A stretch of DNA of 64,000 nucleotides from a virus (lineage: Duplodnaviria > Caudoviricetes): the IMG/VR virus record IMGVR_UViG_3300020576_005251, positions 32,001-96,000 of that record; one strand, written 5' to 3'. A program made the translations under genes and the position numbers. The notes below the pieces were generated by a model. It was not told the DNA's origin and ran no database searches. It was given only the letters and a program-made list of their open reading frames with translations. Positions 1-64,000 of this stretch are shown piece after piece (the stretch's first letter is position 1; the number at the start of each line of letters is the position of its first letter).

Positions 1-764
1 ACACCGCTGGAGAGCGCGAGACATTACGGCGTATTGCCACCCTCCAGGACTATCAGGCGCTCCCCCGCTCCGAGCTGAAGTACTTCGACGTGCGGACGCT
101 GGGTGCTGAAGGGCTCTCATGGTTCACCGATATGCAACTTGGCGACACGTTGCGCATCTTGGGACAGCCGCCCCACTGGGTACAGGATCAGGTTCCGTAC
201 ACCGACTGGGACTTTGTCATTGATGACGTATCGTATCGCACCACAGGCGGGTCACCAAGCGTTCAAGTCGGAAAGACCATCACGCTGCCTGGGTACACCT
301 TCACACCGGATGACATCGGACGCTGGGTGGAGCTGGTCGGGTTCGCAACCACGCAGTACAACGGGTTGACGCAGATCCTGAGCTACACCGGCAACGTCGC
401 CACCGTGGACAAGAACTTCACCACCAATCAGTCTGGGTCAACGTGGCGATTCCCCTGGGTCCGCGTCCAGGAGGTGTTCTCTGGTCAGGAACCGCGCTAC
501 TTCCCTACGCGGATGAAGAACCTGTCCTGGGCTCGCATTCGCGACGGCCTCACCATCTGCTCTGGCGTGGGCGGCGGCGCTACCTGCCGCGAGACCTCCG
601 GAGCGCTCGTGAGGTCAGTCCGCTACACGGAACTCGCCCCCACACTTGAGGAGGGGCTTGCTCTCCTCGAATATTCGTACGCCGAAGTCCAGCGCCTCCA
701 GCGCCAAGCTGTCCTCAGCGTCGACAGCTTCCTCCCCCTCACCACGCGAACGGTGGGCCCGTGA
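1..764 (+). CDS. Hypothetical protein, probably virion/tail-associated; 5' truncated
   Basis: Frame is open from position 3 to the stop at 764; T/G/beta-rich sequence; overlaps the next gene (GTGA). Confidence 0.6.
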   Translation, partial: TAGERETLRRIATLQDYQALPRSELKYFDVRTLGAEGLSWFTDMQLGDTLRILGQPPHWVQDQVPYTDWDFVIDDVSYRTTGGSPSVQVGKTITLPGYTFTPDDIGRWVELVGFATTQYNGLTQILSYTGNVATVDKNFTTNQSGSTWRFPWVRVQEVFSGQEPRYFPTRMKNLSWARIRDGLTICSGVGGGATCRETSGALVRSVRYTELAPTLEEGLALLEYSYAEVQRLQRQAVLSVDSFLPLTTRTVGP

Positions 765-1141
765 CCGCACCCTGGGTAGAGATTCGTGAAGCGCGTGATC
801 GGGACGGAGACCTCTACCGCGTCACGCTCACGATCGCGCAAGCACGTGAGATCCCCGACTGTCTGTTTGTGCTGGAGCGAGAGACTGACGCGTTCAATCG
901 AGTCGCTTCCGTTCCGGACCTGGAGGTACTGCCGCGCACGAGCGAAGACGCCTTCTCGCAGCACCAGCCGCGCTACCTGAGCGCGACCGCCACCAAGAGC
1001 TTCGAGCGCCCCGGGGCCCTGGTGGAGTTCCTCAGTCACGTCAGGCTGCGTATCACCGACCTGACCCAGGTGTGGGCGGGTGAGGTCGATCTGGATATCC
1101 CCGGGCTGTCCGTGTACACTCTTCCGTCGGAGCCCATGTGA
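761..1141 (+). CDS. Hypothetical protein
   Basis: 126 aa ORF coupled to both neighbours by 4-nt overlaps. Confidence 0.65.
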   Translation: MTAPWVEIREARDRDGDLYRVTLTIAQAREIPDCLFVLERETDAFNRVASVPDLEVLPRTSEDAFSQHQPRYLSATATKSFERPGALVEFLSHVRLRITDLTQVWAGEVDLDIPGLSVYTLPSEPM

Positions 1142-2106
1142 CCACCCCTATTGCGATCCAGACGCGCCGTGTCGCCCCACAAGCTGACGGCAGTACGGCG
1201 TATGAGGTCACGACCCGGGTAACGGAGAAGCACGACCTACCCACGGCGAGCCTCTTCGTCGTGTCGATCACGGACCCGCTGAACCCCAAGTCGGACGCCC
1301 TCGCACGCGTCGCGTCCCCGATCGACTTGCGACGGCTGTCGGGGCTGCTCTATGTCCGAGTTGACGCGGCCTCGATCAACTACATCAACGCGGACCCCTT
1401 CGCCCGCGTCGCCAACGTCGACGACCTCACGGCCTACCAGACCGACCGGGCAGAGGCGGTGAGGCGTGGGCAAGGATTCTACCTCACGGACGCGTTCAGC
1501 GCGCTCTACACGGATCCGGCCACGGCCGACGCCGCCTACCGGCAGATCATCGCTCGCCTCTCTGAGCTGGTGACCAACTGGCGCGCGTACACGGCAGGGT
1601 TCGAGACCAATCCCACGCAGAGCTACCCGCTCCCATCTACGCCGCTCTCCGTGGAGGACCTGCGGCGCGCGGCGTACAGCGATGCAGTCACGATTCGGCA
1701 GCGCGCGGAAGCTGTTCACGAGGCAGCACAGGCCGCGTACGAGCACTGCGTCACCGACTGCGCCCTCGATCGCGCAGTCCACGCGATCTTGCTGAGGGAT
1801 GTGACCTTTCTGGAGCGCGCTCGGGCCCGAGTCGTTGCGATCACCGAGACCGACACCACGAACGCCAAGGACTTCGTGCTGAAGATCGGAGCGTTCGCCT
1901 CTGACTCGGAGAGCTACGAGAACCTTCTCACGCAGAAGCGCACAGATCTGAACACGTACGCCGTACGCGTCCAAGCCTGCCAGGACACCTGCGCACAGTT
2001 GCAAGTGTCTCGCGACAGCGCCCAGGCTGACGTGCGCCGCGCCCTGGCTGATGAACAACGGGCGCTCGCCGACGTGCGTGCCGTCTGTCCCACTTTCGTC
2101 CCCTGA
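1138..2106 (+). CDS. Hypothetical protein with coiled-coil C-terminus
   Basis: 322 aa, coupled start, A/Q/R/E-rich C-terminal half. Confidence 0.7.
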   Translation: MTTPIAIQTRRVAPQADGSTAYEVTTRVTEKHDLPTASLFVVSITDPLNPKSDALARVASPIDLRRLSGLLYVRVDAASINYINADPFARVANVDDLTAYQTDRAEAVRRGQGFYLTDAFSALYTDPATADAAYRQIIARLSELVTNWRAYTAGFETNPTQSYPLPSTPLSVEDLRRAAYSDAVTIRQRAEAVHEAAQAAYEHCVTDCALDRAVHAILLRDVTFLERARARVVAITETDTTNAKDFVLKIGAFASDSESYENLLTQKRTDLNTYAVRVQACQDTCAQLQVSRDSAQADVRRALADEQRALADVRAVCPTFVP

Positions 2107-2113
2107 GGAACCC

Positions 2114-3115
2114 ATGATCGACTTCTACAGCGACGCCGCCCACGCACACCTCCGCAAGCTCCTGGACCAGTTCCCCGGCACGCACGGGCTCCTGAAGAAC
2201 GCCGAGTTCGAAGACACCCGGGAAGAGATCCCTGTGAGCGCCTTCGCCGACTTGTCGGCGCAGCGCTTCCCCACGCACACCCCGGAGCATGCCGTGGTGT
2301 CGTTCCTCTACGCCCACGACCAGGGGGCGCCTGCGGGGGTCATGCACAAGATCGCGGAAGCGCTCTACGCCTACGGGGTCGATGCCAGCATCTTCGTCCC
2401 CGTCGAGAACGTGAAGGTCGCCTCGGCGTCGCGCAGCATCTTCGAGGATGGTACCTACCCCGTCAACACGGTGGAGCAGGTCAAGATGGCCGAGATGCGC
2501 CTCTTCGAGGAGGCGCACAAGATCAACCTGGACGCACGTGCCCGGGTGTTCAACAAGCTCGCGCACGCTGCCGAGGAGCTCGGGGTGGAGCTCACGCCAC
2601 GCGCCCAGGCGTGGGGCATGGCCGCGTACTGCAACCCGGAGGATCTGGCCCAGGCGGTGGAGGCCAGGAGCGCCCTGTGCAAGACCGCAGAGCTGAAGGT
2701 CGCGTACCGGGACCTCGCGAACAGCATCCACGAAGACCCCCACGCTGTGCGCGAATACGCCGTACGGGTCAAGGTCGCGGAGACCCTGGCGGAGATGGAT
2801 CAGCGGGCGGGCCTGGACGCCTACTACGAGCGGGCGATCCCCGACCCGCTGTGCAGCGTGTTCAACCGCCCCGCCAAGCTGGGCGAACAGCTGATGCACC
2901 TGGGCCCGAACACCTACGAGGCCAACCGCATCCTGGGCCTCCCCCTGAGCTTCTTTCACGACACGCTGGGTCCCGAGATCGTGTCGGAAGTCGCCCCTGG
3001 TGGCGTCCTCGATCCGGAGCTGCTGATGGCCATCCTGCCCACGCTGCCCGCCGACATGCTCGGGCCCCTGGAGCAAGGTCTCCAGAGCGCGGGGGTCCAG
3101 CCGACTGGCCTGTGA
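2114..3115 (+). CDS. Hypothetical protein, putative head-associated (K-x-A motifs)
   Basis: ATG at 2114 after GAGGAA; strong GC3 codon bias; contains VKVASA and CKTAE. Confidence 0.7.
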   Translation: MIDFYSDAAHAHLRKLLDQFPGTHGLLKNAEFEDTREEIPVSAFADLSAQRFPTHTPEHAVVSFLYAHDQGAPAGVMHKIAEALYAYGVDASIFVPVENVKVASASRSIFEDGTYPVNTVEQVKMAEMRLFEEAHKINLDARARVFNKLAHAAEELGVELTPRAQAWGMAAYCNPEDLAQAVEARSALCKTAELKVAYRDLANSIHEDPHAVREYAVRVKVAETLAEMDQRAGLDAYYERAIPDPLCSVFNRPAKLGEQLMHLGPNTYEANRILGLPLSFFHDTLGPEIVSEVAPGGVLDPELLMAILPTLPADMLGPLEQGLQSAGVQPTGL

Positions 3116-3789
3116 TGAGCGCCCACGAAGTCCTCCAACACCACCACGCTGCGTGCTCCTCCGCGTGGCGTGCGGTCGTCAAGCTGCTGGGTCCTGTGGC
3201 CCTCAACTTCGAGCCCGACACCTTTCGGATCGAGCTGGAACGGCGCGGCGTCGAGTGGACACCGAGCGTGGCCGCGAAGATCCTGGGCGCCCAGACGATC
3301 CAGGTCAGCCGCGAGTGGGTTCACAACTACGACGTGCTCTTCGCCTTTGCGGTCGCGGCCAGCGGCGTGTCCGCATCCAGCGACGGACACCACCATCCGA
3401 CCCCCGCTGAGCTTGCGTGGGCCGTGCTCGACATCGAAGAGCTCGTCGGCCAGAAGATGACCGACGACCACGGGTTCGATCCGGACCATGTGGATTCCGC
3501 CATCGCTGTGGTTCTTCACGACGATGGCTGGGTGTACACCCCGGATGCACTTCGATTCGCTCAGGCGTCGTTGGACCTGATCAATCACGACCCCAAGCAC
3601 ACGCTGCGCGATGAGGTCGCCCGGAAGTGGTCAGAGGTCAAAACCTTGGACGCCGAAACAGTACGCCGCGCCTACGCAGAGATCCCGGACAACGCGGTCA
3701 AGGTGCAGCTGGGCCACCTCTACGATTGCGCGACGGAGCTGAGCGCACGAGCGGCGCTGAGGGAACGACACCGCCATGAGCTCGCCTGA
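3115..3789 (+). CDS. Hypothetical protein directly upstream of the terminase
   Basis: ATG overlaps the upstream TGA (TGATG); the longer ORF call from 2611 overlaps the preceding gene. Confidence 0.65.
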   Translation: MSAHEVLQHHHAACSSAWRAVVKLLGPVALNFEPDTFRIELERRGVEWTPSVAAKILGAQTIQVSREWVHNYDVLFAFAVAASGVSASSDGHHHPTPAELAWAVLDIEELVGQKMTDDHGFDPDHVDSAIAVVLHDDGWVYTPDALRFAQASLDLINHDPKHTLRDEVARKWSEVKTLDAETVRRAYAEIPDNAVKVQLGHLYDCATELSARAALRERHRHELA

Positions 3790-5440
3790 GGTAATCCGAC
3801 TCACGCGGTCGCAGATCGTCGAGCGGACGATCATGTGGGAGAACAAGCCTCTCTCCCTCAAGAACTACCCCATGTTCGTGGCCCCGTACGACGGGGTCTA
3901 CAAGAAAACGCTCCTGAAGTGTTCGCGTCAGGTCGGCAAGTCCATCAAGTTGATGGCCGACCTCATAACGGACTCGATCGGGAACGACTTCTACAAGTCG
4001 CTCTTCTCCACACCGTCGGAGGAGCAGACGAACAAGTTCTCTACGCTGCGCGTCGGCAAGGCGATCAAGTACTCGCCTCTGATCACCGCACGCTTCATCG
4101 ACCCCAGCCAGCCCAATCGAACCCTCACCCGTACGTTCACCAACGGGTCCGAGATCATCTTCACCTATGCCTGTGAGGATGGAGACCGCGTACGCGGTAA
4201 TCACGCCGACCACGTGATGCTGGACGAGGTGCAGGACACCCAGCTGGAGTCAGTCTACCCCGAGATTCGTGAGGTCCTGTCGAACAGCGAGATTCGTCGT
4301 GAGTCGTTCTGTGGCACGCCCAAGACCATGGAGAACGGCATCGAGCTGCTCTGGTCAAAGTCGTCGCAGACCGAGTGGGCGATGCCTTGCCAGGGGTGTG
4401 GTAAGTACTCAGTCATCGTCTCCGAGAAGCAGCTGGGGAAGTACGGCCCCATCTGCGGGCACTGCGGGAAGCACCTCAACCCGCGCCTGGGTATCTGGGT
4501 CGACACCAACACCGACAAAGATGTGGAGTACAAGGGCTTCCACATCAACCGACCCATCATGCTTCGCTGCGTGCAGGAAGCCTGGACCGACGAGGAGCGG
4601 AGAGAGAAGGCGCGCAAGGAGTGGACCGAGGATGTTCTCGGAAAGCTCTACGGAAGCATGCCCTACCCGCTGCCGAAGTTTCGCAACGAGGTGCTGGGGG
4701 TCTCGGACTCGATGGGGCTGCGCCTTGTCACCGAGGAGATGCTGTGGGAGGCGGCGGTCGGCCCTCCGATGTCCGACACACCCAACCCCACCTTGATGAA
4801 GGGTGTCATTCGGCGGTCGGCCGGGGTCGACTGGTCAGGCGGCGGGAAAGACGGCAAGTCTTTCACTGTGCTGGTCATCCTCGGACGCCTGGACACTGGG
4901 AAGATGCGCGTGCTGTTCTTCAAGATCTTCCCCGGCATCCACGCCGTGGAGGAGAACAAGGAGATCGTCCGCATCATCAAGAACTTCGATGTGGGCCAAG
5001 CGCTATTGGTGGGTGGCGACGCGGGCGAAGGCAACATGAACATGGACATGCTGCGCTCCGTACTGACGCCGAGGGAGCGGGTCGTCAAGTTCCGGTACGT
5101 GGGCCCCAACGCCAAGCACTACGTCGCATGGGACAAGCAGCGGGTGAGCTACCAGCTGAACCGCACGGTGGCGATCGATTCCATGATGATGGCGCTGGTG
5201 CGTCGCGAGATCGAGTTCCCCCGGGAGCCTACCGCGCTGCTGAAGACGGCCTTCGCGCACATCCTTGCGGAGTACGAAGAGACCACCTCACGCGAGGCAG
5301 GCGCCCGGAAGTTGTGGCGTCACTCGAACGTGGATCCTGATGACTTTCTGCACGCGCTGACGTTCGCACGTACCGCGCTACAGATCGCGAGCGGGGAGCT
5401 CAACCAGGGCAGTCAAGTCCCCGCCTACGAAGACGATTGA
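3776..5440 (+). CDS. terL: Terminase large subunit (GpA-like)
   Basis: Walker A (KCSRQVGKS), Walker B (VMLDEVQD), motif III GTPKT, CxxC...CxxC ribbon, RNase H-type nuclease motifs GVDW and PDDFLHA. Confidence 0.88.
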   Translation: MSSPEVIRLTRSQIVERTIMWENKPLSLKNYPMFVAPYDGVYKKTLLKCSRQVGKSIKLMADLITDSIGNDFYKSLFSTPSEEQTNKFSTLRVGKAIKYSPLITARFIDPSQPNRTLTRTFTNGSEIIFTYACEDGDRVRGNHADHVMLDEVQDTQLESVYPEIREVLSNSEIRRESFCGTPKTMENGIELLWSKSSQTEWAMPCQGCGKYSVIVSEKQLGKYGPICGHCGKHLNPRLGIWVDTNTDKDVEYKGFHINRPIMLRCVQEAWTDEERREKARKEWTEDVLGKLYGSMPYPLPKFRNEVLGVSDSMGLRLVTEEMLWEAAVGPPMSDTPNPTLMKGVIRRSAGVDWSGGGKDGKSFTVLVILGRLDTGKMRVLFFKIFPGIHAVEENKEIVRIIKNFDVGQALLVGGDAGEGNMNMDMLRSVLTPRERVVKFRYVGPNAKHYVAWDKQRVSYQLNRTVAIDSMMMALVRREIEFPREPTALLKTAFAHILAEYEETTSREAGARKLWRHSNVDPDDFLHALTFARTALQIASGELNQGSQVPAYEDD

Positions 5441-6142
5441 TCAGAAGAGGATCCCACCCGGCTCGCGCAGACGGCGCTCAGCCCAGACGGTCACCGCCTC
5501 CTTGACCGCGTCGTTGTTGACCTTGAAGTCAGGCCAGATCTCGGGGAACTGGGCCTTTCCCTCCGCCAGCACCCAGAGGGTGCGCAGCACGTCGGCCTCG
5601 GCACGGTGGGGCGGGAGCGGCGGGCCCTTGCAGACCTCCTCGTAGGTCGTGGAGAGCTTCCAGCCCCGACGCCCGGCCTTCTTCATGATCGCCCGCGAGA
5701 AGTCCATCACGTCCCAGCTGTGGCCCTCCCAGGGGGAGCCCTTGATGTCGTCCCCGTCGTACGGCGTACTGCCGCCCACCCGGGTGACCTTGTGGCGGGC
5801 GAGCTCCTCCCAGATGAACCCGGTGTCGAAGCGGGTGTTGTAGCCGACGATGGGCGCGCGGTGGAGGGTCTTCGCCATCTCGGCCCAGAGCTCGACGGCC
5901 TCCGGGGTGTCGCACTCCGGGGCGTCCTCCCAGTCGGCGTGCTTGGGGCGGTAGCCGTTGACCTCGTACGCCCGCGCCTCCCCGCGCGCGTAGTCTTCGA
6001 GGGACGGCCGGAACCGCACCGTGTGGATCAGGAAGTTGTCCCAGTTGTCATCATCGATGCGCGCGGCGGAGACCTCGATGATGCGGTGACGCTTGGGGTC
6101 GAGGCCAGTGGTCTCAGTGTCGGCTACGCTGATCGTTGTCAT
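5441..6142 (-). CDS. DEDDh 3'-5' exonuclease (DnaQ-like)
   Basis: Exo I DTETTGL, Exo II YNTRFD, Exo III HRAEADV. Confidence 0.9.
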   Translation of the reverse strand: MTTISVADTETTGLDPKRHRIIEVSAARIDDDNWDNFLIHTVRFRPSLEDYARGEARAYEVNGYRPKHADWEDAPECDTPEAVELWAEMAKTLHRAPIVGYNTRFDTGFIWEELARHKVTRVGGSTPYDGDDIKGSPWEGHSWDVMDFSRAIMKKAGRRGWKLSTTYEEVCKGPPLPPHRAEADVLRTLWVLAEGKAQFPEIWPDFKVNNDAVKEAVTVWAERRLREPGGILF

Positions 6143-6164
6143 GCTGTGCTCGCTTTCTCGGGGG

Positions 6165-9100
6165 TTACCCGACCGTCAGATCCTGACTCGTCTCTCGGGT
6201 CAGGTCGAACTCTTCGTGGTTGATGAGGTTGTACTCGATATCTTCTTCGTTATAGCCATCCAAAGCCGCCTCGGGTACAGGCGGAGGGAGCGCGGCGATG
6301 TAGTCCTTGGCCTTCTGATATTCGCCGTAACTTGGGCCCAGGGCCACATCCCAGCGGTAGGGGCTCTTGAGCCAGGGGCACTCCTTCGCGACGCGCTTGG
6401 TCCCCTGCTCCAAGAACAGGTCGGGGATCTGGTGCGCGTACTTCTTCGGGACCTGGAAGCCGATCGAGTCGTGCACCGTGAGGAGCACCCGACCGCCCAT
6501 GTCCCGCTCCAAGATCTCAGCGATCCAACACAGCACCATCAGCACGATGTCCGAGTTGGTGCGCTGGATCTTGAAGTTGATGCCCTGACGCTGGAATCGA
6601 GCGAGAAGCCCCTTCGGTATCTTCGACACGTCCATCGGACAGCGACGGCGCCCACCATGGAAGGTCTCGACCAGCCCGAACTGCTGGACCTCCCACTTGG
6701 TGTGCTCCATGTACGTCGGAATGGACGGGAACTTCGAGAACAGAAGGTCTCGAATCTTCTGCGCCAGCTCCAGCGAGATGCCTGCGATCTCCGAGATCTT
6801 GGTGATCCCAGCACCGAACAGCATCCCGAACACGACGCGCTTGATGTTGTCGCGGAGTGCGTCAAGCTGGAGCGCGTAGCGAACCAGGGAGGGCGTTTCC
6901 CAGGTCTTGGGGTCGTCGAAGTTCCCGTTGCCGACGCCCTTCTTCTTGTATGTCTCCCGCGTAAAGAAGTCCTCGTACGACCACGCGTGATCGTCGTCGA
7001 TACCCGCGCGCTCCAGGGCGAGTCGGCGATCCTCCCCCTGAAGACCCGCTGCAACCAGCTGAGGATTGAGCGCCTCGCTGCCGAAGAAGCAGTGCGGATC
7101 CATCCCTCCGATCAGGGCGTTGACCAGCGCCTCGCCACCGTCGAACGCTGCGGCGTACGTACCGAAGATGGTCACCTCGGCGCCCTTCGCGTCCGCGTTG
7201 CCGAAGCACATCGAAGGGTCGTCGGGGATGATCAGCTTCTTGCAGTTGACACCGTCGAAGATCGGAACACCCTGATCGTCCAGGGCCAGACGCCCGCGCG
7301 TATCCCGAAGAGCCCCGAGAAGGCCCTTGGGTACGTTCTGCCAGTTGAAGCCGATCTTGCGAACGCCCGACGATGAGGACAGTCGGTCGGTCGCAGTGCC
7401 TGTCAGGTTGTACCCACCGTGAAGGTGGTTGTCCCCGAACATGGTCGCGAGTTGGTAGGCGTTCCCGAAGACCGAGACGCGCGCCTTCTCCGCCTTCTTG
7501 CGCGAAAGGATAAGGTTGGACAGAGGACACTTGTAGCGACTCACGAGCGCCTGGAGCACGGGGGCGCCGGTCTGGATCTGGTGCGTCGCGGTAAAGGCAA
7601 GCGGTCGGTAGGTGATTCGTCCGTTCTGATAAAGGACCGTGTCGGGGTTGGCCTTGGCGATCTCCTCCGCGTGCTCAGGGTTGGGGTGGATGTAGCCCAC
7701 GCCACCGAAGAAGAGATGGTTGGCGATCTGTCGAGGCGTCAGGTCAAAGGTCTCGCCGCACATCTCAAAGATCTGTGCCCCGGACGCGCCCACCACCATC
7801 TCAAGTTTCTCGGCGCCCCACTTGAGATAGTCGAGGTCGATATTCACGCCCTGGTCTTCGATCTTCGCGAGCTCCACTTGCCGAGGCAGCTTGAACTCGC
7901 GAAGGATCTTGATCTGAGGTGATTGATCGGGACACAGTCGCAACACCCGATACTTGGGTGTCCCGCCCATGCGCTCCTCCAGCGTGATGTCGTCCTCGGT
8001 GCGCCTGCGCGCCAGTTCCAGGGCCGTGTCCTCCTTCTCCATGCGCTCGGCCTGCACCAAGGCGAGTCGGCGCGTCACATCGCAGTCCACGGCGTTATAG
8101 AACAGGAGGTCGGGCAGCGCCGCGCCCTGATAGCCGCCCATCTGCTCAGCCTTGAGCTGCTCAGCTTTCTGGGCAGCTTTCTTGGCTTTCTGGTTGAACT
8201 CCCCACCAGCGTGAGCCTTCAGGAGGATCTGGAGGTCTTGACGATGGAGGTCTTGGAGCGTTTGGCTAGCCAGTAGCTTCTCGATCGTGCTGGGGCGGAA
8301 CTTGGCGCTGCCGATGAGCTTAGCCGCGATGGCGCGCTGGAGGGCTTCGAGCACAGCGGGCGGGAGGTTGAGCACCTCCGTGCCCTTGATCTCGACCGCG
8401 CCCTCCGTCACGCCGTTCAAGGCACCATCCTGGGATTCGAGGGTCGCTTGCAGCTGATCCTCGTAGCCCGAGAGCGCCGGGAAGAAGCGCTTCACCAAGG
8501 GCTTGAGGCCGTACTCCTCCGGCTTCGCCTCCTCGATGATGTGCTCCGCGAGCATCGTGTCCCAACCGGGTCGGCCGATCATGCGCCGTGGCAGCTTGAG
8601 GCCGTGCCACAGCGCTTTCTGGTCGTACTTGCCGTTGTGCCAGATCCACTTCTTGTCCGCCTCAAACGCGCGTTTGAGCTCCCGCTTTACGTACACGGGA
8701 TCGTACGGCGTATCGGGGTGATCCACCGCGATTGCCGTGGCCTTGCCAGTATCCCAGGAGAAGCCTACTGACAGGAGCTTGTAGCCGACCCAGTGTGGGT
8801 GAAGCGTGTTCGTCTCGGTGTCTGACGCGACCGACCAGTCTCGGGGGCTGATACCTCCTGCGCTGTAGTTCAAGACGAGGTCAATGACCTCGGTCACCTC
8901 CTTCTCATCGCGGGGGAAGATGTACCCCCGCATCAGGTCCTCGCGGCTGATGGTTGCGGGGGCAACACCTTTCGCGATCTTGACGGCGCGCTCCACGTCG
9001 GCCAGCAGCGTGTTGTACTTGCCGATGGCCGAGGCGTACGCGCTCAGGCTGCGAGTGGGAATGACGCGAAGCGGGATGCCTTCGTATGTGACCTCGAAGA

Positions 9101-9641
9101 CACGACCGAGGGCCTCCTTCTCCTTACGGACGTGGATGCCGAGCGCGTGGACCACGTCGACCCCGCACGCAAGGATGGTCAAGCCCTCGGGGTAACCGAG
9201 GGCCACTCGGCGCCGATGGATGAACTGAAGATCCCCGTCGATGTTGCTCTTGCACGCGATCGCGACGCGCTTGGGTACCTTCTCCATCGCGCAACGAACG
9301 AGGTACAGCGCCTTGTACGAGATGTTGTGGAACCCACCTTCTCGCACGATCTGCTCAAACGCTTCGATAACGACCTTCGCCCCGTCCTCCTTGAAAGGCT
9401 GGTGATGGTTCGGTACGTTGTACCTGGGCAAGCTGGTCTTCCCGAAGAACTTCCTCGGGGCTTGTGGCGCGGTCGCGAGGATGATCACATCCCCGCTATC
9501 GTCGCCCGTTCCGTACGGCGTATAGTGGGTGTCTTTGAAGGCAGGGCACCCCATGCACCCTGGGCCCGCCTTCTCAGGAAACGTGTTCTTCTGACAGACC
9601 TCGCACTCCGACACAGGGAGCGTGGGGATGGGTTGACCCAT
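6165..9641 (-). CDS. polA: Family A DNA polymerase with N-terminal uracil-DNA-glycosylase-like domain and 3'-5' exonuclease
   Basis: Exonuclease motifs DTET, HNGKYD, WDTML, YNAVD; polymerase motifs TDRLSSS, NWQNVP, DAKGAE (A), RDNIKRVVFG (B), TVHDS (C); Cys-rich family-4 UDG-like N-terminus. Confidence 0.9.
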   Translation of the reverse strand: MGQPIPTLPVSECEVCQKNTFPEKAGPGCMGCPAFKDTHYTPYGTGDDSGDVIILATAPQAPRKFFGKTSLPRYNVPNHHQPFKEDGAKVVIEAFEQIVREGGFHNISYKALYLVRCAMEKVPKRVAIACKSNIDGDLQFIHRRRVALGYPEGLTILACGVDVVHALGIHVRKEKEALGRVFEVTYEGIPLRVIPTRSLSAYASAIGKYNTLLADVERAVKIAKGVAPATISREDLMRGYIFPRDEKEVTEVIDLVLNYSAGGISPRDWSVASDTETNTLHPHWVGYKLLSVGFSWDTGKATAIAVDHPDTPYDPVYVKRELKRAFEADKKWIWHNGKYDQKALWHGLKLPRRMIGRPGWDTMLAEHIIEEAKPEEYGLKPLVKRFFPALSGYEDQLQATLESQDGALNGVTEGAVEIKGTEVLNLPPAVLEALQRAIAAKLIGSAKFRPSTIEKLLASQTLQDLHRQDLQILLKAHAGGEFNQKAKKAAQKAEQLKAEQMGGYQGAALPDLLFYNAVDCDVTRRLALVQAERMEKEDTALELARRRTEDDITLEERMGGTPKYRVLRLCPDQSPQIKILREFKLPRQVELAKIEDQGVNIDLDYLKWGAEKLEMVVGASGAQIFEMCGETFDLTPRQIANHLFFGGVGYIHPNPEHAEEIAKANPDTVLYQNGRITYRPLAFTATHQIQTGAPVLQALVSRYKCPLSNLILSRKKAEKARVSVFGNAYQLATMFGDNHLHGGYNLTGTATDRLSSSSGVRKIGFNWQNVPKGLLGALRDTRGRLALDDQGVPIFDGVNCKKLIIPDDPSMCFGNADAKGAEVTIFGTYAAAFDGGEALVNALIGGMDPHCFFGSEALNPQLVAAGLQGEDRRLALERAGIDDDHAWSYEDFFTRETYKKKGVGNGNFDDPKTWETPSLVRYALQLDALRDNIKRVVFGMLFGAGITKISEIAGISLELAQKIRDLLFSKFPSIPTYMEHTKWEVQQFGLVETFHGGRRRCPMDVSKIPKGLLARFQRQGINFKIQRTNSDIVLMVLCWIAEILERDMGGRVLLTVHDSIGFQVPKKYAHQIPDLFLEQGTKRVAKECPWLKSPYRWDVALGPSYGEYQKAKDYIAALPPPVPEAALDGYNEEDIEYNLINHEEFDLTRETSQDLTVG

Positions 9642-9649
9642 TCATGACC

Positions 9650-12600
9650 TCACACATTCGTCTTGGGGGATGGGGCGGTGGCGGAGGGCGCTTGCGTGTC
9701 CGTCGGTTGCGCAGGCTTCCTCTGCGTGCTCTCTCGAAGAAGAGTCACAACCTCCTTGAAGTGAATCACGGAGATCAGCATGGTGGGTGCAGGGTTTCCG
9801 CACGCCGCCATGAACTCCCGAACTTGCAACTCTGCGTACTCTGCCTGCGGGACTGCGAGCGGATGTTGGTCAAGTAGATGCTTGAGTCGGAATGCCTGCT
9901 CACGAGAGTACTCGGTCCGGTGGAGGATTCCGCCGTTCGACTGGACCGCGATCCAATCGATGACGAGAACCCCCTTCGACTCATCGTAGAGCACCCCGTG
10001 GGAGGTGCTGTTCAGACGAGGGGTATTCTCCCGATCTCCCAGCAGGTTGATCACAGACGTGAAGTGGTTGCCGAGGCGAATAGAGCTCGAACGGATAAGC
10101 GTCTCCATCAGGATCAAGTGCGGAGACGACTGCTGATAAAGCTCCTGCGTCCCGAGGCGAACTCTTGCCGAAGAGATGACCAGCTCTCGCCAGTTACCGC
10201 CCAACATGTCGCACATCGCAGCGGGTCCGTAGAAGTTACGGACAAATCGGGTGTCCACATCGAACGGGAAGAACCCCTTGGTGTTCATCTCACGCACCAC
10301 ATCGGCGTAGTGCTTGCGGTAGAGATCGTGGAACTTGAACAGCCCCACGTTGAGCACCCGCCGCATCTCCGCGAACTCTTCCGGTGTAACGTTCGCGGAG
10401 ATGTGTGTCGTGGGATTGGGGTGTCCCTTCTTGGCAACCGTCTGAATCTCCAGGCGCCGGTTGGCGTCCTGGACGTTCTTGGGGAGGTGGACGGAGGTAG
10501 CGATCGTGTTGAACCAAAGCGTCAAGTACGTCGTCTGCCCGTTGATGACGCGGCTGATCTGCGCGCCACCCTCAAAGCCTGACTGTCGGAACAACTCAAG
10601 CAGGTTGTTGACCTGTCGCGACTTCATCTCGTTGTCCGCCTCGGCGGAAAACTCATCCAGCGCGCAGGTGTTCGAGGCGCCGTTGAAGCCATTGTAGATC
10701 GACGCAGGGCTGTAGTTCGTAAGGTACTGGATAAAGTCCAGGAGCTGGAGGTGCGGAATCTGACCCCCGCAGAACAAGGCCATCAGGCTGGACTTGCCCG
10801 TCTGCGACGGGCCGACAATGTGAAGGTGGACCTTCTCCGGACGGAAGTGGGGCATCGCAAGATCCGCCAAGAAGTATGCGATGAGCAGTGAGTCGCTGTT
10901 GCCGCCCTTGAGGCTCCAAGCAGGCATGATCTTGGTCGCGATGTCCTTGACCACCTGCTTGACGCGCGCGAGCGTCACATTGTTCCCCTCCTCCAGATCT
11001 GCCAAGGAGTTGATCACGGTTCGATGCTTGACCGGGGTCGTGGCGAAGATCCGATTGCCGTCCGTAGGTCCGTCGAGCGTGCGCCACTGCATCGTGCCGT
11101 CTGCGCGGTAATGCCCCGAGTAAACAACCGTCCCCAGGTTCAGGTACTGGATCGTCCCGCCAAACCCATCGTCGCGGCTGTGGGGACCCAGGCCGATGTA
11201 TTCACAGGAGTTCTTTGCCGGGATCCCCTGGTAAAGCGCCTGAAGCGCGATCCCGGTGTAGTCACCCAGTGAGCGCTGAAGCTCCTTGATGACTGACGCC
11301 GTCTTCTCGACTCGTGACTCAACCAACCACAGCGGAATACCAATACGCTGCTGGAAGTAGGTATAGATATCGCCCACCACGTTCGAGAGCGCGGCCAGCG
11401 TACCCGGGTTGTCCCCCGCCATGAACGCCACCGGCTTGCGACTCTCTCGATGGTAGGTAGTCACCTTGGCGCCGCGAGGGGTGTCCTCTCGATAAAGGAA
11501 GTAGAAGTCGTTGCTCAGCGTCTCAACGACCCGCTGGATGAAGCCCGCCTCGTCGTCCTGCCCCTTGATGATGAGGGCCCGGATCTCGGCCGGGGAGAGC
11601 GACAGCACCTGGGCAATCCGGTCCAGGTAGCTGGCCAACTGCGCGGGGTGGCGAACGCACTCACCGAACTTGGCCGCGAGGTCGGTCTTCTCGCGAACCC
11701 CGGAGATCTCCAGCGCGTCAACGCTTGCACGTTGAAACGCCCACTCGTCACAAGTGACGAACACCTTCCGGTAGTTCGCCAGGACGCACTCCCGAAAGTG
11801 CTCAAAGCCCAGGATGCGAACAACGTCATCGGGATCCTTCACGAAGCCGTTACTGGACGCGAGGTTGTCCCATTGATTGAAGACAAAGGCGTTCAGCTGT
11901 GCGCAGCTTGAGAGTCGGTCGCGAAGCCACACCTCGCCGCGCCCACGGCTCGGAGAGGGGTGGTCATGAAGGAAGTAGGCGCTGTCGAAGCCCGCCTGCG
12001 TGAGTGAGTCCGTGTCATTGGCGAGTCCGCACGTACCGATGACCAGCCAGCCCTCGTTGCTGTTTTCGATCAGCGCTTCCGCGATGGTCAGCGTGTCGTT
12101 CTCACCCTCCACCACCAGGAGCTTGAGGCTCTCACGCTCCTTGTAAGAGATGTTGGCGAGGTGGGGTGCGTAAAGCCCAAAGTATCCGTTGGGTTCGTCT
12201 TCCGAGAATCCAGGCAACACCAGGATGTTGCCATCCTTCTGGTTCTCGGTGTCCGGACGCCGCAGGCGAATGCGAGCAGGTGTTGAGATGTCGTGCCCGG
12301 TGATGAACACAACCGCGTGGCTCCACTCCGCACCGGGGTGCTTCGCCAGCTCGCGGACCACGTCCAGGATCTTGTCCCTTCGCTCTGCGGAGTAGCGCGA
12401 AGGGGCGTCGCTCGCATACCCCTGACTGGCGAGTGAGAGGACCCGTTGTTCGCACAGGGAGATCAGGGTCGCAGGGGTCGGCCATACGCCGTACGGCATC
12501 GTATGGATCAGGTCGCGCTTGTGCCCGCGTTGCTCGAAGAGCCAGTCGATCGCGGCCTCGCCAAGCCGTGCGGTGAGGCCCGCTCCTTTGTCCCCTGCGC

Positions 12601-13060
12601 CTTCCTGGGGGTGGGTGAGGTCGATCAGATGCTTGTTGGTCGCCCACGCGATTGCCTTCAAGGCTTCCCTGTGGATATCGAGGCGGTCGTACTGAGCTTC
12701 GAGCTTCTCCGGAACCAGCCGAACGCCTGTGACCGCCTGGAGTTCCTTCAGGGATTGCGCGTACCCCCATCCGAGCTTCGAGTCCTGGAACAACTGAAGG
12801 AGGTTGCGCGTCCGGTAGTGACAGACGTTGCAGCTTGCGACGCCCGTGCGGAAGTCAACCTCGAACGAGGGGTGGTGGTCTGGGTGCCCCGGGAGCACAC
12901 AGTGCATGCGCAGACGCTGAGCCCCCTTCTGCTGAGGGTCAGAGTCTGGCAGGTAGCGGCGAAAGACATGCCCCAGCTGAGAGATGTCTACGCGTCGGAA
13001 CAGCTCAACCGCGTCCCGATTGGAGAGCGACGGCGTAGAGGCACCTTTGCCACGAGACAT
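9650..13060 (-). CDS. Primase-helicase fusion (zinc finger + TOPRIM + P-loop)
   Basis: HCVLPGHPDHHPSF...CNVC zinc-binding domain; TOPRIM LVVEGENDT and KDPDD; Walker A GPSQTGKS and Walker B CALDE. Confidence 0.82.
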   Translation of the reverse strand: MSRGKGASTPSLSNRDAVELFRRVDISQLGHVFRRYLPDSDPQQKGAQRLRMHCVLPGHPDHHPSFEVDFRTGVASCNVCHYRTRNLLQLFQDSKLGWGYAQSLKELQAVTGVRLVPEKLEAQYDRLDIHREALKAIAWATNKHLIDLTHPQEGAGDKGAGLTARLGEAAIDWLFEQRGHKRDLIHTMPYGVWPTPATLISLCEQRVLSLASQGYASDAPSRYSAERRDKILDVVRELAKHPGAEWSHAVVFITGHDISTPARIRLRRPDTENQKDGNILVLPGFSEDEPNGYFGLYAPHLANISYKERESLKLLVVEGENDTLTIAEALIENSNEGWLVIGTCGLANDTDSLTQAGFDSAYFLHDHPSPSRGRGEVWLRDRLSSCAQLNAFVFNQWDNLASSNGFVKDPDDVVRILGFEHFRECVLANYRKVFVTCDEWAFQRASVDALEISGVREKTDLAAKFGECVRHPAQLASYLDRIAQVLSLSPAEIRALIIKGQDDEAGFIQRVVETLSNDFYFLYREDTPRGAKVTTYHRESRKPVAFMAGDNPGTLAALSNVVGDIYTYFQQRIGIPLWLVESRVEKTASVIKELQRSLGDYTGIALQALYQGIPAKNSCEYIGLGPHSRDDGFGGTIQYLNLGTVVYSGHYRADGTMQWRTLDGPTDGNRIFATTPVKHRTVINSLADLEEGNNVTLARVKQVVKDIATKIMPAWSLKGGNSDSLLIAYFLADLAMPHFRPEKVHLHIVGPSQTGKSSLMALFCGGQIPHLQLLDFIQYLTNYSPASIYNGFNGASNTCALDEFSAEADNEMKSRQVNNLLELFRQSGFEGGAQISRVINGQTTYLTLWFNTIATSVHLPKNVQDANRRLEIQTVAKKGHPNPTTHISANVTPEEFAEMRRVLNVGLFKFHDLYRKHYADVVREMNTKGFFPFDVDTRFVRNFYGPAAMCDMLGGNWRELVISSARVRLGTQELYQQSSPHLILMETLIRSSSIRLGNHFTSVINLLGDRENTPRLNSTSHGVLYDESKGVLVIDWIAVQSNGGILHRTEYSREQAFRLKHLLDQHPLAVPQAEYAELQVREFMAACGNPAPTMLISVIHFKEVVTLLRESTQRKPAQPTDTQAPSATAPSPKTNV

Positions 13061-13068
13061 GAAACCTC

Positions 13069-13950
13069 CTAGACGCCAGGGTTGACGCCACTTCGCTTCG
13101 CCTTGCGCTCAGCCACCTGCTCGGCGCCCTTCGGACAGAGCGCCTCGTCGTTGTAGCCGCAGTACTCACATTGCCACCCCGTGGAGGGGGTGGGTTCGTC
13201 TCGATCAACCAAAAGAAGCGGAGAAGCCAGCTTGCTAAGGTAGCGCGTGAGCCACGGCTCCACGTGCTTCTTGATGTCGTCCCGGGTCCAGGGCCCCGGC
13301 CGACCGCTGAATGTAGGGAACCAGTCGAGCTCCGGCGCCCCGAAGTAGTTGATCGCACACTGCACACCCAGGATGTCGGGCATGTTGGCAATGGCGAGCA
13401 GCATGTACACATAGAACTGCATCGAGTGCTGCTCGATGGGCTTGCGCTTCCCCGACTTGTGATCGACCAGGAGCAGCACACCAGCCTCGGTGTGAAGCCC
13501 GTAGTCGAGAACGCCTCGGATGAGGCACTTCGGGTCATCGAACGAACAGCCCTGGAAGTCCGCCGTCATGGCGAGCTTCGCCTCGATGTACTCCTTCTTG
13601 GCCCCGTACATCTCCTTGATTCGCTTCATGTTCTTCACGAAGTCGACGATGCCGGGGATCTTTCCGGAGACCTCGACCACCTCAGACTCGGTGAGTTGAT
13701 CGATCTGCATCTGCTCGCGAGAGAATGCGGTGAGCACCTCGGGTTCCGGCAGACGCAAGAGCGCGAACTCTTGAATGGTGTGTGCCGTCACACCCACCCG
13801 CGCCTGCGTCCCCTTGTGGGACTCTTTCACCTTGCGCACGTACTTGAACGTGAACTGAGAAGAACAACGCGCAAGGACTTCGGCCTTGCTCAAAGACCAG
13901 GGTGCGTACTTGAGCACGAGCGGCGATAGGATCACAGCAACCTCACTCAA
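13069..13950 (-). CDS. PD-(D/E)XK nuclease (RecB/Cas4-like)
   Basis: S-x-S...C N-terminus, RGVLD, VDHKSGK, Q-x-x-x-Y, C-terminal CEYC...CP. Confidence 0.85.
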   Translation of the reverse strand: MSEVAVILSPLVLKYAPWSLSKAEVLARCSSQFTFKYVRKVKESHKGTQARVGVTAHTIQEFALLRLPEPEVLTAFSREQMQIDQLTESEVVEVSGKIPGIVDFVKNMKRIKEMYGAKKEYIEAKLAMTADFQGCSFDDPKCLIRGVLDYGLHTEAGVLLLVDHKSGKRKPIEQHSMQFYVYMLLAIANMPDILGVQCAINYFGAPELDWFPTFSGRPGPWTRDDIKKHVEPWLTRYLSKLASPLLLVDRDEPTPSTGWQCEYCGYNDEALCPKGAEQVAERKAKRSGVNPGV

Positions 13951-13963
13951 AAGAAACGGAACC

Positions 13964-14004
13964 GGCGCGCACCCACAACGCCGTATGCGTTGTGGGTGCG
14001 CGCC
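13964..14004 (-). terminator. Perfect 18-bp hairpin, probable intrinsic terminator
   Basis: GGCGCGCACCCACAACGC-cgtat-GCGTTGTGGGTGCGCGCC; on the minus strand it is followed by GGTTCCGTTTCTTTT. Confidence 0.7.
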
Positions 14005-14013
14005 AGCAGGGGG

Positions 14014-14241
14014 TCAGGGGTCGATCTGGCGGAGAAGCGCCTCACCCTTCGGAGTCAGGCGGTAGCTCGTGTACGGGATGTCCGAGCGGGTCCCTCCAAA
14101 GCTGACACAAGCCTCCAAAAGGCCGAGGCGGATTGCGCGCCTGCGTGCGTTCGCCGCTTGGCACGTACGGATGTCAGAGACCCCCCTTCGGAAGTATTCC
14201 AACACCCCAGGCGGCAACTCTTCTGCGGATACGCTCGCCAT
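14014..14241 (-). CDS. Small winged-helix-like protein (75 aa)
   Basis: ATG overlaps the upstream TGA; ends in YRLTPKGEALL, typical of a wHTH wing and terminal helix. Confidence 0.5.
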   Translation of the reverse strand: MASVSAEELPPGVLEYFRRGVSDIRTCQAANARRRAIRLGLLEACVSFGGTRSDIPYTSYRLTPKGEALLRQIDP

Positions 14242-15464
14242 CAGACGTTGACCTTCGGCGCCGCCGCCGAGAGATCCGGCAGCTTGGGCGCCGGGCCACT
14301 TCCGATGCCCAGACCCGCCGCGAGCGCGGAGCCATCGGTGACGTTGGTGCTGGGGGTCTCGGGCGTCTTCGGGTTGTCGGAGAGGTTGTAGATGCGGCGC
14401 GTCGAGGGCCACACCTCGATGGTCTCGACCAGCTGCGCGAAGACCCGCAACGCGCTGCTGAGGTTCTCGGGCGTGTGATCCTCGCCGATCGTGGCCACCG
14501 GCTCGTACCACTTGATCGTGCTGTCCGTCGTGGACACCTCGATCTTGGACGTGAACGAGACCTTGCGCGACCAGAGAGACTTCCAGCCGCCGCTCTGGAA
14601 CTTCTTCACCAGCATCCGCGCGGTGGCCATCGCGGTCTTCGAGAACCGCATGCGGTAGACGCCGCTGAAGTCGGCGGGGACGACGTAGAACTGGATCTCG
14701 TTCGTGCACGCGAGCTCCGGCTTGGGGGCGTTCTTGACGTAGACGGGCTTGTAGGCGCACGCCTCGCATACGCCGTACGCGGACCCGCGCTTCTGGTCGA
14801 GCGAGGAGCAGAGCGGGAGCTTCGACGCGTTGTCGTCGGGCTCGCCGTCCTTCTTCTTGGGCTCCCAGAGGGAGCGGCCCTCGACCACGCCGACCACGTA
14901 GACCTCGAACGCCTGGGGGAGGTTCATGGCCTTCGCCATGGCCGCGCTCCCGGCGCTCAGGATGCGCTCGTCGCGCGAGTAGTAGCCGCCCTGGGGGGCG
15001 GTCTCCGGGCGCTGCTGGTCGTTGCCGGTGCCCTGGTTGAGCTTGGCGTCGAAGAACTGCATCGCACGCTCGCGCGCGAGGTGCATGCCCGTGGTGTCGG
15101 GGTTCATCCGCTCGAAGGCGGCGATCATGTTGGCGCGGAAGGGCTCGGGGAGCTCCTCGATCACCGCCATGACGCGCTCGGGAGTGACTGCCACGTAGCG
15201 CTGGAGGCTCTTGGTGGCGTGCGGGAACCGCTTCAGGAGGATCAGCTTGGCGTAGGGGCCGTACGGATCGAACTCGACCTGCGTGTCGAGGACGGCCGGG
15301 TACTCGGGCTCCGCCTGCGTGATGATGGCCGCAGGAGCGGCGACGACGATCTCCGTCGCGGCTGCGGGAGCCTCAGCGGGTGCAGGCACGGTCTCGGTGG
15401 GCACGGTCTCCGGAGCCTCGGTGGTCTCGACGGCCTTCTCAGTCTTCTCGGTCTTCTTGGTCAT
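14241..15464 (-). CDS. Replication/recombination-associated protein (possible ssDNA-binding protein)
   Basis: 407 aa, very strong codon bias, C...CEAC...C cluster, disordered termini, located in the replication block. Function is inferred from context only. Confidence 0.5.
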   Translation of the reverse strand: MTKKTEKTEKAVETTEAPETVPTETVPAPAEAPAAATEIVVAAPAAIITQAEPEYPAVLDTQVEFDPYGPYAKLILLKRFPHATKSLQRYVAVTPERVMAVIEELPEPFRANMIAAFERMNPDTTGMHLARERAMQFFDAKLNQGTGNDQQRPETAPQGGYYSRDERILSAGSAAMAKAMNLPQAFEVYVVGVVEGRSLWEPKKKDGEPDDNASKLPLCSSLDQKRGSAYGVCEACAYKPVYVKNAPKPELACTNEIQFYVVPADFSGVYRMRFSKTAMATARMLVKKFQSGGWKSLWSRKVSFTSKIEVSTTDSTIKWYEPVATIGEDHTPENLSSALRVFAQLVETIEVWPSTRRIYNLSDNPKTPETPSTNVTDGSALAAGLGIGSGPAPKLPDLSAAAPKVNV

Positions 15465-15528
15465 GTTGTCTCACTTGCTCGACTTGTTGATGTTACCCAC
15501 CCCAGAAGCTATATGGTATATCAAGATC

Positions 15529-16323
15529 ATGCGGAACACCACTGAACGTTACTTCGCAGAGGTCAGCGCACACGCCCTCCCGACGCCTCAAGAGGCAAAG
15601 AAGAACTTTACGCGGTACGCGGAACTCAAGCAGAAGCTGTACGTGGCGTCCACGGATCATGCGAAGCACCAGATCCAAACGCAGATGACTGCGTTGAGCG
15701 GGCGCATCGCCAAAGGGTATCTGCGGTTTGTGATCGGGGAGGCGAGGAAGCGCACACGCGATGCCGAACTTCTGCCAGACCTGATCAGCGCAGGGAACGA
15801 GGGGCTTCTCTGCGCGATCCAGAAGTTCGAACTCTCGGTGGGGACGCAGTTTCTGACATTCGCCTACTACTGGGTACGCGTGAAGATCAACGGTGTCCTG
15901 TATCGGAAGGAGGATGTGAACATCTCCGTACACCGTAGACGGAAGGACGCAAAGGCCGTAGACGAGGGAGGCAAAGAACAGGGGGATGGCATCCCGCCGA
16001 CGATCTCCTCTTTGGACGACTACGAACTCGCATCCGACGCTGATACTGCACGCGACGCCAGCGCCAACGACGCCCGCGCCATGCGCTACCTCACCGCTGC
16101 CGAGCTTCCGCTTCGGGAGCGTCTGGTAGTGCTGTACGTCCTGGGTATGCGGAGCACACCCAAGACGTTTCAGGAGATTGCACTGATCTTCTACACCCTC
16201 GATCGCTCACTGGTGATGCCCAGTGAGGTCGAGGTGTTGTATGAGCGCGGCATCGCCCGCCTGAGGGATTGGGCCGCGCTCTGCGGAGAGGACTCGATCA
16301 GAGAAGATCTTGGGACGGAGTGA
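15529..16323 (+). CDS. Sigma-70 family RNA polymerase sigma factor
   Basis: Region 1.2 RYFAEV; region 2 YLRFVIGEAR...DLISAGNEGLLCAIQKFE...FLTFAYYWVR; region 4 LPLRERLVV...KTFQEIA. Confidence 0.88.
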   Translation: MRNTTERYFAEVSAHALPTPQEAKKNFTRYAELKQKLYVASTDHAKHQIQTQMTALSGRIAKGYLRFVIGEARKRTRDAELLPDLISAGNEGLLCAIQKFELSVGTQFLTFAYYWVRVKINGVLYRKEDVNISVHRRRKDAKAVDEGGKEQGDGIPPTISSLDDYELASDADTARDASANDARAMRYLTAAELPLRERLVVLYVLGMRSTPKTFQEIALIFYTLDRSLVMPSEVEVLYERGIARLRDWAALCGEDSIREDLGTE

Positions 16324-17508
16324 TCACTCCTCGGTCTCGGTCTCGGTCTCGGCCCCCTCGGGAGCCTCCTCCTCGTCGACCTTCTTGAAGCCCTCGGGGA
16401 TCTCGGTGGCGCTGAACGCCATCATGATGCCCTCGCGCAGGCCCTTGAGGTACTGCGCCCGCGCGTTCGCCTTGATGAAGCGCTCGGTGTCGCCGCTCGA
16501 CTTGTAGGACTTGGCGTGCGCGGCCTTGACCTTCGCGGCGGCATCCACGTTCGAGAGGACGGTGCGGACCACACCGAGGTCGCAGGGGTCCAGGGCGACC
16601 TCGCTGAAGTCGAGGCGGCGGACGCGCGGCGTCGGCGGCGTCTCGGTCTTGTCCTTGCCCTTCTTCTGCGCCGCCTCCAGCTCCTCCTGGATGTGCTTGT
16701 TCATGTCCTCGCCCGACCACCCCTTCTCGACGGCGAGGTTGGCCATCCGGATGACGTAGTCCGGATCCGCCGCGTGCGGGCGCAGGTGCCGCGCGTGCGT
16801 CACGGTGATCGCCTCGTCCCGGTACATCGCCTGGACCGGCTCGGGGAGCGCGAACACGGCGACGTAGTGCGAGACCTTCCCGGCGCTCACGCTGGGCGAG
16901 AGCGCCGTGGCGATCTCGGCCTGGGTCTTCCCGGCGAGCGAGAAGCGGTGCACGGTGCACGAGAGGTCCCACTGGCTCTGGTTCTTCCGGGCGACGTTCT
17001 CGACGTGCGCGTCGGTCACCATCTGAGTCCAGTTCTCGTAGGACGCGAGGGTCGCCTGCATCTCGGTGAAGCCGTGGTGCAGACCGGCGCGCGTACGGCA
17101 GCGGCCGAAGCTGAGGACGTTGTAGACCTCCCCCCTCTTCAGCTTGATCATCTCGCCCGGGATCGGCGACACCGGGTACTCCCCGTCGGGGCCGATGAAG
17201 CGCATGCGCGTGAAGCGCACCGGAGACGTGATCCCCGTCTTCGTGGTCTCGAAGAGGGCGGACAGCTGCTTGTCGGTGGGCGGCTCGGCGCGCGTGTCGA
17301 AGATCGACAGGAGTGTGGAGGTCTTCACGGTCACCTGACCGGGCTCGACGGGGGTGAACTCCCAGGGGCTGAACGCGGTCGCGAAGCCCTGGTCAGACGC
17401 TTCGGCGGTGGCGCGTGATGCCTTCTTCTTCGACGCTTCGGGCGCCGCCTCGGTCTCGGCGGGCTTCTTGGTCTCGGTCTTCTTCTTGTCGTTGGTGCTC
17501 TTGGTCAT
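16324..17508 (-). CDS. ParB/Spo0J-like DNA-binding protein
   Basis: GxxR-like FGRCRTRA, ENVARKN, HTH KTQAEIATAL...VSHYV, then LPEPVQ...ITVTHARHL. Confidence 0.78.
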   Translation of the reverse strand: MTKSTNDKKKTETKKPAETEAAPEASKKKASRATAEASDQGFATAFSPWEFTPVEPGQVTVKTSTLLSIFDTRAEPPTDKQLSALFETTKTGITSPVRFTRMRFIGPDGEYPVSPIPGEMIKLKRGEVYNVLSFGRCRTRAGLHHGFTEMQATLASYENWTQMVTDAHVENVARKNQSQWDLSCTVHRFSLAGKTQAEIATALSPSVSAGKVSHYVAVFALPEPVQAMYRDEAITVTHARHLRPHAADPDYVIRMANLAVEKGWSGEDMNKHIQEELEAAQKKGKDKTETPPTPRVRRLDFSEVALDPCDLGVVRTVLSNVDAAAKVKAAHAKSYKSSGDTERFIKANARAQYLKGLREGIMMAFSATEIPEGFKKVDEEEAPEGAETETETEE

Positions 17509-17769
17509 GATCGCGGTCCTCTTGTTGATATCCGATGGGTTGCTGCTCGCGACGTAGAATCCGCCCTAGCGCGGCAGCTATGGGTTGAACTGGCACGACG
17601 GTGACGGGGATGCGATCCACACGTCCTCCTTCTGCCAGATGGCGGTAGCAGTGATAGAAGTCCTGGGCAATCGCTGCGTCTGACGCAGGGGCTGCGACCA
17701 AAACAAAGAAGAGGTGCCCCACGAGCTGCCGGTGCAGCTCGGCGTCGGCGAAGACGTACTCCCCACGAA

Positions 17770-17958
17770 TCAGCGCTCGAAAGGCGCTGTCCCGCAGTTC
17801 GGGCATCTCCGCAGACTGGACTCGGGGCTTGGGGGCGGCACGGGACTTTGGCATTGGGGGCACGAGGTAGGTTGTGCCACGACTCCAATACGGCGTAAAG
17901 TCTTCGGTGCGGGCTCTTCTACCAGATCTTCGTCTGTTTTTACGCCGTACTTATCCAC
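17770..17958 (-). CDS. Small zinc-ribbon protein
   Basis: CPQC...CPNCG in 62 aa; overlaps the upstream gene. Confidence 0.6.
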   Translation of the reverse strand: MDKYGVKTDEDLVEEPAPKTLRRIGVVAQPTSCPQCQSPVPPPSPESSLRRCPNCGTAPFER

Positions 17959-18313
17959 GGGGCTTGATCCCCCAGGCTTCGATGCCCGACACCGGCTGCG
18001 GGGCGTCCGGGTCGAACGGGCGCGATGAGTGCGGCTGCGGACGCTGAGGGAGCGGGATCAGGTCGTCGGAGCTCCGTGGGTGGGCACGCTTGGGTTCGGG
18101 CAGTTCGGAGGGCGTCTTGACGACGATCGGCGTCTCGGTGATGCGAGGCACCTCGACGATGGGCGTTTCGCTGAGCGACACGCTGACCTCGACGATCGGG
18201 ATGGGGTCGTGGGCGATGCCCTCCGGCGCGATCTGCCCGGGGAACCGCTTGCGCAGATCCAGCCCGATCAGCTTCGCGATGTCTTCCCCTGAGTACTCGA
18301 TCTTCATCTTCAT
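17951..18313 (-). CDS. Hypothetical protein
   Basis: 120 aa, coupled (ATGA) to the helicase stop. Confidence 0.6.
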   Translation of the reverse strand: MKMKIEYSGEDIAKLIGLDLRKRFPGQIAPEGIAHDPIPIVEVSVSLSETPIVEVPRITETPIVVKTPSELPEPKRAHPRSSDDLIPLPQRPQPHSSRPFDPDAPQPVSGIEAWGIKPRG

Positions 18314-20286
18314 ACTTCTTCCACCTTCGCAATGGGTTTGGTGACTGAGGCCGCGTACTTGCAGCCCTTCCCGAATGGGACGATCTGTTCGTCATAGCAC
18401 GTGTCGATGCGGTCGCACGAGGTGCACGCGATCGCATCCGACATGGTGAGGCCGACGCTCCGCTTGAACCGGAACGACGCCTCGACAAAGCGGTCGGCAA
18501 CGACGCCGCTCTTCCTGGAGCTGAGCAGTCGGTAGACCGTCATCTTGCGCAACTGTCCCGGGCGGTTGTTCCGCTCCAAGGCTTGATCGTACTGGAGCGG
18601 CTTCCAGGGCAGAGAGTACACCATCGTGTAGTTCGCCTGCTGAAGATTGATGCCCACCGCAGCGCTGATGATGCCGATCAGCACGCGGCACTCCGGGTCT
18701 TCTCGGATCGCGGCTTCGATCAGTCCGGTCTTCCCAGATGTCGAGCCGTCGAGTCGAACGGTCTTGACACCCATGGACTTTGCGACGCGCTCCATGTCGT
18801 CGAGCTCGGGCCCGAAACACCCCCAGCACAGGACTTTATTGGTCGGGTCTTCCTGAAGGATCGTGCGCAAGAGATCCTCGAACACCTCCAGCTTGGGGTT
18901 CTCCACGTCCCGAATCGCCTTTGGCTTGATCGCCTTGGGGAACGGAACGCACTTCTTGGTGTACGGCTTGATGTCCTCTTCGACGCAGTGCTGCATGCGC
19001 GGACACGCATCGCACACCATCGTGTCCGCCTTGTCGTACATGAACCCCGACACCAGCTGCAACAGCTTGTTGACCCGGGCGGCGCCGTGGGGGACCTGGA
19101 AGAGCGGGTCGAGATCCGACCCCATACGCTCTTCGACGGGTTGCAGATACTGACCATCCGGGGTGATGGACGCGCGCATCGTCGCGACGAGTTCGTTGTA
19201 GCGTGCCCGCTGGTTTCGTCCCAGATCGTACGTGACATCCACGATCACCTGCTCGGGCAGATCCAGGCAATCTTTCTTCTTCATCCGGGTGACGACCGAG
19301 TCAACGACCGCGTTGATCTCCTGGAGGTTCTGGTAGCCGACCAGCACTTTGCGGGTGCCGCGCGCATTGAACACGTAGTAGCGCTCCTGAAACTTCGTCC
19401 AGGAGTAGGGCAGGAGCCAGGAGGCGAGAAACTTGATCTGCGCGTAGATCTTCCCCGGCGTCTCGCCGGGAGTGCCGGTGAGAGCAATACGCCGTACGGC
19501 GCGCGAGGCGAGCTCGAAAACTGCCGTCGTCGGCTTGCTCTCCGGGTTGCCCAGGACGTGGGACTCGTCCACGATGATCGTGTCGTAGTCCAGTTCGAGC
19601 AGGCGACTGCGCTCAGGGGCGTGGATAACATCGACGCCGATAAGCGGATCTCCTACCTCGAACTGCGCCTCCAGCTGACAGCGCGTGTACGTCGCGAGGA
19701 CGATGTCGGCCGTCTTCGCCGCCTCACACGCTTCGTCGGAGCCGTCCCATCTCACGACCTTCCACTGGTTGCGTGTCGCGCGGAGCGCTTCGCGGGCCCA
19801 GCCGTCCATGACCACAGGCGGACCGATCACGAGAGCACGCTTGAAGTGGCCATCGTGCCGCAAGACGCGCAGCCCGTCGATGGCGGTGCGCGTCTTGCCC
19901 GTGCCCATGTCCCACTGGAACCAGCATCGGGGCCAGTGTCGGATTCGTGCGATGCCCGCACGCTGGTAGCTGTACGGAGGGAAGTCCGACGAGAAGAAGT
20001 CGGGAGGCAAGTCCGCGAGGTCCGATGATGCCGGGTCCTCCCACTTGGTGGCTTCCGTCTGTAGATTCCGCTCGTGAGCCTGTGCGGCGGCGTCCTGGTG
20101 CAATACGCCGTATACGACGCGGAGGTCGCGCAGGACGCGCAACCCAAAAGGGTAGTACGCCGGGAACACCCACGCGTTGAGCTCGGGGATGTAGGTGCCG
20201 TGGCTCACGCGCTTGGTGCCGTCCTGAGGCTCGCCGCGCACCACGAACGCGGCGGCGCCTTGAATCATTGTGCCACTTACGATCAT
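18310..20286 (-). CDS. SNF2-family (SF2) helicase
   Basis: DMGTGKT, IVDESH, LTGTP, GINLQ, QALERNNRPGQ. An alternative start at 20319 is possible. Confidence 0.9.
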   Translation of the reverse strand: MIVSGTMIQGAAAFVVRGEPQDGTKRVSHGTYIPELNAWVFPAYYPFGLRVLRDLRVVYGVLHQDAAAQAHERNLQTEATKWEDPASSDLADLPPDFFSSDFPPYSYQRAGIARIRHWPRCWFQWDMGTGKTRTAIDGLRVLRHDGHFKRALVIGPPVVMDGWAREALRATRNQWKVVRWDGSDEACEAAKTADIVLATYTRCQLEAQFEVGDPLIGVDVIHAPERSRLLELDYDTIIVDESHVLGNPESKPTTAVFELASRAVRRIALTGTPGETPGKIYAQIKFLASWLLPYSWTKFQERYYVFNARGTRKVLVGYQNLQEINAVVDSVVTRMKKKDCLDLPEQVIVDVTYDLGRNQRARYNELVATMRASITPDGQYLQPVEERMGSDLDPLFQVPHGAARVNKLLQLVSGFMYDKADTMVCDACPRMQHCVEEDIKPYTKKCVPFPKAIKPKAIRDVENPKLEVFEDLLRTILQEDPTNKVLCWGCFGPELDDMERVAKSMGVKTVRLDGSTSGKTGLIEAAIREDPECRVLIGIISAAVGINLQQANYTMVYSLPWKPLQYDQALERNNRPGQLRKMTVYRLLSSRKSGVVADRFVEASFRFKRSVGLTMSDAIACTSCDRIDTCYDEQIVPFGKGCKYAASVTKPIAKVEEV

Positions 20287-20321
20287 GTGCCTATCCTTCC
20301 CTGGTGTACGACGAATCATTC

Positions 20322-22001
20322 ATGAGTTTTGGCGGGCCTCGGGGGAACACACACCCGAACCCGATGTACGACTACTTCACGGCGCTGACCCCCAGGCGCC
20401 TGAAGGAGCTCTTCAAGCTCGCGCAGTTCGTCGGCATCAACAGCGCCCACATCTACGGAGTCCTGCGCAAGTTCGGTGAGATCCCGATCACGCGCTTGGT
20501 GTTCGAGACCGTCGTCGAGACCGAGCTCAAGCAGCACGAGAAGCTCTTCAACGAGCAGCTTCGGCTGTGCGGCTTTCTGACGATGGCCTCGTTCGACCTC
20601 CAGCTGACCGGGAACTCCATCGTCACGATGTACGAACCGATTCAGCGTGACCTGATCTGCACTCGATGCCACACGCCAGAGAACATCGAGGCGGCGGACT
20701 ACTCGTTCAACCTCGACAAGACCGAGTTCCGTCACGACTGCCGCAAGTGCGGGGTGACGCGAGTCCTGTCGAAAGTGAAGGACACACAGCTCAAGGACTC
20801 CTCCAAGATCCGGCTGCTGCGGCTCGATCCTCTGCTCGTGGACATCGACCAGAACCGTACCACAGGGGAGACCGAGTACTACTACCAGATCCCGCGCGCC
20901 GATGTGGTCAAGGTGCGTGCAGGCGTCAAGCTCCACATCAATCACACGCCGATCGAAGTCCTCCAGGCCATGCGCAACGGCAAGGTCATCAAGCTGGACC
21001 CGTCGAACGTGTATCACATGCGTAAGCCTGCGCCTGCGGGGCTGGATGGCCAGTGGGGTCTCCCGCCGCTCGTGGCGGCAATCAAGCTGTTCATGTTCGC
21101 GGCAACTCTGCGGCGTGCGAACGAGGCGATCGCGCTGGAGTACATCACTCCCTTCCGCGTGATTCACCCCATGGCGGCGAGCGGTCAGGGCGACCCGATA
21201 ACGACTCTGAACCTGGGGCGTTGGAAGGATGAGATCCAGGAGAACATGCGGATGCACCGGAGAGATCCGCTGCGCGCGATGTTCGCCCCCATCCCCATCG
21301 GCGTGCAGAACATCGGCGGCGACGGGCGTACTCTCCTGACACTCGGCGAGCTACAAGAGGCCGAGAAGTCAATCATCCTCTCGCTGGGCGTTCCCTATGA
21401 GTTCGCGGTGGGCGGCATGGGGCGGCGCAGCGGCGAGGTCGATCTGCGGATGATCGAGAACCAGCTCCGCACGCACACCGAAGACCTCAACGGTCTGGTG
21501 GCGTGGGTCGAGCGACGTGCGACCACGTTCCTCGGCTGGAAGAGCGTTCCGACCAAGCTCGTGGAGTTCAAGCTCCTCGACGATCTGACCAACAAGCAGC
21601 TGCTCATCCAGCTCTGGCAGGCCGGATCGGTGAGCAAGACGACGGTCTCTCAGTCGGTGGACGTGGACCTCGCGCATGAGCGTGAACTCATCAAGCAGGA
21701 GACGCTGAGCGACGCACGCTCGCGCGCTGAGACGGAGATCTTGATCGCCAAGGAGCAGTCGTCGCTCTCCGCATCCGCGCAGCGCAAGGCGTTGATGGGT
21801 GGCGGCGGTACGGCGTACGATCAACAGCAGGTGTTCAGCATGAACGCCCCGCTGGCGCAAGAACTGGCTGCGCTGGATCCGAGTTCGCGAAAGAGTCGTT
21901 TGATCGCCCTGGAAAAGGAAGACCGGGTTGCTTACGCGGTCGTGATGGTAATCTTGGCGGATCTGGAGCGCGGAGGCGCCCAGCAAGGAGCGCCCGTATG
22001 A
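20322..22001 (+). CDS. Portal protein with a zinc-ribbon insertion
   Basis: About 560 aa, first gene of the virion operon; portal-like LTGNSIV, HMRKP...WGLPPL, LSLGVPYEF; CTRC...CRKC insert. Confidence 0.7.
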   Translation: MSFGGPRGNTHPNPMYDYFTALTPRRLKELFKLAQFVGINSAHIYGVLRKFGEIPITRLVFETVVETELKQHEKLFNEQLRLCGFLTMASFDLQLTGNSIVTMYEPIQRDLICTRCHTPENIEAADYSFNLDKTEFRHDCRKCGVTRVLSKVKDTQLKDSSKIRLLRLDPLLVDIDQNRTTGETEYYYQIPRADVVKVRAGVKLHINHTPIEVLQAMRNGKVIKLDPSNVYHMRKPAPAGLDGQWGLPPLVAAIKLFMFAATLRRANEAIALEYITPFRVIHPMAASGQGDPITTLNLGRWKDEIQENMRMHRRDPLRAMFAPIPIGVQNIGGDGRTLLTLGELQEAEKSIILSLGVPYEFAVGGMGRRSGEVDLRMIENQLRTHTEDLNGLVAWVERRATTFLGWKSVPTKLVEFKLLDDLTNKQLLIQLWQAGSVSKTTVSQSVDVDLAHERELIKQETLSDARSRAETEILIAKEQSSLSASAQRKALMGGGGTAYDQQQVFSMNAPLAQELAALDPSSRKSRLIALEKEDRVAYAVVMVILADLERGGAQQGAPV

Positions 22002-22405
22002 GCACCACAGACCCGTACAAGAAAGCCTTCGGTACCCAGGCCCGGAGCTATGAAGAGGACCAACCCGGAGCGCCGCGCGGACCGATGGGTCCGCAGGCTC
22101 CCATGCGCCCGCTGTCCGCGCACATGGAAGTCTTCGTCATCTACCGCCCGCTGATGACCTGCGTGTTCTGCAAGCGGCGGCTCTTCAGCAGCGAAGATGA
22201 AGACGAGAAACGTGAAACGACAGACCTGATTCCCGACAACAACGAGGAGTACATCTGCCCGCACACGCGTCTGAAGGATCTTCAGCGCTTGATGGCGCGG
22301 GCCAGTGCAGGAGAGGTCGTGATCGGGACGAGCGTTCCGAACACGCTGGTGAACGGAGTCACGCAGGTTCTGGTCTCCTGGGTGGTCTTATCCCCAAAGA
22401 GATGA
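21998..22405 (+). CDS. Hypothetical protein (CxxC, CPH)
   Basis: 135 aa ORF coupled to the portal gene. Confidence 0.6.
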   Translation: MSTTDPYKKAFGTQARSYEEDQPGAPRGPMGPQAPMRPLSAHMEVFVIYRPLMTCVFCKRRLFSSEDEDEKRETTDLIPDNNEEYICPHTRLKDLQRLMARASAGEVVIGTSVPNTLVNGVTQVLVSWVVLSPKR

Positions 22406-22413
22406 TGTCGCGA

Positions 22414-22440
22414 AGGCCCCCGGGGTTTCCCCAGGGGCCT
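22414..22440. terminator. GC-rich hairpin downstream of the portal pair
   Basis: AGGCCCC-C-GGGG-TTT-CCCC-A-GGGGCCT; no clear U tract. Confidence 0.45.
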
Positions 22441-22610
22441 CCACAACTCGAAGCCGTCATTCTCCCGGTGCTCTAGCGCCCCACGCCTGGGGCGTCGCTC
22501 AGAGCAGTACGATCAGGAACTTGAACACAGAGACGATGGTCACTACGTACCTCTGCGGAGGGGAAACTGTCCGCATTGTCTTCTACCCGAATACGCCGTA
22601 AACTTCTGGG

Positions 22611-25600
22611 GTGTCAGAACCCACGCCTATCTTGACCGACGCCAGCGTGATCCGTCAGCGCATGCACGAGAAGTCGATCTCGGCGATCGCGTCGACCTTC
22701 CCGCTCACGCTCCGCAACGGGACGCTGGAGGTGCAAGACCTCAAGGTCGTCACGCGGCAGTTCAGCCCGATCGACCAGTACAACGCGCTGATGCGCGAAG
22801 GCACCCTTCAGGAAGCGGTGAAGGGCACCCTCGTCCTCAAGGACAAGGAGGGCAAGGTCGTCGACACGGCGAAGAACTTCACCCTCGTACACGTGCCCCA
22901 TCTGACCGAGCGTCACACGTTGATCATGGGCGGCAACGAGTATCAAGTCGCCAACCAGCTTCGGCGCAAGCCGGGCGTGTACACGGCGCGCGCCGACAAC
23001 GGCGAGCTGCGGGCGATCTTCAACCTGGGGCGCGGCAGCAACTTCAACCTGGGCTTCACACCCGACAAGGGCACCTTCCACGTCCAGCTGGGGACCTCCA
23101 ACATCCCGCTCTACCCCGTGCTCCGCGCGGCGGGCGTCAGCCACGAGACCATCGCCCACCACCTCGGCGACGCGGTGGCCAAGGCCAACCAGACCTACCA
23201 CGGCAAGGAGGAGGAACGCGCGACCGGGAAGCTCTACGCGAAGCTGGAGCACCCCGCGCTGTTCAACGCGAACCTCCCGCACGCGGAGAAGGTGGAGGCG
23301 ATCCGCAAGAAGTGGGACGTGACCACGCTCGACCCCCACGTGACGGAGGCGACTCTCGGTACGGCGTATTCAAAAGTCACCCCCGAGGCGCTGCTGACGG
23401 CGGCACGGAAGGTGCTCGATGTCCACGGCGGTCACAAGGCCACCGATGACACCGACGCGTTGACCTACAAGACCTTCCACTCGCTGGACGACTTTCTGCA
23501 CGAACGGATCAAGCTCACCGCGCGCGCCTGGGTGCCGAAGGCGAAGCTCGCCCTCGCGACCAAGGGCACGATTCACGAGGCGTTGCGCCCTGCGCCCTTC
23601 TCGGATGGCGTGCGAAAGTTCATCACGACCGGCTCGCTGGCGGCGGTGCCGACTGCGATCAACCCGCTCGAACTGATCGATCACGCGGTGAAGGTGACGA
23701 GCCTTGGAGAGGGTGGAATCCCCTCGGATCGAGCCATTCCGCTTGACGCGCGCATGATCCACAACACGCACTTCGGAGCACTGGATCCGATCCGTACGCC
23801 TGAGTGTTTTCCGCCTGACGTCGAAGTCTGCACTCAACGGGGGTGGGCGCGTTGGGACGATGTGAGTGACTCGGACGCGTTCCTGACGATGGCGGGGGAC
23901 CTCCGCGTATTCCAGCTCCCTGAGCGTATCGTGCGTGAGCCCTACGAAGGGCTCATGTGTCACATGACAGGTGAGCATATCGACTGCGTGGTCACACCGA
24001 ACCACCGTGTATACGGGCGTGCGACCGAGCTTGCAGATGACGCCTTCGTGCAAGCGTGGGAACTTCAGGGCGCGACCCAGTGGTACTTCCCTACGGAGGA
24101 CCCGAACTTCGACTCCGTGTATGAGAGCGCACTCAGCACCTCAGTACAGCCCTATCGCGGCATGGTCTACTGCGCGACCGTCCCTGGGGGGCTCCTCTAT
24201 GTCCGCCGAAACGGTTGTACGCCGTATTGGACCGGCAACTCCAGTCACTCCGGAGTGGACATTCGCGCCACCATCGCCGCCCACCGCGACGAGGCTGGCA
24301 ACCTCTACACCGTCGCCACGAACGTGAAGACGAAGCGTGAGGAGTTCCTGCGCGCCGGAGACCTGCGGAAGTACGTGGTGGCGTTCCCCGGCGAAGAGCT
24401 CAAGGGGACGGTCGACGCCTTCAAGAACGGGCGTGTCGAGCGCGTGCCTGCGAGCACGGTGACGCACCAAATCGCTCACACCTCGCACCTCTATTCCCCT
24501 GCGACCACACTCCTGCCGCTGATCCACGGCATGCAGGGCAACCGCGCGATCATGGCGTCGAAGATGGGCACCCAGGCGTTGCCGCTCATCGAGCGGGAAG
24601 CCCCCTTCGTGCAGTCGAAGAGCCACCTGCCGGGTGAGATCAGCTTCGAGGCGATGTACGGGCACATGATCGCGCCGAGGGCGCCGGTCAGTGGGAAGGT
24701 GGTGAAGATCGAGGATGGGTGGATTCACATTCGGCCGGAGGGGGTGAAGAAGGCGACACACGCGGATGTGCGACACATCTTCGTCACGGGTCATTCGGGC
24801 TCCGGGAAGTCGACCTACGCCAAGAGTCTGTCGTCTGAAACGGGACTACCCGTTCACCGGCTCGACGACGCCCCCGGGCTGTTGGCCGCGCGCAAGTTGG
24901 GGGACACACCAACCGCAGAACGCCTGTCGCGCGAGGCGGTCGACCGTAGTTTGACGCTGTCGGTACCGCACATCATCGAAGGCACGTCCGCGTTGTTGAC
25001 GCCGGATCGTATGGCAGGGCACCGCGTTGTCTTGATGGACGCCCCGCGCGAGCACATTCTCAACGCGAGACTCCAGCGCGAAGTGGCGCAGGCGGCATCA
25101 CGCGGGGTTCCCGAGGATGTGGGGCGGCGCCAAGCACACGGAGCCGGTCTGTACGACTACTACGCACCACACGTTGATGCCGTGCGGCGTCTGTCGAACG
25201 TCGAAGTTCGAGCGCCGGGGTATGTGCCTACCGCTAAAGAGGCGGCTGAGTTCGTGGCGTATGTCGAAAAGACCGCCGAAGACCGCCCCACCGTCAAGGT
25301 TCGCTCTTTCGGCCCGTTCACGTTCCACGTCGAGATCCCCAAGGGCGCCAAGCCCTTCGGCCACCCGTTCCCCTGCGACTACGGCTACCTCCCGGGGTAC
25401 GTCGGTCCCGACGGCGACTCCCTCGACTTCTGGGTGGGGTCGGACAAAGACGGCGCGTTCGTTTCCGTCGACACCGAGGAGCAGAACGCGAAGGGTGTGT
25501 GGGTCAAGCGGGACACGAAGTACGTCGTCGGGGTGCCAAGCAATGAGGTGCATCTCGTCCTCACGCAGATCGAGCGCAAGCCCAAGACCCGGTGCGTCAA

Positions 25601-28600
25601 CCGACGCGACTACGCGTCGTGGGACGCGCTGACCAAGAGCATCGCGCACTTCAAGGACGAGGACGATCAGGTCGAGAAGACCGCCGCGACAAAGGACGAC
25701 GGACTCGTCCGCGTGCCGTACAGCCAGAACTTCCCGTTCCCTTCGAAGACCAGTCTGAACCACACGCTGAGCGTCAAGCCCGGCGACACTGTGGTAGCTG
25801 GGCAGCGCATGGGCGATTCCAACTACACGAAGGACGGCGTCCTCGCGCTCGGGCGCAACCTCCGCGTGGCGTACGTCCCCCACTACGGCCTGAACTCGAA
25901 CGACGCCGTGGTGATCAGCGAGGCGTGCGCCAAGAAGCTCACGAGCGAGCACGTGTACCGCGAGGTGTTCTCCATCCCGGTCGGCATGGAGTTCAGCAAG
26001 GAGCGGCACCAGTTCTACTACGGGACGAAGTACAGCCCTGCGCAATACGGCGTACTGGACACGCATGGCGTGGTCAAGAAGGGGGTGCGGGTCAACCCGA
26101 AGGACCTCCTGGTCTGCGGACTCGTGAAGACCCAGGTTGTCGGCACCGATGCCATCCTGGGGCGCATCTCCAAGGCGCTCGCCCGCCCCTATCAGGAGGT
26201 CGCGCTCACCTGGAACCACGGCACTCCGGGTGAGGTGATCGACGTGGTCCGTACGGGATCCCAGATCGCGGTCCTGGTGAAGACCATCGAGCAGATGCAG
26301 GTGGGGGACAAGCTCGCGGGTCGCCACGGCAACAAGGGCGTCGTGGCGAAGATCCTCCCTGATCACGAGATGCTGAAGGACGAAGCGGGCAACACGATCG
26401 ACCTCCTCCTGACGAGCGCAGGCGTGATCTCGCGCATCAACCCCTCACAGGTGTTGGAGACCGCGCTGGGCAAGGTCGTTGAGAAGACGGGCAAGCCGAT
26501 CGTCTTCGACAACAACATGCCGAGGAACCTGGAAGCCTGGACCGCTGAGCAGCTCAAGAAGCACAACATCAAGGACAAGGAGCACCTCTACGACCCGGTG
26601 TTGAAGCGTCACATCAAGGGCCCGGACGGCGCGGGCGTGTTCGTCGGGCGCCAGTTCATCTACAAGCTGTTCAAGAGCACCGACACGAACTTCTCGGGGC
26701 ACGGTGTTGGGCCGTACGATCTCAATGAACAGCCCCTGAAGACCGGGGGCGAAGAGTCCGCCAAGGGTATCGGGAAGATGGAGTTCGACGCGTTGATCGC
26801 GCACAACGCGCGCAACTTCCTGCGCGAGGCGTCCGCGATCAAGGGGCAGAAGAACGACGAGTTCTGGCGGGCGATCCAGCTGGGCCTCCCGCTCCCTGCC
26901 GCGAAGTCCCCGTTCGCCTTCAAGAAGTTCGTGGGGATGCTGGAGGGCGCGGGGCTGAAGGTGGATCAGCGTGGCTCCAAGTTCCAGCTGCTGCCGCTCA
27001 CCGACAAGGACATCCTGGCGCGATCGACCGGCGAGATCAAGAAGCCGGAGACGCTCATCGCGAAGAACCTCAAGCCCGAGGCTGGGGGTCTGTTCGACCC
27101 GAGGCTCACCGGGGGGCTTGGTGGGACGTTGTATTCGCACATCGACCTCCACGAGCCCATCCCTCACCCGGTGTTCAAGGAGCCGGTGCGGCGCCTGCTC
27201 GGGCTCACGGAGAAGGGCTTCGACGAGAAGCTCCAGACGCACGGTGGCGCGTGGTTTCACAAGGAACTGAAGGCGCTCGACACCGACCAGAAGCTCAAGG
27301 ATCTGCACGCGCGCCTGAAGACCGCGAAGGGCGCAGACCTCAACGACACCGTCAAGCAGATCAAGTACCTCGACGCACTGAACGCTCACGGCTACAAGCC
27401 GCACGACGCGTACGTCGTATCGAAGGTGCCTGTGGTGCCTCCGGTGTTTCGACCGATCATCGCTCAGCCGAACAACCCTGGGGAGCTGATGATCGCAGAC
27501 GCCAACAAGCTGTACATGCACGTGATGGATTCGAACCACACGCTGAAGAACACAGCGCTGGAGTCCGACATCGGCAAGCACCGCCGTCAGATGTTCAACG
27601 CAGTGGCGGCGCTCTACGGCACAGAGGACGTGGAGAACGACGAGCTGCGCGGACAGAGCGTGAAGGGCTTCCTGTCGAACATCGCAGGTGTCGGCACGCC
27701 CAAGGGCGGGTTCTTTCAGCGCAAGGTGATCCGCAAGACCCAGGACGTGTCGGGCCGTGGCACGGCGGTGCCCGATCCGACCTTGGGCATGGACAACGTC
27801 GGCATCCCCGAGCAGATGCTCTGGCAGATGTACGACAAGCTGATCATCGCGCGCATGGTGCGTCAGGGCCACACGGCGCTCGAAGCCAAGGAGGCCGTAC
27901 TCAAGAAGACGCCCTCGGCGAAGGCGGCGTTCATGCAGGAGATCGGCGAGCGGCCGGTGATGATCAATCGGGCGCCGACGCTCCATCGGTGGTCGATCGT
28001 GTCGGCGTACGCCGTACCCGTGCAAGGGAAGACGATTCGGGTGAACCCGTTTATCGAGAAGGGGTTGAATCTTGACTACGACGGGGATAATCAAGATTCA
28101 ACTGTAATCTTGATTCTGGCAAAGCCGCCTTTTGGCGGTTGTCATAATCGTGGTTCATACCTTGACTTCGTTACTGACAGTGCTACAGTGGTACTCCCTG
28201 GAGACCTTCGTCTCCCTCTCATGGAGGATCACATGGCCGCACGCTTCCGTACCGAAGTCCCTGCCCTCATCAACCAAGAGCTCGTCCTCTGCGATCTCGC
28301 GAACTTCCCACACGGGGAGAAGGTCAGTCAGAATGGGCACATCTCCTTCTACGCCGTGCCGGAGAATGTGTCGGTTCTCGCTCTCGACGAGGCTACCGGG
28401 CGCATCTGTGTGCAGCACCCCACGCTCTGGTCCCACCATGCTCAACGGGAGCGCGTCATCATCACGCTCGGCTCCGAACGACAGATCTTCTCCGACGACG
28501 ATCCGCGCGCTGTCTACGGCCTGGATTCGAATCTGAACTACATCAGGCGGCGCCCCTCGGAGTCCGTGGGCGTCTTCGTACCCGTCAGCTACGGCGCTAT

Positions 28601-29897
28601 CGGCGATGGGGGCGGCGCCACACTCGACACCCTCCCGGCAACCGACAAGGCGCCAGCGTTCCTCCTGACTGAAGATGCCGGGCACCTGATCGGAATGTTG
28701 ATCGGCAACGGATGGGTGGAGCCCTATCGTCTGCGTCTCGCCGGGATGAACAAGGGGATCCAGGCGCAGTTCCGCGCCGCCCTGCCCTCACTGTTCCCTG
28801 GGGTACCGATCAAGTTCGTAGTCTATGGGCACGACGCGAGCGGTGGATTCGGGGACTCAGAGGTCACGTGCGCCACCAGTGAACCCGGCACGCTGTTGTC
28901 TTCTCGGTTCCAGGGTATGTTCGGTCATGGTGCTGAGAACAAGCACCTCCCTACGTGGTTCCTGCGTACGACGTACGCATTCCGTCGGGGGCTCCTGGCT
29001 GGCCTCATCGACACAGACGGGTCTGTGTCAGTCAGCCACGGCAAGAAGAAGCCGCAGTGGATGGTGAACTATTCCAGCCGAAGTGGGCGCCTCGCGCGAG
29101 AGATCGTACTGCTGGCTCAATCGCTGGGTTTGCGCGCGAAAGTCACTCCGGCTAAGACGCCGCTGGGTGAGCCTCACTACGTCGTCAACTTCTCCACAGT
29201 CGAGCTCGGCCGCTTCGGACCGCTCCCCCTGGTTCACACTGAGAAGTCAGTGAAGTTCCGGGAGTTTCAAGCAGACCCTCCGGAAGCCAACGCTTCGTAC
29301 AACGCAACGAACCTCCTGCCGGTACCTGCTACGCTCGCGAAGCAGCTCAGCCGCCTCTTCAAGAGCGGTGGTTCGGATTATGCGAAGTGGTACCAGTCTA
29401 TCAAGAAGGGTTACGTGGCGCGCGCATTCGCGGAGGAGACTCTGACACTACATCCCACTCTGCGCGAGACGGATGACGGACTGATGCGGCGCTGGATCGA
29501 GCTCGTTGACAACAAGACGGTACGCTGGGACCAAGTCACGGAGTTTCGGGAGACCGGCATCGTCGAAGACGGCTACGATCTCACGGTCCCCGGCTATGAG
29601 ACGTTCATGAACGTCGAAGGCGTCATTCTCTCCAACACCCTCCAAGTCCACGCCCCCGTCACCCACGACGCCATCGCCGACGCGAAGAAGATGACCCTGT
29701 CCAACATGCTGCTCGCGGACAACACGCGGAACAAGATCCTCGCGTTCCCGCAGCACGAAGCGATCATCGGCTTCACCCATGGCTCGAAGCTAGCCCCCTC
29801 GAACAAGCCCGTGCGCCACTTCAAGTCGATGGAGGAGGCCATCGCGGCTTACAAACGCGGAGAGCTCGCTGCGAACGACCCGATCGAGGTATCCTAG
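22611..29897 (+). CDS. rpoB/rpoC: Multisubunit RNA polymerase: beta fused to the N-terminal half of beta', with two inteins and two inserted enzyme domains
   Basis: Beta motifs QLRRKPGVY, HFGALDPIRTPE, NRAIMASKMGTQA, LALGRNLRVAY, NSNDAVVIS, GDKLAGRHGNKGVV, GVISRIN, GIGKME; beta' motifs GLFDP, PVVPPVFRP, SGRGTAVP, NRAPTLHR, catalytic NLDYDGD. Confidence 0.93.
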   Translation: MSEPTPILTDASVIRQRMHEKSISAIASTFPLTLRNGTLEVQDLKVVTRQFSPIDQYNALMREGTLQEAVKGTLVLKDKEGKVVDTAKNFTLVHVPHLTERHTLIMGGNEYQVANQLRRKPGVYTARADNGELRAIFNLGRGSNFNLGFTPDKGTFHVQLGTSNIPLYPVLRAAGVSHETIAHHLGDAVAKANQTYHGKEEERATGKLYAKLEHPALFNANLPHAEKVEAIRKKWDVTTLDPHVTEATLGTAYSKVTPEALLTAARKVLDVHGGHKATDDTDALTYKTFHSLDDFLHERIKLTARAWVPKAKLALATKGTIHEALRPAPFSDGVRKFITTGSLAAVPTAINPLELIDHAVKVTSLGEGGIPSDRAIPLDARMIHNTHFGALDPIRTPECFPPDVEVCTQRGWARWDDVSDSDAFLTMAGDLRVFQLPERIVREPYEGLMCHMTGEHIDCVVTPNHRVYGRATELADDAFVQAWELQGATQWYFPTEDPNFDSVYESALSTSVQPYRGMVYCATVPGGLLYVRRNGCTPYWTGNSSHSGVDIRATIAAHRDEAGNLYTVATNVKTKREEFLRAGDLRKYVVAFPGEELKGTVDAFKNGRVERVPASTVTHQIAHTSHLYSPATTLLPLIHGMQGNRAIMASKMGTQALPLIEREAPFVQSKSHLPGEISFEAMYGHMIAPRAPVSGKVVKIEDGWIHIRPEGVKKATHADVRHIFVTGHSGSGKSTYAKSLSSETGLPVHRLDDAPGLLAARKLGDTPTAERLSREAVDRSLTLSVPHIIEGTSALLTPDRMAGHRVVLMDAPREHILNARLQREVAQAASRGVPEDVGRRQAHGAGLYDYYAPHVDAVRRLSNVEVRAPGYVPTAKEAAEFVAYVEKTAEDRPTVKVRSFGPFTFHVEIPKGAKPFGHPFPCDYGYLPGYVGPDGDSLDFWVGSDKDGAFVSVDTEEQNAKGVWVKRDTKYVVGVPSNEVHLVLTQIERKPKTRCVNRRDYASWDALTKSIAHFKDEDDQVEKTAATKDDGLVRVPYSQNFPFPSKTSLNHTLSVKPGDTVVAGQRMGDSNYTKDGVLALGRNLRVAYVPHYGLNSNDAVVISEACAKKLTSEHVYREVFSIPVGMEFSKERHQFYYGTKYSPAQYGVLDTHGVVKKGVRVNPKDLLVCGLVKTQVVGTDAILGRISKALARPYQEVALTWNHGTPGEVIDVVRTGSQIAVLVKTIEQMQVGDKLAGRHGNKGVVAKILPDHEMLKDEAGNTIDLLLTSAGVISRINPSQVLETALGKVVEKTGKPIVFDNNMPRNLEAWTAEQLKKHNIKDKEHLYDPVLKRHIKGPDGAGVFVGRQFIYKLFKSTDTNFSGHGVGPYDLNEQPLKTGGEESAKGIGKMEFDALIAHNARNFLREASAIKGQKNDEFWRAIQLGLPLPAAKSPFAFKKFVGMLEGAGLKVDQRGSKFQLLPLTDKDILARSTGEIKKPETLIAKNLKPEAGGLFDPRLTGGLGGTLYSHIDLHEPIPHPVFKEPVRRLLGLTEKGFDEKLQTHGGAWFHKELKALDTDQKLKDLHARLKTAKGADLNDTVKQIKYLDALNAHGYKPHDAYVVSKVPVVPPVFRPIIAQPNNPGELMIADANKLYMHVMDSNHTLKNTALESDIGKHRRQMFNAVAALYGTEDVENDELRGQSVKGFLSNIAGVGTPKGGFFQRKVIRKTQDVSGRGTAVPDPTLGMDNVGIPEQMLWQMYDKLIIARMVRQGHTALEAKEAVLKKTPSAKAAFMQEIGERPVMINRAPTLHRWSIVSAYAVPVQGKTIRVNPFIEKGLNLDYDGDNQDSTVILILAKPPFGGCHNRGSYLDFVTDSATVVLPGDLRLPLMEDHMAARFRTEVPALINQELVLCDLANFPHGEKVSQNGHISFYAVPENVSVLALDEATGRICVQHPTLWSHHAQRERVIITLGSERQIFSDDDPRAVYGLDSNLNYIRRRPSESVGVFVPVSYGAIGDGGGATLDTLPATDKAPAFLLTEDAGHLIGMLIGNGWVEPYRLRLAGMNKGIQAQFRAALPSLFPGVPIKFVVYGHDASGGFGDSEVTCATSEPGTLLSSRFQGMFGHGAENKHLPTWFLRTTYAFRRGLLAGLIDTDGSVSVSHGKKKPQWMVNYSSRSGRLAREIVLLAQSLGLRAKVTPAKTPLGEPHYVVNFSTVELGRFGPLPLVHTEKSVKFREFQADPPEANASYNATNLLPVPATLAKQLSRLFKSGGSDYAKWYQSIKKGYVARAFAEETLTLHPTLRETDDGLMRRWIELVDNKTVRWDQVTEFRETGIVEDGYDLTVPGYETFMNVEGVILSNTLQVHAPVTHDAIADAKKMTLSNMLLADNTRNKILAFPQHEAIIGFTHGSKLAPSNKPVRHFKSMEEAIAAYKRGELAANDPIEVS
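23805..24239 (+). mobile_element. Mini-intein (145 aa, no endonuclease) in RNAP beta
   Basis: Begins with C after TPE; block B VTPNHR; block F VYCATVP; ends WTGN followed by Ser. Confidence 0.88.
28089..29636 (+). mobile_element. LAGLIDADG intein (about 516 aa) inserted directly after the catalytic DYDGD
   Basis: LIGMLIGNG and LLAGLIDTDG motifs; block F GYDLTVPG; ends ILSN followed by Thr. Removing it restores DYDGD-TLQVHAP (compare DFDGD-QMAVHVP). Confidence 0.85.
28162..28235 (+). promoter_or_regulatory. Sigma70-like promoter plus RBS and in-frame ATG inside the intein
   Basis: TTGACT-N16-TACAGT with TGn extension (28162-28189); GGAGG six nt before the in-frame ATG at 28233. Confidence 0.5.
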
Positions 29898-29900
29898 AGC

Positions 29901-30455
29901 ATGTTCGAGCAAGAGCTCATCGACGAGATCAACCGACACCTCAAGGCAGCGGAGGATCTCCCCCCGGAGATGGCTCCGCAGCCCGAGATGGCCCCGCAGC
30001 CTGAGTTGCCTCCGCAGCCGCCCGCGCTGCCGCAGGCGATCATCGGGCTGCTCCAGATTCAATACGCCGTACTGCTGGCGTACATGACCTACGGGGACCA
30101 GCTCCAGTGCATCGAGCGCGATGGGCTCTACGAACACTTCAAGACGCACGCGAAAGACCTCAAGGCGTGGATCTACGAGCTCCATCGCACCCTCGCCTCG
30201 ATGGGCACAGAGTCCTATCCCCAGGGCGTGTCTGTGCCCACGGCCCCGCTGAAGGCCGCGCGCCCCGCCATCGAGGCCCTGCTGGGTCTGGAGACACAGG
30301 TCCTCGACGGCTGGGCCAACTGCGCCGCTGTCCTCTCGACCGAACCTCCGGCGACGCAGGGAGAGCTCGCGGCGCTCACGACCTTCTTCGAAGACGGCGG
30401 GCGTAACACCCTGGCGCATGTCCAGGATCTGCGCCGCTACCTTGGGGGTGCGTGA
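29901..30455 (+). CDS. Ferritin/Dps-like four-helix-bundle protein
   Basis: Helix spacing resembles bacterioferritin (LLQIQYAVLLAY...LYEHFKTHAKD...ELHRTLASMG...LLGLE); ferroxidase Glu residues mostly absent. Confidence 0.5.
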   Translation: MFEQELIDEINRHLKAAEDLPPEMAPQPEMAPQPELPPQPPALPQAIIGLLQIQYAVLLAYMTYGDQLQCIERDGLYEHFKTHAKDLKAWIYELHRTLASMGTESYPQGVSVPTAPLKAARPAIEALLGLETQVLDGWANCAAVLSTEPPATQGELAALTTFFEDGGRNTLAHVQDLRRYLGGA

Positions 30456-30733
30456 TGAATATGGAGGTCAAGCTCCAGCGCCCCATGCGCTCCGGGGGCG
30501 GTCGCTTCTCCAGCGTGGACCACGCCTTCCGCCAGGGCGCGAACGACACCCTGAAGAAGCTCGCGCTGCTCGAACACGCTCCGGATCCGGGGGCATTCCT
30601 CGCGCAGCTCTTTCGCACCTCAAACTTCGGCTACGGCAAGGATCTGGCGACCCCCAAGACCACCTACACGCCGGTCACGCCGCAAGCTGAGCCCCTGATC
30701 CGCTTCTCCCCCTCCACCATCCAGACACGGTGA
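30452..30733 (+). CDS. Hypothetical protein (K-x-A)
   Basis: 93 aa coupled ORF containing LKKLAL. Confidence 0.55.
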   Translation: MMNMEVKLQRPMRSGGGRFSSVDHAFRQGANDTLKKLALLEHAPDPGAFLAQLFRTSNFGYGKDLATPKTTYTPVTPQAEPLIRFSPSTIQTR

Positions 30734-30737
30734 TCCT

Positions 30738-31886
30738 GTGCCCTACGAGAGCCCCTACCAGAGCATGGTCGAAAACGAGGTGCTGTTCCAACAGCAGCCC
30801 TGGCTGAAGCGCATCCCGCACCAGATCCGACACGCAGTGACCCCCGTGAGTGATGCGCTCACCGGCACAGGCGCGGGCCTGATCGCGGGGACGGCGCTGG
30901 GCTCACCCAGGGCAGGAGCCGTCGTGGGCGGTGTGCTGGGCGGTCTCCATGGCGTGCTCGCACACAGCCCCACTCCTGCACAGGAGTGGGCGTACAACAA
31001 CCCCGAGCTCGTGCATGTGCTGAAGGCGCGGGCGGCGTACGACGCGGGGGGTGGGTTTGAGATGGGGAAAGCTGCGAGTTGGGAGAAGCTCGCAGTCAGT
31101 CCTGAGTGGGTCGGCGCGCGGCTGGAGTCGTTGAAGGACAGTACGGATCCTGACGTACGTGATCGCCTGTCAAAGCTCTACGATCTTACGGATGCTGCGG
31201 CCCGTCGCACGTGGTCGAAGGCAGATCAGGTTATGGAACAGAGCCCGCATGCCGATGCGACGCTCGGCCAGATCAAGCGGCTGGCTGCGCAGGGAGAGCC
31301 AGCGGCTGTTCAATACACACAAAGAGTCCAAGAAGCCAACAGGCTCCGTACGATCAACGCGGGGCCTATTGTCGGCGCGATCAATCGGATCGAGAGCAAC
31401 AGCCATCGCAAGTGGACTCAGCTAAAGATGGAGCAAGAGCTGCGGGAGTCGGAGCGTCGATTCGCGGAACAACTCGCGTCTGAATCTGCGGCGCGGTTGG
31501 CTGCGGCAACCAAGGCGCGGGATACCCACATCAAGACCCCCTTGGCCGTCGCGGTAGACAACGCTGAGGCGGCGCGCACCCACGCCTCCGAAGTTAGTCA
31601 GGCGTTCATTCGCATGGGCGAAAAGATGGATGCGCGTGCAGCTGAAACGCCGAAGGCTCCTGCGCCTGCCACGCACGCGCCTGCGCCTGCGCCTGTGCCT
31701 GCGCCTGCCACGCACGCGCCTGCCGCCGCCCCCACGTCCAACCTCCGTCGCAACCTCACCTTGGGTGCTGCGGTCGCTCTCCCGACCCTGGCCTATACGG
31801 CGTATCGGCACTTCGCCGACAAGCCTGACGCAGAGAAGGCTCGCGAAGCGGGCAAGACTGCTATGCTCCGCACCCTGGGGTTCTGA
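30738..31886 (+). CDS. Putative internal virion protein with Gly-zipper hydrophobic segments
   Basis: GAGLIAG...GAVVGGVLGG segment, GKAASWEKLA, PAPATHA repeats, C-terminal hydrophobic helix. Confidence 0.6.
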   Translation: MPYESPYQSMVENEVLFQQQPWLKRIPHQIRHAVTPVSDALTGTGAGLIAGTALGSPRAGAVVGGVLGGLHGVLAHSPTPAQEWAYNNPELVHVLKARAAYDAGGGFEMGKAASWEKLAVSPEWVGARLESLKDSTDPDVRDRLSKLYDLTDAAARRTWSKADQVMEQSPHADATLGQIKRLAAQGEPAAVQYTQRVQEANRLRTINAGPIVGAINRIESNSHRKWTQLKMEQELRESERRFAEQLASESAARLAAATKARDTHIKTPLAVAVDNAEAARTHASEVSQAFIRMGEKMDARAAETPKAPAPATHAPAPAPVPAPATHAPAAAPTSNLRRNLTLGAAVALPTLAYTAYRHFADKPDAEKAREAGKTAMLRTLGF

Positions 31887-31889
31887 ACC

Positions 31890-33689
31890 ATGGCCAAGAC
31901 GTTCGCGCAGCACCTGATCAACTCGACCCTCCCCGAGGGTTACAAGATGGACGGCCCGGTGACCAACCGTGGCCTCCACGATCACGTGGTCGACCTCGCG
32001 CGAAACGACCCGACCGCCTACGTCCGTACGGCCCTCGCGATCAAGCAGCGCGGCGATGAGCTCGCCACGCTCGAAGGCATCTCGGTGGGGCTCAAGGACA
32101 TCCGCCCCAACTACGTGGAGCGCGACGCGATCCTCAAGCCCGCGAAGGCGGCGTTCGAGAAGGCGAAGACTCCGGCTGAGCGCGAGAAGATCATCCTGGA
32201 GACGCAGGCAAAGATCATCGAGCACACCAAGCAACATCCTGGCTCGATGACACACATGGCGCTCTCCGGCGCGCGTGGCAACCCGGCGCAGCTGATGAAG
32301 ATCGTCTCGACCCCGCTCGCGTCCGTGCATCCTCGCGAGGGTCTGGTCAACCACTTCTTCGACAGGTCGTACGCCGAGGGGTTGACTCCCGCTCAGTACT
32401 GGCTCCACGGCCCTGAGGTGCGTGCGAACGAGGTGGCCGCGCGCATCTCGGTGTCAGAGCCGGGGGAGGTTGCGAAGGTCCTCGTCAACAACATGATCGC
32501 CAAGGTGATCACGCGGGCCGATTGCGGGACGCTCAACGGCATTCGCATGCGCACCGACGATCCGCACGTCATCGATCGCCACACCCAGGCGGACGCTGGC
32601 CTCGCTCGCAACACGCTCCTGACGCCGAGGGTCGTGCAGGATCTCCAGCGTCGCAAGGTCGACCACATCCTCGTGCGCTCGCCCATGACGTGTGGGGAGC
32701 CGCATGGGGTCTGCCAGATGTGTCAGGGCCTCAGCGAGAAGGGGCAGATCCACACCATCGGAACCCCGGTGGGGGTGCGCGCCGCACAAGCGATGGCGGA
32801 GCCGCTGACCCAGATGGCGCTCTCCTCGCGCCACGGCACCCTGACGGTCAAGGCGTCCACCCCAGACCTCGTCGGGCTGAAGGGCGTTCGGCAGCTCCTC
32901 GACATCCCGGAGGCATTCCTACACGAAGCCGTGCTCGCTCCCGTAGCAGGTGTCGTCACCAAGATCGAGCCTGCCCCTCAGGGCGGTCACTACGTGTGGG
33001 TCGGCCCCGAGAAGACCTACGTCAACCCGAAGCTCGCGATCCTGCACAAGGTAGGGGATGGTGTCGAGGCTGGCGACGCGCTCACCACGGGCGTCCCCCA
33101 CCCGGAGAAGGTGGTTCGGCACAAGGGCCTGGGCGCGGGGCGTGCGTACTTCGTGAACACGCTCCACCGCGTGTACAAGAAGGAGGGCGTCGACATCGAC
33201 AAGCGCCACCTGGAAGTGCTGGCGAAGTCGGACATCAACCACGTCAAGCTGCTCGACGTTGACCCCGAACACCCGCACCTGCTCAAGGGCGACGTGATCA
33301 ACTACAACGCGTTCCGCGACGCGTACGCAGACCACGTCGTCGACCTCGCACCCGAGAAGGCGGTGGGCCGACGCCTGGGGCGCGAAGTGCTCCATCACAC
33401 GGTCGGGACGTTGGTGACTCCATCTCTGGCGCGGGAGCTCAAGGCCGGAGGCGTTCACACCGTGCATGTGGCCGCGAACATGCCGAACGTCGAGTTCGTG
33501 ATGCGCCCGTTCACAATGAACCCGCTGCTCGACAGCGACTGGATGGCCCGCCTGTCGCACCGCTACCTGAAGGCGAGCATCGCCGACGCCGCCCACACAG
33601 GTGATGTCGCGGACATCCACACCACGCACCCCATCCCCGCCTATGCTTTCGGTGCCGAGTTCGGGCACGGGCCGGATGGGCGCTTCTGA
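31890..33689 (+). CDS. rpoC: RNA polymerase beta' C-terminal half
   Basis: SGARGN, EGLTPAQYW, bridge helix SEPGEVAKVL, DCGT, VRSPMTC...GVCQMC, trigger loop GVRAAQAMAEPLTQMALSSRH, DKRHLE. Confidence 0.92.
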   Translation: MAKTFAQHLINSTLPEGYKMDGPVTNRGLHDHVVDLARNDPTAYVRTALAIKQRGDELATLEGISVGLKDIRPNYVERDAILKPAKAAFEKAKTPAEREKIILETQAKIIEHTKQHPGSMTHMALSGARGNPAQLMKIVSTPLASVHPREGLVNHFFDRSYAEGLTPAQYWLHGPEVRANEVAARISVSEPGEVAKVLVNNMIAKVITRADCGTLNGIRMRTDDPHVIDRHTQADAGLARNTLLTPRVVQDLQRRKVDHILVRSPMTCGEPHGVCQMCQGLSEKGQIHTIGTPVGVRAAQAMAEPLTQMALSSRHGTLTVKASTPDLVGLKGVRQLLDIPEAFLHEAVLAPVAGVVTKIEPAPQGGHYVWVGPEKTYVNPKLAILHKVGDGVEAGDALTTGVPHPEKVVRHKGLGAGRAYFVNTLHRVYKKEGVDIDKRHLEVLAKSDINHVKLLDVDPEHPHLLKGDVINYNAFRDAYADHVVDLAPEKAVGRRLGREVLHHTVGTLVTPSLARELKAGGVHTVHVAANMPNVEFVMRPFTMNPLLDSDWMARLSHRYLKASIADAAHTGDVADIHTTHPIPAYAFGAEFGHGPDGRF

Positions 33690-34381
33690 TGAACGACCAA
33701 TACGCCGTATCGCGCAGCTACGAGATGGGCGTTGACGCCACCTGGACGCGTCTCGGGTTCACCAAGACAGCGGGGACTCTCGACACCGTGAAGCGGATCG
33801 CGTCGTGGCCCTTCCGCTTTCACCAGTTGAGCGGCACTCCGACAACCTTTGGTCAAAAGGTGTGGCACGGGGCGGCGCCCATTCTCGACATGACCCGCCA
33901 CATGGCCATCGGCTCCCCGGTCGACGAGTGGAACCGCTTCCAGCACTTGCGTCAGCAGAGTGGGTCGGGGCTAAAGGCATACGGCCAGATGGCGAAGGAC
34001 TATCTCTGGAGTCCGGGATACACAGGTGAAGGCGGCGCAGGGAAGTGGATCCGTCGCAGCATGAACGCCCTGGGTGTGGCAGGCACTGGCGCCGAAGCCT
34101 ACCGAGCTCTAACGGGCGATCCTTCGCAGCGCGCAGGGGATATCGCGGCGCTCGGCACCAGCCTCGTGGCGGGGCCTGTGACCGGGTCCCTGGGCATGTT
34201 CGCAGGGCCCATGGTGCACAGCGCCCTCACCTCTACTGCGCGTAGTGCTGGACACCTCCTCGATTCTCCCACACAACAGCCTCTCGAACTCCCGCCTTCG
34301 CGCGACGTTCCGGAGCACGTCAGCCGCGCCTTGCGCAGCTACAACACGATCAAGGACCAAACTGGCGCGGAACCGCGCTAG
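33689..34381 (+). CDS. Putative internal virion protein
   Basis: FTKTAG near the N-terminus; Gly/Ala-rich hydrophobic segments. Confidence 0.6.
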   Translation: MNDQYAVSRSYEMGVDATWTRLGFTKTAGTLDTVKRIASWPFRFHQLSGTPTTFGQKVWHGAAPILDMTRHMAIGSPVDEWNRFQHLRQQSGSGLKAYGQMAKDYLWSPGYTGEGGAGKWIRRSMNALGVAGTGAEAYRALTGDPSQRAGDIAALGTSLVAGPVTGSLGMFAGPMVHSALTSTARSAGHLLDSPTQQPLELPPSRDVPEHVSRALRSYNTIKDQTGAEPR

Positions 34382-34406
34382 ACTACCCATCACAGGAGAT
34401 CTCTCG

Positions 34407-36347
34407 ATGCACCTCTTCCAACGCACACTGCTCCAGGGCGCACACGACCGTCTCGTGGACGCAGGGCGCATGCTCCCCTTCGCCAACGACGAGCTCGCGA
34501 CGGAGGTGTTCGACAAGATCGCCTCCGACATGGGCCTGCCCGCGATCCTCACCGAGCGTCCCAACTCCAAGCAGGCGGCGGCGCTCGGGAACGCGCTGAT
34601 CGACTACAGCCAGAAGCTCGCCGCGAGCGGCTACGGTCCCGACCAGGAGCTCATGGGCCTCGCCAAGCAGGCGAGCGTCAAGGACCCGAGCGACCGCGCG
34701 CTGATCGTCGCCGAGTACTACATCCAGAAGGCGGCGGAGGAGGGCTCGATCCACGAGAGCGGCGGCATCGGCCTGCGCGCGGCGGGCGAGCACGACCCGA
34801 TGGCGCGGCTCGACCTGATGAACCGGGCGACCGGCGCGTACGCCGTATCGCAGGGCCAGTCGAACTTCGCCATGCCCGGGGTGCTCGGCCGCGAGCTGGC
34901 GGCGCCGGGGGCGCCGAGCACGGGGGCGAACGTGAGCTCGAAGATCGCCGAGAGCGACCTGACCATCGAGCAGATGCGTGCTCGTACGGAGCAGATGGCG
35001 AACGCGGCGCGTCAGCAGTCGAGCATGGCGCAGCCTGCGGCCGTCCGAGGGTCTGCGGTGGTCCCGTCGTCGATCCAAGGGTTCAAGACTGAGGCGCCCT
35101 CGGGCTCTGGCGGGCGTCTCCCCTCCGCGCAGTCGTGGACGAACGCGCTCGACGCCGCTCCGGTCCCCCAGCGTCTGAACGCGCTGGATGTGGCCGCGCA
35201 CGGTCTGCCCGTGGATCCGCACAATCCCACCGGGTGGCAGCAGCTGAAGCAGGAGTTCGGCTCCTCCAACCGTCAGCACCTGGAGCACTGGGGCGACCGC
35301 ACGGGCTGGGGCAAGGCGCGCAGCGCGGGGGTCCTCGGCGCGCGCGCCGCAGGGGTCGGCGGCGCCGTCGTGGCGGCTGGTCTCGGTGCCCGCGCCCTCT
35401 ACCGCCACTTCAACCCGGAAGAGAAGCAGGTCCAGGCGTCGGAGAAGGTCGCGCTCGACATGCCCGACTTCGGGAAGACCTGGGACTCCATCAAGGGCAT
35501 GACGCGCTACTACCGCGATCGTGCGGGTGAGGGCATGGGCGCCCGCGCCCAGCAGGTGGGCAACTTCTTCTCCGAGAATGCCCAGGGGCTGGGCGAGCGC
35601 CTGACGGACGCGCGGAACGCTCAGCAGTGGGTCGGGTCTTCGGCCGAAGCCCTCCAGGGGCTCGGTCACAGCGACGCGAGCATGCGCGCGCTCCGCAACC
35701 AGAACCTCATGGAAGCCCTCGGGCACGGCGCGCGTCTCGCGGCCCCCGCTGCGGGCCTCGCTGCCGCTGGCGGTCTCGCCTACGGCGGCAAGAAGCTCTA
35801 CGACCACCTCCAGGGCTCGCCCGAGGACATGGAGGTCAACGCGAGCGACGACAGCCTCGGCGCCCTCGCGCAGGCCCTCCAGGAGCACGGGATCGATCCG
35901 ACCCCCGAGCTCCTCGCGGAGCTGCACGAGGCGATGGAGGCGGAAGAGGGTGGCGGCGGCGAGATGCCGCCCGGCGCCCCGAGCGGCCAGGAGCCCCCGA
36001 AGCAGGCCGCTGAGGGCTCGCTCCACCCGACGCCCCCGGGCAACAAGCTCACGGGCGCCGCCGCGCACGACCCGATCGCGGCCCTCGACGTGAAGAACCG
36101 CGCCCCCGGGTCCTACAAGGTCCCCCAGGGAAAGACCGAGCTCTCGACCGCGAGCGGCACGATCGGCGACGAGAAGAAGGCGTCCGAGAACGCGTGGCGC
36201 GAGAACATCGTGAAGACCGCCCAGGAGTGGGGACCCTACCTCCCGGCCGCGTGGCCGGAGAACGTCAAGCACGCCGCGATCCAGAACATCGCCGCGCAGG
36301 CCCCCTCGGATCGCCAGCGCTTCGTGCAGTCCCTCCTCCGCCGCTGA
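34407..36347 (+). CDS. Putative internal virion polyprotein with many K-x-A sites and an internal repeat
   Basis: ATG at 34407 after AGGAG; DKIAS, AKQAS, QKAAE, SKIAE, EKVAL, PKQAA, EKKAS, VKTAQ. Confidence 0.65.
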   Translation: MHLFQRTLLQGAHDRLVDAGRMLPFANDELATEVFDKIASDMGLPAILTERPNSKQAAALGNALIDYSQKLAASGYGPDQELMGLAKQASVKDPSDRALIVAEYYIQKAAEEGSIHESGGIGLRAAGEHDPMARLDLMNRATGAYAVSQGQSNFAMPGVLGRELAAPGAPSTGANVSSKIAESDLTIEQMRARTEQMANAARQQSSMAQPAAVRGSAVVPSSIQGFKTEAPSGSGGRLPSAQSWTNALDAAPVPQRLNALDVAAHGLPVDPHNPTGWQQLKQEFGSSNRQHLEHWGDRTGWGKARSAGVLGARAAGVGGAVVAAGLGARALYRHFNPEEKQVQASEKVALDMPDFGKTWDSIKGMTRYYRDRAGEGMGARAQQVGNFFSENAQGLGERLTDARNAQQWVGSSAEALQGLGHSDASMRALRNQNLMEALGHGARLAAPAAGLAAAGGLAYGGKKLYDHLQGSPEDMEVNASDDSLGALAQALQEHGIDPTPELLAELHEAMEAEEGGGGEMPPGAPSGQEPPKQAAEGSLHPTPPGNKLTGAAAHDPIAALDVKNRAPGSYKVPQGKTELSTASGTIGDEKKASENAWRENIVKTAQEWGPYLPAAWPENVKHAAIQNIAAQAPSDRQRFVQSLLRR

Positions 36348-36374
36348 CGAAAGGCATCGTACACTAGCGGTACG

Positions 36375-38915
36375 ATGCCGTTCGCCGACCTGCAATCCCC
36401 CCGATCACAAGAGTTCGCCAACGCGCCGTCGCCCGACGACGAGGAGGCCCTGTTCACACAGGGCTTCACCGATCTGGCGTACAAGGCCCTCGCCAAGGGA
36501 GCGCCGACGCTGCGCTCCTCGGTGATCACCTTCCGCGACCTGGAGAAGGATGTCGCGAAGGGCGAAGCCGTGGGCGCGTTCATCGTGCGGCACGGCACCG
36601 AGATCGTGTACGTGCCGGTGGTGCTGGTCGACAACGCGGTGAAGCCGCTCGATGTCTTCTACGCGCGCACGGTCGACCGCTTCTACCCCCTCACCCCGCA
36701 GTGGCTCGATCGCGTGGACCGAGAGACGGTCAACCCGATGGGCCGTGCGATGGACGCGCCGAAGAACGTTCCCACCGATGTCGACCTCCGGTCGATCGTG
36801 ATCCCGCCGACCCTCGGCCGCTTCTCGTACGCAGAGGTCGAGAACACGAAGCTCGCGTTCACGCGCGTGATGCGAGAACTCCGGGAGCCCACCGGATCCT
36901 TCCTCGCCTGCGTGAAGCAGGCCCCCAACCACCTCAAGGTGGCCATGGCCGAGGGGCTCCGTCGCCAGCCCCGGGCCCTCAGCCTGATGGTGGAGCAATA
37001 CGGCGTATCGGCCCTCACCGACGCCCTGAGCCCCTCGCAGGAAAAGCGCGCATCTTCGCAGGAGACGCCCGTTCGGCACGACGTGCGGATGTATTCCGCC
37101 TCGATGCCTGTGCAGGAGATGCAGCGCCAGCTGGGCGCGGGGGAAGCCGCCCACGCGTACAGCCACATCCGCAAGCACGGGTTCTACATCCAGGACACGC
37201 GCAAGAGCCACAACGCCCTCGCGGCGTCAGGGGCGGAGCGGCTCGCGCTGACGACGCCCACTGCGACGGGGCTCTACCGCGTCTACCTGCACGACGGGTC
37301 GTGCAAGGTGGCGGCGGTGATCGTGAACCCGCGTCAGAACTACAAACTCATGCCACGCCTCTACGGCGATACGCGCCGCGAACCCACCGACATCCTGGTG
37401 CTCTTTCAGGACGGTTCGTACGCCCAGCCCAGCGGCATCCTCGCCGAGGCGCTCACGGTCTCCCAAGGAGAGTTCGAGAGCTTCTTCCTCTCACGCGCCC
37501 AGGCGCTGCCGAGCAAGGTCGACGAGTGCGGCGTGCTCGGCCACTTCTTCGCGATGAGCGCCGACTTCACGGAGCCGCAGTACGCGCGAGAGATCCAGCG
37601 CGGAGAGAACACGTCTACGTTCCGTTCGGGGTTCGGCGTGATCTGCCGCGTGACCGGCAAGATCGGCGGCATCAAGGCTCTGCCCCACGGGCTGCTCTAC
37701 GGAGAGGATTCGTTCTGGTGGCCCGTGGGAGAGCAGATCTCTTCCAGCATGTTCCCCACCGATCCGCGCATGATCTCGACCCTGATCGACGCCCAGCTCA
37801 CCAAGGAGGGTGCGGTGCCGATCCGCGTGAAGGTGTCCTCGGATCAGGGGTTCATCGTCGGCCGCGAGGTGCTCTACGGACCCGAAGCCATCGTGAAGGT
37901 GGCATCGGTGTACGGCCTGAACATCGACGACGCCACAGCGGTGCTGGAGACCGTGAAGACCCGCGCCCCGGTCCGCCTGTGGGCCAAGACGGCGGAGCCT
38001 GCGCCCGCCCCTGCGCCGCCTCCCCAGGACCCCAACGCCATGCCGATGGACCCGGCGATGATGGGTCCGCCCATGCCCCCGCCGCCCAGCGGGATGGACC
38101 TCGCCATCACCGAGAAGACTCAGCTGATCCAGCAGCAGATCCTCGCCCTTCAGCAGCAGGCGATGATGCTTCAGGAGGTCCAGATGCGCGCCCAGGGCAT
38201 CGATGGCAGCGGCGGGATGATCGCAGCGCCGCAGGCCGCTCTCGGTGTGATGGGCGCTCCGCCCGCGACGGTGGGTGGGGCTCCGGCGATCGCGCCGATG
38301 GGCAGCATGCCGGGGATGTTGCCGCAGATGGGCCAGCCGCAGATGGGGATGCAGCCGCAGATGGGGATGCAGCCTCAGATGGGCATGGGAATGCAGCCTC
38401 CGATGGGCATGAACCAGCCGCAGCCGGGGATGCCCGGGACGACGCCGGGAATCCCCCAGATGGGTGGCATGGTGGACCCCAACCAGATGGGTGGGGTGAT
38501 GGATCCCAACCAGATGGGCATGCAGGCGCCCCCTCCGCAGCCGGTGATGAGCGAGACGCCCACGGCGGACACGATCGCGAACATGATCGATCCGAAGTTC
38601 CTACAGGACGCGTCACTCCTGGGGGATCCGCGTGTGTTCGACGCCGCCGCCGTGGCCTCGCTGGCGAAGCCGCGTGCGCTCCGGGAGATCTTCCGGAACT
38701 ACGCGCCCACGCTCGATGCCGCCCTCGACAAGCTGGGCCGAACCCTCATCCTCCTCTACACGCAGGCGACGGAACTGCGCGACACGATGGGCGACGAGGC
38801 GTACCAGCGAATCGAGCAGCAGGCGCGTGACACCTTCCGTGTTCTGGGTGATACACTGATCACCTTGGAAGAGCACGGGGCTCACATCCCCGACGGAAAC
38901 AGTCCGACGAGGTAA
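36375..38915 (+). CDS. Large putative head/internal protein with P/M/Q/G low-complexity region
   Basis: 846 aa; EKRAS, VKVAS, AKTAE; PQMGMQ repeats at about 38330-38530. Confidence 0.7.
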   Translation: MPFADLQSPRSQEFANAPSPDDEEALFTQGFTDLAYKALAKGAPTLRSSVITFRDLEKDVAKGEAVGAFIVRHGTEIVYVPVVLVDNAVKPLDVFYARTVDRFYPLTPQWLDRVDRETVNPMGRAMDAPKNVPTDVDLRSIVIPPTLGRFSYAEVENTKLAFTRVMRELREPTGSFLACVKQAPNHLKVAMAEGLRRQPRALSLMVEQYGVSALTDALSPSQEKRASSQETPVRHDVRMYSASMPVQEMQRQLGAGEAAHAYSHIRKHGFYIQDTRKSHNALAASGAERLALTTPTATGLYRVYLHDGSCKVAAVIVNPRQNYKLMPRLYGDTRREPTDILVLFQDGSYAQPSGILAEALTVSQGEFESFFLSRAQALPSKVDECGVLGHFFAMSADFTEPQYAREIQRGENTSTFRSGFGVICRVTGKIGGIKALPHGLLYGEDSFWWPVGEQISSSMFPTDPRMISTLIDAQLTKEGAVPIRVKVSSDQGFIVGREVLYGPEAIVKVASVYGLNIDDATAVLETVKTRAPVRLWAKTAEPAPAPAPPPQDPNAMPMDPAMMGPPMPPPPSGMDLAITEKTQLIQQQILALQQQAMMLQEVQMRAQGIDGSGGMIAAPQAALGVMGAPPATVGGAPAIAPMGSMPGMLPQMGQPQMGMQPQMGMQPQMGMGMQPPMGMNQPQPGMPGTTPGIPQMGGMVDPNQMGGVMDPNQMGMQAPPPQPVMSETPTADTIANMIDPKFLQDASLLGDPRVFDAAAVASLAKPRALREIFRNYAPTLDAALDKLGRTLILLYTQATELRDTMGDEAYQRIEQQARDTFRVLGDTLITLEEHGAHIPDGNSPTR

Positions 38916-38916
38916 C

Positions 38917-39645
38917 ATGTCCACCCTCCAGCCAGACCGATCAGCCCGACGCGCGCGCGCTGCGTCGGTTGGTGGGTCGCCCGACGGGCTCAATGAGCTC
39001 GAAGGTAAGCTCTACGATTGCCTGCGGGGTCTGGAGGGCCTCCCGGTAGACGAAGACGTGTCCGAGGCGTACGCCTTGTCACGCTCCGTCTACCGGCATG
39101 TCTTGAACGCCCTGCTCCTGGTCAAAGCCGACATCCCCACCATCGCCAGTGGGCTCGACATGACCGAGGCGTGCATTACGGCGTATCGGGACCTGTTCTT
39201 CGATGTCCGTGTGTTCCGCAACGCGTTTCAGGTGCGCACGTTCATCTCGAACCTCGTGGACGACGACACCGAGGAGTTCAAGTCCTACAACCTCGCGCTC
39301 GTCGAGGGGGCGGACTCCCTGATCGATCGGTACCGCGTGGGCGAAGCGCCGCCCCCCGACCCGAAGGTCGTGGTGTCGCGAGCGGTGCGTGAGTTCATGT
39401 CGCGGTCACGAGAGCACCGAGGGCAGCGGCTCACAAGCAAGGCCGCTCAAGAGTCCTTGCGGTGCGCGCGAGATGCCGTCAGCGCGAGCAGCCACCTGCA
39501 CAGCATCTCGCCGAGCACCACCCCCGGCCAGCAGGCTGAGCTCCAGTGGCGTCTGGCCCTGGTCCCCAACGACACGACCATCCCTGCCGCCAGCGCTCCG
39601 GTTCTCGTGACAGAGTTGGTGCGCTCCGGCCCCGCCCCGCAGTAG
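38917..39645 (+). CDS. Hypothetical protein
   Basis: 242 aa in the operon, 1-nt gap from the upstream gene. Confidence 0.65.
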   Translation: MSTLQPDRSARRARAASVGGSPDGLNELEGKLYDCLRGLEGLPVDEDVSEAYALSRSVYRHVLNALLLVKADIPTIASGLDMTEACITAYRDLFFDVRVFRNAFQVRTFISNLVDDDTEEFKSYNLALVEGADSLIDRYRVGEAPPPDPKVVVSRAVREFMSRSREHRGQRLTSKAAQESLRCARDAVSASSHLHSISPSTTPGQQAELQWRLALVPNDTTIPAASAPVLVTELVRSGPAPQ

Positions 39646-39654
39646 ACTTACCTC

Positions 39655-40446
39655 GTGAGAACACAGGAAGAGTTTCTGGCTGAGGGGCGCCGCCTCGCGC
39701 AAGCCTACGCGGAAGCCCAAGACATCGGCGGGAACACCCCCGACGCCTTGGTGGAGAAGTGCGCGCGCGAGAAGGGGCTGAACGCCGAGCAGATCCGGCG
39801 TCTGGGCCGCGCGACGAACGTCTCGCTCTTCGCGGTGAAGTACGCCGCCGCTGCGGGGCAGACCGACCGTCGCGTGGAGTTCCCCACGGTCGACCCGGAG
39901 GCGATCATCACCAGCCTCCGTGCGCCCGAGCCCGAAGGCCCTGTGAAGCTCGCGGCGGAAGCGTACCCGAGCTTCGTGAACCCGAACACGCCCGCGATCG
40001 AGAAGGTCGCGGAGGCCGAGGCGCCTCCCCCGCTCTCCGCACGCGAGGTCTGGCGCGAGCGGGACAACCTCTGGCGTCTCCAGCGTGAACTCCCGGCAGA
40101 GGTCGGTGCGATCCAGGAGAAGTGGGCCTCCTGCATCAGCAGCCTCCTCCCCACGTGTCGCCGTGTCGATCACGACCACCTGGAGTTCGAGAAGAACGCC
40201 GTGGCGGTGCTCGGTGAGAACGTGGTGCCGGAGCTCAACGCGGTCCGCGCGCGACTGAAGATGCCGCCGCTGCCTGCGAGCCTGGACAAGTACGCCGCCG
40301 CGCGCGAGTTCCTGGTGGGGGAGGACAACGCCCTCACGGAGCGCCTGAAGACGGCGATGGATCTGAGGCAGCAATACGGCGTACAGTCGGAGCTGCTGAG
40401 CAAGGTTGAGGCCGCGTACGCGGCGTCGAGGGCGGTGGGGCGATGA
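39655..40446 (+). CDS. Putative head protein (K-x-A)
   Basis: EKCAR, GLNAEQIRRL, VKLAA, EKVAE, DKYAA. Confidence 0.65.
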   Translation: MRTQEEFLAEGRRLAQAYAEAQDIGGNTPDALVEKCAREKGLNAEQIRRLGRATNVSLFAVKYAAAAGQTDRRVEFPTVDPEAIITSLRAPEPEGPVKLAAEAYPSFVNPNTPAIEKVAEAEAPPPLSAREVWRERDNLWRLQRELPAEVGAIQEKWASCISSLLPTCRRVDHDHLEFEKNAVAVLGENVVPELNAVRARLKMPPLPASLDKYAAAREFLVGEDNALTERLKTAMDLRQQYGVQSELLSKVEAAYAASRAVGR

Positions 40447-41771
40447 ACGCGCTGTACCAGATGATGCTGAAGGAAGCCCAGGGCACGCTGCACGTGAACG
40501 TGGCTCCGCGGATGCCCCCGCGAGTTCAGCGCAATCCTGCGTCGCCTCCGGCTGCACAACCCACCCAACGTGCGGCAACACCCCAGGCGGCGCAGGTCGC
40601 TCAGGCCCCGCAGCGGGCCGCGACGCCTCCGGCTGCACAGGCGTCGCGGCCTCCAGCTGCTCCGCCCGTGATCCCCAAGGGCACACACCAGAAGAACCCG
40701 CAGGCGCCGCAGCCGCCGCCCGCCCCCGCGAAGGCGCGGGCCGATCGCTACACGATGGGTCCTGCCAAGTCGGATGCGTACACGCTCGGCCCTGCTCCTG
40801 CTCAGGCTGCTCCTGCTCAGGCTCAGGCTACTCCTGCTCAGGCTGCTCCTGCTCAGGCTGCTCCTGCTCAGGCTGCTCCTGCTCAGGCTGCTCCTGCTCA
40901 GGCTACTCCTGCTCAGGCTGCTCCTGCTCAGGCTGCTCCTGCTCAGGCTGCTCCTGCTCAGGCTGCTCCTGCTCAGGCTGCTCCTGCTCAGGCTGCTCCT
41001 GCCGCTGAGGCCCCCGCACGTCACCCCCTTTCGTTCGTCGATGGGGCCATGACGCAGGTTAGACAAGTACGCGCGAACGCACACACGCACTTCACGCCGG
41101 AGAACCTCCAGACGCTCCGGGACACCCGCGCCACCGTGGGGAAGTGGGGGCGACGGGCTGGGACCGTTGGTGCAATCGGAGCCGGGCTCGCCGTGGGCAA
41201 GCGCGTTCTCGACGATGGCACTGGAGCCGAACAAGATGCGCGCATGCGTGACTACCTCGCTTCGACGCAGCACCAGATGACCGGCGCGCTACCGGGCATG
41301 CAGGTCTACGGCAGCTACGAGGCGTTCGGGGCGGCGAAGCTGGCGGAGATCGATGCGATGGAGAAGCGGGCGGAGCCCTCGTACCCCTACCCGTACGCAC
41401 AGTCCGCGCACGCTGCGATGTCTGCGGAGTTCGGCAAGGCCCTGGCCCAGAAGCTCGTGTCGGAACCGATCGACATCGCGCACCGCTTCCTCAAGAAGAG
41501 GCTCGTCGACGACCCGAAGGCGGACGCCGTCTTCCAGACGGTGATCAACGAAGATCCGATGCTCCGCGAGGCGTACGCGCAGAACCCTGTGACGTTGCAG
41601 CGCAGCTTCGCGACCATTCGCAAGATGAGCCCCTCAATCGCCACGCTCCACGGGCCTGTGCAGAGCTTTCTGCGCCACGCAACCATCACGGGGGGTCCGC
41701 TGGACCTCGCGGCTGTGCGCCAACTGGCTGAGACGCAGCGCTTCCACCAGAGCGCAAAGAACGGAGTCTGA
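40443..41771 (+). CDS. Putative internal virion protein with AQAAP repeat
   Basis: LKEAQ, AKLAE, EKRAE; Pro/Ala/Gln-rich N-terminal half. Confidence 0.65.
   Translation: MNALYQMMLKEAQGTLHVNVAPRMPPRVQRNPASPPAAQPTQRAATPQAAQVAQAPQRAATPPAAQASRPPAAPPVIPKGTHQKNPQAPQPPPAPAKARADRYTMGPAKSDAYTLGPAPAQAAPAQAQATPAQAAPAQAAPAQAAPAQAAPAQATPAQAAPAQAAPAQAAPAQAAPAQAAPAQAAPAAEAPARHPLSFVDGAMTQVRQVRANAHTHFTPENLQTLRDTRATVGKWGRRAGTVGAIGAGLAVGKRVLDDGTGAEQDARMRDYLASTQHQMTGALPGMQVYGSYEAFGAAKLAEIDAMEKRAEPSYPYPYAQSAHAAMSAEFGKALAQKLVSEPIDIAHRFLKKRLVDDPKADAVFQTVINEDPMLREAYAQNPVTLQRSFATIRKMSPSIATLHGPVQSFLRHATITGGPLDLAAVRQLAETQRFHQSAKNGV
40791..41002 (+). repeat. 15-bp coding tandem repeat (GCTCAGGCTGCTCCT, about 13 copies) encoding AQAAP
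   Basis: Directly visible near-perfect array with two ACT variants. Confidence 0.95.
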
Positions 41772-41773
41772 AG

Positions 41774-42013
41774 ATGCTGAGTGATCGTCTGCGTCGGGCC
41801 CTTCAGGAGCATGGGTCTGAACGAATCATCTACGCGGCGGACAAGCTGGCAGGCATCGAGGGCGTGAACCCCGACGACTACCAGGGTCCGCTGAACACGA
41901 TGCTCGCGAAGGCCGCTTCGGACATGAGCCGTCGTCTGGTCGCGAACCAGATCAACAACGAGAACCGCATGGGGGGCCTCGTGTCCCTCTGCTACTACAA
42001 GACGCTGCGATGA
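41774..42013 (+). CDS. Small hypothetical protein (K-x-A)
   Basis: 79 aa; DKLAG, AKAAS. Confidence 0.6.
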   Translation: MLSDRLRRALQEHGSERIIYAADKLAGIEGVNPDDYQGPLNTMLAKAASDMSRRLVANQINNENRMGGLVSLCYYKTLR

Positions 42014-42981
42014 ACCTCGAACCCATCCTCGACTGCGTGCTCACGAAGTGGGCTTCGGATCCGAGCGGCATCAACTCAGACGTGCGTGAGGGGCTCTGCG
42101 CGTCGCTCGTCGGCGCCACCCTGGTGGACGGAGCCATCTCGAAGATGGCCTCTCTCGGCCAGATTACGGCGGACGAAGCCAACTACCTCGTGCAGCTTCA
42201 CACCGAATCGGTGCGTGGTGAGATCGGCGCGCTGACCAAGAGTGCGGGAGTCCCCGAGTGGCTGGGCAACGCGTTGACCGCGCCGCTCCGCCACCCCACG
42301 GCAACGGGTGCCGTGGCTGGCGCCATCGGTGGCGGCGCGCTTGGTGCGTGGAAGGACGATGAGAACCCGCTGCGTGGCGCGGCGCTCTACGCCCTGCCTG
42401 GAGCGGCCCTGGGCGCGGTGAGCGGCAACGTGGCGGGTGATCTCGCCAAGGAGTGGCTCCACCACCGCGCCATGAAGGACATGTCCGGTGTCGAAGAGGC
42501 GAGGAAGCTCGTGCCGGATGCGATCGAGCTGGCGCGGGCCCGTCTGCGTGCGAACAAGGCGCGGCGGGAGCTCGGCGCTTTCCACGAACAGCACACCGCA
42601 CAGCGTGCGGGAATGCGGCAGTTTGCGGAGAGTGTCGAGGGGCGCGAGGCCGCGAGAGCGGCTGCGGCGGCGAACGAGTTCAAACGAGACAGCGGCATCG
42701 CAGAGGCGATGAACGCGCGTTTGCAGGATGCCAAGCGGTGGCACTCCTCTCTCGCGGACACCGCACAGATGGCGATGACACATCACAGCGATCCGAAGAT
42801 GCGCGACTTCGCTCAGCGGTACTACGACACACTCGTGGCTCGTAAGGATCAGGTCATTCAGCAAGCGTTCGATCGTCCTGGGCTTCACCTTCAAGACATC
42901 CTGAACGATCACTTCAACGAGCTCCCGCTCTTGAACGACTTCCACCGCATGGCCACCACCTACCACCGTAGCGGGGGCTGA
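42010..42981 (+). CDS. Putative internal virion protein with Gly-zipper segments
   Basis: TKWAS, SKMAS, TKSAG, then GAVAGAIGGGALG and GAALGAVSG. Confidence 0.62.
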   Translation: MNLEPILDCVLTKWASDPSGINSDVREGLCASLVGATLVDGAISKMASLGQITADEANYLVQLHTESVRGEIGALTKSAGVPEWLGNALTAPLRHPTATGAVAGAIGGGALGAWKDDENPLRGAALYALPGAALGAVSGNVAGDLAKEWLHHRAMKDMSGVEEARKLVPDAIELARARLRANKARRELGAFHEQHTAQRAGMRQFAESVEGREAARAAAAANEFKRDSGIAEAMNARLQDAKRWHSSLADTAQMAMTHHSDPKMRDFAQRYYDTLVARKDQVIQQAFDRPGLHLQDILNDHFNELPLLNDFHRMATTYHRSGG

Positions 42982-42983
42982 CC

Positions 42984-44693
42984 GTGTACAAGCGCATCGA
43001 GTTCGACCCGTACTTCCCGAAGACCGGCGAGGCGACCATTCAGCTCGCTGCGTTCCCCAACCGGCGTGGCGGGATGTCGATCGAGAAGCGGGCGTTCGCT
43101 CAGAGCGAGAGCCCCCTGTACGGCGTATTGGACACGATTCGCCCTGAAGTCGGTGTGACCTACCTGCTGGTGAACGCTCTCAGCGCGTGGGAGTACTACG
43201 ACGACAACAAGAACGGGGACGGCTTCAACGAGCGTCCGTACCGCGTCGGGGTGCGCGCATCGTGCGGGCACCCGGACTGCACGAAGACACTCGATGGGTG
43301 GATCGCGGAGCACGAGCTCGTCACGAAGCACTACCACACCTTCGAGGAGCACGGCGGGATCTACGTCCACCACAAGAACCAGGACAAGTCCAAGTCGCGG
43401 GGCAAGGTCGTCAAGTCGATCTGGAACCCGAAGATGCACCGTAACGAGCTGCTGCTCCGGTACGTCAATGACCGGGGTGTAGAGATCGTCGATCGCGTGG
43501 CGTCGGGCGACTTCCCGGCTGTGTCAATGGGCACGCATGTGAAGTGGGATGTCTGCACGATCTGCGGACACCGAGCAGCCACGCGCGCGCAGTACTGCGA
43601 TCACGCGCGCAACCACCTGCGCAAGATCCTGGGGGACGGGAGGAAGGTTTCAGTCCTGAACCCATCCCCTCGGTTCTTCGACATCTCCATGGTCATCAAG
43701 CCCGCCGACCCCACCGGCTGGACCTTGATGAAGGTAGCAGAGGACCTCGCGTACGCCGTATCGAGCGCCGAGCTCGGCGAGCAGTGGCAGCAGGCCCAGC
43801 GTGTCTCGGAGACCTTCCACAAGGTCGCTGAGGAGATCGGGTCTGCCTGGGCAAACCCCACGAGCTTCATCGGCCACTTCGCGCGGCAGGCCCATTCAGC
43901 AGGGGTTGAGCCCTTCCCCGCCCAGGGCACGATCTACCGCTTCGCGGCAGAGAAGCTCGGGCTGGACCTCAGCGAGCAGCACATCGATCGGCTGGTGTTG
44001 GCGACGCCTGCGCTGACTGCGATCCTCGGCACCTACCCCGAGGAGATCCAGAAGGTGGCGAGCGAGATCCATCACGTCATGCGCCAGCAGGCGTACGAGC
44101 CGAGCGCCGACTTCCCCGACTTCGGCATCGGACCGGGCGCGGCCTACAGGGCGGCGGAGCCCCCGCGCACGGACATGCTGACTGTGACCGACCCGTACAC
44201 GGGTCACGTCTACCAGACCACGCGCGGCACCGCGATGGACGCGTCGCGGGCGGACGTGAAGGACCGGCTCCTTCGTACAGGACTCTTTGGAGGCTTGTAC
44301 GCGGCGGGCCTGCACTTGGGTCTGAAGGGTGGTCTCGGTCTCTGGAGTGTGCCTGCGGGGCTCGCGCTCGGCGCCAGCACCGACCGCTTCCTGCGTCGGT
44401 CTTCTCCGCCCTACCGGAACCCGCTCTACCAGACCGACCAGGGCATCCCCGTCTCGGGCGGCACCGAGTTCAAGCAGGCGTCGGCCTGGGCCGCGAAGCT
44501 CGCGGAAGACCTCCACGAGCGCTCGGGCGACGGGCGGATCGAGTCGATCCTGCGTCGCACATCCTTCACGTTTCAGAAGTGGGCTTCGCTCCCCGTGTCC
44601 GAGCAGGTAGACTACCTGCTGTCCAATGAGGGCAGCGCCCCTCTGAACGCCTCCACGCTCGCAGACAACCTGTACCGGCTCCTCACGAGCTGA
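42984..44693 (+). CDS. Prohead (capsid maturation) serine protease
   Basis: NKNGDGF, YVHH, AVSMG (candidate catalytic Ser), CTICG...YCDH, FFDISMV; located upstream of the capsid genes. Confidence 0.72.
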   Translation: MYKRIEFDPYFPKTGEATIQLAAFPNRRGGMSIEKRAFAQSESPLYGVLDTIRPEVGVTYLLVNALSAWEYYDDNKNGDGFNERPYRVGVRASCGHPDCTKTLDGWIAEHELVTKHYHTFEEHGGIYVHHKNQDKSKSRGKVVKSIWNPKMHRNELLLRYVNDRGVEIVDRVASGDFPAVSMGTHVKWDVCTICGHRAATRAQYCDHARNHLRKILGDGRKVSVLNPSPRFFDISMVIKPADPTGWTLMKVAEDLAYAVSSAELGEQWQQAQRVSETFHKVAEEIGSAWANPTSFIGHFARQAHSAGVEPFPAQGTIYRFAAEKLGLDLSEQHIDRLVLATPALTAILGTYPEEIQKVASEIHHVMRQQAYEPSADFPDFGIGPGAAYRAAEPPRTDMLTVTDPYTGHVYQTTRGTAMDASRADVKDRLLRTGLFGGLYAAGLHLGLKGGLGLWSVPAGLALGASTDRFLRRSSPPYRNPLYQTDQGIPVSGGTEFKQASAWAAKLAEDLHERSGDGRIESILRRTSFTFQKWASLPVSEQVDYLLSNEGSAPLNASTLADNLYRLLTS

Positions 44694-44711
44694 CTACCCT
44701 TCGGAGAGACC

Positions 44712-45155
44712 ATGCGAATCAACGAACTGTTCGGCCAGACCGCCCCCGCGACCCCCAGCGCCGCGCCCGCGACGACGAAGGTGGCCTCGGACAACACCAA
44801 CGCCGCGATCAAGGCCGCTGTCGCGGAGGCCCTCGCGTCAAACGAGAAGACGGCCTCCGAGGGCTCCGCGCCTGAGGTCACGCTGCTCAAGCTCGCCCAG
44901 GACCTCGCCGCCCGCGAGAAGCTGGCGGACGTGAACCACGGCTACCGCGTGGGTGAGGCGATGTCGCGCGGCTTCCTCGACGGGATCGCCCGCGCCGAGA
45001 AGATCGCGGCGGCGCAGGAGGAGGGCGCCGCCAAGCTCGCCGCCGAGCAGGACGCCGCGTACCAGCGTGGCAGCGCCGAGGTGCTCAACGCCGCCCGCGA
45101 GCGTGGGGCGGAGCACTACCTCGTGGGCTACTCGATGTTCGAGGGCATGGTCTGA
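44712..45155 (+). CDS. Putative scaffold-like protein rich in K-x-A
   Basis: TKVAS, EKTAS, LKLAQ, EKLAD, EKIAA, AKLAA within 147 aa. Confidence 0.62.
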   Translation: MRINELFGQTAPATPSAAPATTKVASDNTNAAIKAAVAEALASNEKTASEGSAPEVTLLKLAQDLAAREKLADVNHGYRVGEAMSRGFLDGIARAEKIAAAQEEGAAKLAAEQDAAYQRGSAEVLNAARERGAEHYLVGYSMFEGMV

Positions 45156-45340
45156 TGCTCCTGCCCCAGCAAGCGCGCGGCCTGATCAACCTCTACGTCG
45201 CGCTGCGAAAAGAGGCGTACGAGCAGGTGGCCCCGCAGGTAGGCGACTACTTCGCGCGCTGCCGGGCCAAGGTCGCGTCCGCCTCGGACGCTACAACGGA
45301 CCTCCCCTACTCGATCGCCGCGCACCTGAGGACGCCATGA
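45155..45340 (+). CDS. Small hypothetical protein
   Basis: Coupled at both ends; AKVAS. Confidence 0.55.
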   Translation: MLLPQQARGLINLYVALRKEAYEQVAPQVGDYFARCRAKVASASDATTDLPYSIAAHLRTP

Positions 45341-45717
45341 GCTCACTCCTCCGAACCCTCGCCCGAATCAACGGCGCCCCGCAGGCGAAGGTCGCGCACG
45401 CCGCACCTGCGCCCGCTGCGGCTCCATCCGACGGCCTCCCCCAGCTGATCAAGCAGGCGTCAGAGCTTCTCCGCAACGCGCCCCCTGTGGACGTTCGCAA
45501 CGAGGACCTGTACGCCGTATTGAAGGTCGCGGAGGCGCCTGTCGAGCTTCCGGCGCCTCCGTCCGGCGACACTGGACCGGACCAGCTCCGCAAGCTGGCG
45601 CACGCGCTCCGCGTCGTGGAACTCCAGCGCCAGGAGCTGCGCATGGAGAAGGCCGCGCACATGCTGCTGGCTACGCGCAGCCTTACCCTACTGGACGAGC
45701 AGACGAGGAGCCGATGA
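45337..45717 (+). CDS. Putative scaffold-like protein (K-x-A)
   Basis: ATGA overlap at 45337; AKVAH, IKQAS, LKVAE, RKLAH, EKAAH. Confidence 0.6.
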   Translation: MSSLLRTLARINGAPQAKVAHAAPAPAAAPSDGLPQLIKQASELLRNAPPVDVRNEDLYAVLKVAEAPVELPAPPSGDTGPDQLRKLAHALRVVELQRQELRMEKAAHMLLATRSLTLLDEQTRSR

Positions 45718-46064
45718 ACCTCACGAAGATCGCCGCAGCCCTGGACCTGATCGCAGACCATTGGCCCCCTTCCACCCCGAGCGTCGAGGCACCTGCCGAC
45801 GACGTACAGCTCGCGCTCCAGAGCAGCCTGGGCGAGCGCTACACCCCGGACCTCGGGGAGAAGATCGCGGCCGACCCGGACCTGAAGGACCTCATCCTCA
45901 GCAAGGTCGCCGCTGCGGAGCCCCAGACTCCGCGCCCCTTCGGCGTGCCCGTCGAGCGCCCCGACGTGCGATCCGTGCCGCAGGGGAAGGCCGCTTCCGT
46001 GGCCGATGCGCTCTCGCAGTGGGGTGATGATCTCTTCGAGCTCTCGGCAACAACCCGTCGCTGA
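45714..46064 (+). CDS. Putative scaffold-like protein (K-x-A)
   Basis: TKIAA, EKIAA, SKVAA, GKAAS. Confidence 0.6.
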   Translation: MNLTKIAAALDLIADHWPPSTPSVEAPADDVQLALQSSLGERYTPDLGEKIAADPDLKDLILSKVAAAEPQTPRPFGVPVERPDVRSVPQGKAASVADALSQWGDDLFELSATTRR

Positions 46065-46091
46065 CTACTGTTTTCTCAAGGAGCCCTGACC

Positions 46092-46616
46092 ATGCAGTTT
46101 CGCGCCCGCTACAAGACCCGCACCGAGACCCCGAAGGACGCGCTGTACGCGTGTCTGGGTCTCTCCGCCCAGCTGACCCAGGAAGCCGCCAACGGGATGG
46201 AAGCGGGCACCGGCCCCGGCACCCCCGACGCCTACGGTTTTCCGACGCTGGGCACCATCGAGCCCGGCCATCTCGTCGAGATGGACACCTCCGGCAACTG
46301 GATCCTCGCGACCTCGCCGAAGGTCACGGGCTCCAGCAACGCCCTGCCGAAGGCGATCTTCTTCGTGCACCAGGGCACCAGCGAGGACCAGGGCGCGATC
46401 GTCGGCAAGCCCGTGGCCCTTCGCGGCGCGGCCCGCTTCGTCACGCCCAAGGTGAACGGCAGCTCCTTCACGATCGGAGCGCCCCTCATCGCGGTGAACG
46501 GGAACTACCAGATCAAGGTCCTCGACGACGGCCTCCAGGTCGTCGGCTTCGTGGGCCCGACCGGCTTCAACGACGGCCTCCTCGACGTGCTCAGCGAGGC
46601 GGCGACCTGGGGCTGA
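46092..46616 (+). CDS. Probable capsid decoration protein
   Basis: 174 aa Gly/beta-rich protein directly upstream of the capsid gene; AGGAG RBS. Confidence 0.55.
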   Translation: MQFRARYKTRTETPKDALYACLGLSAQLTQEAANGMEAGTGPGTPDAYGFPTLGTIEPGHLVEMDTSGNWILATSPKVTGSSNALPKAIFFVHQGTSEDQGAIVGKPVALRGAARFVTPKVNGSSFTIGAPLIAVNGNYQIKVLDDGLQVVGFVGPTGFNDGLLDVLSEAATWG

Positions 46617-46672
46617 GACCCCGCAACCCCAAGAGCTGACCCAGAGCAAGAACAAGGAACAGGAGACCCAAG

Positions 46673-47605
46673 ATGTCCTTCTCGATCGAAACCCCCACGA
46701 CCGACGTTCAGGCGGTGAACCAAGTGTTCTTCGACCTGCTGGAACGCGGCATGGACAAGCAGGCGGCGGAGTCGGGCAACCGACTGATCCGCACCGTCGT
46801 TCGCCAGGAGGCGAACGTGCGCTCCCTCTACAACGTCACGCCCGTCGGCCCGGGGGATCTCGATCAGCATCCCACCTCCGACCAGCCGATGAAGTACCTC
46901 GACGTGGAGCCCAACAGCGAGGCGTCGGCGGTGCAGTTCTACGCCACGCCCGAGGCGGAGTCCTACACGCTGTCACGCGTGCCGGGCTTCTTCCAGATGC
47001 TCCAGTCGAAGGAGTTCTACAAGAACAAGTTCGAGCTGATGACGAACCGCAACGACGTGCGGCAGATCCTCGCCGAGAACTCGACGAAGGACGTGGGCGA
47101 TCAGGAGGACGTGGCGTGGCGTCGTGGTGCGCTGATCCACATCAAGCGCAACCCCACGGTGCAGCGTTCGACCTTCGCGTCGCTGACGCCCACCGCGTGG
47201 AAGAGCGCGATGCAAGCCGTCGTCGATCGGCGTCAGCCGGTGGGCAAGGGCCTCCTCGCGGAGTCCCGGTACATGGACATGATGGACCAGCCCGCCACCG
47301 TCGTGGGCGAGTCGATCGCGCGGCGCCACTACGAGGAGGGGATCAAGAACGAGAAGGGCCTGCTCGGGCTCCCGGTCGTCACCTCGGTGAAGACCGACAT
47401 CTACCTCAAGGACGAGGCGTGGATCGTTCCCCCCGAGGAGTTCATGGGCGCCTTCTGGACGCTCCAGGACGCGACGCTCTTCGTGGAGCAGCGCGGCCCC
47501 ATGATCCGCTTCTACGTCTACGAGTCGATCTGCATCGTGTTCGCGCGCGGCAACGCCCTCCAGCAGATCCACTTCAACGGCCAGCCCAACGGCGGTCTCG
47601 TCTGA
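46673..47605 (+). CDS. Major capsid protein
   Basis: 310 aa, extreme codon bias, AGGAG RBS; position after protease/scaffold/decoration and before neck and sheath; N-terminal DKQAA. Confidence 0.68.
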   Translation: MSFSIETPTTDVQAVNQVFFDLLERGMDKQAAESGNRLIRTVVRQEANVRSLYNVTPVGPGDLDQHPTSDQPMKYLDVEPNSEASAVQFYATPEAESYTLSRVPGFFQMLQSKEFYKNKFELMTNRNDVRQILAENSTKDVGDQEDVAWRRGALIHIKRNPTVQRSTFASLTPTAWKSAMQAVVDRRQPVGKGLLAESRYMDMMDQPATVVGESIARRHYEEGIKNEKGLLGLPVVTSVKTDIYLKDEAWIVPPEEFMGAFWTLQDATLFVEQRGPMIRFYVYESICIVFARGNALQQIHFNGQPNGGLV

Positions 47606-47624
47606 TAGAGCCTACCCTTCCTGG

Positions 47625-47921
47625 GTGAGGCTCCTCCTCCACAAGCTCGCCGCTCACGCGCACGACCGCATGGTCGAACGCACTCCATTCCCCAGGTCCC
47701 ACGTTGACGAGCTCCAGCGCTCGGTCGACGCCTTGGGGTTGGACCCTGGCACCTACCACCTCCCCCTGCGGCATCGCGACGGCACCGTCCTGGGCTACGC
47801 CCAGTTCAAGGCTGTGCCAGAGCGGAGGGCGCCGGTCCTGGCGACCGTCCTAGGGCCTACGATGAAGCCTGGGGGATTCGACATCGAAGATCTCCTGCGA
47901 GGAGGGGTCCATGCGCGTTGA
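47625..47921 (+). CDS. Small protein with H-A-x-x-R-x-x-E-R motif (possible RNase-toxin-like fold)
   Basis: HKLAA-HAHDRMVER...VLATVL. Confidence 0.45.
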   Translation: MRLLLHKLAAHAHDRMVERTPFPRSHVDELQRSVDALGLDPGTYHLPLRHRDGTVLGYAQFKAVPERRAPVLATVLGPTMKPGGFDIEDLLRGGVHAR

Positions 47922-48747
47922 GGTCACTCAAGTCATCTCCGTGTTTCCCCGGGGCGTGTTCCTCCAGTGGACGCTTCGTGACGCAACCGAGTCGGGCGCT
48001 TATCTGGCGACCGTCGAGCGTTCTGGGAGCGCAGAAGGGCCGTGGGAGGTCATCCTCCCGCCCACGGCAGATCAATACGCCGTACGGGACGCGCTCGACC
48101 AAGCCCCGACCACCCCCTCCTACTTGTCTCCGAACCAGCTGACGCTGATGGATCGCCTCCACTACCGGATCCGCGTGAAGACGCCGAGCGGTCGTGAGCT
48201 CTCCTGCGTCACCGACACCAACGCAGCGACACCCAACCCAACGCCTGCGGCCTCCAAGATGCTCCAGCACAAGCGGCACATCCAGCTGGAGTTCACCAAG
48301 AGCCTGCGATACCTCGGGACCCCGGTGCTCCTGTACAAGCGGAGGCGATGGGGCGTCCGGTGTTCCCGCTGCGTAGACCCGCGCACCAACAAGGTCGTGC
48401 GCGCGGACTGTCGCGCTTGCTGGGGCACAGGGTTCGAAGGCGGCTACTGGACGCCGTACCCCACGGAGGCGGTGCGCAGCTCGCTGGAAAGCAGCGTCAC
48501 CCCGACGAGCGACAAGAAGGCGGAGGGGGCCTCGACGAACGTGATCCTCCCGGTCTACCCCGCAGCGGAGCCAGACGATGTCCTGGTCTGTCTCGAAGAT
48601 CAGAAGCGCTTCGTGATCCAGTCCCAGGTGCAGTCCGAGATCCGGTTGCGCGGTGTCGTGCAGACACTCGGGGCCTTGGAACTCAGCCGAGATCACGTAC
48701 TCTTCTCCTTGAACGCACAGCCCCTCACCGTTCCGCCGCTGTACTGA
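47911..48747 (+). CDS. Probable neck/head-closure protein
   Basis: FN3-like N-terminus, CSRC...CRACWGTGFEGGY; position between capsid and sheath. Confidence 0.55.
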   Translation: MRVEVTQVISVFPRGVFLQWTLRDATESGAYLATVERSGSAEGPWEVILPPTADQYAVRDALDQAPTTPSYLSPNQLTLMDRLHYRIRVKTPSGRELSCVTDTNAATPNPTPAASKMLQHKRHIQLEFTKSLRYLGTPVLLYKRRRWGVRCSRCVDPRTNKVVRADCRACWGTGFEGGYWTPYPTEAVRSSLESSVTPTSDKKAEGASTNVILPVYPAAEPDDVLVCLEDQKRFVIQSQVQSEIRLRGVVQTLGALELSRDHVLFSLNAQPLTVPPLY

Positions 48748-48748
48748 G

Positions 48749-49486
48749 ATGACCCCTGGCGAGAGCTTCCACGGACTCCCACGACTCGCAGATCAGCACC
48801 CGGACGTGTTCCCGGGTTCGCCCACGGCGCTGATCGCGGTCTTCTGTGCGATCGTCCAGGCGCGCTTCTACCGCCAAGGTGGAGCGCCTCCACTCCCGTG
48901 GTTCTGGTCCATGGACGGCACTCCGCGTGAGGACGACAGCGGGGGCCTGCCCGGAGACACGCCCGAGGACGCGCGCGAGGGCCGACGGATCGAGATCGCA
49001 CCTGCGACGCAAGAGCACCCCGACCAGCGAAACAACTACCCTGCGTTGCTAGTCAGTCGCAGCCCCCTCGTCTACCGGAGTCTCGGGACTCGGCGCACCG
49101 TGCATGAGGAGCACCCCTTCCGCGCGCAGATGTTGATGTGTCACGCGACTACGAACATCACCATCCAGTGCCTCTCGCGCAACGATGGCGAGAGCGCCAA
49201 CCTCGCGGACCTCGTGGCCAGCTACCTGTACGGCAGCACCCAGGAGCTGACGGAAGAGTTCAACATCTACAACATCGGCGACCCGATCATCGGAGTCACC
49301 GACATCTACAAACGCCTCGGCAACGAGGTGCACGCGTGGCGCACCGACGTTCAAGTCGAAGTGACCATCACGTACAAGTGGTACAAGTACCCACTCGCAC
49401 CGATCCTGCGCGAGTTCCGCGCACGTCTGAGCGCTCGCGACGAGACTCGGGACCTCCGAGCCGTCCTCCTCACCAATCCCCCCTGA
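48749..49486 (+). CDS. Probable tail-terminator/neck protein
   Basis: YPALLVSR...ITIQCLSRNDGESANLADLV; directly upstream of the sheath. Confidence 0.5.
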   Translation: MTPGESFHGLPRLADQHPDVFPGSPTALIAVFCAIVQARFYRQGGAPPLPWFWSMDGTPREDDSGGLPGDTPEDAREGRRIEIAPATQEHPDQRNNYPALLVSRSPLVYRSLGTRRTVHEEHPFRAQMLMCHATTNITIQCLSRNDGESANLADLVASYLYGSTQELTEEFNIYNIGDPIIGVTDIYKRLGNEVHAWRTDVQVEVTITYKWYKYPLAPILREFRARLSARDETRDLRAVLLTNPP

Positions 49487-49502
49487 CTACCCTTGAGGTG
49501 CC

Positions 49503-52457
49503 ATGTCGCTCAAGCCGCTGATTCTGATCTTCCAGGACCTCGTCCAGCCCACCTCGACCCCGGTCATCCCCGACCTGAACGCGGTGATCATCGGCCCTGC
49601 CTACGACATCTGGGATTACCTGGATGACGGAGCGGCGCTCCTGCTCAGTACGGCGTACGGGACCGAAGACGGGAGCGCCGCGAGCTACGTCCCCCCCACC
49701 AGCTCGGCCGAAGTGATCACGGTGAACGAGGGTGGGTATCCGCAGCAGTCGGCGGGCGCCCGCGTCGACACCGCGTCAGTGCGCGTCGCACTGCGCAACC
49801 CGCGAGTGGTTCTCGGGTCGACGCTCTCGACGCTGACCGACGCCCCCGTCCTGGGTGCAGGCGCCACCACCAGCAGCAGCGACCGGACGCTCGTCACGAT
49901 CACGACCCCTGCGATCGACTTCCTGGTCGCAGGAGTCCAGCCGGGGGATCGCATCCTCCTGACATCCTCAGCCGGGCAGGTGTGCGTGCGTACGGTCGCG
50001 AGCGTGGGGGAGCCCAACGGCGACGGACTGGTCGCGAGCGGCAACGAATCCAAGCTGCGCGTCAGCCAGGAACTCCCCGCCTCGGGGTCTGGAACGAGCG
50101 AGTGGACCTACAACTCGACCGGGGAGTTCCGCATCGAGCGAATCCTGACCACGCGCGGTCTGGAGTCGTCGCTCCCCATCACGTTCCCCGAGCCTGGGTC
50201 GACCAAGATGGTCATCAAGGGCGGAGTGACGCTCTCTCTCAACATCGCGCCGCGCCCTTCGGTGGCCACTCCGTCGCCGACGACGAGCGCTGTGACGCGC
50301 CCTGTGTCCTACGCCCAGGTCTACCTCAGCTACCGGGCCCTCCGGCAGGATCTCCAGCGGGTCAACTCGGCGGTGCCGAGCGACGAGGTGTCGGTCAACG
50401 GCATCCCCACGATCACGGGCCTGGGCAAGATCGACGCGCGCAACCCGCTCGCGGTGGGCGTGAAGCTCGCGCTGAACAACGGTGGGAACGTCCGGATCTA
50501 CTACTGGGGGGTGTCCTCGGATGACAGCACGGGCTACGCCAACGCGCGGGCGCGCATGGCCAGCCGTGGCGACCTCTATGTCTTCACGCTCCTGACCCAG
50601 GACATCAACATCATCGGCGCCTACAAGGCGGCGTTCGTGCAGCAAGCCGACCCCACCTACGCGCGTGACAAGGGGGTCCTCCAGCGCTTCCGCATGGTGC
50701 TCGGAAGCCTCGCACTTCCGACGGCCCTGACGCTCGTCCAGGACACCATCGTCGGCGTCGCGACCGCCGTGTCGGGCACCGCCACCGGGAAGTACCGCAC
50801 CTTCTCGATCGACGACGCATCGACGGGTGCCGGGCTGGGTGTGACCACGGTTCTCCCGGGTGACTTCATCACCTTCGGCCTCGCCGCTGCGGCTGGAAGC
50901 GACTGGGAGAACCGGCGCGGGACGCATCGCATCAGCCACGTGAACTCCTCGTTCGTGAGCTCGACCACGGCCACCAACCTGGAGCTCGTGCCGGGTTCCA
51001 CGCGCTGGGATGACACCGCTGCGGCGGCGGCGGACGATGTCGAGTTCGTTATCAAGGACGCGCTCGGCAACGTCAAGGCATCGAACTACAGCTCGGTGAC
51101 CATCGCCACGGGCACTGGGGGCACGCTCGGTTCCATCACGTACACCCGCAAGTCCGTCACGCCCGTGGGTGGACCCTACACCATCCGATACACCGCGAGT
51201 GGCGTCGCCAATGCGAACGCGTCGTTCAGCCTGAGTGGCTTCACGATCGTGATGACCCTGGGGTCTACGATCACGCACACGCAGCTCGCTGCCGCCGTGA
51301 CGGCAGACACAACGCTCTCCGCGCTCTTCACCGCAGTGGTGGCCAGTGGCGGATCTCAGGCGGTGATTCCGGCGTCGCAGGACCCTGCGGCTCCGGCCAG
51401 CGTCCTGCCTGAGTCGGGCACCTGCACGGCGGAGATCGTCGCCAACGACACGCTCTTCAACGACCTCGTGGACGCGTCGGCGACCTTCCTGTCGGACGGT
51501 GTCATCCCGGGTGACACGATCGAGATCCCGGTCGATCCGAACAACTACGCGCCCGACGCCTTCACGGGGCGTCTGCTCACCTACCGGGTGGCCTCGGTGC
51601 TCAGCGAGACTCGCTTGCGCATCGCGAACGGTGTCGATGATGACGTGACGGCGGCGCGCGAACTCCCGCACTACTACCTGCGGGACTTCTCGAACCGCCT
51701 GCTCGACAACGCGGCCCCGAACGCGATCAACTACCGCGTACGCCGTATGCTGACGGACGACGAGACCATCACCGCCGCGATCGCGCTGGCTCAGAGCCTC
51801 CGGTCGGCGCGCGCCACCATCGTGATGCCCGATCGCTGCCGTGTGAGCGACCTGCGCGACGGGTCTCTCACGCGTACCACCCCCTCGGTGCGCACCGCCG
51901 CTGGCATGCTCCCCGCCTACTACCTCGCCTGCTGCGTGGCAGGTGTGATCGCGGGCACGCCCAGCCAGATGGGCCTCACGAACGGCACCTTCCTGGGGAT
52001 CGACCGGCTGGAGAACGCGACGGACCGCTTCGACGAGGAGCAGCTCTCGCTGCTCAGCGACGGCGGGTTCTTCGTCTGCACCGTGGCCACTGAGGGCGCC
52101 CTGCCCGAGTGCCTCCACCAGCTGACGACCGACCCGACGACGCTGGAGACGGGTGAGGTCTCGGTGGTGAAGAACCTCGACTTCATCTCGACGGGTTACC
52201 AGACCCTGCTGAAGAGCTTCCTCGGGAAGTACAACGCCATCCCCGAGGCCCTCTCCGACATCCAGGAGGCGGTGGACAACTACGCGGCCCAGCTCAAGGG
52301 GCGCTACGTGGCGAACATCGGAGCGCCGCTCCTCTCCGGGCGGATGACTTCGCTCACCTACAGCCCGACCTCCCCGGACACGGCCGAGGCGTTCTTCGAG
52401 GTCGGCATCCCACGCCCTCTGAACAACATCGGCTTCCACCTCGTGGTCAAGCGCTGA
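49503..52457 (+). CDS. Contractile tail sheath protein
   Basis: 984 aa; sheath-type C-terminus AGTPSQMGLTN...HQLTTD...EVSVVKNLDFIS...PLNNIGFHLVV. Confidence 0.8.
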   Translation: MSLKPLILIFQDLVQPTSTPVIPDLNAVIIGPAYDIWDYLDDGAALLLSTAYGTEDGSAASYVPPTSSAEVITVNEGGYPQQSAGARVDTASVRVALRNPRVVLGSTLSTLTDAPVLGAGATTSSSDRTLVTITTPAIDFLVAGVQPGDRILLTSSAGQVCVRTVASVGEPNGDGLVASGNESKLRVSQELPASGSGTSEWTYNSTGEFRIERILTTRGLESSLPITFPEPGSTKMVIKGGVTLSLNIAPRPSVATPSPTTSAVTRPVSYAQVYLSYRALRQDLQRVNSAVPSDEVSVNGIPTITGLGKIDARNPLAVGVKLALNNGGNVRIYYWGVSSDDSTGYANARARMASRGDLYVFTLLTQDINIIGAYKAAFVQQADPTYARDKGVLQRFRMVLGSLALPTALTLVQDTIVGVATAVSGTATGKYRTFSIDDASTGAGLGVTTVLPGDFITFGLAAAAGSDWENRRGTHRISHVNSSFVSSTTATNLELVPGSTRWDDTAAAAADDVEFVIKDALGNVKASNYSSVTIATGTGGTLGSITYTRKSVTPVGGPYTIRYTASGVANANASFSLSGFTIVMTLGSTITHTQLAAAVTADTTLSALFTAVVASGGSQAVIPASQDPAAPASVLPESGTCTAEIVANDTLFNDLVDASATFLSDGVIPGDTIEIPVDPNNYAPDAFTGRLLTYRVASVLSETRLRIANGVDDDVTAARELPHYYLRDFSNRLLDNAAPNAINYRVRRMLTDDETITAAIALAQSLRSARATIVMPDRCRVSDLRDGSLTRTTPSVRTAAGMLPAYYLACCVAGVIAGTPSQMGLTNGTFLGIDRLENATDRFDEEQLSLLSDGGFFVCTVATEGALPECLHQLTTDPTTLETGEVSVVKNLDFISTGYQTLLKSFLGKYNAIPEALSDIQEAVDNYAAQLKGRYVANIGAPLLSGRMTSLTYSPTSPDTAEAFFEVGIPRPLNNIGFHLVVKR

Positions 52458-53308
52458 TGAAGGGCCTGTACGAGAAAGTGGCCTTCGGGCCCCTCGCGCC
52501 GCTCGCCGCGATGGGCGCGCGGGCTGCGATCGGCGCAGGGGCGCGCGCTGTCGGCAGCGCAGCACTTCATGCGGGCCGCGCCTTCATCGGCCAGGGCGCC
52601 CCGGGCGCGCTGACCGGAGCGGCGCGCGTCGGGCGAGGTGTCGGCAACACCCTGAACGGCGCCAATCAGGCGGCAGGGCTCTACCAGACGGTTCAGTCAC
52701 TCGCCCCGGCGCCTGCTGCGCCCAGCGCCAACTCCGCGAGCGTGCAGGCTTCATCACTGAGCCCGTCGATGAAGGCCGGATCGCTGGAGACCCGTCTGGC
52801 GAAGCTCGCCTTCGGCGTCTCCAACGCCGCGAACATCGGCGGGTACCTCTCGCTGATCGGGGCCGAGGCTGTGCCGCATGACAACCCGTGGCACATGCGC
52901 CTCGAAGCGCTGGGCCTCGGGACTCTCGCGGCGTCCACCGCAGGGACCATGATCGCAGACCCCGAGGAGCGCGGCCCTGGCCAGAAGGACCTCGCGGGCT
53001 TGGCGCTGTTCGGGAGCGCGCTGAGGGATCGGATGGGGCGAAAGCACGCGGAGGAGAAGCGGGGCGCATTCGGCCCCGTCCTGGATGTCACCCTCGCGGG
53101 TATCCCCTCCGCCATCGGCTACGCCGAAGGCGTTCGAACGCCCGTCAACGAGCGTGAGGCGCGCGAATACACCCAGGGCGGATTCAGTGTCCCTGGCTTC
53201 ATGCTCATGCCGGGGTACACGGGCTACCACCTGGGTCGTCGAGCGGCGGCACAGCGCGTCCTCGACCGGATCGCGCACGGGGAAGCCCCGGGCCCTGGCT
53301 CCCCCTGA
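52457..53308 (+). CDS. Three-module hydrophobic protein, each module starting K..AFG
   Basis: EKVAFG, AKLAFG and EKRGAFG each precede a Gly/Ala-rich segment. Confidence 0.6.
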   Translation: MKGLYEKVAFGPLAPLAAMGARAAIGAGARAVGSAALHAGRAFIGQGAPGALTGAARVGRGVGNTLNGANQAAGLYQTVQSLAPAPAAPSANSASVQASSLSPSMKAGSLETRLAKLAFGVSNAANIGGYLSLIGAEAVPHDNPWHMRLEALGLGTLAASTAGTMIADPEERGPGQKDLAGLALFGSALRDRMGRKHAEEKRGAFGPVLDVTLAGIPSAIGYAEGVRTPVNEREAREYTQGGFSVPGFMLMPGYTGYHLGRRAAAQRVLDRIAHGEAPGPGSP

Positions 53309-53353
53309 ACCACCACGGTCCAATACGCCGTACTCTTCACCTGAGGACCCCAG

Positions 53354-54133
53354 ATGCCCACCTACCCCATCGGTATCACACGCAGCTTCGGCACGTGGCA
53401 CTCGAACGACCACTCCGTCGAGCGTTCAACGGACAACGTGGCCTACGACGCCGCGCACGGTGACAACTGTCTGATCCTCGCAGGTCCCGCGCGCAAGGGC
53501 GTGGCCAGCACGGTGGGCAGTGGCCGAACCATGCGCGCGCTGGGGCACTCCCAGCAGTTCCAGTTCTCGTCCTCGGCGCCCGTCCAGGCAGCGCAGGGGA
53601 TCGGCTCCGCACGCAGCTTCTTCCTGCGCGGCAAGAGCCAGTCGCAGTGGTCGTGTACGCGACTCCTGCTGAACGGACTGAACCTCCTCGCCGCGATGTA
53701 CCACAGCGCGCGCGAGGCGGGGATTCCCCTGGATCAGTTCGACGATCCGGCCGCGCCCGCCAACAGCCCGCAGTCGCAGTTCGTCATCAACCTGGACAGC
53801 GAGCTCTTCTACATCCCCACCGGGTGGGGCATCACGATGCGAAGCAAGAGCCGCACGTTGATCGGGGGCTGCTACCTGGAGCTCTCGATGGTCTCGAACT
53901 GGGGCACCCAGATCACGGCGGGGAGTCCAATGCTCGCCGAGAGCGTCAGCGGACTCTGCGACCGCATCCTGCCCTATCAGGTGTCGGACGCCATGAACGC
54001 CCCGCGCGTGGGCCGCGCCCTCATGGATGCGGTCCTCGGGATGGGGCAGACGCCGCTGTCGCCTGCGGGCTACACGACGTTCTCCTCGATCCCGGCGACG
54101 GGCCTCGGCGACGCGACCGTCCCGGGTCTGTGA
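53354..54133 (+). CDS. Tail tube protein
   Basis: 259 aa after the sheath; tube-like LGHSQQFQFSS...QGIGSARSFFLRGK and GGCYLE...ESVS. Confidence 0.62.
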   Translation: MPTYPIGITRSFGTWHSNDHSVERSTDNVAYDAAHGDNCLILAGPARKGVASTVGSGRTMRALGHSQQFQFSSSAPVQAAQGIGSARSFFLRGKSQSQWSCTRLLLNGLNLLAAMYHSAREAGIPLDQFDDPAAPANSPQSQFVINLDSELFYIPTGWGITMRSKSRTLIGGCYLELSMVSNWGTQITAGSPMLAESVSGLCDRILPYQVSDAMNAPRVGRALMDAVLGMGQTPLSPAGYTTFSSIPATGLGDATVPGL

Positions 54134-54145
54134 TACCCTCGGGGG

Positions 54146-55495
54146 ATGCGTCCCCCGAACCGTGGCTCCTCCGACCCCCTCTCTCCCGCTCCCGGCTCCC
54201 CCGGAGTCTCCGTCCCCTTCGACCCCGCGCCTCGCGGGCGCCTGGAGCGGGGCGTGGTCCTCAGCGTCGACGCGAGGCGCCACAGCTATCGTGTAGCACT
54301 CAACAGCGGCAGACAGCTGACCGTGTCTCGGATCCTCCCCTCCCCGGGCGACTCGGGCCTGCTCCCGGCCGGGACGGACGTGGCGGTGACCTTCGACCTG
54401 GGCACGCCTTACATCCTCGGGGTGCTCCCACCGGGAGGCGCCCACGCCGATGGCACCGTGTCCCTCACCGACACCGACGGAAACGGGGGTGACGATCCGG
54501 CCTTGGACCAGCACCACTCGACGAACGGAAGAGACGCCACGACGCCCCGGGACTTGCTCCCCGGAGACCGCGCAATCACGTCCTCGGACGGCGCTTCGGT
54601 GGCGGCTCTCGCGGGAAAGGTCGCGATCCTTTCTGGGGGTCCGCTGGCGAAAGTGAGCGCCCACGGCGACACCGATCACGTCCAGGTCCGCGCGGGATCT
54701 CTGCGCACAGAGACGTGGATGGGCTTCTCCGAGACCGTCAACGAAGGCGGGAAGACCTCGTACCGTTTTCGCGGCGGAACCGATCAGCTCACACAGACGG
54801 GGCCCGGGGAGGAACGCTACACGATCCACCTGGATGCCGGTCACACAGGAGACGTTCTACGCCTGGAGCTGACGAACCGAGAGGGGCAGGCCCTGTTTCG
54901 ATTCCACGTGGATCCCACGGGGCATGTCGAGCTTTTCGCAGCCGGTGGCTTCGCACAAACACACGGGGATCGGAGCGATGCACCGCACGAGAGGGCTCAC
55001 CACGGCAACAGCTCCGAGCGGGTCACGGGGGACGTGGAAAACGTCGCGAATGGCTCTCGAACGGACCGCGTCGGTGAGTTTTATCGGGCAGAGGTGGGAG
55101 ATAATGTCGAGCTGATCGCAGGGGGCGGCATCAACCTCGTGGGCGCGAACAACGCCGCACTCCAGAGCGCGGGCCCCGTCGGGGTTGTGTCGGCGCAACG
55201 CGTCACAGTCTCCGGTCAAGGTGTAACGATCAAGCCCGGACTAGAGACGTTTCTGGTCGACACCTCGATCCCCGATCGAATCAAGTTCGGGGCCAGCGCG
55301 AGTTCGCACGGAGTGAAGTACGAGGAGCTCGCCCAGGTGCTGACGAGCATCCTTCGGGCCCTGAATGAGCTGAGATCCGCCTTCGCGACACACGCACACC
55401 CGGGGGCCCCTCAGAACCCCGCCTACCTCCAATACGCCGTACCGCTCACGGTGGATCTGGCAGGGTGTCGCTCCCTGGTCTTCCAGCTCGCGTGA
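54146..55495 (+). CDS. Baseplate central spike (gp5/gpV-like)
   Basis: OB-fold-like start GVVLSVDARRHSYRV, beta-repeat middle, terminal H-x-H (THAHPG). Confidence 0.65.
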   Translation: MRPPNRGSSDPLSPAPGSPGVSVPFDPAPRGRLERGVVLSVDARRHSYRVALNSGRQLTVSRILPSPGDSGLLPAGTDVAVTFDLGTPYILGVLPPGGAHADGTVSLTDTDGNGGDDPALDQHHSTNGRDATTPRDLLPGDRAITSSDGASVAALAGKVAILSGGPLAKVSAHGDTDHVQVRAGSLRTETWMGFSETVNEGGKTSYRFRGGTDQLTQTGPGEERYTIHLDAGHTGDVLRLELTNREGQALFRFHVDPTGHVELFAAGGFAQTHGDRSDAPHERAHHGNSSERVTGDVENVANGSRTDRVGEFYRAEVGDNVELIAGGGINLVGANNAALQSAGPVGVVSAQRVTVSGQGVTIKPGLETFLVDTSIPDRIKFGASASSHGVKYEELAQVLTSILRALNELRSAFATHAHPGAPQNPAYLQYAVPLTVDLAGCRSLVFQLA

Positions 55496-55543
55496 CACAC
55501 TAGACTACCGACGGGCCTGAGCGACAGGACCCAAGGAGTCATC

Positions 55544-57157
55544 ATGCTCGATCTCACCGTCACCTCATACGGTCCCAACGCGCTGTCCGACCTCAGCGGT
55601 CTCGGCGCGCTCAACGCCGAGGCCGAGTTCCTCGGCGCCAACAACGGCAGCGCCAGCGCGGGCGGCACCACGACCGTGTTCCGCATCTCCAACGCCGACT
55701 GGGATCGGATCCGGCCGCAGCTGCGCAAGCTCGCCGAGATGCGCATCCCCCTCGTCGAGAACGGCGCCACCGTGGCGGGCGTGCAGCGCCCGCTGCTCAC
55801 CTACACGCTCACGCAGTCGATCGGCAACCATCCCCGCATCACGCGCGTGGAAGAGACCGCGCCCGTGAGCCCCTACACCGACGGCGCCCTCGTGGTGCGC
55901 GGCATGAACCTCCTGGGCGGGATCCAGGCCAAGCTCGACCTGTTCACGCAGAGCGTGGCTGTGGCCTCGGGGCCCACCGGCACGCAGCGCTTCCAGAGCG
56001 CCGTGCGCGCGCTGCGATTCACCGCCGTGCCCTTCGGCCCGCGCGGTCGCAAGATCGGGATCCGCATCATGGAGCCCGGGGTCACCAGCGTCTCCGTGGT
56101 CCTGATCGGCGACGAAGAGGTGCGGATCACCGTGACGCCCGGGACGGCGTCGAACACCGCGACGCTGATCGCCGCCCAGATCCTCGGCAGCACCGTCGCC
56201 AGCTACTACGTCACCGCGACGGCCCTCGTGGGCAGCGCGCTGATCGGTCCCACCGCCAGCGTCGGGTCGCCGTCGCCCACGCCGCCGCAGGTGCGTCTCC
56301 CGGAGTTCCTCTACCTCCGTGGCGGTGACGGCGGTGGTGTGGCCGAGCTGCTCGTGCCCGTGGTCGCGGGCGTCGCGACCAACGGCCTCAAGCTCGTCGC
56401 GCAGAAGGCGGGCAACCCGGGGAACAACGTCTCCCTGGTGCTGCGCATGGAGCAGGGCGCCGACGCGGTCACGGTCTCGAACGGGCGCATCACGGTGGAC
56501 CGCACGGGCGCCACCGAGACCCTCGCGAACCTCGTGACCGCGATCAACGGCAACGCGACCGCAGCGGCCCTCGTCCTCGCGAGCGCGCGCGGCACGGGTT
56601 CGCTCGGCGCGAAGGGCCCGCTGTACCTCTATGGTGGTGGCGGCGAAGAGCCGGTGGCGACCGTCGGTGGCGCTGCCGCCACGGTGACGGAGCACACCAA
56701 CACCTCGCTCAAGCTGGCCGTCCCCGCCGCTGCGTACCTCGCGGCCGGTGGGGCCGATCAGATGTCGGCGGTGATCCAGATCCTGCTGGGAGACCGCAAG
56801 ATGAGCGCGCAGGTGATGGTCGGTGCCGCGCGCACCGCGTCGTTCCGCGCCACTGTGCGCGCGCAGTTGGCCGTGATGATCGCCACGCCGGGTGCGGCCA
56901 TCGACGGCGTCATGATGGACGCGGGCGAACGCTTCTGGACCACCTCGCAGGGCGAGGCCACGCAGGACGGCCTCTACGTCTGGAACGGTGCTTCGGTGCC
57001 CGCGACGCGGGCGCCGGAGATGCCGGTGGGGATGGACGTGGCGGGGATGCTGGTCTCGATCAGCGAAGGCACCGAGGCGGGCAAGGTGGCCCAGGTGACC
57101 AACGTGACGGGCGGGGGCATCATCGGAACGCACGGCCTGACCGACGCGTTCGTCTGA
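55544..57157 (+). CDS. Virion structural protein with tail-fibre-like C-terminal motif
   Basis: A/T/G/V-rich repeated beta domains; IDGV...GER...Q...QDGLYVW...TRA resembles a common tail-fibre module. Confidence 0.6.
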   Translation: MLDLTVTSYGPNALSDLSGLGALNAEAEFLGANNGSASAGGTTTVFRISNADWDRIRPQLRKLAEMRIPLVENGATVAGVQRPLLTYTLTQSIGNHPRITRVEETAPVSPYTDGALVVRGMNLLGGIQAKLDLFTQSVAVASGPTGTQRFQSAVRALRFTAVPFGPRGRKIGIRIMEPGVTSVSVVLIGDEEVRITVTPGTASNTATLIAAQILGSTVASYYVTATALVGSALIGPTASVGSPSPTPPQVRLPEFLYLRGGDGGGVAELLVPVVAGVATNGLKLVAQKAGNPGNNVSLVLRMEQGADAVTVSNGRITVDRTGATETLANLVTAINGNATAAALVLASARGTGSLGAKGPLYLYGGGGEEPVATVGGAAATVTEHTNTSLKLAVPAAAYLAAGGADQMSAVIQILLGDRKMSAQVMVGAARTASFRATVRAQLAVMIATPGAAIDGVMMDAGERFWTTSQGEATQDGLYVWNGASVPATRAPEMPVGMDVAGMLVSISEGTEAGKVAQVTNVTGGGIIGTHGLTDAFV

Positions 57158-57637
57158 TCAAGTTCTCGTGCCAGGGCGCCCAGGCTTCGTGCCGGGCGCC
57201 TTGGCCGGGGCCTTCGGCTCGATCTTCGGCTCGATCTTCTCCTCGGGCTTCTCCTCGACCTTCTCCTCGGTCTTCTCCTCGGGCTTCTCCTCGGGCTTCT
57301 CCTCGGGCTTCGACTCGGGCTTCTCCTCGCCCTCGATCTCAGGCAACACCTCCCACCCACTCGCCAGCCGCGTGGACTTGACGGTCGTTCGCGTGGTCAG
57401 AATCTTGACCGCGCGACGAGACGCGTTCGTGAACATCTCCACGGCGAGATCCCGATCTCCCGCCTCGGGATTGTCTTCCAGCGTCACGTGGAACGTCTTC
57501 TCTCCCAGGGGGCCGCGCAGGATGAGCCACGTGCTGCGCTGGCCCGGAGGCAGCTCCAGCACCAGCGTGGTGCCGTTGTGCGGGTTGATGACCGAGAACG
57601 AGATGCCGCTGGTTTCGAGCAGAGTAGATTCTTTCAT
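57158..57637 (-). CDS. Hypothetical protein with EEKP repeat tail
   Basis: 159 aa; 12-bp repeats at about 57210-57330. Confidence 0.6.
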   Translation of the reverse strand: MKESTLLETSGISFSVINPHNGTTLVLELPPGQRSTWLILRGPLGEKTFHVTLEDNPEAGDRDLAVEMFTNASRRAVKILTTRTTVKSTRLASGWEVLPEIEGEEKPESKPEEKPEEKPEEKTEEKVEEKPEEKIEPKIEPKAPAKAPGTKPGRPGTRT

Positions 57638-57675
57638 GTCCCGGAGCCTATCAGATGTACTCTTAGAGCACTAGG

Positions 57676-59349
57676 ATGACGTGGTCCACCGTACTGCCCA
57701 GCCTCCCCTCGGAGGTCCTCTCAGCGGCGCAAGCCCTGACGAGCGCCGCATCCGTAGCCCGTGAGGGGTTGCAAGCCGCGCGCGTCGTCATGCAGGCCCA
57801 AACAGCGCTGGTGAACGAGAGCGTCGGCGGCGCCCTCTCCGCCGCACAGTCTCTGCTCGATGGCGCCGTGAGCGCCTTGGAGGATGCGGTTCAGAGCCTG
57901 CTCGGTGACACGGGGCTCTACGTGCTGATGGTCCCACTGCCCAAGAAGGGGTTGGCCTACTACCTGCCGCAGAGCCTCACGCTCCCCTCCGCCGCGCCCA
58001 CGGGAGCCCTGAATGCGCGCGTAGGGAGCGATGTGAGTCAGCTGCCCTCGTGGCGAAGGGCCTTCGACAGCAGCGCACTCTTCACGGGCGGCAACGCGCA
58101 CTTTCTGAAAACGGTCGCGAACTCGATCACAGACCCGGGGGACGGGTGCCGACCCCAGTTCTCCCGTACGTCGTATTGGGGATACGTCGCCCTGGTCGCG
58201 GGAGCCTCGGACATCAGCGCGGCCATGAGCATCGCCGGGTACGTAGACAGCCTCTTTCGTCGCGAGGGGGGCTCCGAACAGCTCGCCGCTGGTAGCTCGG
58301 ACATGAGCCTGATCGCTACGGGACTGCGCGCCCGTGCCTCTACCCAGGGCGAGCTGGTCGTGGTCGAGTGGAGCCCGCTGGTCAGTCGACCCATTGGAGA
58401 CGACTGGATCTGCGCGCCGTGGAAGTACGCCCTCATCCGCTCGGAGTCTCCCGAAGCGATGACCGCGAGACGTGTCCTGGACCTCTTCTCGACGGTCGAT
58501 CTGCGCGAGGGGATGGCGGGGCGGTTCGGGTCCAAGGTGCTGAAGCTCGCCACGTACAACGGGATGGTGAATCGCTACGTAGACGAGAGCGAAGTCATCA
58601 CCAACCAGACCTACTACTACCACCTCGCCGTTCGGACCCGCGCCGAAAGCCCACAGGGCGAACGCAAAGAGTGGCCCTTCGACCTCGTCTCTTCGGCGGT
58701 CCGCTACCGTAGAACCTCCCGCACAGCGCCCCCGGGGCGGCGCGGAACACCCCCGGATTGGTATCGGAGCCCTAGTGTCTTGAGCCTGATCCCTCCTCTC
58801 GGGCGCCTCTCCGATCAGCTCCTTGAGGCCGTGGGGAGCATGCGATCGAGCAGCACCCAAGTGCTGAGCTACGGACGTGCCGCGCTCGACGCATTGGATC
58901 GGACGATCACACGCCTCGGGCGCATCATCTCAGACCTCGAACAAGTCCTTGGTCAGCTGAATGCGGTCTACTCGACACCATCTGCCAATGTCCACGTCCT
59001 GATTCAACAGGGTCAGGGAGACGCGATGTCCGTTGTGAAGGACCTCGCGACCCAGATGGACGCGCTCGACGACCCGAATCGCCCCGCGTTTGACACGGGT
59101 GACGAGTACGTCTGTGGGATGCTCGCCGTCGCAACTGCACCGAGTGAGGCGGCGCTGGTCCCGCTGATGGCCATGCTACAGGGCCTCTTCAACGGCTCGG
59201 CGCTTGACCCCGTTCTGGCTGGAATCGAGTCCGTACAAGGTGCGTTGGGTGTCGTGCGTACGACCTTGACGGAACCAACGCCTTCGCTCACGTTCAACGA
59301 AGACCTCACCGCTCGCCCTGCCGGTCAGGGCGACTCCACCTGCGAGTAG
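57676..59349 (+). CDS. Putative baseplate/structural protein
   Basis: 557 aa; helical termini and an FN3-like centre (YVDE...TYYYHL). Confidence 0.55.
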   Translation: MTWSTVLPSLPSEVLSAAQALTSAASVAREGLQAARVVMQAQTALVNESVGGALSAAQSLLDGAVSALEDAVQSLLGDTGLYVLMVPLPKKGLAYYLPQSLTLPSAAPTGALNARVGSDVSQLPSWRRAFDSSALFTGGNAHFLKTVANSITDPGDGCRPQFSRTSYWGYVALVAGASDISAAMSIAGYVDSLFRREGGSEQLAAGSSDMSLIATGLRARASTQGELVVVEWSPLVSRPIGDDWICAPWKYALIRSESPEAMTARRVLDLFSTVDLREGMAGRFGSKVLKLATYNGMVNRYVDESEVITNQTYYYHLAVRTRAESPQGERKEWPFDLVSSAVRYRRTSRTAPPGRRGTPPDWYRSPSVLSLIPPLGRLSDQLLEAVGSMRSSSTQVLSYGRAALDALDRTITRLGRIISDLEQVLGQLNAVYSTPSANVHVLIQQGQGDAMSVVKDLATQMDALDDPNRPAFDTGDEYVCGMLAVATAPSEAALVPLMAMLQGLFNGSALDPVLAGIESVQGALGVVRTTLTEPTPSLTFNEDLTARPAGQGDSTCE

Positions 59350-59351
59350 CA

Positions 59352-59729
59352 ATGCCGACCTACGACTACAAGTGCGACCGTGGCCACACCTTCGAGCGCT
59401 TCTGTTCGATCAGCGCGAAGGAGGCCGATCCGACGCCTCCCTGCCCCTGCATCGAAGGCGATGACAAGGCCACCTGCGGTCAGATCAGCCGACAGATCCT
59501 GAGCTCGATGCCAGCGCTCAACAACACCGAGATCTACATCCTGGACTACCCCGGGTCGAAACGACTCAAGGCCGGGTACGTGCACTCACACGTCGATCCC
59601 GGCCCTACGAAGGTGTCGTCAGGCTTCGGTGGTTGCCTCAATCCGTCGACGGCACCTCTTCACCCTCTGGCTGAGAAGGTGTCTCCGGACTGGAAGAATC
59701 GGAAGCGGGCGACAGAGAACCGGCGATAG
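59352..59729 (+). CDS. FmdB-type zinc-ribbon protein
   Basis: MPTYDYKCDRGHTFE...CPC. Confidence 0.72.
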   Translation: MPTYDYKCDRGHTFERFCSISAKEADPTPPCPCIEGDDKATCGQISRQILSSMPALNNTEIYILDYPGSKRLKAGYVHSHVDPGPTKVSSGFGGCLNPSTAPLHPLAEKVSPDWKNRKRATENRR

Positions 59730-60096
59730 GCTGAAGCTCAGGCGTGAAGCCGAGCATGCCGAGGAAGCTGCGCAGGCAGTTGATGCGGCTCTGATCTTCG
59801 ATGGGATCCGCCCCCACAGGCGCGCGACGCGCGATGAACCCCGTCAGGCTGATCCACATGTTGAAGAGCTGCTCCGTCGTCATCCGCGACACATCCCCCG
59901 AGGGCTCCAGCATCGCGACCGAGAGCATGACCTGATCCTCATGCCGCATGGCTCGCACGAGGAGACCGAAGTCCGCGCTCAGTCGCCCCCATCTCTGAGC
60001 CTCCTTCTCCGTGGTCCCATCTTCGAAGTCCTTCGATCCAGCCACGCGGACTCGGATCTCCAGCGGCCTCTTGGTCGTCCAGTATTGGTCATCCAT
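59638..60096 (-). CDS. Hypothetical protein
   Basis: 152 aa; its 3' end overlaps the convergent zinc-ribbon gene. Confidence 0.5.
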   Translation of the reverse strand: MDDQYWTTKRPLEIRVRVAGSKDFEDGTTEKEAQRWGRLSADFGLLVRAMRHEDQVMLSVAMLEPSGDVSRMTTEQLFNMWISLTGFIARRAPVGADPIEDQSRINCLRSFLGMLGFTPELQPIAGSLSPASDSSSPETPSQPEGEEVPSTD

Positions 60097-60122
60097 AGAG
60101 GAAGAGGTTACACTGCTTTGCC

Positions 60123-60968
60123 ATGGACCACTACCTGATTATCAACGGGCGTCGCGTCAACACCCCCTTCGAGTGCCTCAACTGGGAGAACGCCCCCACG
60201 AAGGTCAAGAAGCACACGAAGGTCAATCCACGCACGAGCGCATGCCGCACGATCTGGTGCCACACCGTGCATGGGCGGACGTGTCGCAGGCTGGCGCCCG
60301 GAGGCAAGGCATCCACCCGAGACCTGACCTGGGCGCGCTCCCACTTCAACTCGACCCGTGGTGCTTCCACGGACGGATACATCGACACGGATGGCTCGAT
60401 GGTGTGGTGCAACGACCCGGTCAAGACCTACACCTGGGGCGCGGGGGCGGTGAACCGCTACGGGATGCACATCGAGCTCGTCACGGATGAGAACGGGCAG
60501 ATGTACGAGGACACCCTCAAGACCTGGGGACTCTTCTGCATGATCGCGACGGCCGAGCTCGGGATCCAGCGCCAGACCCCGTGGGATCTCACGCTCAATA
60601 CGCCGTACGCGGGGCGCGTCTTCGACTGCGACCCCGAACGCATGGGCAAGAACACGGTGGGAGTCCTGGGGCACCGGAACGCCTGGACGCACCCCAAGAA
60701 GGCGGACGGCACGAAGGATCTGAGCCGCTACACGCCGCAGCGCGGCTTCGGCGACCCCAACGACTTCCCCTTCACGTGGCTCGTCGAGCACCACGCCTTC
60801 GAGAAGCTGGTCTTCCACGGCGGTGACAGCCAAAGTGAGCCGCCCGTGCGGGCCCTCTGGCGCGCACGCCAGAGGGCCCTCGGGCTGACGGATGACGGGG
60901 TGCCCCTGAAGGACACCGTGGCGGCGCTCAAGCGCGAAGGGAGGGCGAACGGGTTGTGGGTGGAGTGA
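60123..60968 (+). CDS. Endolysin: N-acetylmuramoyl-L-alanine amidase (Amidase_2-like) with peptidoglycan-binding tail
   Basis: CHTV, YIDTDGS, WGAGAVN...HIEL, VLGHRN, GDP; C-terminal RQRALGLTDDGV. Confidence 0.75.
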   Translation: MDHYLIINGRRVNTPFECLNWENAPTKVKKHTKVNPRTSACRTIWCHTVHGRTCRRLAPGGKASTRDLTWARSHFNSTRGASTDGYIDTDGSMVWCNDPVKTYTWGAGAVNRYGMHIELVTDENGQMYEDTLKTWGLFCMIATAELGIQRQTPWDLTLNTPYAGRVFDCDPERMGKNTVGVLGHRNAWTHPKKADGTKDLSRYTPQRGFGDPNDFPFTWLVEHHAFEKLVFHGGDSQSEPPVRALWRARQRALGLTDDGVPLKDTVAALKREGRANGLWVE

Positions 60969-61325
60969 TCAGCGAATCTGCTTCGCGTTCATGATGACCG
61001 CGTTGCCCACGATCACCGAGTAGCTTGCGCCCTCGCGCATGGCCCAGTTCGTGGCCTTCTCGTTGGGCGGGAGCTTCCTGAGCAGCCCCTCCTCGTTCAC
61101 CACCATGAGCGTCCCACCGTCGGCGGAGCGGAGGAGCTCGATGTCGCCGCCGACGTACTCCCGAAGCGCCTCCAGCGTGAAGTGGTTGCCGTTGGTCGGG
61201 AGAACCTGCTCCGAGGTGCCGTCGGTGCGGTAGAGCGTCGCCGGGGTGATGGTGGGGGCGGGCTTGGCGGCGCGCGGCTTGGTCGTCTTCTTGGTCGTCG
61301 GCTTGGTCGTCTTCTTGGTCGTCAT
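60969..61325 (-). CDS. DUF3846-like protein
   Basis: LEALREYVGGDIE...VNEEG...LPPNEKAT...IVGNAV; start at MTTKK (61325) after GGCAGAG. Confidence 0.7.
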   Translation of the reverse strand: MTTKKTTKPTTKKTTKPRAAKPAPTITPATLYRTDGTSEQVLPTNGNHFTLEALREYVGGDIELLRSADGGTLMVVNEEGLLRKLPPNEKATNWAMREGASYSVIVGNAVIMNAKQIR

Positions 61326-61957
61326 GTCTCTGCCTTGGAGTAGTTGGTGAGTCCCTGGATGATCGCAGGGGTGAGGACGTGCTTGATGGTCTGGAGCGCG
61401 GCGACTTCGTCCGCCGCGATCCTCTTGGCGGTCTCGTTCTTCGCCATGAGCGCCGCCGCCCTGGAAGCGACGACGGAGGAGAGCGTGCGTGCCAGTGCGT
61501 CGCCGGAGTTCATGCCACGTGCGACGACGACGGAGGCCGCGTGGCTGCACGCGAGTGCCGCAGCCTGGGCGGCGTGGTTCGTTCGATAGTAGCGCGCGGC
61601 GTCTTGGCAATAACGTTGGGCGTCGGAGATCGCGTTCACTGACGTACCGCCTGCCGTCCAGACGGCAATCGCGTACAACGCGTTTCGAGGGTGATGCTCT
61701 TCAGCCGGGACGTTCTCCAGGGCCGTGTTCGCGCAGGCGATCGCCGCCCGTACGATCACCTCGTGGGAGAGGAGACGATGGCGATACATCTCCCTCACGA
61801 TGTGCATGAACCGCTCCTGGGTATTGCATTCCTCCAGGGCGCGCTCCCAGTCAGTGCCGAAGGGGAGCGCCCACGCCACGAGTTCCGCCAGGACCCTGGG
61901 GCTGAACCCAGGGCGTGGCCCCAGGCGCTTGAGGAGCGTGTGGAGCGGGGGTCTCAC
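61322..61957 (-). CDS. Ala-rich helical hypothetical protein (Imm5-like pattern)
   Basis: AIACANTAL...HPRNALYAIAVW followed by Ala-rich helices; GTGA coupling. Confidence 0.5.
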   Translation of the reverse strand: MRPPLHTLLKRLGPRPGFSPRVLAELVAWALPFGTDWERALEECNTQERFMHIVREMYRHRLLSHEVIVRAAIACANTALENVPAEEHHPRNALYAIAVWTAGGTSVNAISDAQRYCQDAARYYRTNHAAQAAALACSHAASVVVARGMNSGDALARTLSSVVASRAAALMAKNETAKRIAADEVAALQTIKHVLTPAIIQGLTNYSKAET

Positions 61958-62307
61958 GGGAGCCTCCGTGTGACGGTGTCGATGACCCACTTGCGGTCGT
62001 GTGCCGCCAGCGAGTCGAGCAGCTTGGTCACGCTCTGGAGAACCTCCTCATGCTGCGGAGTGCGGACCAGACCCTCGGCACGCGCGGCGCCGAAGAGCGC
62101 GTCCCAGGCGGGGTATGCACCACGCGTGTACGACTTTGACCATACGGCGTACGGGAGCGAGAGGTAGTCGTGACTCTTGTCCCCCACGCGCCGAAGCCCA
62201 CTGCCTCCGTCGCTGTTCCGGCAGAAGTACCAGTCTTCGTTGTCATGGACTGCGAGCAGCACGCACTGGTCGCAGTCGTGCTTGAATCGAGGCTTGAGTT
62301 TCGTCAT
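61954..62307 (-). CDS. Hypothetical protein
   Basis: PRFKHDCDQC...DWYFC; GGAAAGATAGG upstream. Confidence 0.6.
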   Translation of the reverse strand: MTKLKPRFKHDCDQCVLLAVHDNEDWYFCRNSDGGSGLRRVGDKSHDYLSLPYAVWSKSYTRGAYPAWDALFGAARAEGLVRTPQHEEVLQSVTKLLDSLAAHDRKWVIDTVTRRLP

Positions 62308-62321
62308 CCTATCTTTCCTCC

Positions 62322-62705
62322 ATGAGTCTCTCGATCAATCTCGAAGGCACCCTGTCGCTCCAGCTGACGGAAGAGTCGCGCCCGTCGCTGGTGCCGGTGC
62401 GCTTCACGCGCAACTACACCAAGAAGGCGATGCACACCTTCGCGCACACCACGCCCCTCACCAACTCGGCGGTGGGTCAGGGGGCCGTGACTGCGCCGAA
62501 GCTCGTGATCATCTGGGTGCGCGCGGGCACCGTGAGCTTCTCCTGGGCGAACGACGGTGCCGCGCCCACGGTGATCAAGGCGAGCGACACGCCGCCCCCC
62601 GGCGACCCGCCTGTGATGATCCTGATGCGGGACGACCCCGGCGCCGGTCAGCTGTACATGACGACGACGGGGCCCGTGGAAGGCGACGTGTGGGTGTTCA
62701 GCTGA
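62322..62705 (+). CDS. Hypothetical, possibly structural beta-rich protein
   Basis: 127 aa with strong codon bias. Confidence 0.6.
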   Translation: MSLSINLEGTLSLQLTEESRPSLVPVRFTRNYTKKAMHTFAHTTPLTNSAVGQGAVTAPKLVIIWVRAGTVSFSWANDGAAPTVIKASDTPPPGDPPVMILMRDDPGAGQLYMTTTGPVEGDVWVFS

Positions 62706-62979
62706 GAGGTAGCGGCCCGGCGAATACGAGTGCCTGGGTGTCGTACTTGAAGCGCTTCGAGACGCGTTCCAGTAGTGACGGGAGCACGCGCGCAAGGGCG
62801 TCTGACTCCTGGTAACGGGTCTCCATCTCTGAGCACACTTCGCCATGCAGCGATTTGAACGTGACGCGCTTCGGACGAAGAAATAGAACGCCCACCGTGT
62901 GCGCGTTGTAACAGACAACGTACAGATGTGGTGCGTCACTCTTGGGGTGGCTGATGAGTGTCTGGATTGATTGGTACAT
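62698..62979 (-). CDS. Hypothetical protein
   Basis: ATG at 62979 after AGGAGGG. Confidence 0.5.
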   Translation of the reverse strand: MYQSIQTLISHPKSDAPHLYVVCYNAHTVGVLFLRPKRVTFKSLHGEVCSEMETRYQESDALARVLPSLLERVSKRFKYDTQALVFAGPLPLS

Positions 62980-62987
62980 GATCCCTC

Positions 62988-63188
62988 CTAGGCGTAGGCG
63001 CACCAGCAGTCGTAGTGATCGCTGAGGCGGAAGCCCAAGCGGATCAGTTCGACGCGATCATCATCACTCAGCGGGAGTTGGCTCGACGCCAGGAAGATCA
63101 CGTCGTGCTCAGCCCCGGAGAGGGTCTCGTCCTCACCGACGTATCGAGCCACGATCTCGATGCCGCGCTTGAGGTTCGCGAGGGTCAC
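62988..63188 (-). CDS. Small hypothetical protein
   Basis: GTGA-coupled start; AEHDVIF...LIRLGF...W pattern. Confidence 0.55.
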   Translation of the reverse strand: MTLANLKRGIEIVARYVGEDETLSGAEHDVIFLASSQLPLSDDDRVELIRLGFRLSDHYDCWCAYA

Positions 63189-63484
63189 GGGATCCTCACG
63201 GGGCCGTCGAAGACATACCGCGCGGGGTCGGTCGTGTGGTACCGGGCGAACGCGTTGAGCGCCTCCACCAGCAGCTCTGAGGGTCCCTCGTGTAGCACCG
63301 TGTAGAGCGTGGTTTCGGCCCCTCCGTGGATCGGCTTGATCTGCACCGAGGTGCCGTTCGACATGGGTTGGATGAAAAGGATACCAACAACTTCGTCGGT
63401 GTCCTCCAGGAGCCGCTGGACCACGTAGGCGTGAGCCGTGTCCCCACGATCGTACAGCCTCAGGTAGGCGAGTGTGTGTCTCAT
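63185..63484 (-). CDS. Hypothetical protein
   Basis: ATG at 63484; 99 aa. Confidence 0.5.
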   Translation of the reverse strand: MRHTLAYLRLYDRGDTAHAYVVQRLLEDTDEVVGILFIQPMSNGTSVQIKPIHGGAETTLYTVLHEGPSELLVEALNAFARYHTTDPARYVFDGPVRIP

Positions 63485-63515
63485 GTGTTCTTCTACCAGA
63501 ACACACCCCCGCTTT

Positions 63516-64000
63516 TCAGCCCCAGGGCACCCACGGATTCTCCACCACCTGATCCCAGTGCTCCCGGCAGCGCGCCTCGTAACTCTCCGCGCCGCCCACC
63601 AGCACCCGCCCCTTGGTCTGGGTCGTCCGGTGGGTCCAGGCAGCGGGCGCCCCGCAGACGGCACACTTGGCTGTTTTGTGGAGGAGTACCGACGCCAGGG
63701 GGATCAGCTGGGCGACGTTCTCGAAGGGCGCCCCCAGGTAATCGTGTAGCAATCCTGCGGCGTACACCGGGAGGCGCCGCCGTCCCAGGAGGGCCAACTC
63801 CCGGACGACCCAGGCGCCGTACAGCTGCACCTCGTCCACCACGACCGCCTTCAGGTCGGGCCGGGGGTAGACGAGCGCCTGGAGCTGCGCGGCGGAGTCT
63901 ACGGCGTGGGCCGGGCAGCTGAGGCCCGAATGGCTGCGCAGCATGTCGCCTGAGCGATGGTCAGAGGTGGGGACCACGACCACCACCGAGTGGGCGCCGT
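63516..64000 (-). CDS. tdk: Thymidine kinase (5' end outside the window)
   Basis: RSHSG, VVDEVQ, AGLLHDYLGAPF, CAVCG, VGGAESYEARCREHW. Confidence 0.9.
   Translation of the reverse strand, partial: GAHSVVVVVPTSDHRSGDMLRSHSGLSCPAHAVDSAAQLQALVYPRPDLKAVVVDEVQLYGAWVVRELALLGRRRLPVYAAGLLHDYLGAPFENVAQLIPLASVLLHKTAKCAVCGAPAAWTHRTTQTKGRVLVGGAESYEARCREHWDQVVENPWVPWG

Follow-up and report, generated by a model that had tools for sequence, protein, structure and literature searches.

The question raised by this locus is whether a short palindrome, TACGSCGTA, recurring throughout a 64,000-nucleotide stretch of phage DNA (the window), is under selection and what might read it. The window contains 36 exact copies, versus 0.09 expected and a maximum of 1 in dinucleotide shuffles, and the whole phage genome (172,885 bp, of wastewater origin; here termed G000) contains 92. 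All 36 had been listed in an initial annotation and every one was recovered, as were three A/T-centre variants (TACGWCGTA) at 27411-27419, 28967-28975 and 58167-58175. Copies are located at 25-33 (TACGGCGTA), 1957-1965, 2756-2764, 5760-5768, 9514-9522, 14769-14777, 19488-19496, 20104-20112, 21809-21817, 23360-23368, 24218-24226, 28008-28016, 31796-31804, 34839-34847, 39177-39185, 40375-40383, 43119-43127, 43752-43760, 45511-45519, 49649-49657, 55433-55441, 60599-60607 and 62143-62151, with the remainder described below. A CAA (5′) or TTG (3′) flank was confirmed in 16 of the 36 sites, but the ideal 15-mer proposed along with these flanks, CAATACGSCGTATTG, is never complete in the window. Only the copies at 22592 and 53324 had been considered intergenic, whereas crude gene calls placed four or five copies in non-coding DNA or at gene junctions. 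These are 17889-17897 and 17941-17949, both in an operon control region, 22592-22600, which is upstream of the RNAP gene and 4 nt from a promoter-like GGTAGAAG (22580-22587), 53324-53332 and, perhaps, a copy at a gene junction (33701-33709).

Synonymous-codon shuffles of the whole genome were used to separate DNA-level from protein-level constraint. Approximately 73 coding copies were observed against ~4 expected; a mean of 23 copies remained in the shuffled genomes, 19 of them being the untouched non-coding copies. As the initial annotation had suggested, copies occur in different frames and strands: genome-wide, the coding copies use all three reading frames (33/11/29) and both gene strands (38/35), and the central S base shows no preference for G or C. 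The spacer is strict, there being 101 copies of TACG-N1-CGTA in G000 and 1 to 4 with other spacers, and the flanks are symmetric, in agreement with the dyad symmetry over 13 to 16 bp and the fixed half-site spacing that characterise parS, NBS and OB-type sites. Within motif copies sit 14% of the GTA codons of the genome, an indication that a DNA-level signal can strongly override codon choice. Neighbours of the motif at one mismatch were also somewhat enriched.

The 17 gaps listed earlier for the region from 24218 to 55433 were reproduced exactly, and the impression of a spacing more even than random was borne out across G000, where sites are ~1.9 kb apart. The gap CV was 0.577, whereas 20,000 random placements averaged 0.98 and never fell below 0.656 (P < 5e-5). 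The maximum gap was 5,166 bp as opposed to the 9,573 bp expected from random placement, and there were 5 gaps of under 500 bp as opposed to 21. The A/T-centre variants lie mid-gap in the largest gaps (P = 0.0013), the variant at 58167 being at the mid-position of the largest gap between S-centred sites (55433-60599), and the largest gap left after their inclusion corresponds to a tandem paralogue array. Even spacing was also detected in the related genomes G001 to G004 (CV, 0.49 to 0.64), in G069 and G070, and in G066, which has its own motif (39 sites; CV, 0.54).

These data bear on the explanation that the motif has no reader and arises neutrally, from a mutational or repair drive (HIP1-like, or VSP-like and methylase-linked) or from codon or composition bias. 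There are highly iterated palindromes, HIP1 among them, with no proven function (PMC5861425), and the enrichment of one-mismatch neighbours is in keeping with such a process. A drive, however, predicts random spacing, and the spacing statistics largely refute this explanation; in addition, codon-preserving shuffles abolish the signal and A/T-centre variants fill gaps. The motif was ~290-fold rarer in the candidate host family than in the phage, with 431 copies in ~236 Mb (0 to 25 per genome in 60 genomes), which is below a backwards control and unlike a HIP1-type bias, the host having been assigned by metagenomic binning alone and its identity being uncertain. DNA methyltransferases of the C5, N4/N6 and D12 types (PF00145, PF01555 and PF02086) were not found in two complete genomes. 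Finally, the arms of the site change by lineage while dyad geometry and spacing persist. A lattice without a reader is, consequently, very improbable. HIP1 of cyanobacteria and the DUS/USS sequences resemble the lattice in being short motifs hugely over-represented in coding DNA; terminators contain USS/DUS as inverted pairs, and the spacing of USS/DUS is rather even (PMC5861425, PMC1939737). These motifs are on the cell's own chromosome, whereas the lattice motif is confined to the phage, with few copies in candidate hosts. A HIP1-like or methylase-linked motif was rejected on the basis of its rarity in the candidate hosts, whose identity is uncertain, and the lack of a detectable cognate methyltransferase.

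Lattices of this kind characterise the phage family, its metagenomic members retaining a strict dyad with lineage-specific arms (GTACGSCGTAC, CTTTAC-N3-GTAAAG or TTCAC-N3-GTGAA). Site positions are shared with orthologous positions for 17 of 19 sites in G001 and for ~25% in G003 and G004, where amino-acid identity is ~49%; when A/T-centre sites are included, sharing is 19 of 21 in G001 and drops to 0 or 1 of 39 in G066. In the window, the copy at 8704-8712 is kept at the orthologous PolA position in G001, G002, G003, G070 and G073. Other conserved copies are at 1194-1202 (G001), 12485-12493 (G001, G003 and G068), 26046-26054 (G001 to G004), 30063-30071 (G001, G003 and G004), and 36999-37007, 48076-48084 and 51739-51747 (all G003 and G004). 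Sites turn over at orthologous positions while even lattices are kept. The earlier proposal that selection acts on DNA instead of protein is, therefore, well supported, by the excess over codon shuffles, the use of all frames and both strands, the strict dyad, the conserved positions in relatives and the rarity in candidate hosts.

In the G066 class, the site is TTTCAC-GSC-GTGAAA with a strict N3 spacer (39 of 40). Its arms are the canonical parS half-sites, TGTTTCAC and GTGAAACA (PMC7022226), plus 3 extra central bp, and its layout matches that of the KorB operator, TTTAGCSGCTAAA. As these are host-type half-sites, a host factor (a host ParB, a transcription factor or a Chi- or uptake-like system) might bind the lattice and be exploited or mimicked by the phage, and there is a precedent in phages that carry host-regulator sites, such as those for CtrA (PMC9437464). 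Chi and uptake sequences, however, are asymmetric and abundant in their own hosts, whereas the lattice motif is rare in 61 candidate-family genomes and scarcer there than the backwards control. Furthermore, canonical parS has no spacer where the G066-class site has 3 bp, and phage lineages of comparable GC content have different arms, each phage with its own ParB-like gene. A host reader is, on this evidence, unlikely.

A phage-encoded candidate is located at 16324-17508 on the minus strand. This divergent, orphan ParB/Noc/KorB-like gene encodes P0001, a protein of 394 aa identified by profile, sequence and fold. The central HTH matched Pfam HTH_ParB (PF17762) above the cut-off (8.6e-7), the PHROG match was to a ParB-like partition protein, and sequence matches were to Noc and ParB. 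Residues G135, R138, R140 and A141 of box II and E170, N171 and R174 of box III are invariant. The Pfam ParB_N match was below threshold, and box II reads GRCRTRA in G000 and G001, where Cys replaces the first Arg (consensus GERRxRA, with ENxxR for box III); for these two reasons, use of a nucleotide by P0001 is uncertain. Top Foldseek matches of the predicted fold were Noc-NBS, ParB-CTPgS and KorB (TMt 0.72), covering full-length Noc, ParB and KorB as well as the Noc and ParB DNA-binding domains. A homodimer model scored 0.69 versus 0.00 for the best control, with at least 55% of contacts shared between runs, a partner pLDDT of at least 74 and a predicted interface in the C-terminal domain (residues 293 to 377). 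Of the proteins solved as pairs, 20 of 30 attain this mark, as does 1 of 23 solved as single chains; the result for P0001 may reflect its likeness to solved ParB dimers already known to the model. The gene has the third-highest GC3 in the genome.

Wherever the corresponding slot of a lattice-bearing genome or contig could be examined, it is occupied by an orthologue of this gene. The most conserved lattice site is the one heading the ParB-like operon, a site ~380 to 392 nt upstream of the ParB-like start being kept in 9 of 10 genomes. In the window, the control region heading the small-ORF and ParB-like operon (17870-17965, minus strand) has sites at 17889 and 17941 that bracket a promoter-like CTGGTAGAAG (17916-17925), an arrangement that could provide autoregulation. 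The initial annotation had suggested a dimeric protein that coats or organises the phage chromosome. This is supported, in that a phage-encoded dimer working along the entire chromosome with ParB/Noc-like logic fits the evidence as the reader, given the syntenic protein of ParB/Noc/KorB fold, the parS half-sites of one lineage, the operon-heading site and a homodimer model that passed controls.

Our preferred interpretation, which we hold to be somewhat likelier to be right than wrong, is that the lattice constitutes genome-wide parS-like loading sites for the phage's own orphan ParB-type sliding clamp, P0001. By analogy with ParB, Noc and KorB, a P0001 dimer would recognise both arms across the fixed spacer, close into a nucleotide-dependent clamp, slide for 1 to 2 kb and then release. 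The sliding range of KorB, up to 1.5 kb from the operator (PMC11790492), matches the scale of the lattice. With ~100 sites at ~1.9 kb, the whole phage chromosome would be kept loaded with clamps and the host chromosome, with its far rarer motif, would stay bare. Selection would then act on coverage, such that sites spaced too closely are redundant and become lost while overlong gaps are filled, which could produce both the even spacing and the site turnover. Downstream roles may include labelling the phage DNA as 'self' and compacting it, arranging it for replication, packaging or the phage RNAP, or controlling transcription over long range as KorB does.

Among known systems, Noc provides the best sequence and fold match to P0001 and is also an orphan ParB paralogue with many palindromic sites chromosome-wide, from which it spreads, marking a whole DNA molecule. 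Its NBS sites (~70 in 4 Mb in Bacillus), however, are unevenly spaced and missing from the terminus, and Noc is tethered to the membrane by an N-terminal amphipathic helix, whereas the N-terminus of the P0001 model is a Lys-rich, low-confidence tail. The stoperators of cluster A mycobacteriophages are comparable in that tens of short sites, one per 1.5 to 2 kb and many inside genes, serve a phage protein acting genome-wide. They lack symmetry, follow the direction of transcription and bind a temperate phage's immunity repressor, whereas the lattice sites are palindromic with no strand or centre bias and no tyrosine integrase was found; a stoperator system was rejected on these grounds, and the phage is probably lytic. 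The RK2 plasmid (IncP-1) has a dozen KorB sites, mostly at promoters, with KorA, TrbA and IncC as partners, whereas the phage has ~100 even sites, ~80% of them in coding sequence, on a 173-kb genome with no ParA-like gene detected. KorB is nevertheless similar: it is a CTPase clamp of the ParB family that does not strictly depend on a centromere cluster, its fold matches, and its OB operator (TTTAGCSGCTAAA) is a palindrome of odd length centred on S. Several KorB sites are scattered over the replicon, and the protein slides ~1.5 kb and autoregulates (PMC11790492). Chromosomal ParB shares with P0001 the HTH_ParB, probably an N-terminal domain with boxes II and III and, judging by the homodimer model, C-terminal dimerisation, and its parS half-sites are the G066-class arms (PMC7022226). 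Chromosomal parS sites, however, are few, clustered near the origin, without a central spacer and served by a ParA partner, whereas the phage sites form a genome-wide lattice with a 1- to 3-bp centre, and ParA (PF13614) had no match in G000, G003 or G004; a ParABS partition system was rejected accordingly. The ParB-dependent 5mYOX thymine dioxygenase pathway, which pairs a Tet/JBP dioxygenase gene with a ParB lacking a DNA-binding domain (PMC13229309), was also rejected, as P0001 has an HTH and PF12851 was not found in five genomes.

There is a lesser, though appreciable, chance that the lattice is functional but read by another phage protein, such as a sequence-specific nuclease or nickase, a replication protein or primase, a packaging protein, a topoisomerase or a base-modifying enzyme, with the ParB-like protein having a few sites only or another role. 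Most of the conserved genes have no Pfam or PHROG match and could hide such a reader. The association of the ParB-like gene with the lattice is confounded by phylogeny and could reflect just one evolutionary event. The most distant relative, G074, represented by a fragment of 29% completeness, carries a canonical ParB in this slot yet has no lattice, so the presence of a ParB is not enough to predict one. The ~2-kb scale is also close to the length of Okazaki fragments. On the other hand, the strict-spacer dyad and the parS-type arms of G066 point to a ParB-type HTH dimer, and the most conserved site lies at the head of the ParB-like operon. No methyltransferase or Tet/JBP enzyme was found among the genomes searched, and double-strand cuts at the palindrome would fragment the genome. 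The phage nick sites that are known are asymmetric and on one strand only, unlike the palindromic lattice sites.

If P0001 is the reader, the lattice would represent a new use of the clamp switch, since known ParB-family clamps, which act at centromeres and in nucleoid occlusion and plasmid gene silencing, have few to some tens of sites, as compared with ~100 evenly spaced, coding-embedded sites on a viral chromosome, conserved in a family with drifting arms. The selected spacing would give an in vivo estimate of clamp sliding range, and the lineage arms, with information in the centre or in the arms, would form a ready series for the evolution of ParB-DNA specificity. A more speculative and rather doubtful extension is that clamps bridge into a membrane-less condensate, a protein-only 'self' compartment around the replicating chromosome with site spacing tuned to sliding range. 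Such a compartment would keep viral DNA apart from the host nucleoid and DNA-targeting defences and would concentrate the phage RNA polymerase and packaging machinery. The motif also provides a simple bioinformatic marker for a widespread family of wastewater and freshwater phages.

The control region at 17870-17965 did not behave as a simple hairpin (z, −1.7). Three close pairs of sites form perfect hairpins of 16 bp with U-rich tracts behind them (dG, −33 to −40 kcal/mol; z, −6 to −8), as would be anticipated if the motif worked at the level of RNA or single-stranded DNA, whether as a hairpin signal or by terminating or pausing the phage RNA polymerase. Such a role for the lattice is highly unlikely: ~95% of copies are single and unable to fold alone, as a 4-bp stem would leave a 1-nt loop, and there is no coding-strand bias and all frames are used. 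The hairpin stems are more simply explained as places where a double-stranded DNA site costs nothing.

The palindrome TACGSCGTA (S-centre site form, CGTACGGCGTACG) was present in 36 copies in the window, whereas dinucleotide-preserving shuffles averaged 0.09 copies and never exceeded 1. A pattern match over the window reproduced the 36 coordinates of the initial annotation exactly, as well as its count of CAA/TTG flanks (16 of 36), its list of gaps between sites and the three A/T-centre variants (TACGWCGTA) that it named. The window corresponds to bases 32001 to 96000 of one 172,885-bp virus record (G000; GC content, 64.4%), and across this whole record, there were 92 copies of the motif, making this the most frequent 9-mer. 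The half-site spacer was strict, with 101 copies of TACG-N1-CGTA and only 1 to 4 copies with spacers of 0, 2, 3 or 4, and the symmetry reached into the flanks (RTACGSCGTAY and beyond). A simple GC3-based call gave 208 genes (89% coding) and placed 73 copies within genes; all three reading frames (33, 11 and 29 copies) and both gene strands (38 and 35 copies) were used, and the centre base was unbiased relative to the sense strand. Synonymous-codon shuffling within genes left a mean of 23 copies, 19 of which were the unshuffled non-coding copies, and hence ∼4 coding copies were expected against the 73 observed. The motif held 14% of the GTA codons of the genome.

The initial annotation had also described the spacing as more even than random, and this was borne out for the whole genome. 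The gap CV was 0.577, while 20,000 random placements averaged 0.98, with none below 0.656. Five gaps of <500 bp were observed versus 21 expected, the largest gap between S-centre sites was 5,166 bp versus an expected 9,573 bp and a gamma fit gave a shape of 3.6. The nine A/T-centre variants lay at a mean distance of 1,206 bp from S-centre sites (random points, 630 bp; P = 0.0013), and five of the six largest gaps each contained one near the middle, indicating that these variants behave as members of the lattice. At the largest remaining gap (genome positions 132880 to 137894), small paralogous genes were arrayed in tandem. This array of ∼105- to 116-aa paralogues (genome positions 133700 to 137300, outside the window) matched the site-free gap exactly, consistent with a recent expansion in which sites have yet to appear.

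Four IMG/VR contigs, identified through the large terminase (TerL; 64 to 93% identity), contained 22, 16, 37 and 71 copies of TACGSCGTA and no copies of the reversed motif used as a control. The motif was the top 9-mer in each contig, and its spacing was again under-dispersed (CV, 0.49 to 0.64). S-centre sites at orthologous positions were kept in 17 of 19 cases in a close relative (G001) and in 10 of 44 and 10 of 36 cases in genomes averaging ∼49% amino-acid identity. When A/T-centre sites were counted, conservation ranged from 19 of 21 in G001 down to 0 to 1 of 39 in the most distant lattice-bearing genome (G066), whose gaps had a CV of 0.54 (P below 2e-4). This gradation with distance indicated that single sites are under purifying selection yet replaceable, with density and spacing persisting. 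We conclude that the lattice is real, under strong selection and present family-wide.

A TerL profile search detected ten further relatives (42 to 52% identity) in which the dyad geometry was as in G000 but the arms were different. The form (C)TTTAC-GSC-GTAAA(G) was found in G068 to G073, L113 and L118 and was sparse in G075, where a dyad search detected 6 copies of TTTAC-N3-GTAAA versus 0.11 expected. The form TTCAC-N3-GTGAA was found in G066 (39 copies versus 0.17 expected; N3 spacer in 39 of 40) and G067. Site information thus resided in the centre in some lineages (G-S-C fixed) and in the arms in others (centre free). Conversion of the motif in place between the classes of G000 and G066 was rejected, as only 0 to 1 of 39 orthologous positions could represent such events, and the change of class is therefore explained by turnover. 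A long GCTACG-type tandem repeat was seen in G068 (tandem-repeat loci of G068 and G075 are among L084 to L088, L108 to L110 and L074), and the tandem repeats of G075 were in frame, one of them being an (EA)n linker within its ParB-like gene. Neither an iterated palindrome nor a ParB-like match was detected in Salmonella phage Arash or Vibrio phage D181, distant cultured relatives linked only by RNA polymerase. The top over-represented words of Arash (L027 to L036) were TGGTATAAGTAA (10 to 16 copies) and CAAACGTTGTAAC (10 copies), which probably serve Arash as promoter or regulatory motifs and have no relation to the lattice.

The gene content of G000 was that of a phage, with a large terminase, a family A DNA polymerase, two SNF2 helicases, a UvrD helicase, a PD-(D/E)XK nuclease, ThyX and dCMP deaminase. 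A multisubunit RNA polymerase was also encoded, its beta-like and beta'-like parts being fused in an ORF of 2,428 aa (window positions 22611 to 29897) interrupted by an intein-like LAGLIDADG homing-endonuclease segment and an AAA_18 kinase-like insert, with the C-terminal part of beta' in a separate gene (31890 to 33689). Metagenomes of wastewater, sludge and freshwater (13 studies) contained DNA of this phage, and a megablast of 20 kb against a phage collection gave no match. The contig with 93% TerL identity, a 16.7-kb piece of a near-identical phage (L054; CAZMXB010000099.1), had been assigned by binning to an uncultured Rhodoferax MAG, a weak lead to Rhodoferax as the host. Another contig of this MAG (C228) had 3 lattice sites in 5.5 kb. 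The phage fragment in this MAG may point to the host or may be an artefact of binning.

If the motif reflected a host-wide bias or a Chi-like or uptake-like sequence, it should be abundant in the host chromosome. TACGSCGTA occurred 34 times in the Rhodoferax MAG (9 of these on the phage contig), with 59 copies of the reversed control. Sixty further genomes of the same family had 0 to 25 copies each (431 in ∼236 Mb), a density ∼290-fold lower than that of the phage and in most cases under the control level, so that these readings are unsupported for this candidate host group, the host itself being suggested by binning. A search of five genomes, two of them complete, detected no C5, N4/N6 or D12 DNA methyltransferase and no Tet/JBP dioxygenase, and the methylase-driven and Tet/JBP-driven readings were rejected on these grounds. 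ParBs that activate phage thymine dioxygenases are without a DNA-binding domain (PMC13229309), unlike the ParB-like protein of this phage, which has an HTH domain.

This protein (P0001; 394 aa; window positions 16324 to 17508, minus strand; ParB HTH domain) is the candidate reader of the lattice. Its best solved-structure matches by sequence were Noc and ParB, the alignment placing GRCRTRA against the box II sequence GERRWRA. Orthologues were syntenic, between the PD-(D/E)XK nuclease block and an SNF2 helicase, in all lattice-bearing genomes and contigs with an examinable slot, and the residues of box II (G-x-x-R-x-R-A) and box III (E-N-x-x-R) were invariant. Box II was GRRRxRA in the more divergent orthologues, and a Cys replaced one of these Arg residues in G000 and G001, making nucleotide use by the latter two proteins uncertain. 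A Foldseek search with an AlphaFold model (mean pLDDT, 74) ranked Noc-NBS, ParB-CTPgS and KorB (TMt 0.72) highest. The homodimer model, with an interface in the C-terminal domain, scored 0.69 versus 0.00 for the best control. Among proteins with solved structures, 20 of 30 known as pairs attained this level, as did 1 of 23 known as single chains; the runs had ≥55% of their contacts in common, with a pLDDT of ≥74. As ParB dimers have already been solved, this result is likeness more than proof.

The GC3 of the ParB-like gene was the third highest in the genome, a hint from sequence composition that it may be highly expressed. A lattice site ∼380 to 392 nt upstream of its start was kept in 9 of 10 genomes, its sequence being cTTTACGSCGTA also in genomes with a different overall preference for flanks. 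The adjoining gene (407 aa; 14241 to 15464, minus strand; GC3, 0.95) was conserved alongside it in all relatives, G074 and G075 among them, and matched no Pfam or PHROG family. Its nearest Atlas clusters were viral and Pam3_Gp34-like (score, 0.95; family on 13 to 45% of members), which is a lead only; as a candidate ParA, this gene (g034) was rejected, not being ParA-like. In some relatives, a Sigma70_r2-domain gene immediately followed the ParB-like gene, in opposite orientation (L113:11135-12049 and L117:7479-8327); none was noticed at the corresponding place in G000. Searches for a ParA-like ATPase and a tyrosine integrase found neither, leading to rejection of partition and temperate readings; the ParB is thus an orphan, and the phage is probably lytic.

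In the most distant relative (G074; a fragment, 29% complete), the slot contained a canonical ParB by Pfam (ParB_N, 1.6e-14; HTH_ParB, 1.2e-16), and neither a lattice nor a parS-like site was present in 51 kb. One reading is that the lattice arose along with the divergence of this ParB lineage. The association of the lattice with the divergent ParB tracks phylogeny and may stem from a single origin; members of the divergent subfamily detected by a profile search all belonged to the same phage family and hence provided no independent lineage.

In the G066-class site, (T)TTCACG-S-CGTGAA(A), the half-sites of canonical parS, TGTTTCAC|GTGAAACA (PMC7022226), are set three base pairs apart. The KorB operator, TTTAGCSGCTAAA, is an odd palindrome with a central S, a layout like that of the phage site. 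KorB, a CTP-dependent clamp, slides as far as 1.5 kb away from this operator (PMC11790492), a distance matching the lattice scale. We lean towards the lattice being a genome-wide set of parS-like loading sites for a putative orphan phage clamp of the ParB/Noc/KorB type, a reading we hold to be somewhat better than an even chance. The proposed working would be similar to that of KorB-OB and Noc-NBS but would differ in scale (∼100 sites), in the intragenic location of ∼80% of sites, in their even spacing and in the replicon being a lytic-type phage. Keyword searches of the literature found no earlier description of such a phage lattice, and matches to the motif strings were primers and unrelated sequences only.

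Three of the four close site pairs, all outside the window, formed perfect 16-bp inverted repeats with adjacent U-rich tracts on the minus strand (genome positions 139590 to 139622, 154418 to 154447 and 158670 to 158706; dG, −33 to −40 kcal/mol; z, −6 to −8). The palindrome is built into each arm of the stem, giving two copies per hairpin. These hairpins look like intrinsic terminators built round the motif and resemble the terminators formed by uptake sequences of Neisseria and Haemophilus. The close pair within the window (17889 and 17941) formed no hairpin (z, −1.7). These two sites flanked a promoter-like element, (T)CTGGTAGAAG(A/G), at the head of the operon containing the ParB-like gene. 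All seven exact copies of this element (window positions 17916 to 17925 and 22580 to 22587; genome positions 95490, 124416, 139546, 145853 and 168886) were on the minus strand, mostly intergenic and 20 to 160 nt upstream of minus-strand gene starts, and two lattice sites directly adjoined the element. It is a promoter candidate for one of the RNA polymerases that transcribe the phage.

Follow-up and report, generated by a model that had tools for sequence, protein, structure and literature searches.

Gene content of the locus

The window, i.e., the whole stretch of 64,000 nt that was analyzed, belongs to the genome of an uncultured 173-kb wastewater phage with a GC content of 64%. On its minus strand, overlapping genes follow one another in the operon order SNF2 helicase, 120-aa protein, zinc ribbon, orfX, and ParB, the latter being the last gene. 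The SNF2-family helicase gene (positions 18310 to 20319) is followed by a 120-aa gene with no assigned function (17951 to 18313), the stop of which overlaps the start of the 62-aa zinc-ribbon gene (17770 to 17958; CxxC...CxxCG..PFE). orfX (17393 to 17806) encodes a conserved four-helix protein of about 137 aa that belongs to no known family; its reading frame, which differs from those of both neighbors, opens within the 3' end of the zinc-ribbon gene and extends 115 nt into the ParB gene. The gene of the orphan ParB/Noc/KorB-family protein (16324 to 17508, with its ATG at 17508) encodes 394 aa and is convergent with the plus-strand gene of a phage sigma-70-family factor (15283 to 16323), with directly adjoining stops. 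The sigma gene probably has its true start near position 15529, since the sigma factors of relatives comprise 253 to 264 aa. Genes for a phage RNA polymerase, DNA polymerase A, a PD-(D/E)XK nuclease, and an RNase T-like exonuclease are located in the same block as ParB.

A scan of positions 16200 to 20500 for sigma-70 promoters found none, and terminator-like matches occurred at chance level; the promoter result carries no information for a phage that encodes a polymerase and a sigma factor of its own. The stretch is present in wastewater, aquatic, and marine metagenomes and in wastewater libraries labeled as RNA. The RNA-labeled contigs over positions 13000 to 22500 were as even as a DNA run and hence did not reveal transcription, an operon, or RNA ends.

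A divergent ParB-family protein without ParA

As judged from sequence profiles and the predicted fold, the protein is a true, albeit divergent, member of the ParB/Noc/KorB family, and the original prediction of a ParB-like protein with a GxxR-type motif and a helix-turn-helix (HTH) was thus borne out by Pfam, a family profile, and Foldseek. The AlphaFold2 (AF2) model begins with a disordered, Lys-rich tail (residues 1 to 37; Lys/Glu/Thr-rich, pLDDT about 30, without a predicted helix), followed by a ParB/Srx-type N-domain (residues ~40 to 175) with the sequences GRCRTRA (135 to 141) and ENVAR (170 to 174). The HTH_ParB domain (PF17762) was matched over the cut-off at residues 193 to 276 (E value of 8.6e-7), and the protein is predicted to end with a helical C-terminal hairpin (residues 311 to 364, pLDDT about 75 to 89) and an acidic tail. 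Pfam yielded no match to the C-terminal dimerization domain PF23552, and ParB_N remained below scoring for the phage protein.

A profile of 14 family sequences matched Noc (7e-16), Spo0J, ParB, and KorB chains in the PDB (range, 7e-16 to 3e-5), the match starting with the GxxR motif and including the HTH. In the family alignment of 14 members, G135, R136, and R138 (GRxR) are invariant and A141 almost invariant, and GRxR aligns to GERR (Box II) of Noc in the profile match. E170, N171, and R174 (ENxxR, Box III) are invariant in 14/14 members and aligned with ENLQR of Noc. The sequence alignment to solved ParBs begins only at Box II; the invariant residues D71 and R73, located upstream of it, may be the counterpart of Box I. 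All top Foldseek matches of the AF2 model were Noc, ParB, or KorB, with alignments to their chains over about 220 to 235 columns. The HTH was aligned with the DNA-binding domains of Noc and ParB, including the HAR arginine, which corresponds to R240. S172, N178, and R204 have been named among the conserved DNA-contact residues of ParB/Noc (PMC7383237), and their equivalents are kept in the phage family as S, as Q/H, and as the invariant R240, respectively.

The absence of ParA from the window, as originally stated, was confirmed and extended to the complete 172,885-bp genome (PF13614, PF01656), in a search whose control profiles were matched in 14/14 genomes. ParB_N was likewise not matched by any other protein, and the ParA-binding motif [LFI]G[KR]G[LFI] is absent from all 27 of 27 ParB family members. 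With neither a ParA ATPase nor the N-terminal ParA-binding motif, the protein falls outside ParABS systems and is an orphan in its complete genome.

An even lattice of palindromes

The 9-mer TACGSCGTA occurs 36 times in the window versus 0.09 expected copies, and the 172,885-bp genome has 92 copies versus a single occurrence of the reversed control pattern. The exact copies in the window (positions 25 to 62151) start at 25, 1194, 1957, 2756, 5760, 8704, 9514, 12485, 14769, 17889, 17941, 19488, 20104 (the last two within the SNF2 gene), 21809, 22592, 23360, 24218, 26046, 28008, 30063, 31796, 33701, 34839, 36999, 39177, 40375, 43119, 43752, 45511, 48076, 49649, 51739, 53324, 55433, 60599, and 62143. 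With a mean density of one site per ~1.9 kb across the 173-kb genome, the coefficient of variation (CV) of the spacing is 0.58, compared with 0.99 under random placement; none of 10,000 simulations was equally even, and only 6 gaps are shorter than 600 bp versus 25 expected.

The specified core is RTACGSCGTAY, the full 15-mer palindrome having no exact occurrence in the window. RTAC-N3-GTAY was found 98 times, versus 0 to 4 times for each of the other half-site spacings, and single-base variants of the core number 0 to 6 versus 92 for the core itself. This architecture of two inverted half-sites at a fixed spacing of 3 bp fits a symmetric HTH dimer, although we know of no precedent for a 3-bp spacer among characterized ParB sites. 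A literature search for TACGSCGTA, for the motif of the sister genome G005 (see below), or for a phage-wide lattice of ParB sites retrieved nothing relevant.

About 77% of the sites are intragenic, and there is no bias for a strand or for gene boundaries. A frame-specific or translational cause of the motif was ruled out by the presence of sites in all three frames and in noncoding DNA. Site positions turn over among relatives: G003/G004 keep only about 25% of them, group B about 5%. The lattice is therefore real, even, and selected at the DNA level, and the combination of even spacing and positional turnover suggests selection for kilobase-scale coverage, as expected of loading sites of a sliding protein.

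The motif pair upstream of ParB

Exact matches confirmed the two copies about 400 bp upstream of ParB that had been placed inside the zinc-ribbon gene, i.e., a proximal copy at 17889 to 17897 (381 bp upstream of the ParB start) and a distal copy at 17941 to 17949 (433 bp upstream), with starts 52 bp apart. Their description as the only tightly spaced pair holds for the window but not for the genome, which contains three further tight pairs at 21 to 28 bp that are the arms of perfect hairpins. For the pair upstream of ParB, a hairpin between the copies was ruled out, because both have the same center base in relatives.

The proximal copy encodes L-R-R with the rare codon TTA (0.29% of Leu codons) and was found at the equivalent place in 14 of the 15 relatives that use a TACGSCGTA-type motif, whereas each of the other mapped lattice sites was kept in at most three of five comparison genomes; in these comparisons, conservation is highest at the ParB-proximal copy. 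The distal copy, which encodes Y-G-V directly after the stop of the upstream gene, is exact in the closest subclade only, deviates by 1 to 3 bases elsewhere, and has no site at its position in the G005 clade. The proposed role of the doublet in autoregulation was not supported, since just one of the two copies is deeply conserved and the pair is embedded in the coding sequence of an operon whose genes overlap, without an intergenic gap or a sigma-70-like promoter.

Distribution of the ParB module and the lattice among relatives

Neither a tblastn search of ParB against 50,697 cultured phage genomes nor a single-protein ParB scan of IMG/VR produced a match, and relatives were reached through TerL and SNF2. 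The genomes G001 to G004 encode ParB at E values of 1e-144 to 1e-168 and carry lattices with one site per 1.6 to 2.7 kb, while G007 to G012, with ParB at about 1e-38, share the same core in sparser lattices. The sister clade G005/G006, with orthologous ParB modules or TerL, has a different but equally even lattice of TTCAC-N3-GTGAA (G005, 39 copies versus 0.17 expected, CV of 0.54; G006, 6 copies versus 0.03 expected). Its half-site TTCAC is that of the canonical parS TGTTNCACGTGAAACA (PMC7022226, PMC7383237), here split by 3 bp. The cultured outgroups Salmonella phage Arash and Vibrio phage D181 contain neither the ParB module nor a lattice; in Arash, the syntenic slot between sigma and SNF2 is filled by a helicase.

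The anticipated co-occurrence was found: as far as sequence comparison shows, the ParB module and the lattice go together across clades, and the motif switches in the sister clade. All lattice-bearing relatives with enough sequence have the ParB module, and none keeps the lattice without the ParB gene. The converse, a lattice wherever the module is present, applies to the relatives with the exception of the 51-kb fragment G013, which has the ParB-like and the zinc-ribbon gene but in whose 51 kb no lattice or parS-like sites were found.

Because the lattice genomes are all related, their distribution represents about one gain event; any clade-specific protein would give the same phyletic pattern, and the zinc-ribbon protein tracks it throughout. 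Its gene, a neighbor of ParB in all clades that were compared, encodes two CxxC pairs and a C-terminal CxxCG..PFE that relatives conserve, was absent from Arash and D181 in a motif search, and harbors the most conserved lattice site. The zinc-ribbon protein and/or orfX might thus read the lattice, alone or as specificity subunits, with ParB having a separate job or being merely recruited; the overlap of orfX with both neighbors suggests tight co-expression, and matches to orfX were confined to group A and G005. We nevertheless regard this explanation as quite unlikely. Neither small protein has a recognized sequence-specific DNA-binding fold: the zinc-ribbon matches lie below Pfam cut-offs, and orfX has no Pfam match and no significant PDB fold match of its AF2 model. 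Moreover, G013 has the zinc-ribbon gene and no lattice, and ParB HTH dimers typically bind rigid palindromes with two-fold symmetry and parS-type half-sites. The predicted complex of ParB (residues 38 to 370) and orfX (residues 1 to 100) scored 0.00, which is evidence for neither side.

ParB, in turn, is the only protein with a recognizable palindrome-binding DNA-binding domain in a scan that was confined to core genes inside the window and covered the conserved replication/transcription block plus most core genes without annotation. Comparative evidence favors ParB as the putative reader. A link between its recognition-helix residues and the three motif classes was not found, and the comparison of ParB sequences revealed no residue change that would explain the motif switch of G005. 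At three of four specificity positions, residues vary even among genomes that share the 9-mer (equivalents of R173, A/P/S/D/E/G; of T179, Y/V/I; of A184, A/S/D/K).

A lattice that has nothing to do with the module proteins and instead serves a host factor or DNA metabolism, e.g., as a hot spot of recombination or as a place of nicking, priming, or topoisomerase action, appears very unlikely. ParB would then use just the conserved operon-side site, or other sites; a classical ParB could manage with one site beside its operon, and the location of the gene in a replication/recombination block with DNA polymerase A and the two nucleases would suit such a signal. However, the operon-side site is the same motif as the lattice, the motif switch goes together with the ParB subfamily, and Arash has the PD-(D/E)XK nuclease gene of the polymerase region, SNF2, and sigma, yet no lattice. 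Known Chi, nick, and priming signals are, furthermore, asymmetric or much shorter than this palindrome.

A clamp that may cover the phage chromosome

On balance, it seems somewhat probable that a ParA-less ParB-family clamp reads the RTACGSCGTAY lattice, loading and sliding across the phage genome. Reading of the lattice, use of CTP, and spreading are all inferred properties of ParB. ParB dimers would most likely recognize a 13- to 15-bp palindrome, RTACGSCGTAY, through its two inverted half-sites 3 bp apart. By analogy with Noc and KorB, they would load at lattice sites, close upon nucleotide binding, and slide along the adjacent DNA, and the dispersed loading sites could keep the whole phage chromosome occupied. 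Candidate purposes are the marking or compaction of phage DNA and a genome-wide control of transcription via the phage RNA polymerase and sigma factor. A more far-reaching version, which we consider tentative and rather doubtful, envisages the chromosome of a virulent phage wholly loaded with clamps from ~92 even sites as a protein-defined "self" chromatin or condensate, with a site that co-evolved with ParB from a split parS and with sites kept by selection for kilobase coverage instead of position. If true, phage and host DNA could be told apart in transcription, protection, or compaction.

ParB-type CTP clamps serve partition from one site cluster, nucleoid occlusion from sparse sites, and control of plasmid or virulence genes from a few sites; a viral genome coated in full would add a further, novel role for this switch. 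It would also offer a natural experiment on the travel distance of clamps, in which a spacing of about 2 to 3 kb is kept while the sites turn over, and the evolution of ParB specificity would be visible in three related sister-clade motifs, including a split parS.

Noc, which mediates nucleoid occlusion in Bacillota, is the top sequence and fold match and, like the phage protein, a ParB paralogue without ParA. It has about 70 sites per 4 Mb of a cellular genome, with other half-sites and another spacer, compared with 92 sites per 0.17 Mb here, and an N-terminal membrane-targeting helix where the phage ParB has its disordered Lys-rich tail. Noc nucleates on many dispersed palindromic chromosome sites and spreads by a CTP switch (bioRxiv 10.1101/2021.02.11.430593).

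Chromosomal and P1 ParB-parS systems share with the phage protein the domain order, in which a ParB/Srx N-domain and an HTH precede a C-terminal part (in the phage protein, the predicted helical hairpin), as well as GxxR and ENxxR, and the sister-clade lattice has the TTCAC half-site. parS usually lies beside the parB operon, and the phage likewise has one conserved site there. The phage differs in the lack of ParA and of the ParA-binding motif, in half-sites split by 3 bp, and in having tens to about 100 genome-wide sites instead of one clustered locus. Unlike partition systems, it is a large myovirus, and plasmid-prophage maintenance genes were not seen among the genes examined.

The operator of KorB is an odd-length palindrome with a central S, and KorB acts from 12 operators, mostly at promoters, in contrast to the mostly intragenic lattice of 92 sites. 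KorB has ParA partner IncC and clamp-locking partner KorA, while the phage genome encodes no ParA; structurally the two match with a target-normalized TM score of 0.71 (Foldseek). KorB of plasmid RK2 is a ParB-family CTP clamp with dispersed operators on a mobile element and acts over kilobase distances (PMC11790492, PMC13768133). This precedent bears on the proposal that ParB binds its sites without coating DNA, either as a KorB- or VirB-like global regulator or as a fold that uses ATP, GTP, or no nucleotide. ParB abuts the phage sigma gene and shares a block with the phage RNA polymerase, and ParB folds can take CTP, ATP, or GTP (PMC12704722). Furthermore, the G000 subclade has GRCR in place of GERR, i.e., a Cys at the first Arg of the canonical motif, so that CTP binding is not assured. 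The intragenic sites in all frames, without strand or gene-boundary bias, speak against a promoter-linked operator set, and even spacing with turnover fits coverage better, which makes this alternative to the sliding clamp unlikely.

VirB of Shigella is an orphan ParB-family member, as is the phage protein; VirB uses CTP for loading at a parS-like site, spreads, and alters gene expression (PMC10653881, bioRxiv 10.1101/2023.06.01.543266). It has few sites and counters H-NS on AT-rich DNA, whereas the phage combines 64% GC with a regular lattice. Phage ParBs that activate 5mYOX have no obvious DNA-binding domain (PMC13229309) and pair with a thymine dioxygenase; the protein studied here does not fit this class, as it has an HTH, and its neighbors are SNF2, small proteins, and sigma.

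Orphan ParB of a large uncultured phage

The window spans bases 32001-96000 of an IMG/VR virus record (172,885 bp, 64% GC, rated complete by CheckV) that represents a myovirus-type phage with a large terminase (TerL; 3776-5440 in the window), a tail sheath, a head protease, a family A DNA polymerase, a PD-(D/E)XK nuclease, a sigma factor, and pieces of a multisubunit RNA polymerase of phage type. Its TerL is only ~30% identical to those of the closest cultured phages, Vibrio phage D181 and Salmonella phage Arash, the latter of which has been called an "orphan phage" (PMC10585845). Near-identical DNA was present in wastewater, aquatic, and marine metagenomes.

The ParB ORF (16324-17508, minus strand) encodes 394 aa, in which HTH_ParB alone was detected by Pfam (residues 193-276, E 8.6e-7). 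An exhaustive search returned about ten full-length family representatives with 26-56% identity, and the lower-ranked matches were ordinary ParBs with alignments limited to residues ~123-290. In the PDB, a profile of 14 family sequences matched Noc (7e-16), Spo0J, KorB, and the ParBs of Caulobacter and Myxococcus over a stretch reaching from Box II to the HTH. Invariant in the family are G135, R136, and R138 (GRxR) as well as E170, N171, and R174 (ENxxR). The AF2 model was confident for residues 40-286, and every significant Foldseek match was Noc, ParB, or KorB. The description of a ParB-like protein with a GxxR-type motif and an HTH was thus confirmed, and the lack of ParA in the window extends to the whole genome, in which neither a match to the ParA families PF13614 and PF01656 nor a second ParB_N was found. 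Since, in addition, none of the 27 ParB family members carries the ParA-binding motif as defined in PMC12704722, the protein is a genuine orphan ParB.

A selected and evenly spaced palindrome lattice

The window contains 36 copies of the palindromic 9-mer TACGSCGTA (0.09 expected), and the whole genome contains 92, versus one copy of the reversed control pattern. Changing any one of the eight outer positions yields variants that are present just 0-6 times each; of 101 cases, 92 have G or C in the center, and 94% of half-sites carry a purine at flank position -5. RTAC-N3-GTAY is present 98 times, versus 0-4 times with spacers of 0-2 or 4-6 bp. According to rough gene calls, 35, 13, and 23 sites are located in the three frames and 21 in noncoding DNA, strand bias being absent. 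In frame 0, the sites employ GTA (6% of Val codons) and account for 35 of the 225 GTA codons of the genome. The mean intersite gap is 1,887 bp with a CV of 0.58 (random placement, 0.99), an evenness that none of 10,000 simulations matched; only 6 gaps are shorter than 600 bp (25 expected), and the widest measures 5.2 kb. The lattice is real, under DNA-level selection, and selected for even coverage. A second palindrome, CCGAGCTCGG, has 7 copies in the whole genome (~0.9 expected).

Motif and ParB across relatives

Relatives were located via TerL and SNF2, and their clades comprise three motif classes. In group A (G001-G004; TerL identity 64-93%, ParB E 1e-144 to 1e-168), the same 9-mer is found once per 1.6-2.7 kb, with even spacing (CV 0.49-0.58 in G003 and G004). 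Group B (G007-G012; TerL 47-49%, ParB ~1e-38) shares the core in a sparser lattice with T-rich flanks and a looser center. Within group B, G012/G010 and G009 differ in GC content (49% versus 63.5%), gene content is very similar, and the same lattice core is kept. The second class is exemplified by G005 (130.7 kb, TerL 52%, ParB 9e-38), which has just 4 copies of the 9-mer and 39 copies of TTCAC-N3-GTGAA (0.17 expected; 0-1 at any other spacer; mean gap 3.3 kb, CV 0.54), and by the related fragment G006 with 6 copies (0.03 expected). This half-site is that of canonical parS, TGTTNCACGTGAAACA (PMC7022226, PMC7383237), split by three bases. The third class, TTTAC-N3-GTAAA, was detected 6 times in G014 (46% GC; 0.11 expected).

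Searches of the outgroups Arash and D181 revealed no ParB-family match and no palindrome lattice; in Arash, a helicase occupies the slot between sigma and SNF2. The co-occurrence for which a test had originally been proposed holds insofar as no lattice-bearing genome without ParB was found among the relatives compared. On the 51-kb fragment G013, a zinc-ribbon gene accompanies a ParB-like gene of more canonical type, yet no lattice was found.

The motif pair beside ParB

Upstream of the ParB ATG, at distances of 381 and 433 bp, are two exact motif copies (17889-17897 and 17941-17949) whose starts are 52 bp apart, in agreement with the earlier description. They are the only tight pair in the window, as had been claimed, but not in the genome, where three further pairs, 21-28 bp apart, form the arms of perfect 15-16-bp intergenic hairpins with loops of 4-7 nt (139590-139622, 154418-154447, and 158670-158706 of the complete record). 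One is located between convergent genes, and a second SNF2-family helicase has another directly upstream. The three differ structurally from the pair upstream of ParB and could act as terminators, form cruciforms, or serve as high-affinity sites.

The gene order SNF2-120-aa gene-zinc-ribbon gene-orfX-ParB with a convergent sigma factor gene is kept in Logan contigs and IMG/VR relatives. At its start, the zinc-ribbon gene (17770-17958), which harbors both copies, overlaps the stop of the 120-aa gene, and the conserved orfX (17393-17806, ~137 aa), a four-helix protein without a match in Pfam or PDB, runs in other frames from within the second CxxC of the zinc-ribbon gene to 115 nt into ParB. Such dense, overlapping coding explains why relatives with just 55-75% identity between their ParB proteins are 87% identical in nucleotide sequence over the 440 bp that precede the gene. 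Because neither an intergenic gap nor a sigma-70-like promoter was found ahead of ParB, the pair sits within coding DNA in mid-operon, and the proposal that the doublet serves autoregulation was not borne out. Within the triple reading-frame overlap 17393-17958, the acidic tail of orfX and the Lys-rich tail of ParB are encoded in different frames of the same DNA.

In 14 of 15 group A and B relatives, the ParB-proximal copy (17889-17897) occupies the same place of the zinc-ribbon gene, spelled cTT-TACGSCGTA and coding L-R-R throughout, with a TTA that represents 0.29% of the genome's Leu codons. It is missing in G005, which has a different motif, and in the lattice-less G013, where the corresponding protein stretch is likewise not conserved in either case, which places the constraint on DNA. 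The distal copy is exact in the closest subclade only and elsewhere a near-site, 1-3 bases off. Other lattice sites turn over: 12 of 49 mappable places are kept in G004, 10 of 39 in G003, and just 1-2 of 31-39 in group B, and no mapped site except the ParB-proximal copy is kept in more than three of five comparison genomes. parS sites usually adjoin parB, and the conserved proximal site is what should be seen if the motif serves the DNA-binding protein of the module itself. It thereby lends real though indirect support to the gene-motif link, without showing autoregulation.

The octamer GGTAGAAG (~17908-17915) between the two copies codes V-E-E/G with rare GTA and GAA codons. In all lattice-bearing clades examined, even G005 with its other motif, the zinc-ribbon gene conserves it as DNA sequence, and G013 alone lacks it.

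ParB as candidate reader of the lattice

The evidence tips the balance slightly toward ParB as the putative lattice reader. The site is symmetric, rigidly spaced, and sized like those that ParB dimers bind, the half-sites of the sister clade are parS-type, the gains of module and lattice coincide, the site adjoining the gene is deeply conserved, and even spacing with turnover is what the loading sites of a protein traveling over kilobases should show. Moreover, a scan of the conserved block for replication and transcription and of most core genes without annotation in the window turned up no other recognizable palindrome-binding domain. On the other hand, the phyletic evidence comes down to roughly one evolutionary event, the zinc-ribbon protein follows the same phyletic pattern, G013 is an exception, and Box II is noncanonical in the subclade of the phage studied here. 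The four specificity positions of ParB/Noc (PMC7383237) also count against ParB, as they are mostly variable among genomes sharing the 9-mer and leave the G005 switch unexplained. The original interpretation is thus partly supported, namely, for the orphan ParB and, indirectly, its link to the motif but not for autoregulation; CTP-driven coating of the whole genome, argued by analogy, appears rather improbable. What is new within the known ParB/Noc/KorB theme is that large uncultured phages of one clade encode an orphan ParB tied to a palindrome lattice that extends over the whole genome, is evenly spaced, and evolves.

Neighboring genes and strain variation

In a contig from one wastewater run, 223 bp (14012-14236) are swapped for 26 other bases, and ~79 further positions differ across 14236-18708; this is a natural phage variant. 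The core gene 20268-22001 (577 aa), flanked by the SNF2-ParB operon and an RNA polymerase gene, matches Arash gp204, annotated there as portal. The sigma ORF as listed (15283-16323, 346 aa) overlaps the start of an opposite-strand 407-aa gene; its true start is probably near 15529, because the sigma proteins of relatives comprise 253-264 aa.

What the first reader, a model, noticed from the sequence alone, without database searches (positions are those of the whole stretch)
24747..25688. RNAP beta carries two passenger enzymes (P-loop kinase-like and pyrophosphatase-like) bracketed by K-x-A sites
Seen: about 310 aa are inserted between the beta barrel-hybrid strands (SGKVVKIEDGWIHIR ... LVRVPYSQNF). 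The order is VKKA | IFVTGHSGSGKST...LDD...IIEG (NMP-kinase/AAA_18-like) | VEKTA | VEIPKG...FPCDYGYLPG...DGDSLD (family I inorganic pyrophosphatase pattern) | VEKTAA. The kinase part has visibly more A/T-ending codons, suggesting recent gain. Inference: the RNAP is a carrier polyprotein whose cargo is released by the head protease, or stays tethered; a PPase would remove the PPi produced by transcription and a kinase could supply nucleotides on injection.
Basis: partly seen in the sequence, partly recalled or inferred. Interest (0 to 1): 0.88.

Follow-up and report, generated by a model that had tools for sequence, protein, structure and literature searches.

The report
Enzyme cargo slot inside phage RNAP
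A phage RNA polymerase whose relative in phage Arash is packed into the virus particle carries two complete small enzymes (a kinase-like one and a pyrophosphatase-like one) inside a surface loop, and related phages carry different or no passengers at that loop, always marked by a short motif that looks like a head-protease site.

Summary
ORF 22611-29897 encodes a 2428-aa fused RNAP beta-beta'N. Compared with phages Arash and D69, it has about 311 extra residues (aa 718-1028) at the tip of a beta hairpin that aligns with enterobacterial RpoB ~738-746.

- **Folds.** The insert folds as two independent domains. One is a shikimate/gluconate-kinase-like P-loop kinase (pLDDT 90; Z 13-14). The other is an InPase, the minimal family-I pyrophosphatase of phage polyvalent proteins (pLDDT 87; Z 9-10). 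Catalytic motifs are conserved in both.
- **Age.** The kinase has GC3 0.72, like the two inteins, against 0.88-0.91 for the core and InPase. A 96-98% identical relative lacks exactly this module.
- **Variable cargo.** In 32 metagenomic proteins and 79 IMG/VR loci the same loop is empty or holds InPase, kinase (either order), two InPases or unknown modules.
- **Motif.** Every module border carries K-x-A. Most cargo-free relatives keep one K-T-A-A at the loop tip.
- **Head link.** K-x-A is the most enriched i,i+2 residue pair in the head-gene block of this phage and of Arash, but not in tail genes.
- **Packaging.** The Arash homologue is the most abundant protein in virion mass spectrometry.

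Cleavage, release and the enzyme substrates remain inferred. I class this as a new variant of the polyvalent-protein theme. Other first-stage notes on this genome had already flagged the K-x-A motif.

The parts
22611..29897 (+). Fused RNAP beta-beta'N gene (P0001, 2428 aa) that carries the insert
   Evidence: Pfam Rpb2_6 E 6e-39, plus Rpb1_2 and Rpb1_1. It is 36-37% identical to Arash gp206 and the D69 homologue. It is the only copy in the 172,885-bp genome.
24690..24743 (+). N-side hairpin strand SGKVVKIEDGWIHIRPEG (aa 694-711)
   Evidence: Conserved in Arash, D69 and all relatives. It aligns to RpoB ~720-737.
24744..24758 (+). First K-x-A site, VKKAT (aa 712-716)
   Evidence: Present in the sequence. 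It is at the same place as KKAED/EKTAA in relatives.
24762..25268 (+). P-loop kinase-like module (aa 718-886). Walker A GHSGSGKST sits at 24789-24815. It also has RLDD, HIIEG and lid arginines.
   Evidence: AAA_18 scores 28.1 bits (cut-off 29.4). The AF2 model has pLDDT 90.5. VIA Z is 13-13.8 to shikimate, gluconate and uridine kinases. Invariant residues are listed in A2. GC3 is 0.72. The module is absent from the 96-98% identical P0003 locus.
25233..25247 (+). K-x-A inside the kinase C-terminal helix region, AKEAA (aa 875-879)
   Evidence: Conserved as GYVPTxKEA[AS] in all RNAP-borne kinase modules. It lies in a modelled helix, so it may not be accessible.
25266..25280 (+). Second K-x-A site between the modules, EKTAE (aa 886-890)
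   Evidence: The residues have low pLDDT at the start of the InPase model.
25278..25673 (+). InPase module (aa 890-1021) with EIPKG, DYGYLPGYVGPDGDSLDFWVG and D-x-K-Y-V-V-G
   Evidence: PF18823 scores 21.1 bits here (cut-off 26.8) and up to 35.4 bits in orthologous modules. The AF2 model has pLDDT 87.2. All top Foldseek and VIA matches are family I pyrophosphatases, Z 9-9.8. GC3 is 0.91.
25671..25691 (+). Third K-x-A site, VEKTAAT (aa 1021-1027)
   Evidence: Model residues 134-145 have pLDDT below 50. The motif matches the K-T-A-A of cargo-free loops.
25695..25730 (+). C-side hairpin strand DDGLVRVPYSQN (aa 1029-1040)
   Evidence: Conserved in relatives. It aligns to RpoB ~746-757.
20268..22001 (+). 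Portal gene, two genes upstream of the RNAP
   Evidence: 28% identity over the full length to Arash portal gp204, E 7e-88. Gene order is the same as in Arash and D69.
31890..33689 (+). Separate gene for the C-terminal half of beta'
   Evidence: Pfam Rpb1_5 E 3e-16. phrog_25354 positions 614-1111.
42984..44693 (+). Candidate head maturation protease, with four K-[VL]-A-[ES] sites of its own
   Evidence: phrog_18299 E 7e-9. Homologues include Arash gp222 and Gordonia phage proteins annotated as capsid maturation protease. Its nearest Atlas clusters are Peptidase_S77/S78/S80 at score 0.90, which is a lead only. Sites are listed.
44712..45155 (+). 147-aa scaffold-like protein with five K-x-A sites
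   Evidence: 5 observed against 0.15 expected. Its role as a scaffold is inferred from position and composition only.
46673..47605 (+). Candidate major capsid protein with DKQAAE at residue 29
   Evidence: GC3 is 0.93 and it lies after the protease and scaffold candidates. The site is listed. The capsid identity is inferred, because no family hit was found.

Best explanation
The insert is a cargo slot of the polyvalent-protein kind, built into a virion RNA polymerase.

The fused beta-beta'N subunit is made late, among head genes, and is probably packed into the capsid, as shown for its homologue in phage Arash. In this clade the tip of one surface hairpin of beta carries a short K-T-A-A motif. 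Independently folding enzyme modules have been recombined into that tip. InPase came first. In this lineage a P-loop kinase came recently. Each module kept a copy of the motif on both sides.

The same K-x-A motif is concentrated in the protease, a scaffold-like protein and internal head proteins. I therefore read it as the recognition site of the head maturation protease. On that reading the protease cuts the loop during head maturation. That would free the kinase and the InPase as separate enzymes inside the capsid and split beta into two chains. All of them would then enter the cell with the DNA.

Once inside, I expect the InPase to hydrolyse pyrophosphate or a nucleotide-linked diphosphate, and the kinase to phosphorylate a hydroxyl group on a nucleoside, sugar or nucleic-acid end. 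This would favour early transcription or blunt a nucleotide-based host response.

Shown here: the anatomy, the folds, the conserved catalytic residues, the cargo variation, the motif statistics and the recent gain of the kinase.
From the literature: virion packaging of the Arash homologue.
Inferred: cleavage, release, and both substrates.
For: 1. **Insertion point and single ORF.**
2. **Folds.** Both modules fold confidently on their own, while the linkers have low pLDDT. The kinase scores Z 13-13.8 to shikimate, gluconate and uridine kinases, and its nearest Atlas clusters are AAA_18/SKI. For the InPase, every top match is a family I pyrophosphatase, Z 9-9.8.
3. **Catalytic residues.** In the kinase, Walker A, D37, E75-G76, R105 and R108 are invariant over 14 modules down to 26% identity. 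In the InPase, E23, K26, Y39, D49, D51, D54, D83 and K85 are invariant or nearly so over 27 modules.
4. **Cargo varies at the same loop.**
   - Inserts range from 127 to 515 aa in 32 proteins.
   - InPase is present in all of them but one, and the kinase in seven.
   - Both module orders occur, as do two InPases in tandem and unknown modules.
   - Among IMG/VR loci, 22 of 79 carry an insert of 55 aa or more and 57 carry none or a short loop.
5. **Exchange by recombination.**
   - The P0003 locus lacks exactly the segment VKK|[...]EK|TAEDRP.
   - The P0002 locus has an extra 178-aa module flanked by an AEKKAED repeat and a duplicated HIRPE.
   - Kinase GC3 is 0.72 against 0.88-0.91 elsewhere.
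6. **K-x-A at borders.** It stands at every module border and is rare elsewhere. At least 40 of 58 cargo-free or short loops keep a K-x-[AS]-[ASEDGT] motif, mostly K-T-A-A, at the tip.
7. **K-x-A in head genes.**
   - In this phage's head block it is the top-ranked of all i,i+2 pairs: 57 observed against 21.5 expected, z 7.7.
   - In the Arash head block it is also top-ranked: 46 against 20.6, z 5.6.
   - It is not among the top pairs in the tail block.
   - For K-x-A-[ASEDG] the head block has 40 against 8.9, with 0 of 500 shuffles reaching that count.
8. **Gene position.** The gene lies between the portal and the protease candidate.
9. **Packaging.** Arash Gp206 gave 3516 spectra, the most of any virion protein, and the beta' subunit Gp216 was also detected (PMC10585845).
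10. **Prior description of InPase.** It was described as a virion-delivered module of phage polyvalent proteins and of portal fusions (PMC5512222). The best PDB sequence match of the InPase profile is a phage portal, 9b41_L.
11. **Same motif in other polyvalent proteins.** Non-RNAP polyvalent proteins that carry the same kinase show K-x-A about every 175 aa.
Against: - No direct evidence exists for cleavage at K-x-A in any phage of this clade. The protease assignment rests on weak profile hits, and the Pfam scan returned no family at E <= 0.01.
- The RNAP core shows no depletion of K-x-A (118 observed against 114 expected), so there is no sign of selection against cutting elsewhere.
- Arash, the only relative with virion data, has neither the loop motif nor cargo. 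Its preparation listed 116 proteins, including metabolic enzymes, so contamination is possible.
- Both modules score just below Pfam's cut-offs in this protein.
- The InPase lacks the hairpin with K29/E31/R43 and the C-terminal Y141/K142 region of canonical pyrophosphatases, so PPi hydrolysis is not assured.
- The kinase substrate is unknown.
- Cutting the loop would split beta about 70 residues before the catalytic NFEDS-equivalent segment. Whether that is tolerated was not tested.
Confidence: 0.6

Rival explanations
1. Tethered accessory domains. The modules are never cut out. They stay attached to the beta hairpin and act in cis on the transcribing polymerase: the InPase pulls the reaction forward by destroying PPi, and the kinase acts on a nucleotide or on the RNA 5' end. 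On this reading K-x-A is a flexible-linker, recombination-joint or capsid-docking motif rather than a cleavage site.
For: - The genome has only one RNAP set, so the same enzyme probably also serves late transcription, where a tethered helper could be useful.
- Indel borders fall exactly in the repeated linker codons, and a linker repeat flanks module X, as expected for recombination joints.
- N4 virion RNAP is packaged unprocessed (PMC5512222).
- AR9-like phages have an HD phosphohydrolase permanently fused to the beta C-part (PMC7824862).
- Arash Gp206 was recovered with 100% peptide coverage.
Against: - The motif is the most enriched residue pair in scaffold-like, protease and internal head proteins in two distant phages. 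A pure RNAP linker or recombination scar does not explain that.
- Several head-block proteins have it after a short N-terminal leader, the usual layout of propeptide removal.
- Cargo-free loops keep K-T-A-A while their neighbouring residues vary.
Confidence: 0.27
2. Neutral or selfish passenger. The loop simply tolerates insertions. The modules are hitch-hiking or decaying domains with no role in infection, comparable to the two inteins in the same gene.
For: - Kinase GC3 equals that of the inteins.
- Cargo is patchy and absent from most relatives.
- Both modules score below Pfam cut-offs here.
Against: - Catalytic motifs are invariant across modules down to 26-33% identity.
- The InPase has core-like codon usage, which argues for long residence under selection.
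- The same two modules recur in many unrelated multidomain phage proteins.
- The Pfam scan listed no intein or homing-endonuclease family over aa 700-1040 at E <= 1.
Confidence: 0.06
3. Assembly or annotation artefact: a chimeric contig or a mis-joined ORF creates an apparent fusion.
For: The record is a metagenome-derived viral contig.
Against: - The ORF is uninterrupted.
- The same architecture appears in independent assemblies from ENA, JGI and Logan and in IMG/VR loci.
- The flanks are colinear with RpoB.
Confidence: 0.01

Closest known systems
Polyvalent proteins of phages and conjugative elements, including their InPase domain (Iyer, Burroughs, Anand, de Souza, Aravind 2017, PMC5512222)
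   Same: Several unrelated effector domains sit in one virion-associated polypeptide. The domains are shuffled in a mosaic pattern. The InPase is the minimal family-I pyrophosphatase that lacks the strand 1-2 hairpin. The authors proposed that it clears PPi for early transcription or acts on nucleotide-like substrates. They also noted InPase association with NUDIX and P-loop (TmrB) proteins.
   Different: That paper describes end-to-end domain strings and only N4-type single-subunit RNAP modules. Here the modules are nested inside a loop of a multisubunit-type beta subunit and are punctuated by a conserved K-x-A motif, and the host protein is the polymerase itself. In the passages I retrieved with my search terms, processing is linked to metallopeptidase domains. 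I did not check whether the paper also considers a head protease.
Virion-packaged multisubunit RNAPs of large phages (phiKZ/AR9 type); the Arash RNAP is the nearest characterised relative
   Same: These are beta/beta'-type polymerases encoded by the phage and found in virions (Arash Gp206 and Gp216, PMC10585845). In AR9-like phages the beta C-part is fused to an active HD phosphohydrolase (PMC7824862). From my own recall, phiKZ virion RNAP subunits are trimmed by the head protease gp175 (Thomas et al. 2012). I did not check this here.
   Different: In phiKZ and AR9, beta and beta' are split at the gene level, and the extra phosphohydrolase is a terminal fusion. Here beta and beta'N are fused, the genome has a single RNAP set, and the extra enzymes lie in an internal loop with variable content.
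Portal-InPase fusions (BcepF1 portal, cited in PMC5512222; PDB 9b41 chain L, 'gp19 Portal')
   Same: The same InPase family is attached to a head component. The DYG...DGD..D motif is conserved.
   Different: Those are C-terminal fusions to the portal, not insertions in an RNAP. No flanking K-x-A was examined.
Head-protease cleavage codes (T4 gp21 L/I-x-E, phiKZ gp175 S/A/G-x-E, herpesvirus assemblin V/L-x-A|S; all from my recall)
   Same: Each is a short motif that is over-represented in scaffold, protease and internal head proteins and often follows an N-terminal leader. The x-A followed by S/A resembles the assemblin site.
   Different: I know of no published K-x-A specificity. Cleavage is not shown for this clade.
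Lineage-specific insertions of bacterial RNAP beta (for example E. coli SI1 and SI2; from my recall of Lane and Darst 2010)
   Same: These are large insertions in surface loops of beta that leave the core intact.
   Different: Those insertions are repeats of beta-barrel motifs with no enzyme similarity and are fixed within a lineage. Here the inserts are complete enzyme folds that differ between close relatives.

Membership tests
InPase (Pfam PF18823; Iyer et al. 2017) | Score at or above Pfam's gathering cut-off (26.8 bits) | tested here: inconclusive
   P0001's module scores 21.1 bits, E 3e-4. Orthologous modules at the same loop score 27.6-35.4 bits. The insert also matches P0043 and P0045, whose InPase domains score 141-145 bits.
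InPase (Pfam PF18823; Iyer et al. 2017) | Pyrophosphatase-type OB-fold core with conserved acidic, metal-binding residues | tested here: met
   The AF2 model has pLDDT 87. VIA Z is 9-9.8 over 104-117 residues, to family I pyrophosphatases only. E23, D49, D51, D54 and D83 are invariant or nearly so in 27 modules.
InPase (Pfam PF18823; Iyer et al. 2017) | Lacks the beta hairpin between strands 1 and 2 that canonical enzymes have | tested here: met
   The profile alignment to M. leprae PPase opens a 16-residue gap between EIPKG and DYG. The domain is ~130 aa against ~175 aa for canonical enzymes.
Canonical family I inorganic pyrophosphatase (PF00719) | Pfam cut-off of 23.5 bits and the full set of PPi-binding residues (K29, R43, Y141, K142; E. 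coli numbering from my recall) | tested here: not met
   The score is 14.2 bits. The hairpin that carries K29/E31/R43 is absent. No equivalent of the C-terminal Y-K pair was seen in A3.
AAA_18 / shikimate-gluconate-kinase-like P-loop kinases | Pfam AAA_18 cut-off of 29.4 bits | tested here: inconclusive
   P0001's module scores 28.1 bits. Relatives score 29.8 (P0005) and 30.6 (P0015).
AAA_18 / shikimate-gluconate-kinase-like P-loop kinases | P-loop kinase fold with Walker A, an Asp after strand 2 and a lid with arginines | tested here: met
   pLDDT is 90.5. Z is 13-13.8 over 141-162 residues. GHSGxGK[ST]T, D37, E75-G76, R105 and R108 are invariant.
Shikimate kinase proper (PF01202) | Family cut-off of 22.1 bits and shikimate-binding residues | tested here: not met
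   The score is 14.5 bits. Only the fold is shared. Shikimate-site residues were not examined.
   Adenylate kinases appear among the fold matches at Z ~12.5 and at profile E ~2e-4, but below shikimate and gluconate kinases. NMP-site residues were not examined.
Polyvalent protein (Iyer et al. 2017) | Two or more unrelated effector domains in one polypeptide, with mosaic shuffling among relatives | tested here: met
   The kinase and InPase sit inside the RNAP. Among relatives the order swaps, modules are duplicated and unknown modules appear.
Polyvalent protein (Iyer et al. 2017) | Encoded among late or virion genes and delivered with the DNA | tested here: inconclusive
   The gene lies between the portal and the protease candidate. 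Virion presence is shown only for the Arash homologue (PMC10585845). Delivery cannot be tested here.
Intein | Hint splicing blocks and nucleophiles at both junctions | tested here: not met
   The Pfam scan listed no intein or Hint family over aa 700-1040 at E <= 1. The junctions read KKA|THA and ATK|DDG. By contrast, aa 399-543 and 1827-2342 of the same ORF do look like inteins.
Head-protease substrate | Cleavage at the motif by the phage's maturation protease | not testable with these tools
   Only statistics are available: motif enrichment in head-block proteins and low-confidence, probably flexible linkers at the sites.

The most novel reading that the evidence does not exclude
In this whole RNAP clade the head protease may cut the beta hairpin at K-T-A-A whether or not cargo is present. 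The virion polymerase would then be matured into a split enzyme by proteolysis. The cleavage loop would have been co-opted as a general docking site, from which any enzyme module recombined into it is packaged, excised and injected. The K-x-A-punctuated polyvalent proteins of other phages would be true polyproteins processed by the same kind of protease.
Probability: 0.35. Interest if true: 0.85.

Novelty: new variant of a known kind. Interest (0 to 1): 0.68.

Why it matters
How phages load enzymes into capsids for delivery is poorly understood outside T4, P1, N4 and phiKZ. This finding would add several things.

- **A compact rule.** A single surface loop of an abundant packaged protein, marked by a short motif, accepts interchangeable enzyme modules. 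That gives a testable sequence code (K-x-A) for packaging or processing across a widespread, mostly uncultured phage clade.
- **A link between two themes.** It connects the polyvalent-protein concept with multisubunit virion RNAPs.
- **A route to function.** It offers a natural scaffold for finding out what InPase and its partner kinase do at the first minutes of infection.
- **A possible new kind of RNAP maturation.** If the loop is cut even in cargo-free relatives, this would be an RNAP matured by proteolysis.

Tried and rejected
- **Stand-alone relatives.** Word-index searches for stand-alone relatives of each module found one protein for the kinase and none for the InPase. The exhaustive search showed that both modules live mostly inside large multidomain proteins.
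- **Arash kinase and pyrophosphatase.** Arash's separately encoded dNMP kinase (gp19) and pyrophosphatase (gp23) were both detected in virions. I tested them as possible unfused counterparts. They show no similarity to the modules, so I dropped the idea.
- **Site avoidance.** I looked for depletion of K-x-A in the RNAP core as a sign of selection against cutting. None was found (118 against 114 expected).
- **Co-variation.** I hoped to show that Arash lacks both the loop motif and the head-block enrichment. Arash does have the enrichment, so the test was uninformative for the loop, although it strengthens the motif itself.
- **Family hits for head genes.** The Pfam scan (E <= 0.01) listed nothing for the protease, portal, capsid and scaffold candidates. 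PHROGs gave only the protease hit.
- **Arash supplement.** It holds no peptide-level data, so semi-tryptic termini could not be examined.
- **Intein reading.** I rejected an intein reading of the insert.
- **Kinase substrate.** It could not be narrowed beyond shikimate/gluconate/uridine-kinase-like.

Full report
**1. What is at the coordinates**

The window holds a single long ORF, 22611-29897 on the + strand, encoding 2428 aa (P0001). Pfam identifies it as an RNA polymerase beta subunit fused to the N-terminal half of beta' (Rpb2_6 E 6e-39, Rpb1_2, Rpb1_1).

The nearest named relatives are Salmonella phage Arash gp206 (1525 aa) and the Vibrio phage D69 homologue, at 36-37% identity. In both, the gene lies two genes downstream of the portal gene. 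The same order holds here. ORF 20268-22001 is 28% identical over its full length to the Arash portal (E 7e-88). The C-terminal half of beta' is a separate gene at 31890-33689.

The window belongs to a 172,885-bp viral record judged complete, and it has only this one RNAP set.

Against Arash and D69, P0001 has three large extra segments:
- a mini-intein-like segment, aa 399-543;
- the segment under study, aa 718-1028;
- a LAGLIDADG intein-like segment, aa 1827-2342.

The finding's range, 24747-25688, is K713 to A1026, and all quoted strings are present in the stated order. With the insert removed, the flanks align colinearly with Salmonella RpoB 676-833 (E 1e-11). The insertion therefore sits at the tip of the hairpin at RpoB ~738-746, about 70 residues before the NFEDS segment.

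**2. The two passengers are real enzyme folds**

*Profile searches.* Sequence profiles alone are suggestive. AAA_18 scores 28.1 bits against a cut-off of 29.4. InPase PF18823 scores 21.1 bits against 26.8.

*Structure models.* Each module was modelled from an alignment of its relatives, and each gave a confident compact domain. The kinase model has pLDDT 90.5 and the InPase model 87.2. Confidence is low only in the linkers that carry EKTAE and VEKTAAT.

*Kinase fold.* The kinase model matches shikimate, gluconate, uridine-cytidine and adenylate kinases, with VIA Z 13-13.8 over 141-162 residues. Its nearest predicted-structure clusters are AAA_18 and shikimate-kinase-like.

*Kinase residues.* Across 14 modules, down to 26% identity, the following are invariant:
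- the Walker A GHSGxGK[ST]T;
- an Asp about 19 residues after the P-loop lysine;
- a P-H-[IV]-x-E-G strand;
- two lid arginines.

An Asp at that position serves as the base, or binds the substrate hydroxyl, in shikimate kinase, chloramphenicol phosphotransferase and T4 polynucleotide kinase (this is my recall). I therefore lean towards a hydroxyl kinase rather than an NMP kinase. The substrate remains open.

*InPase fold.* Among solved structures the InPase model matches only family I pyrophosphatases, with Z 9-9.8.

*InPase residues.* Across 27 modules the EI-x-KG, DYG, GPDGDSLDF and D-x-K-[YF] positions are invariant or nearly so. The module lacks the hairpin between the first two strands. 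That is the feature by which Iyer et al. (PMC5512222) set apart the InPase domains of phage polyvalent proteins.

*What was already known about InPase.* Those authors had already proposed that InPase is packed into virions. They suggested that it either clears PPi for early transcription or acts on a nucleotide-like substrate. They also noted portal-InPase fusions. The best PDB sequence match of my InPase profile is indeed a phage portal, 9b41 chain L.

**3. The loop is a variable cargo slot**

*Metagenomic proteins.* A search restricted to long proteins found 31 metagenomic fused RNAPs with an insert at this same loop, ranging from 127 to 515 aa. Their domain content is as follows:
- InPase is present in all but one (P0015, which has the kinase only).
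- The kinase is present in seven.
- The order is kinase then InPase in P0001, P0002 and P0005, and InPase then kinase in P0006-P0008.
- P0019 has two InPases in tandem.
- Several carry modules of unknown family.

*IMG/VR survey.* A survey of IMG/VR with a core alignment gave 79 usable loci. Of these, 57 have no insert or a short loop (0-25 aa) and 22 have 55 aa or more. Seventeen of the 22 have a single InPase. One has an unknown module plus InPase plus kinase. Five hold unrecognised modules of about 55-120 aa; one of these, L016, contains a stop.

*Recent gain of the kinase.* Its GC3 is 0.72. That equals both inteins and lies in the 6th percentile of windows in the ORF. The core is at 0.88-0.90 and the InPase at 0.91.

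*DNA-level evidence.* The P0003 locus is 96-98% identical in the flanks and in the InPase, and it lacks exactly the segment between VKK| and |TAEDRP. The P0002 locus has an additional 178-aa module bounded by an imperfect AEKKAED-coding direct repeat and by a duplicated HIRPE piece of the hairpin. Both patterns point to cassette exchange by recombination in the repeated linker codons.

**4. The K-x-A motif**

*At module borders.* In all 32 proteins a K-x-A-[ASED] motif stands at essentially every module border and is rare elsewhere. Summed over the family, there are 110 sites in 8,348 insert residues (28 expected from composition) and 118 in 55,898 core residues (114 expected).

*In cargo-free loops.* The key new observation is that cargo-free relatives keep the motif. 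At least 40 of 58 empty or short loops have a K-x-[AS]-[ASEDGT] motif at the tip. It is mostly K-T-A-A, as in IRPDKEKTAAAGPTLIKVPY, while the neighbouring loop residues vary. Only the most divergent members, together with Arash and D69, lack it. The cargo therefore sits inside a pre-existing motif-bearing loop, and each inserted module has a copy on both sides.

*In head proteins of this phage.* K-x-A-[ASEDG] occurs 40 times in the head-gene block 34245-47605, against 8.9 expected, and none of 500 shuffles reached that count. It is at expectation in the replication genes (14 against 9.2) and in the tail genes (5 against 4.2).

*Unbiased scan.* In a scan of all i,i+2 residue pairs, KxA ranks first in the head block of this phage (57 against 21.5, z 7.7). 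It also ranks first in the head block of Arash (46 against 20.6, z 5.6). It does not appear among the top pairs of the tail block.

*Which proteins carry it.* The sites cluster in the protease candidate (four sites), a 147-aa scaffold-like protein (five) and large internal proteins. They also follow short N-terminal leaders in the capsid candidate (DKQAAE at residue 29) and in two small proteins next to the RNAP.

*The protease candidate.* It matches phrog_18299 'head maturation protease' (E 7e-9). It has homologues in Arash, in D69, and in Gordonia phage proteins annotated as capsid maturation protease; 209 Mycobacterium phage records also match. By language-model features it lies nearest to Peptidase_S77/S78/S80 clusters. 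That score is a lead only.

*Beyond the RNAP.* Non-RNAP polyvalent proteins that share the kinase show the motif about every 175 residues.

**5. Packaging**

Virion mass spectrometry of Arash found Gp206, the RNAP homologue, to be the most abundantly detected protein (3516 spectra, 128 unique peptides). The beta' subunit Gp216 was also present (PMC10585845). Two cautions apply. That preparation listed 116 proteins, including metabolic enzymes. And Arash itself has neither cargo nor the loop motif.

**6. Interpretation**

The best reading is a polyvalent-protein-type cargo slot nested in a virion RNAP. The modules are recombined into a motif-bearing surface loop and probably released by the head protease at K-x-A. 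That cut would also split beta.

- *Shown:* the anatomy, the folds, the conserved residues, the cargo variability, the motif statistics and the recent gain of the kinase.
- *Inferred:* packaging of this particular protein, cleavage, release, and the biochemical roles.

The main rival is that the modules stay tethered and act in cis, with K-x-A serving as a linker, docking or recombination motif. That rival explains the indel borders. It also fits the single RNAP set, which presumably works late in infection as well. It does not explain why the motif is the top-enriched residue pair in scaffold-like, protease and internal head proteins of two distant phages. A neutral passenger and an assembly artefact are both unlikely.

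**7. Comparison and novelty**

Already known:
- InPase as a virion-delivered module (PMC5512222);
- phage RNAP subunits fused to a phosphohydrolase, as in the AR9-type HD fusion (PMC7824862);
- virion multisubunit RNAPs.

Apparently not described in the literature I could search:
- nesting of interchangeable enzyme modules in one beta hairpin of a multisubunit-type RNAP;
- the conserved K-x-A punctuation, including its presence in the empty loops;
- the link between that motif and the head-gene block.

I class this as a new variant of a known kind. Other first-stage notes on this genome had already flagged the K-x-A motif. I tested it independently here.

Noticed in passing
window 28089-29636 (aa 1827-2342 of P0001): A LAGLIDADG intein-like insert lies directly after the catalytic DYDGD. 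It begins with Asn (NQDSTVIL...), not Cys, Ser or Ala, and ends SN|T. Removing it restores DYDGD-TLQVHAP. Pfam hits are LAGLIDADG_3, Hom_end and Intein_splicing. GC3 is 0.72. How, or whether, it splices is unclear.
   Followed up: partly
window 23805-24239 (aa 399-543 of P0001): A mini-intein-like insert (TPE|CFPP...WTGN|SS) is absent from Arash and D69. GC3 is 0.72. Pfam does not flag it. phrog_85 ('thymidylate synthase') matches aa 397-472, probably through an intein in that family.
   Followed up: partly
outside the window: G000:C1 about 97260-98543, minus strand (L011:580-1863, P0183): The genome has a second InPase (PF18823, 41.4 bits). It sits at the N-terminus of a 427-aa protein and is followed by VMEKDAG and a long Pro/Ala/Gln-rich region. 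This may be another packaged InPase with a K-x-A after the domain.
   Followed up: partly
window 2051-3115 (+): A 354-aa ORF far from the head block has six K-x-A-[ASEDG] sites against 0.6 expected. No family hit was found. It may be another packaged or processed protein.
   Followed up: no
L005:8038-8640 (P0002 aa ~701-880): A 178-aa module of unknown family precedes the kinase in the closest relative that has the kinase. It is flanked by an AEKKAED repeat and a duplicated HIRPE.
   Followed up: partly
IMG/VR loci L016, L056, L061, L077, L087 (insert just upstream of position 3200 in each): Inserts of about 55-120 aa at the same RNAP loop match neither the kinase nor the InPase profile. L016 contains a stop. 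All still have K-x-A at a border. They are unknown cargo types.
   Followed up: no
L013:10001-15127 (P0035) and proteins P0020, P0021, P0030: Polyvalent proteins of 1700-2200 aa from other phages carry two copies of the same kinase plus NUDIX and PAP2 hits. They have K-x-A-[ASE] about every 175 residues, which looks like a polyprotein layout. Other carriers combine the kinase with the LigD 3'-phosphoesterase domain (P0041, P0046). That pairing resembles an end-healing kinase plus phosphatase.
   Followed up: partly
window 18310-20319 (-) and 16324-17508 (-): An SNF2-type helicase and a ParB-like gene lie directly upstream of the portal-RNAP block, and this arrangement is conserved in the relatives' contigs.
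   Followed up: no
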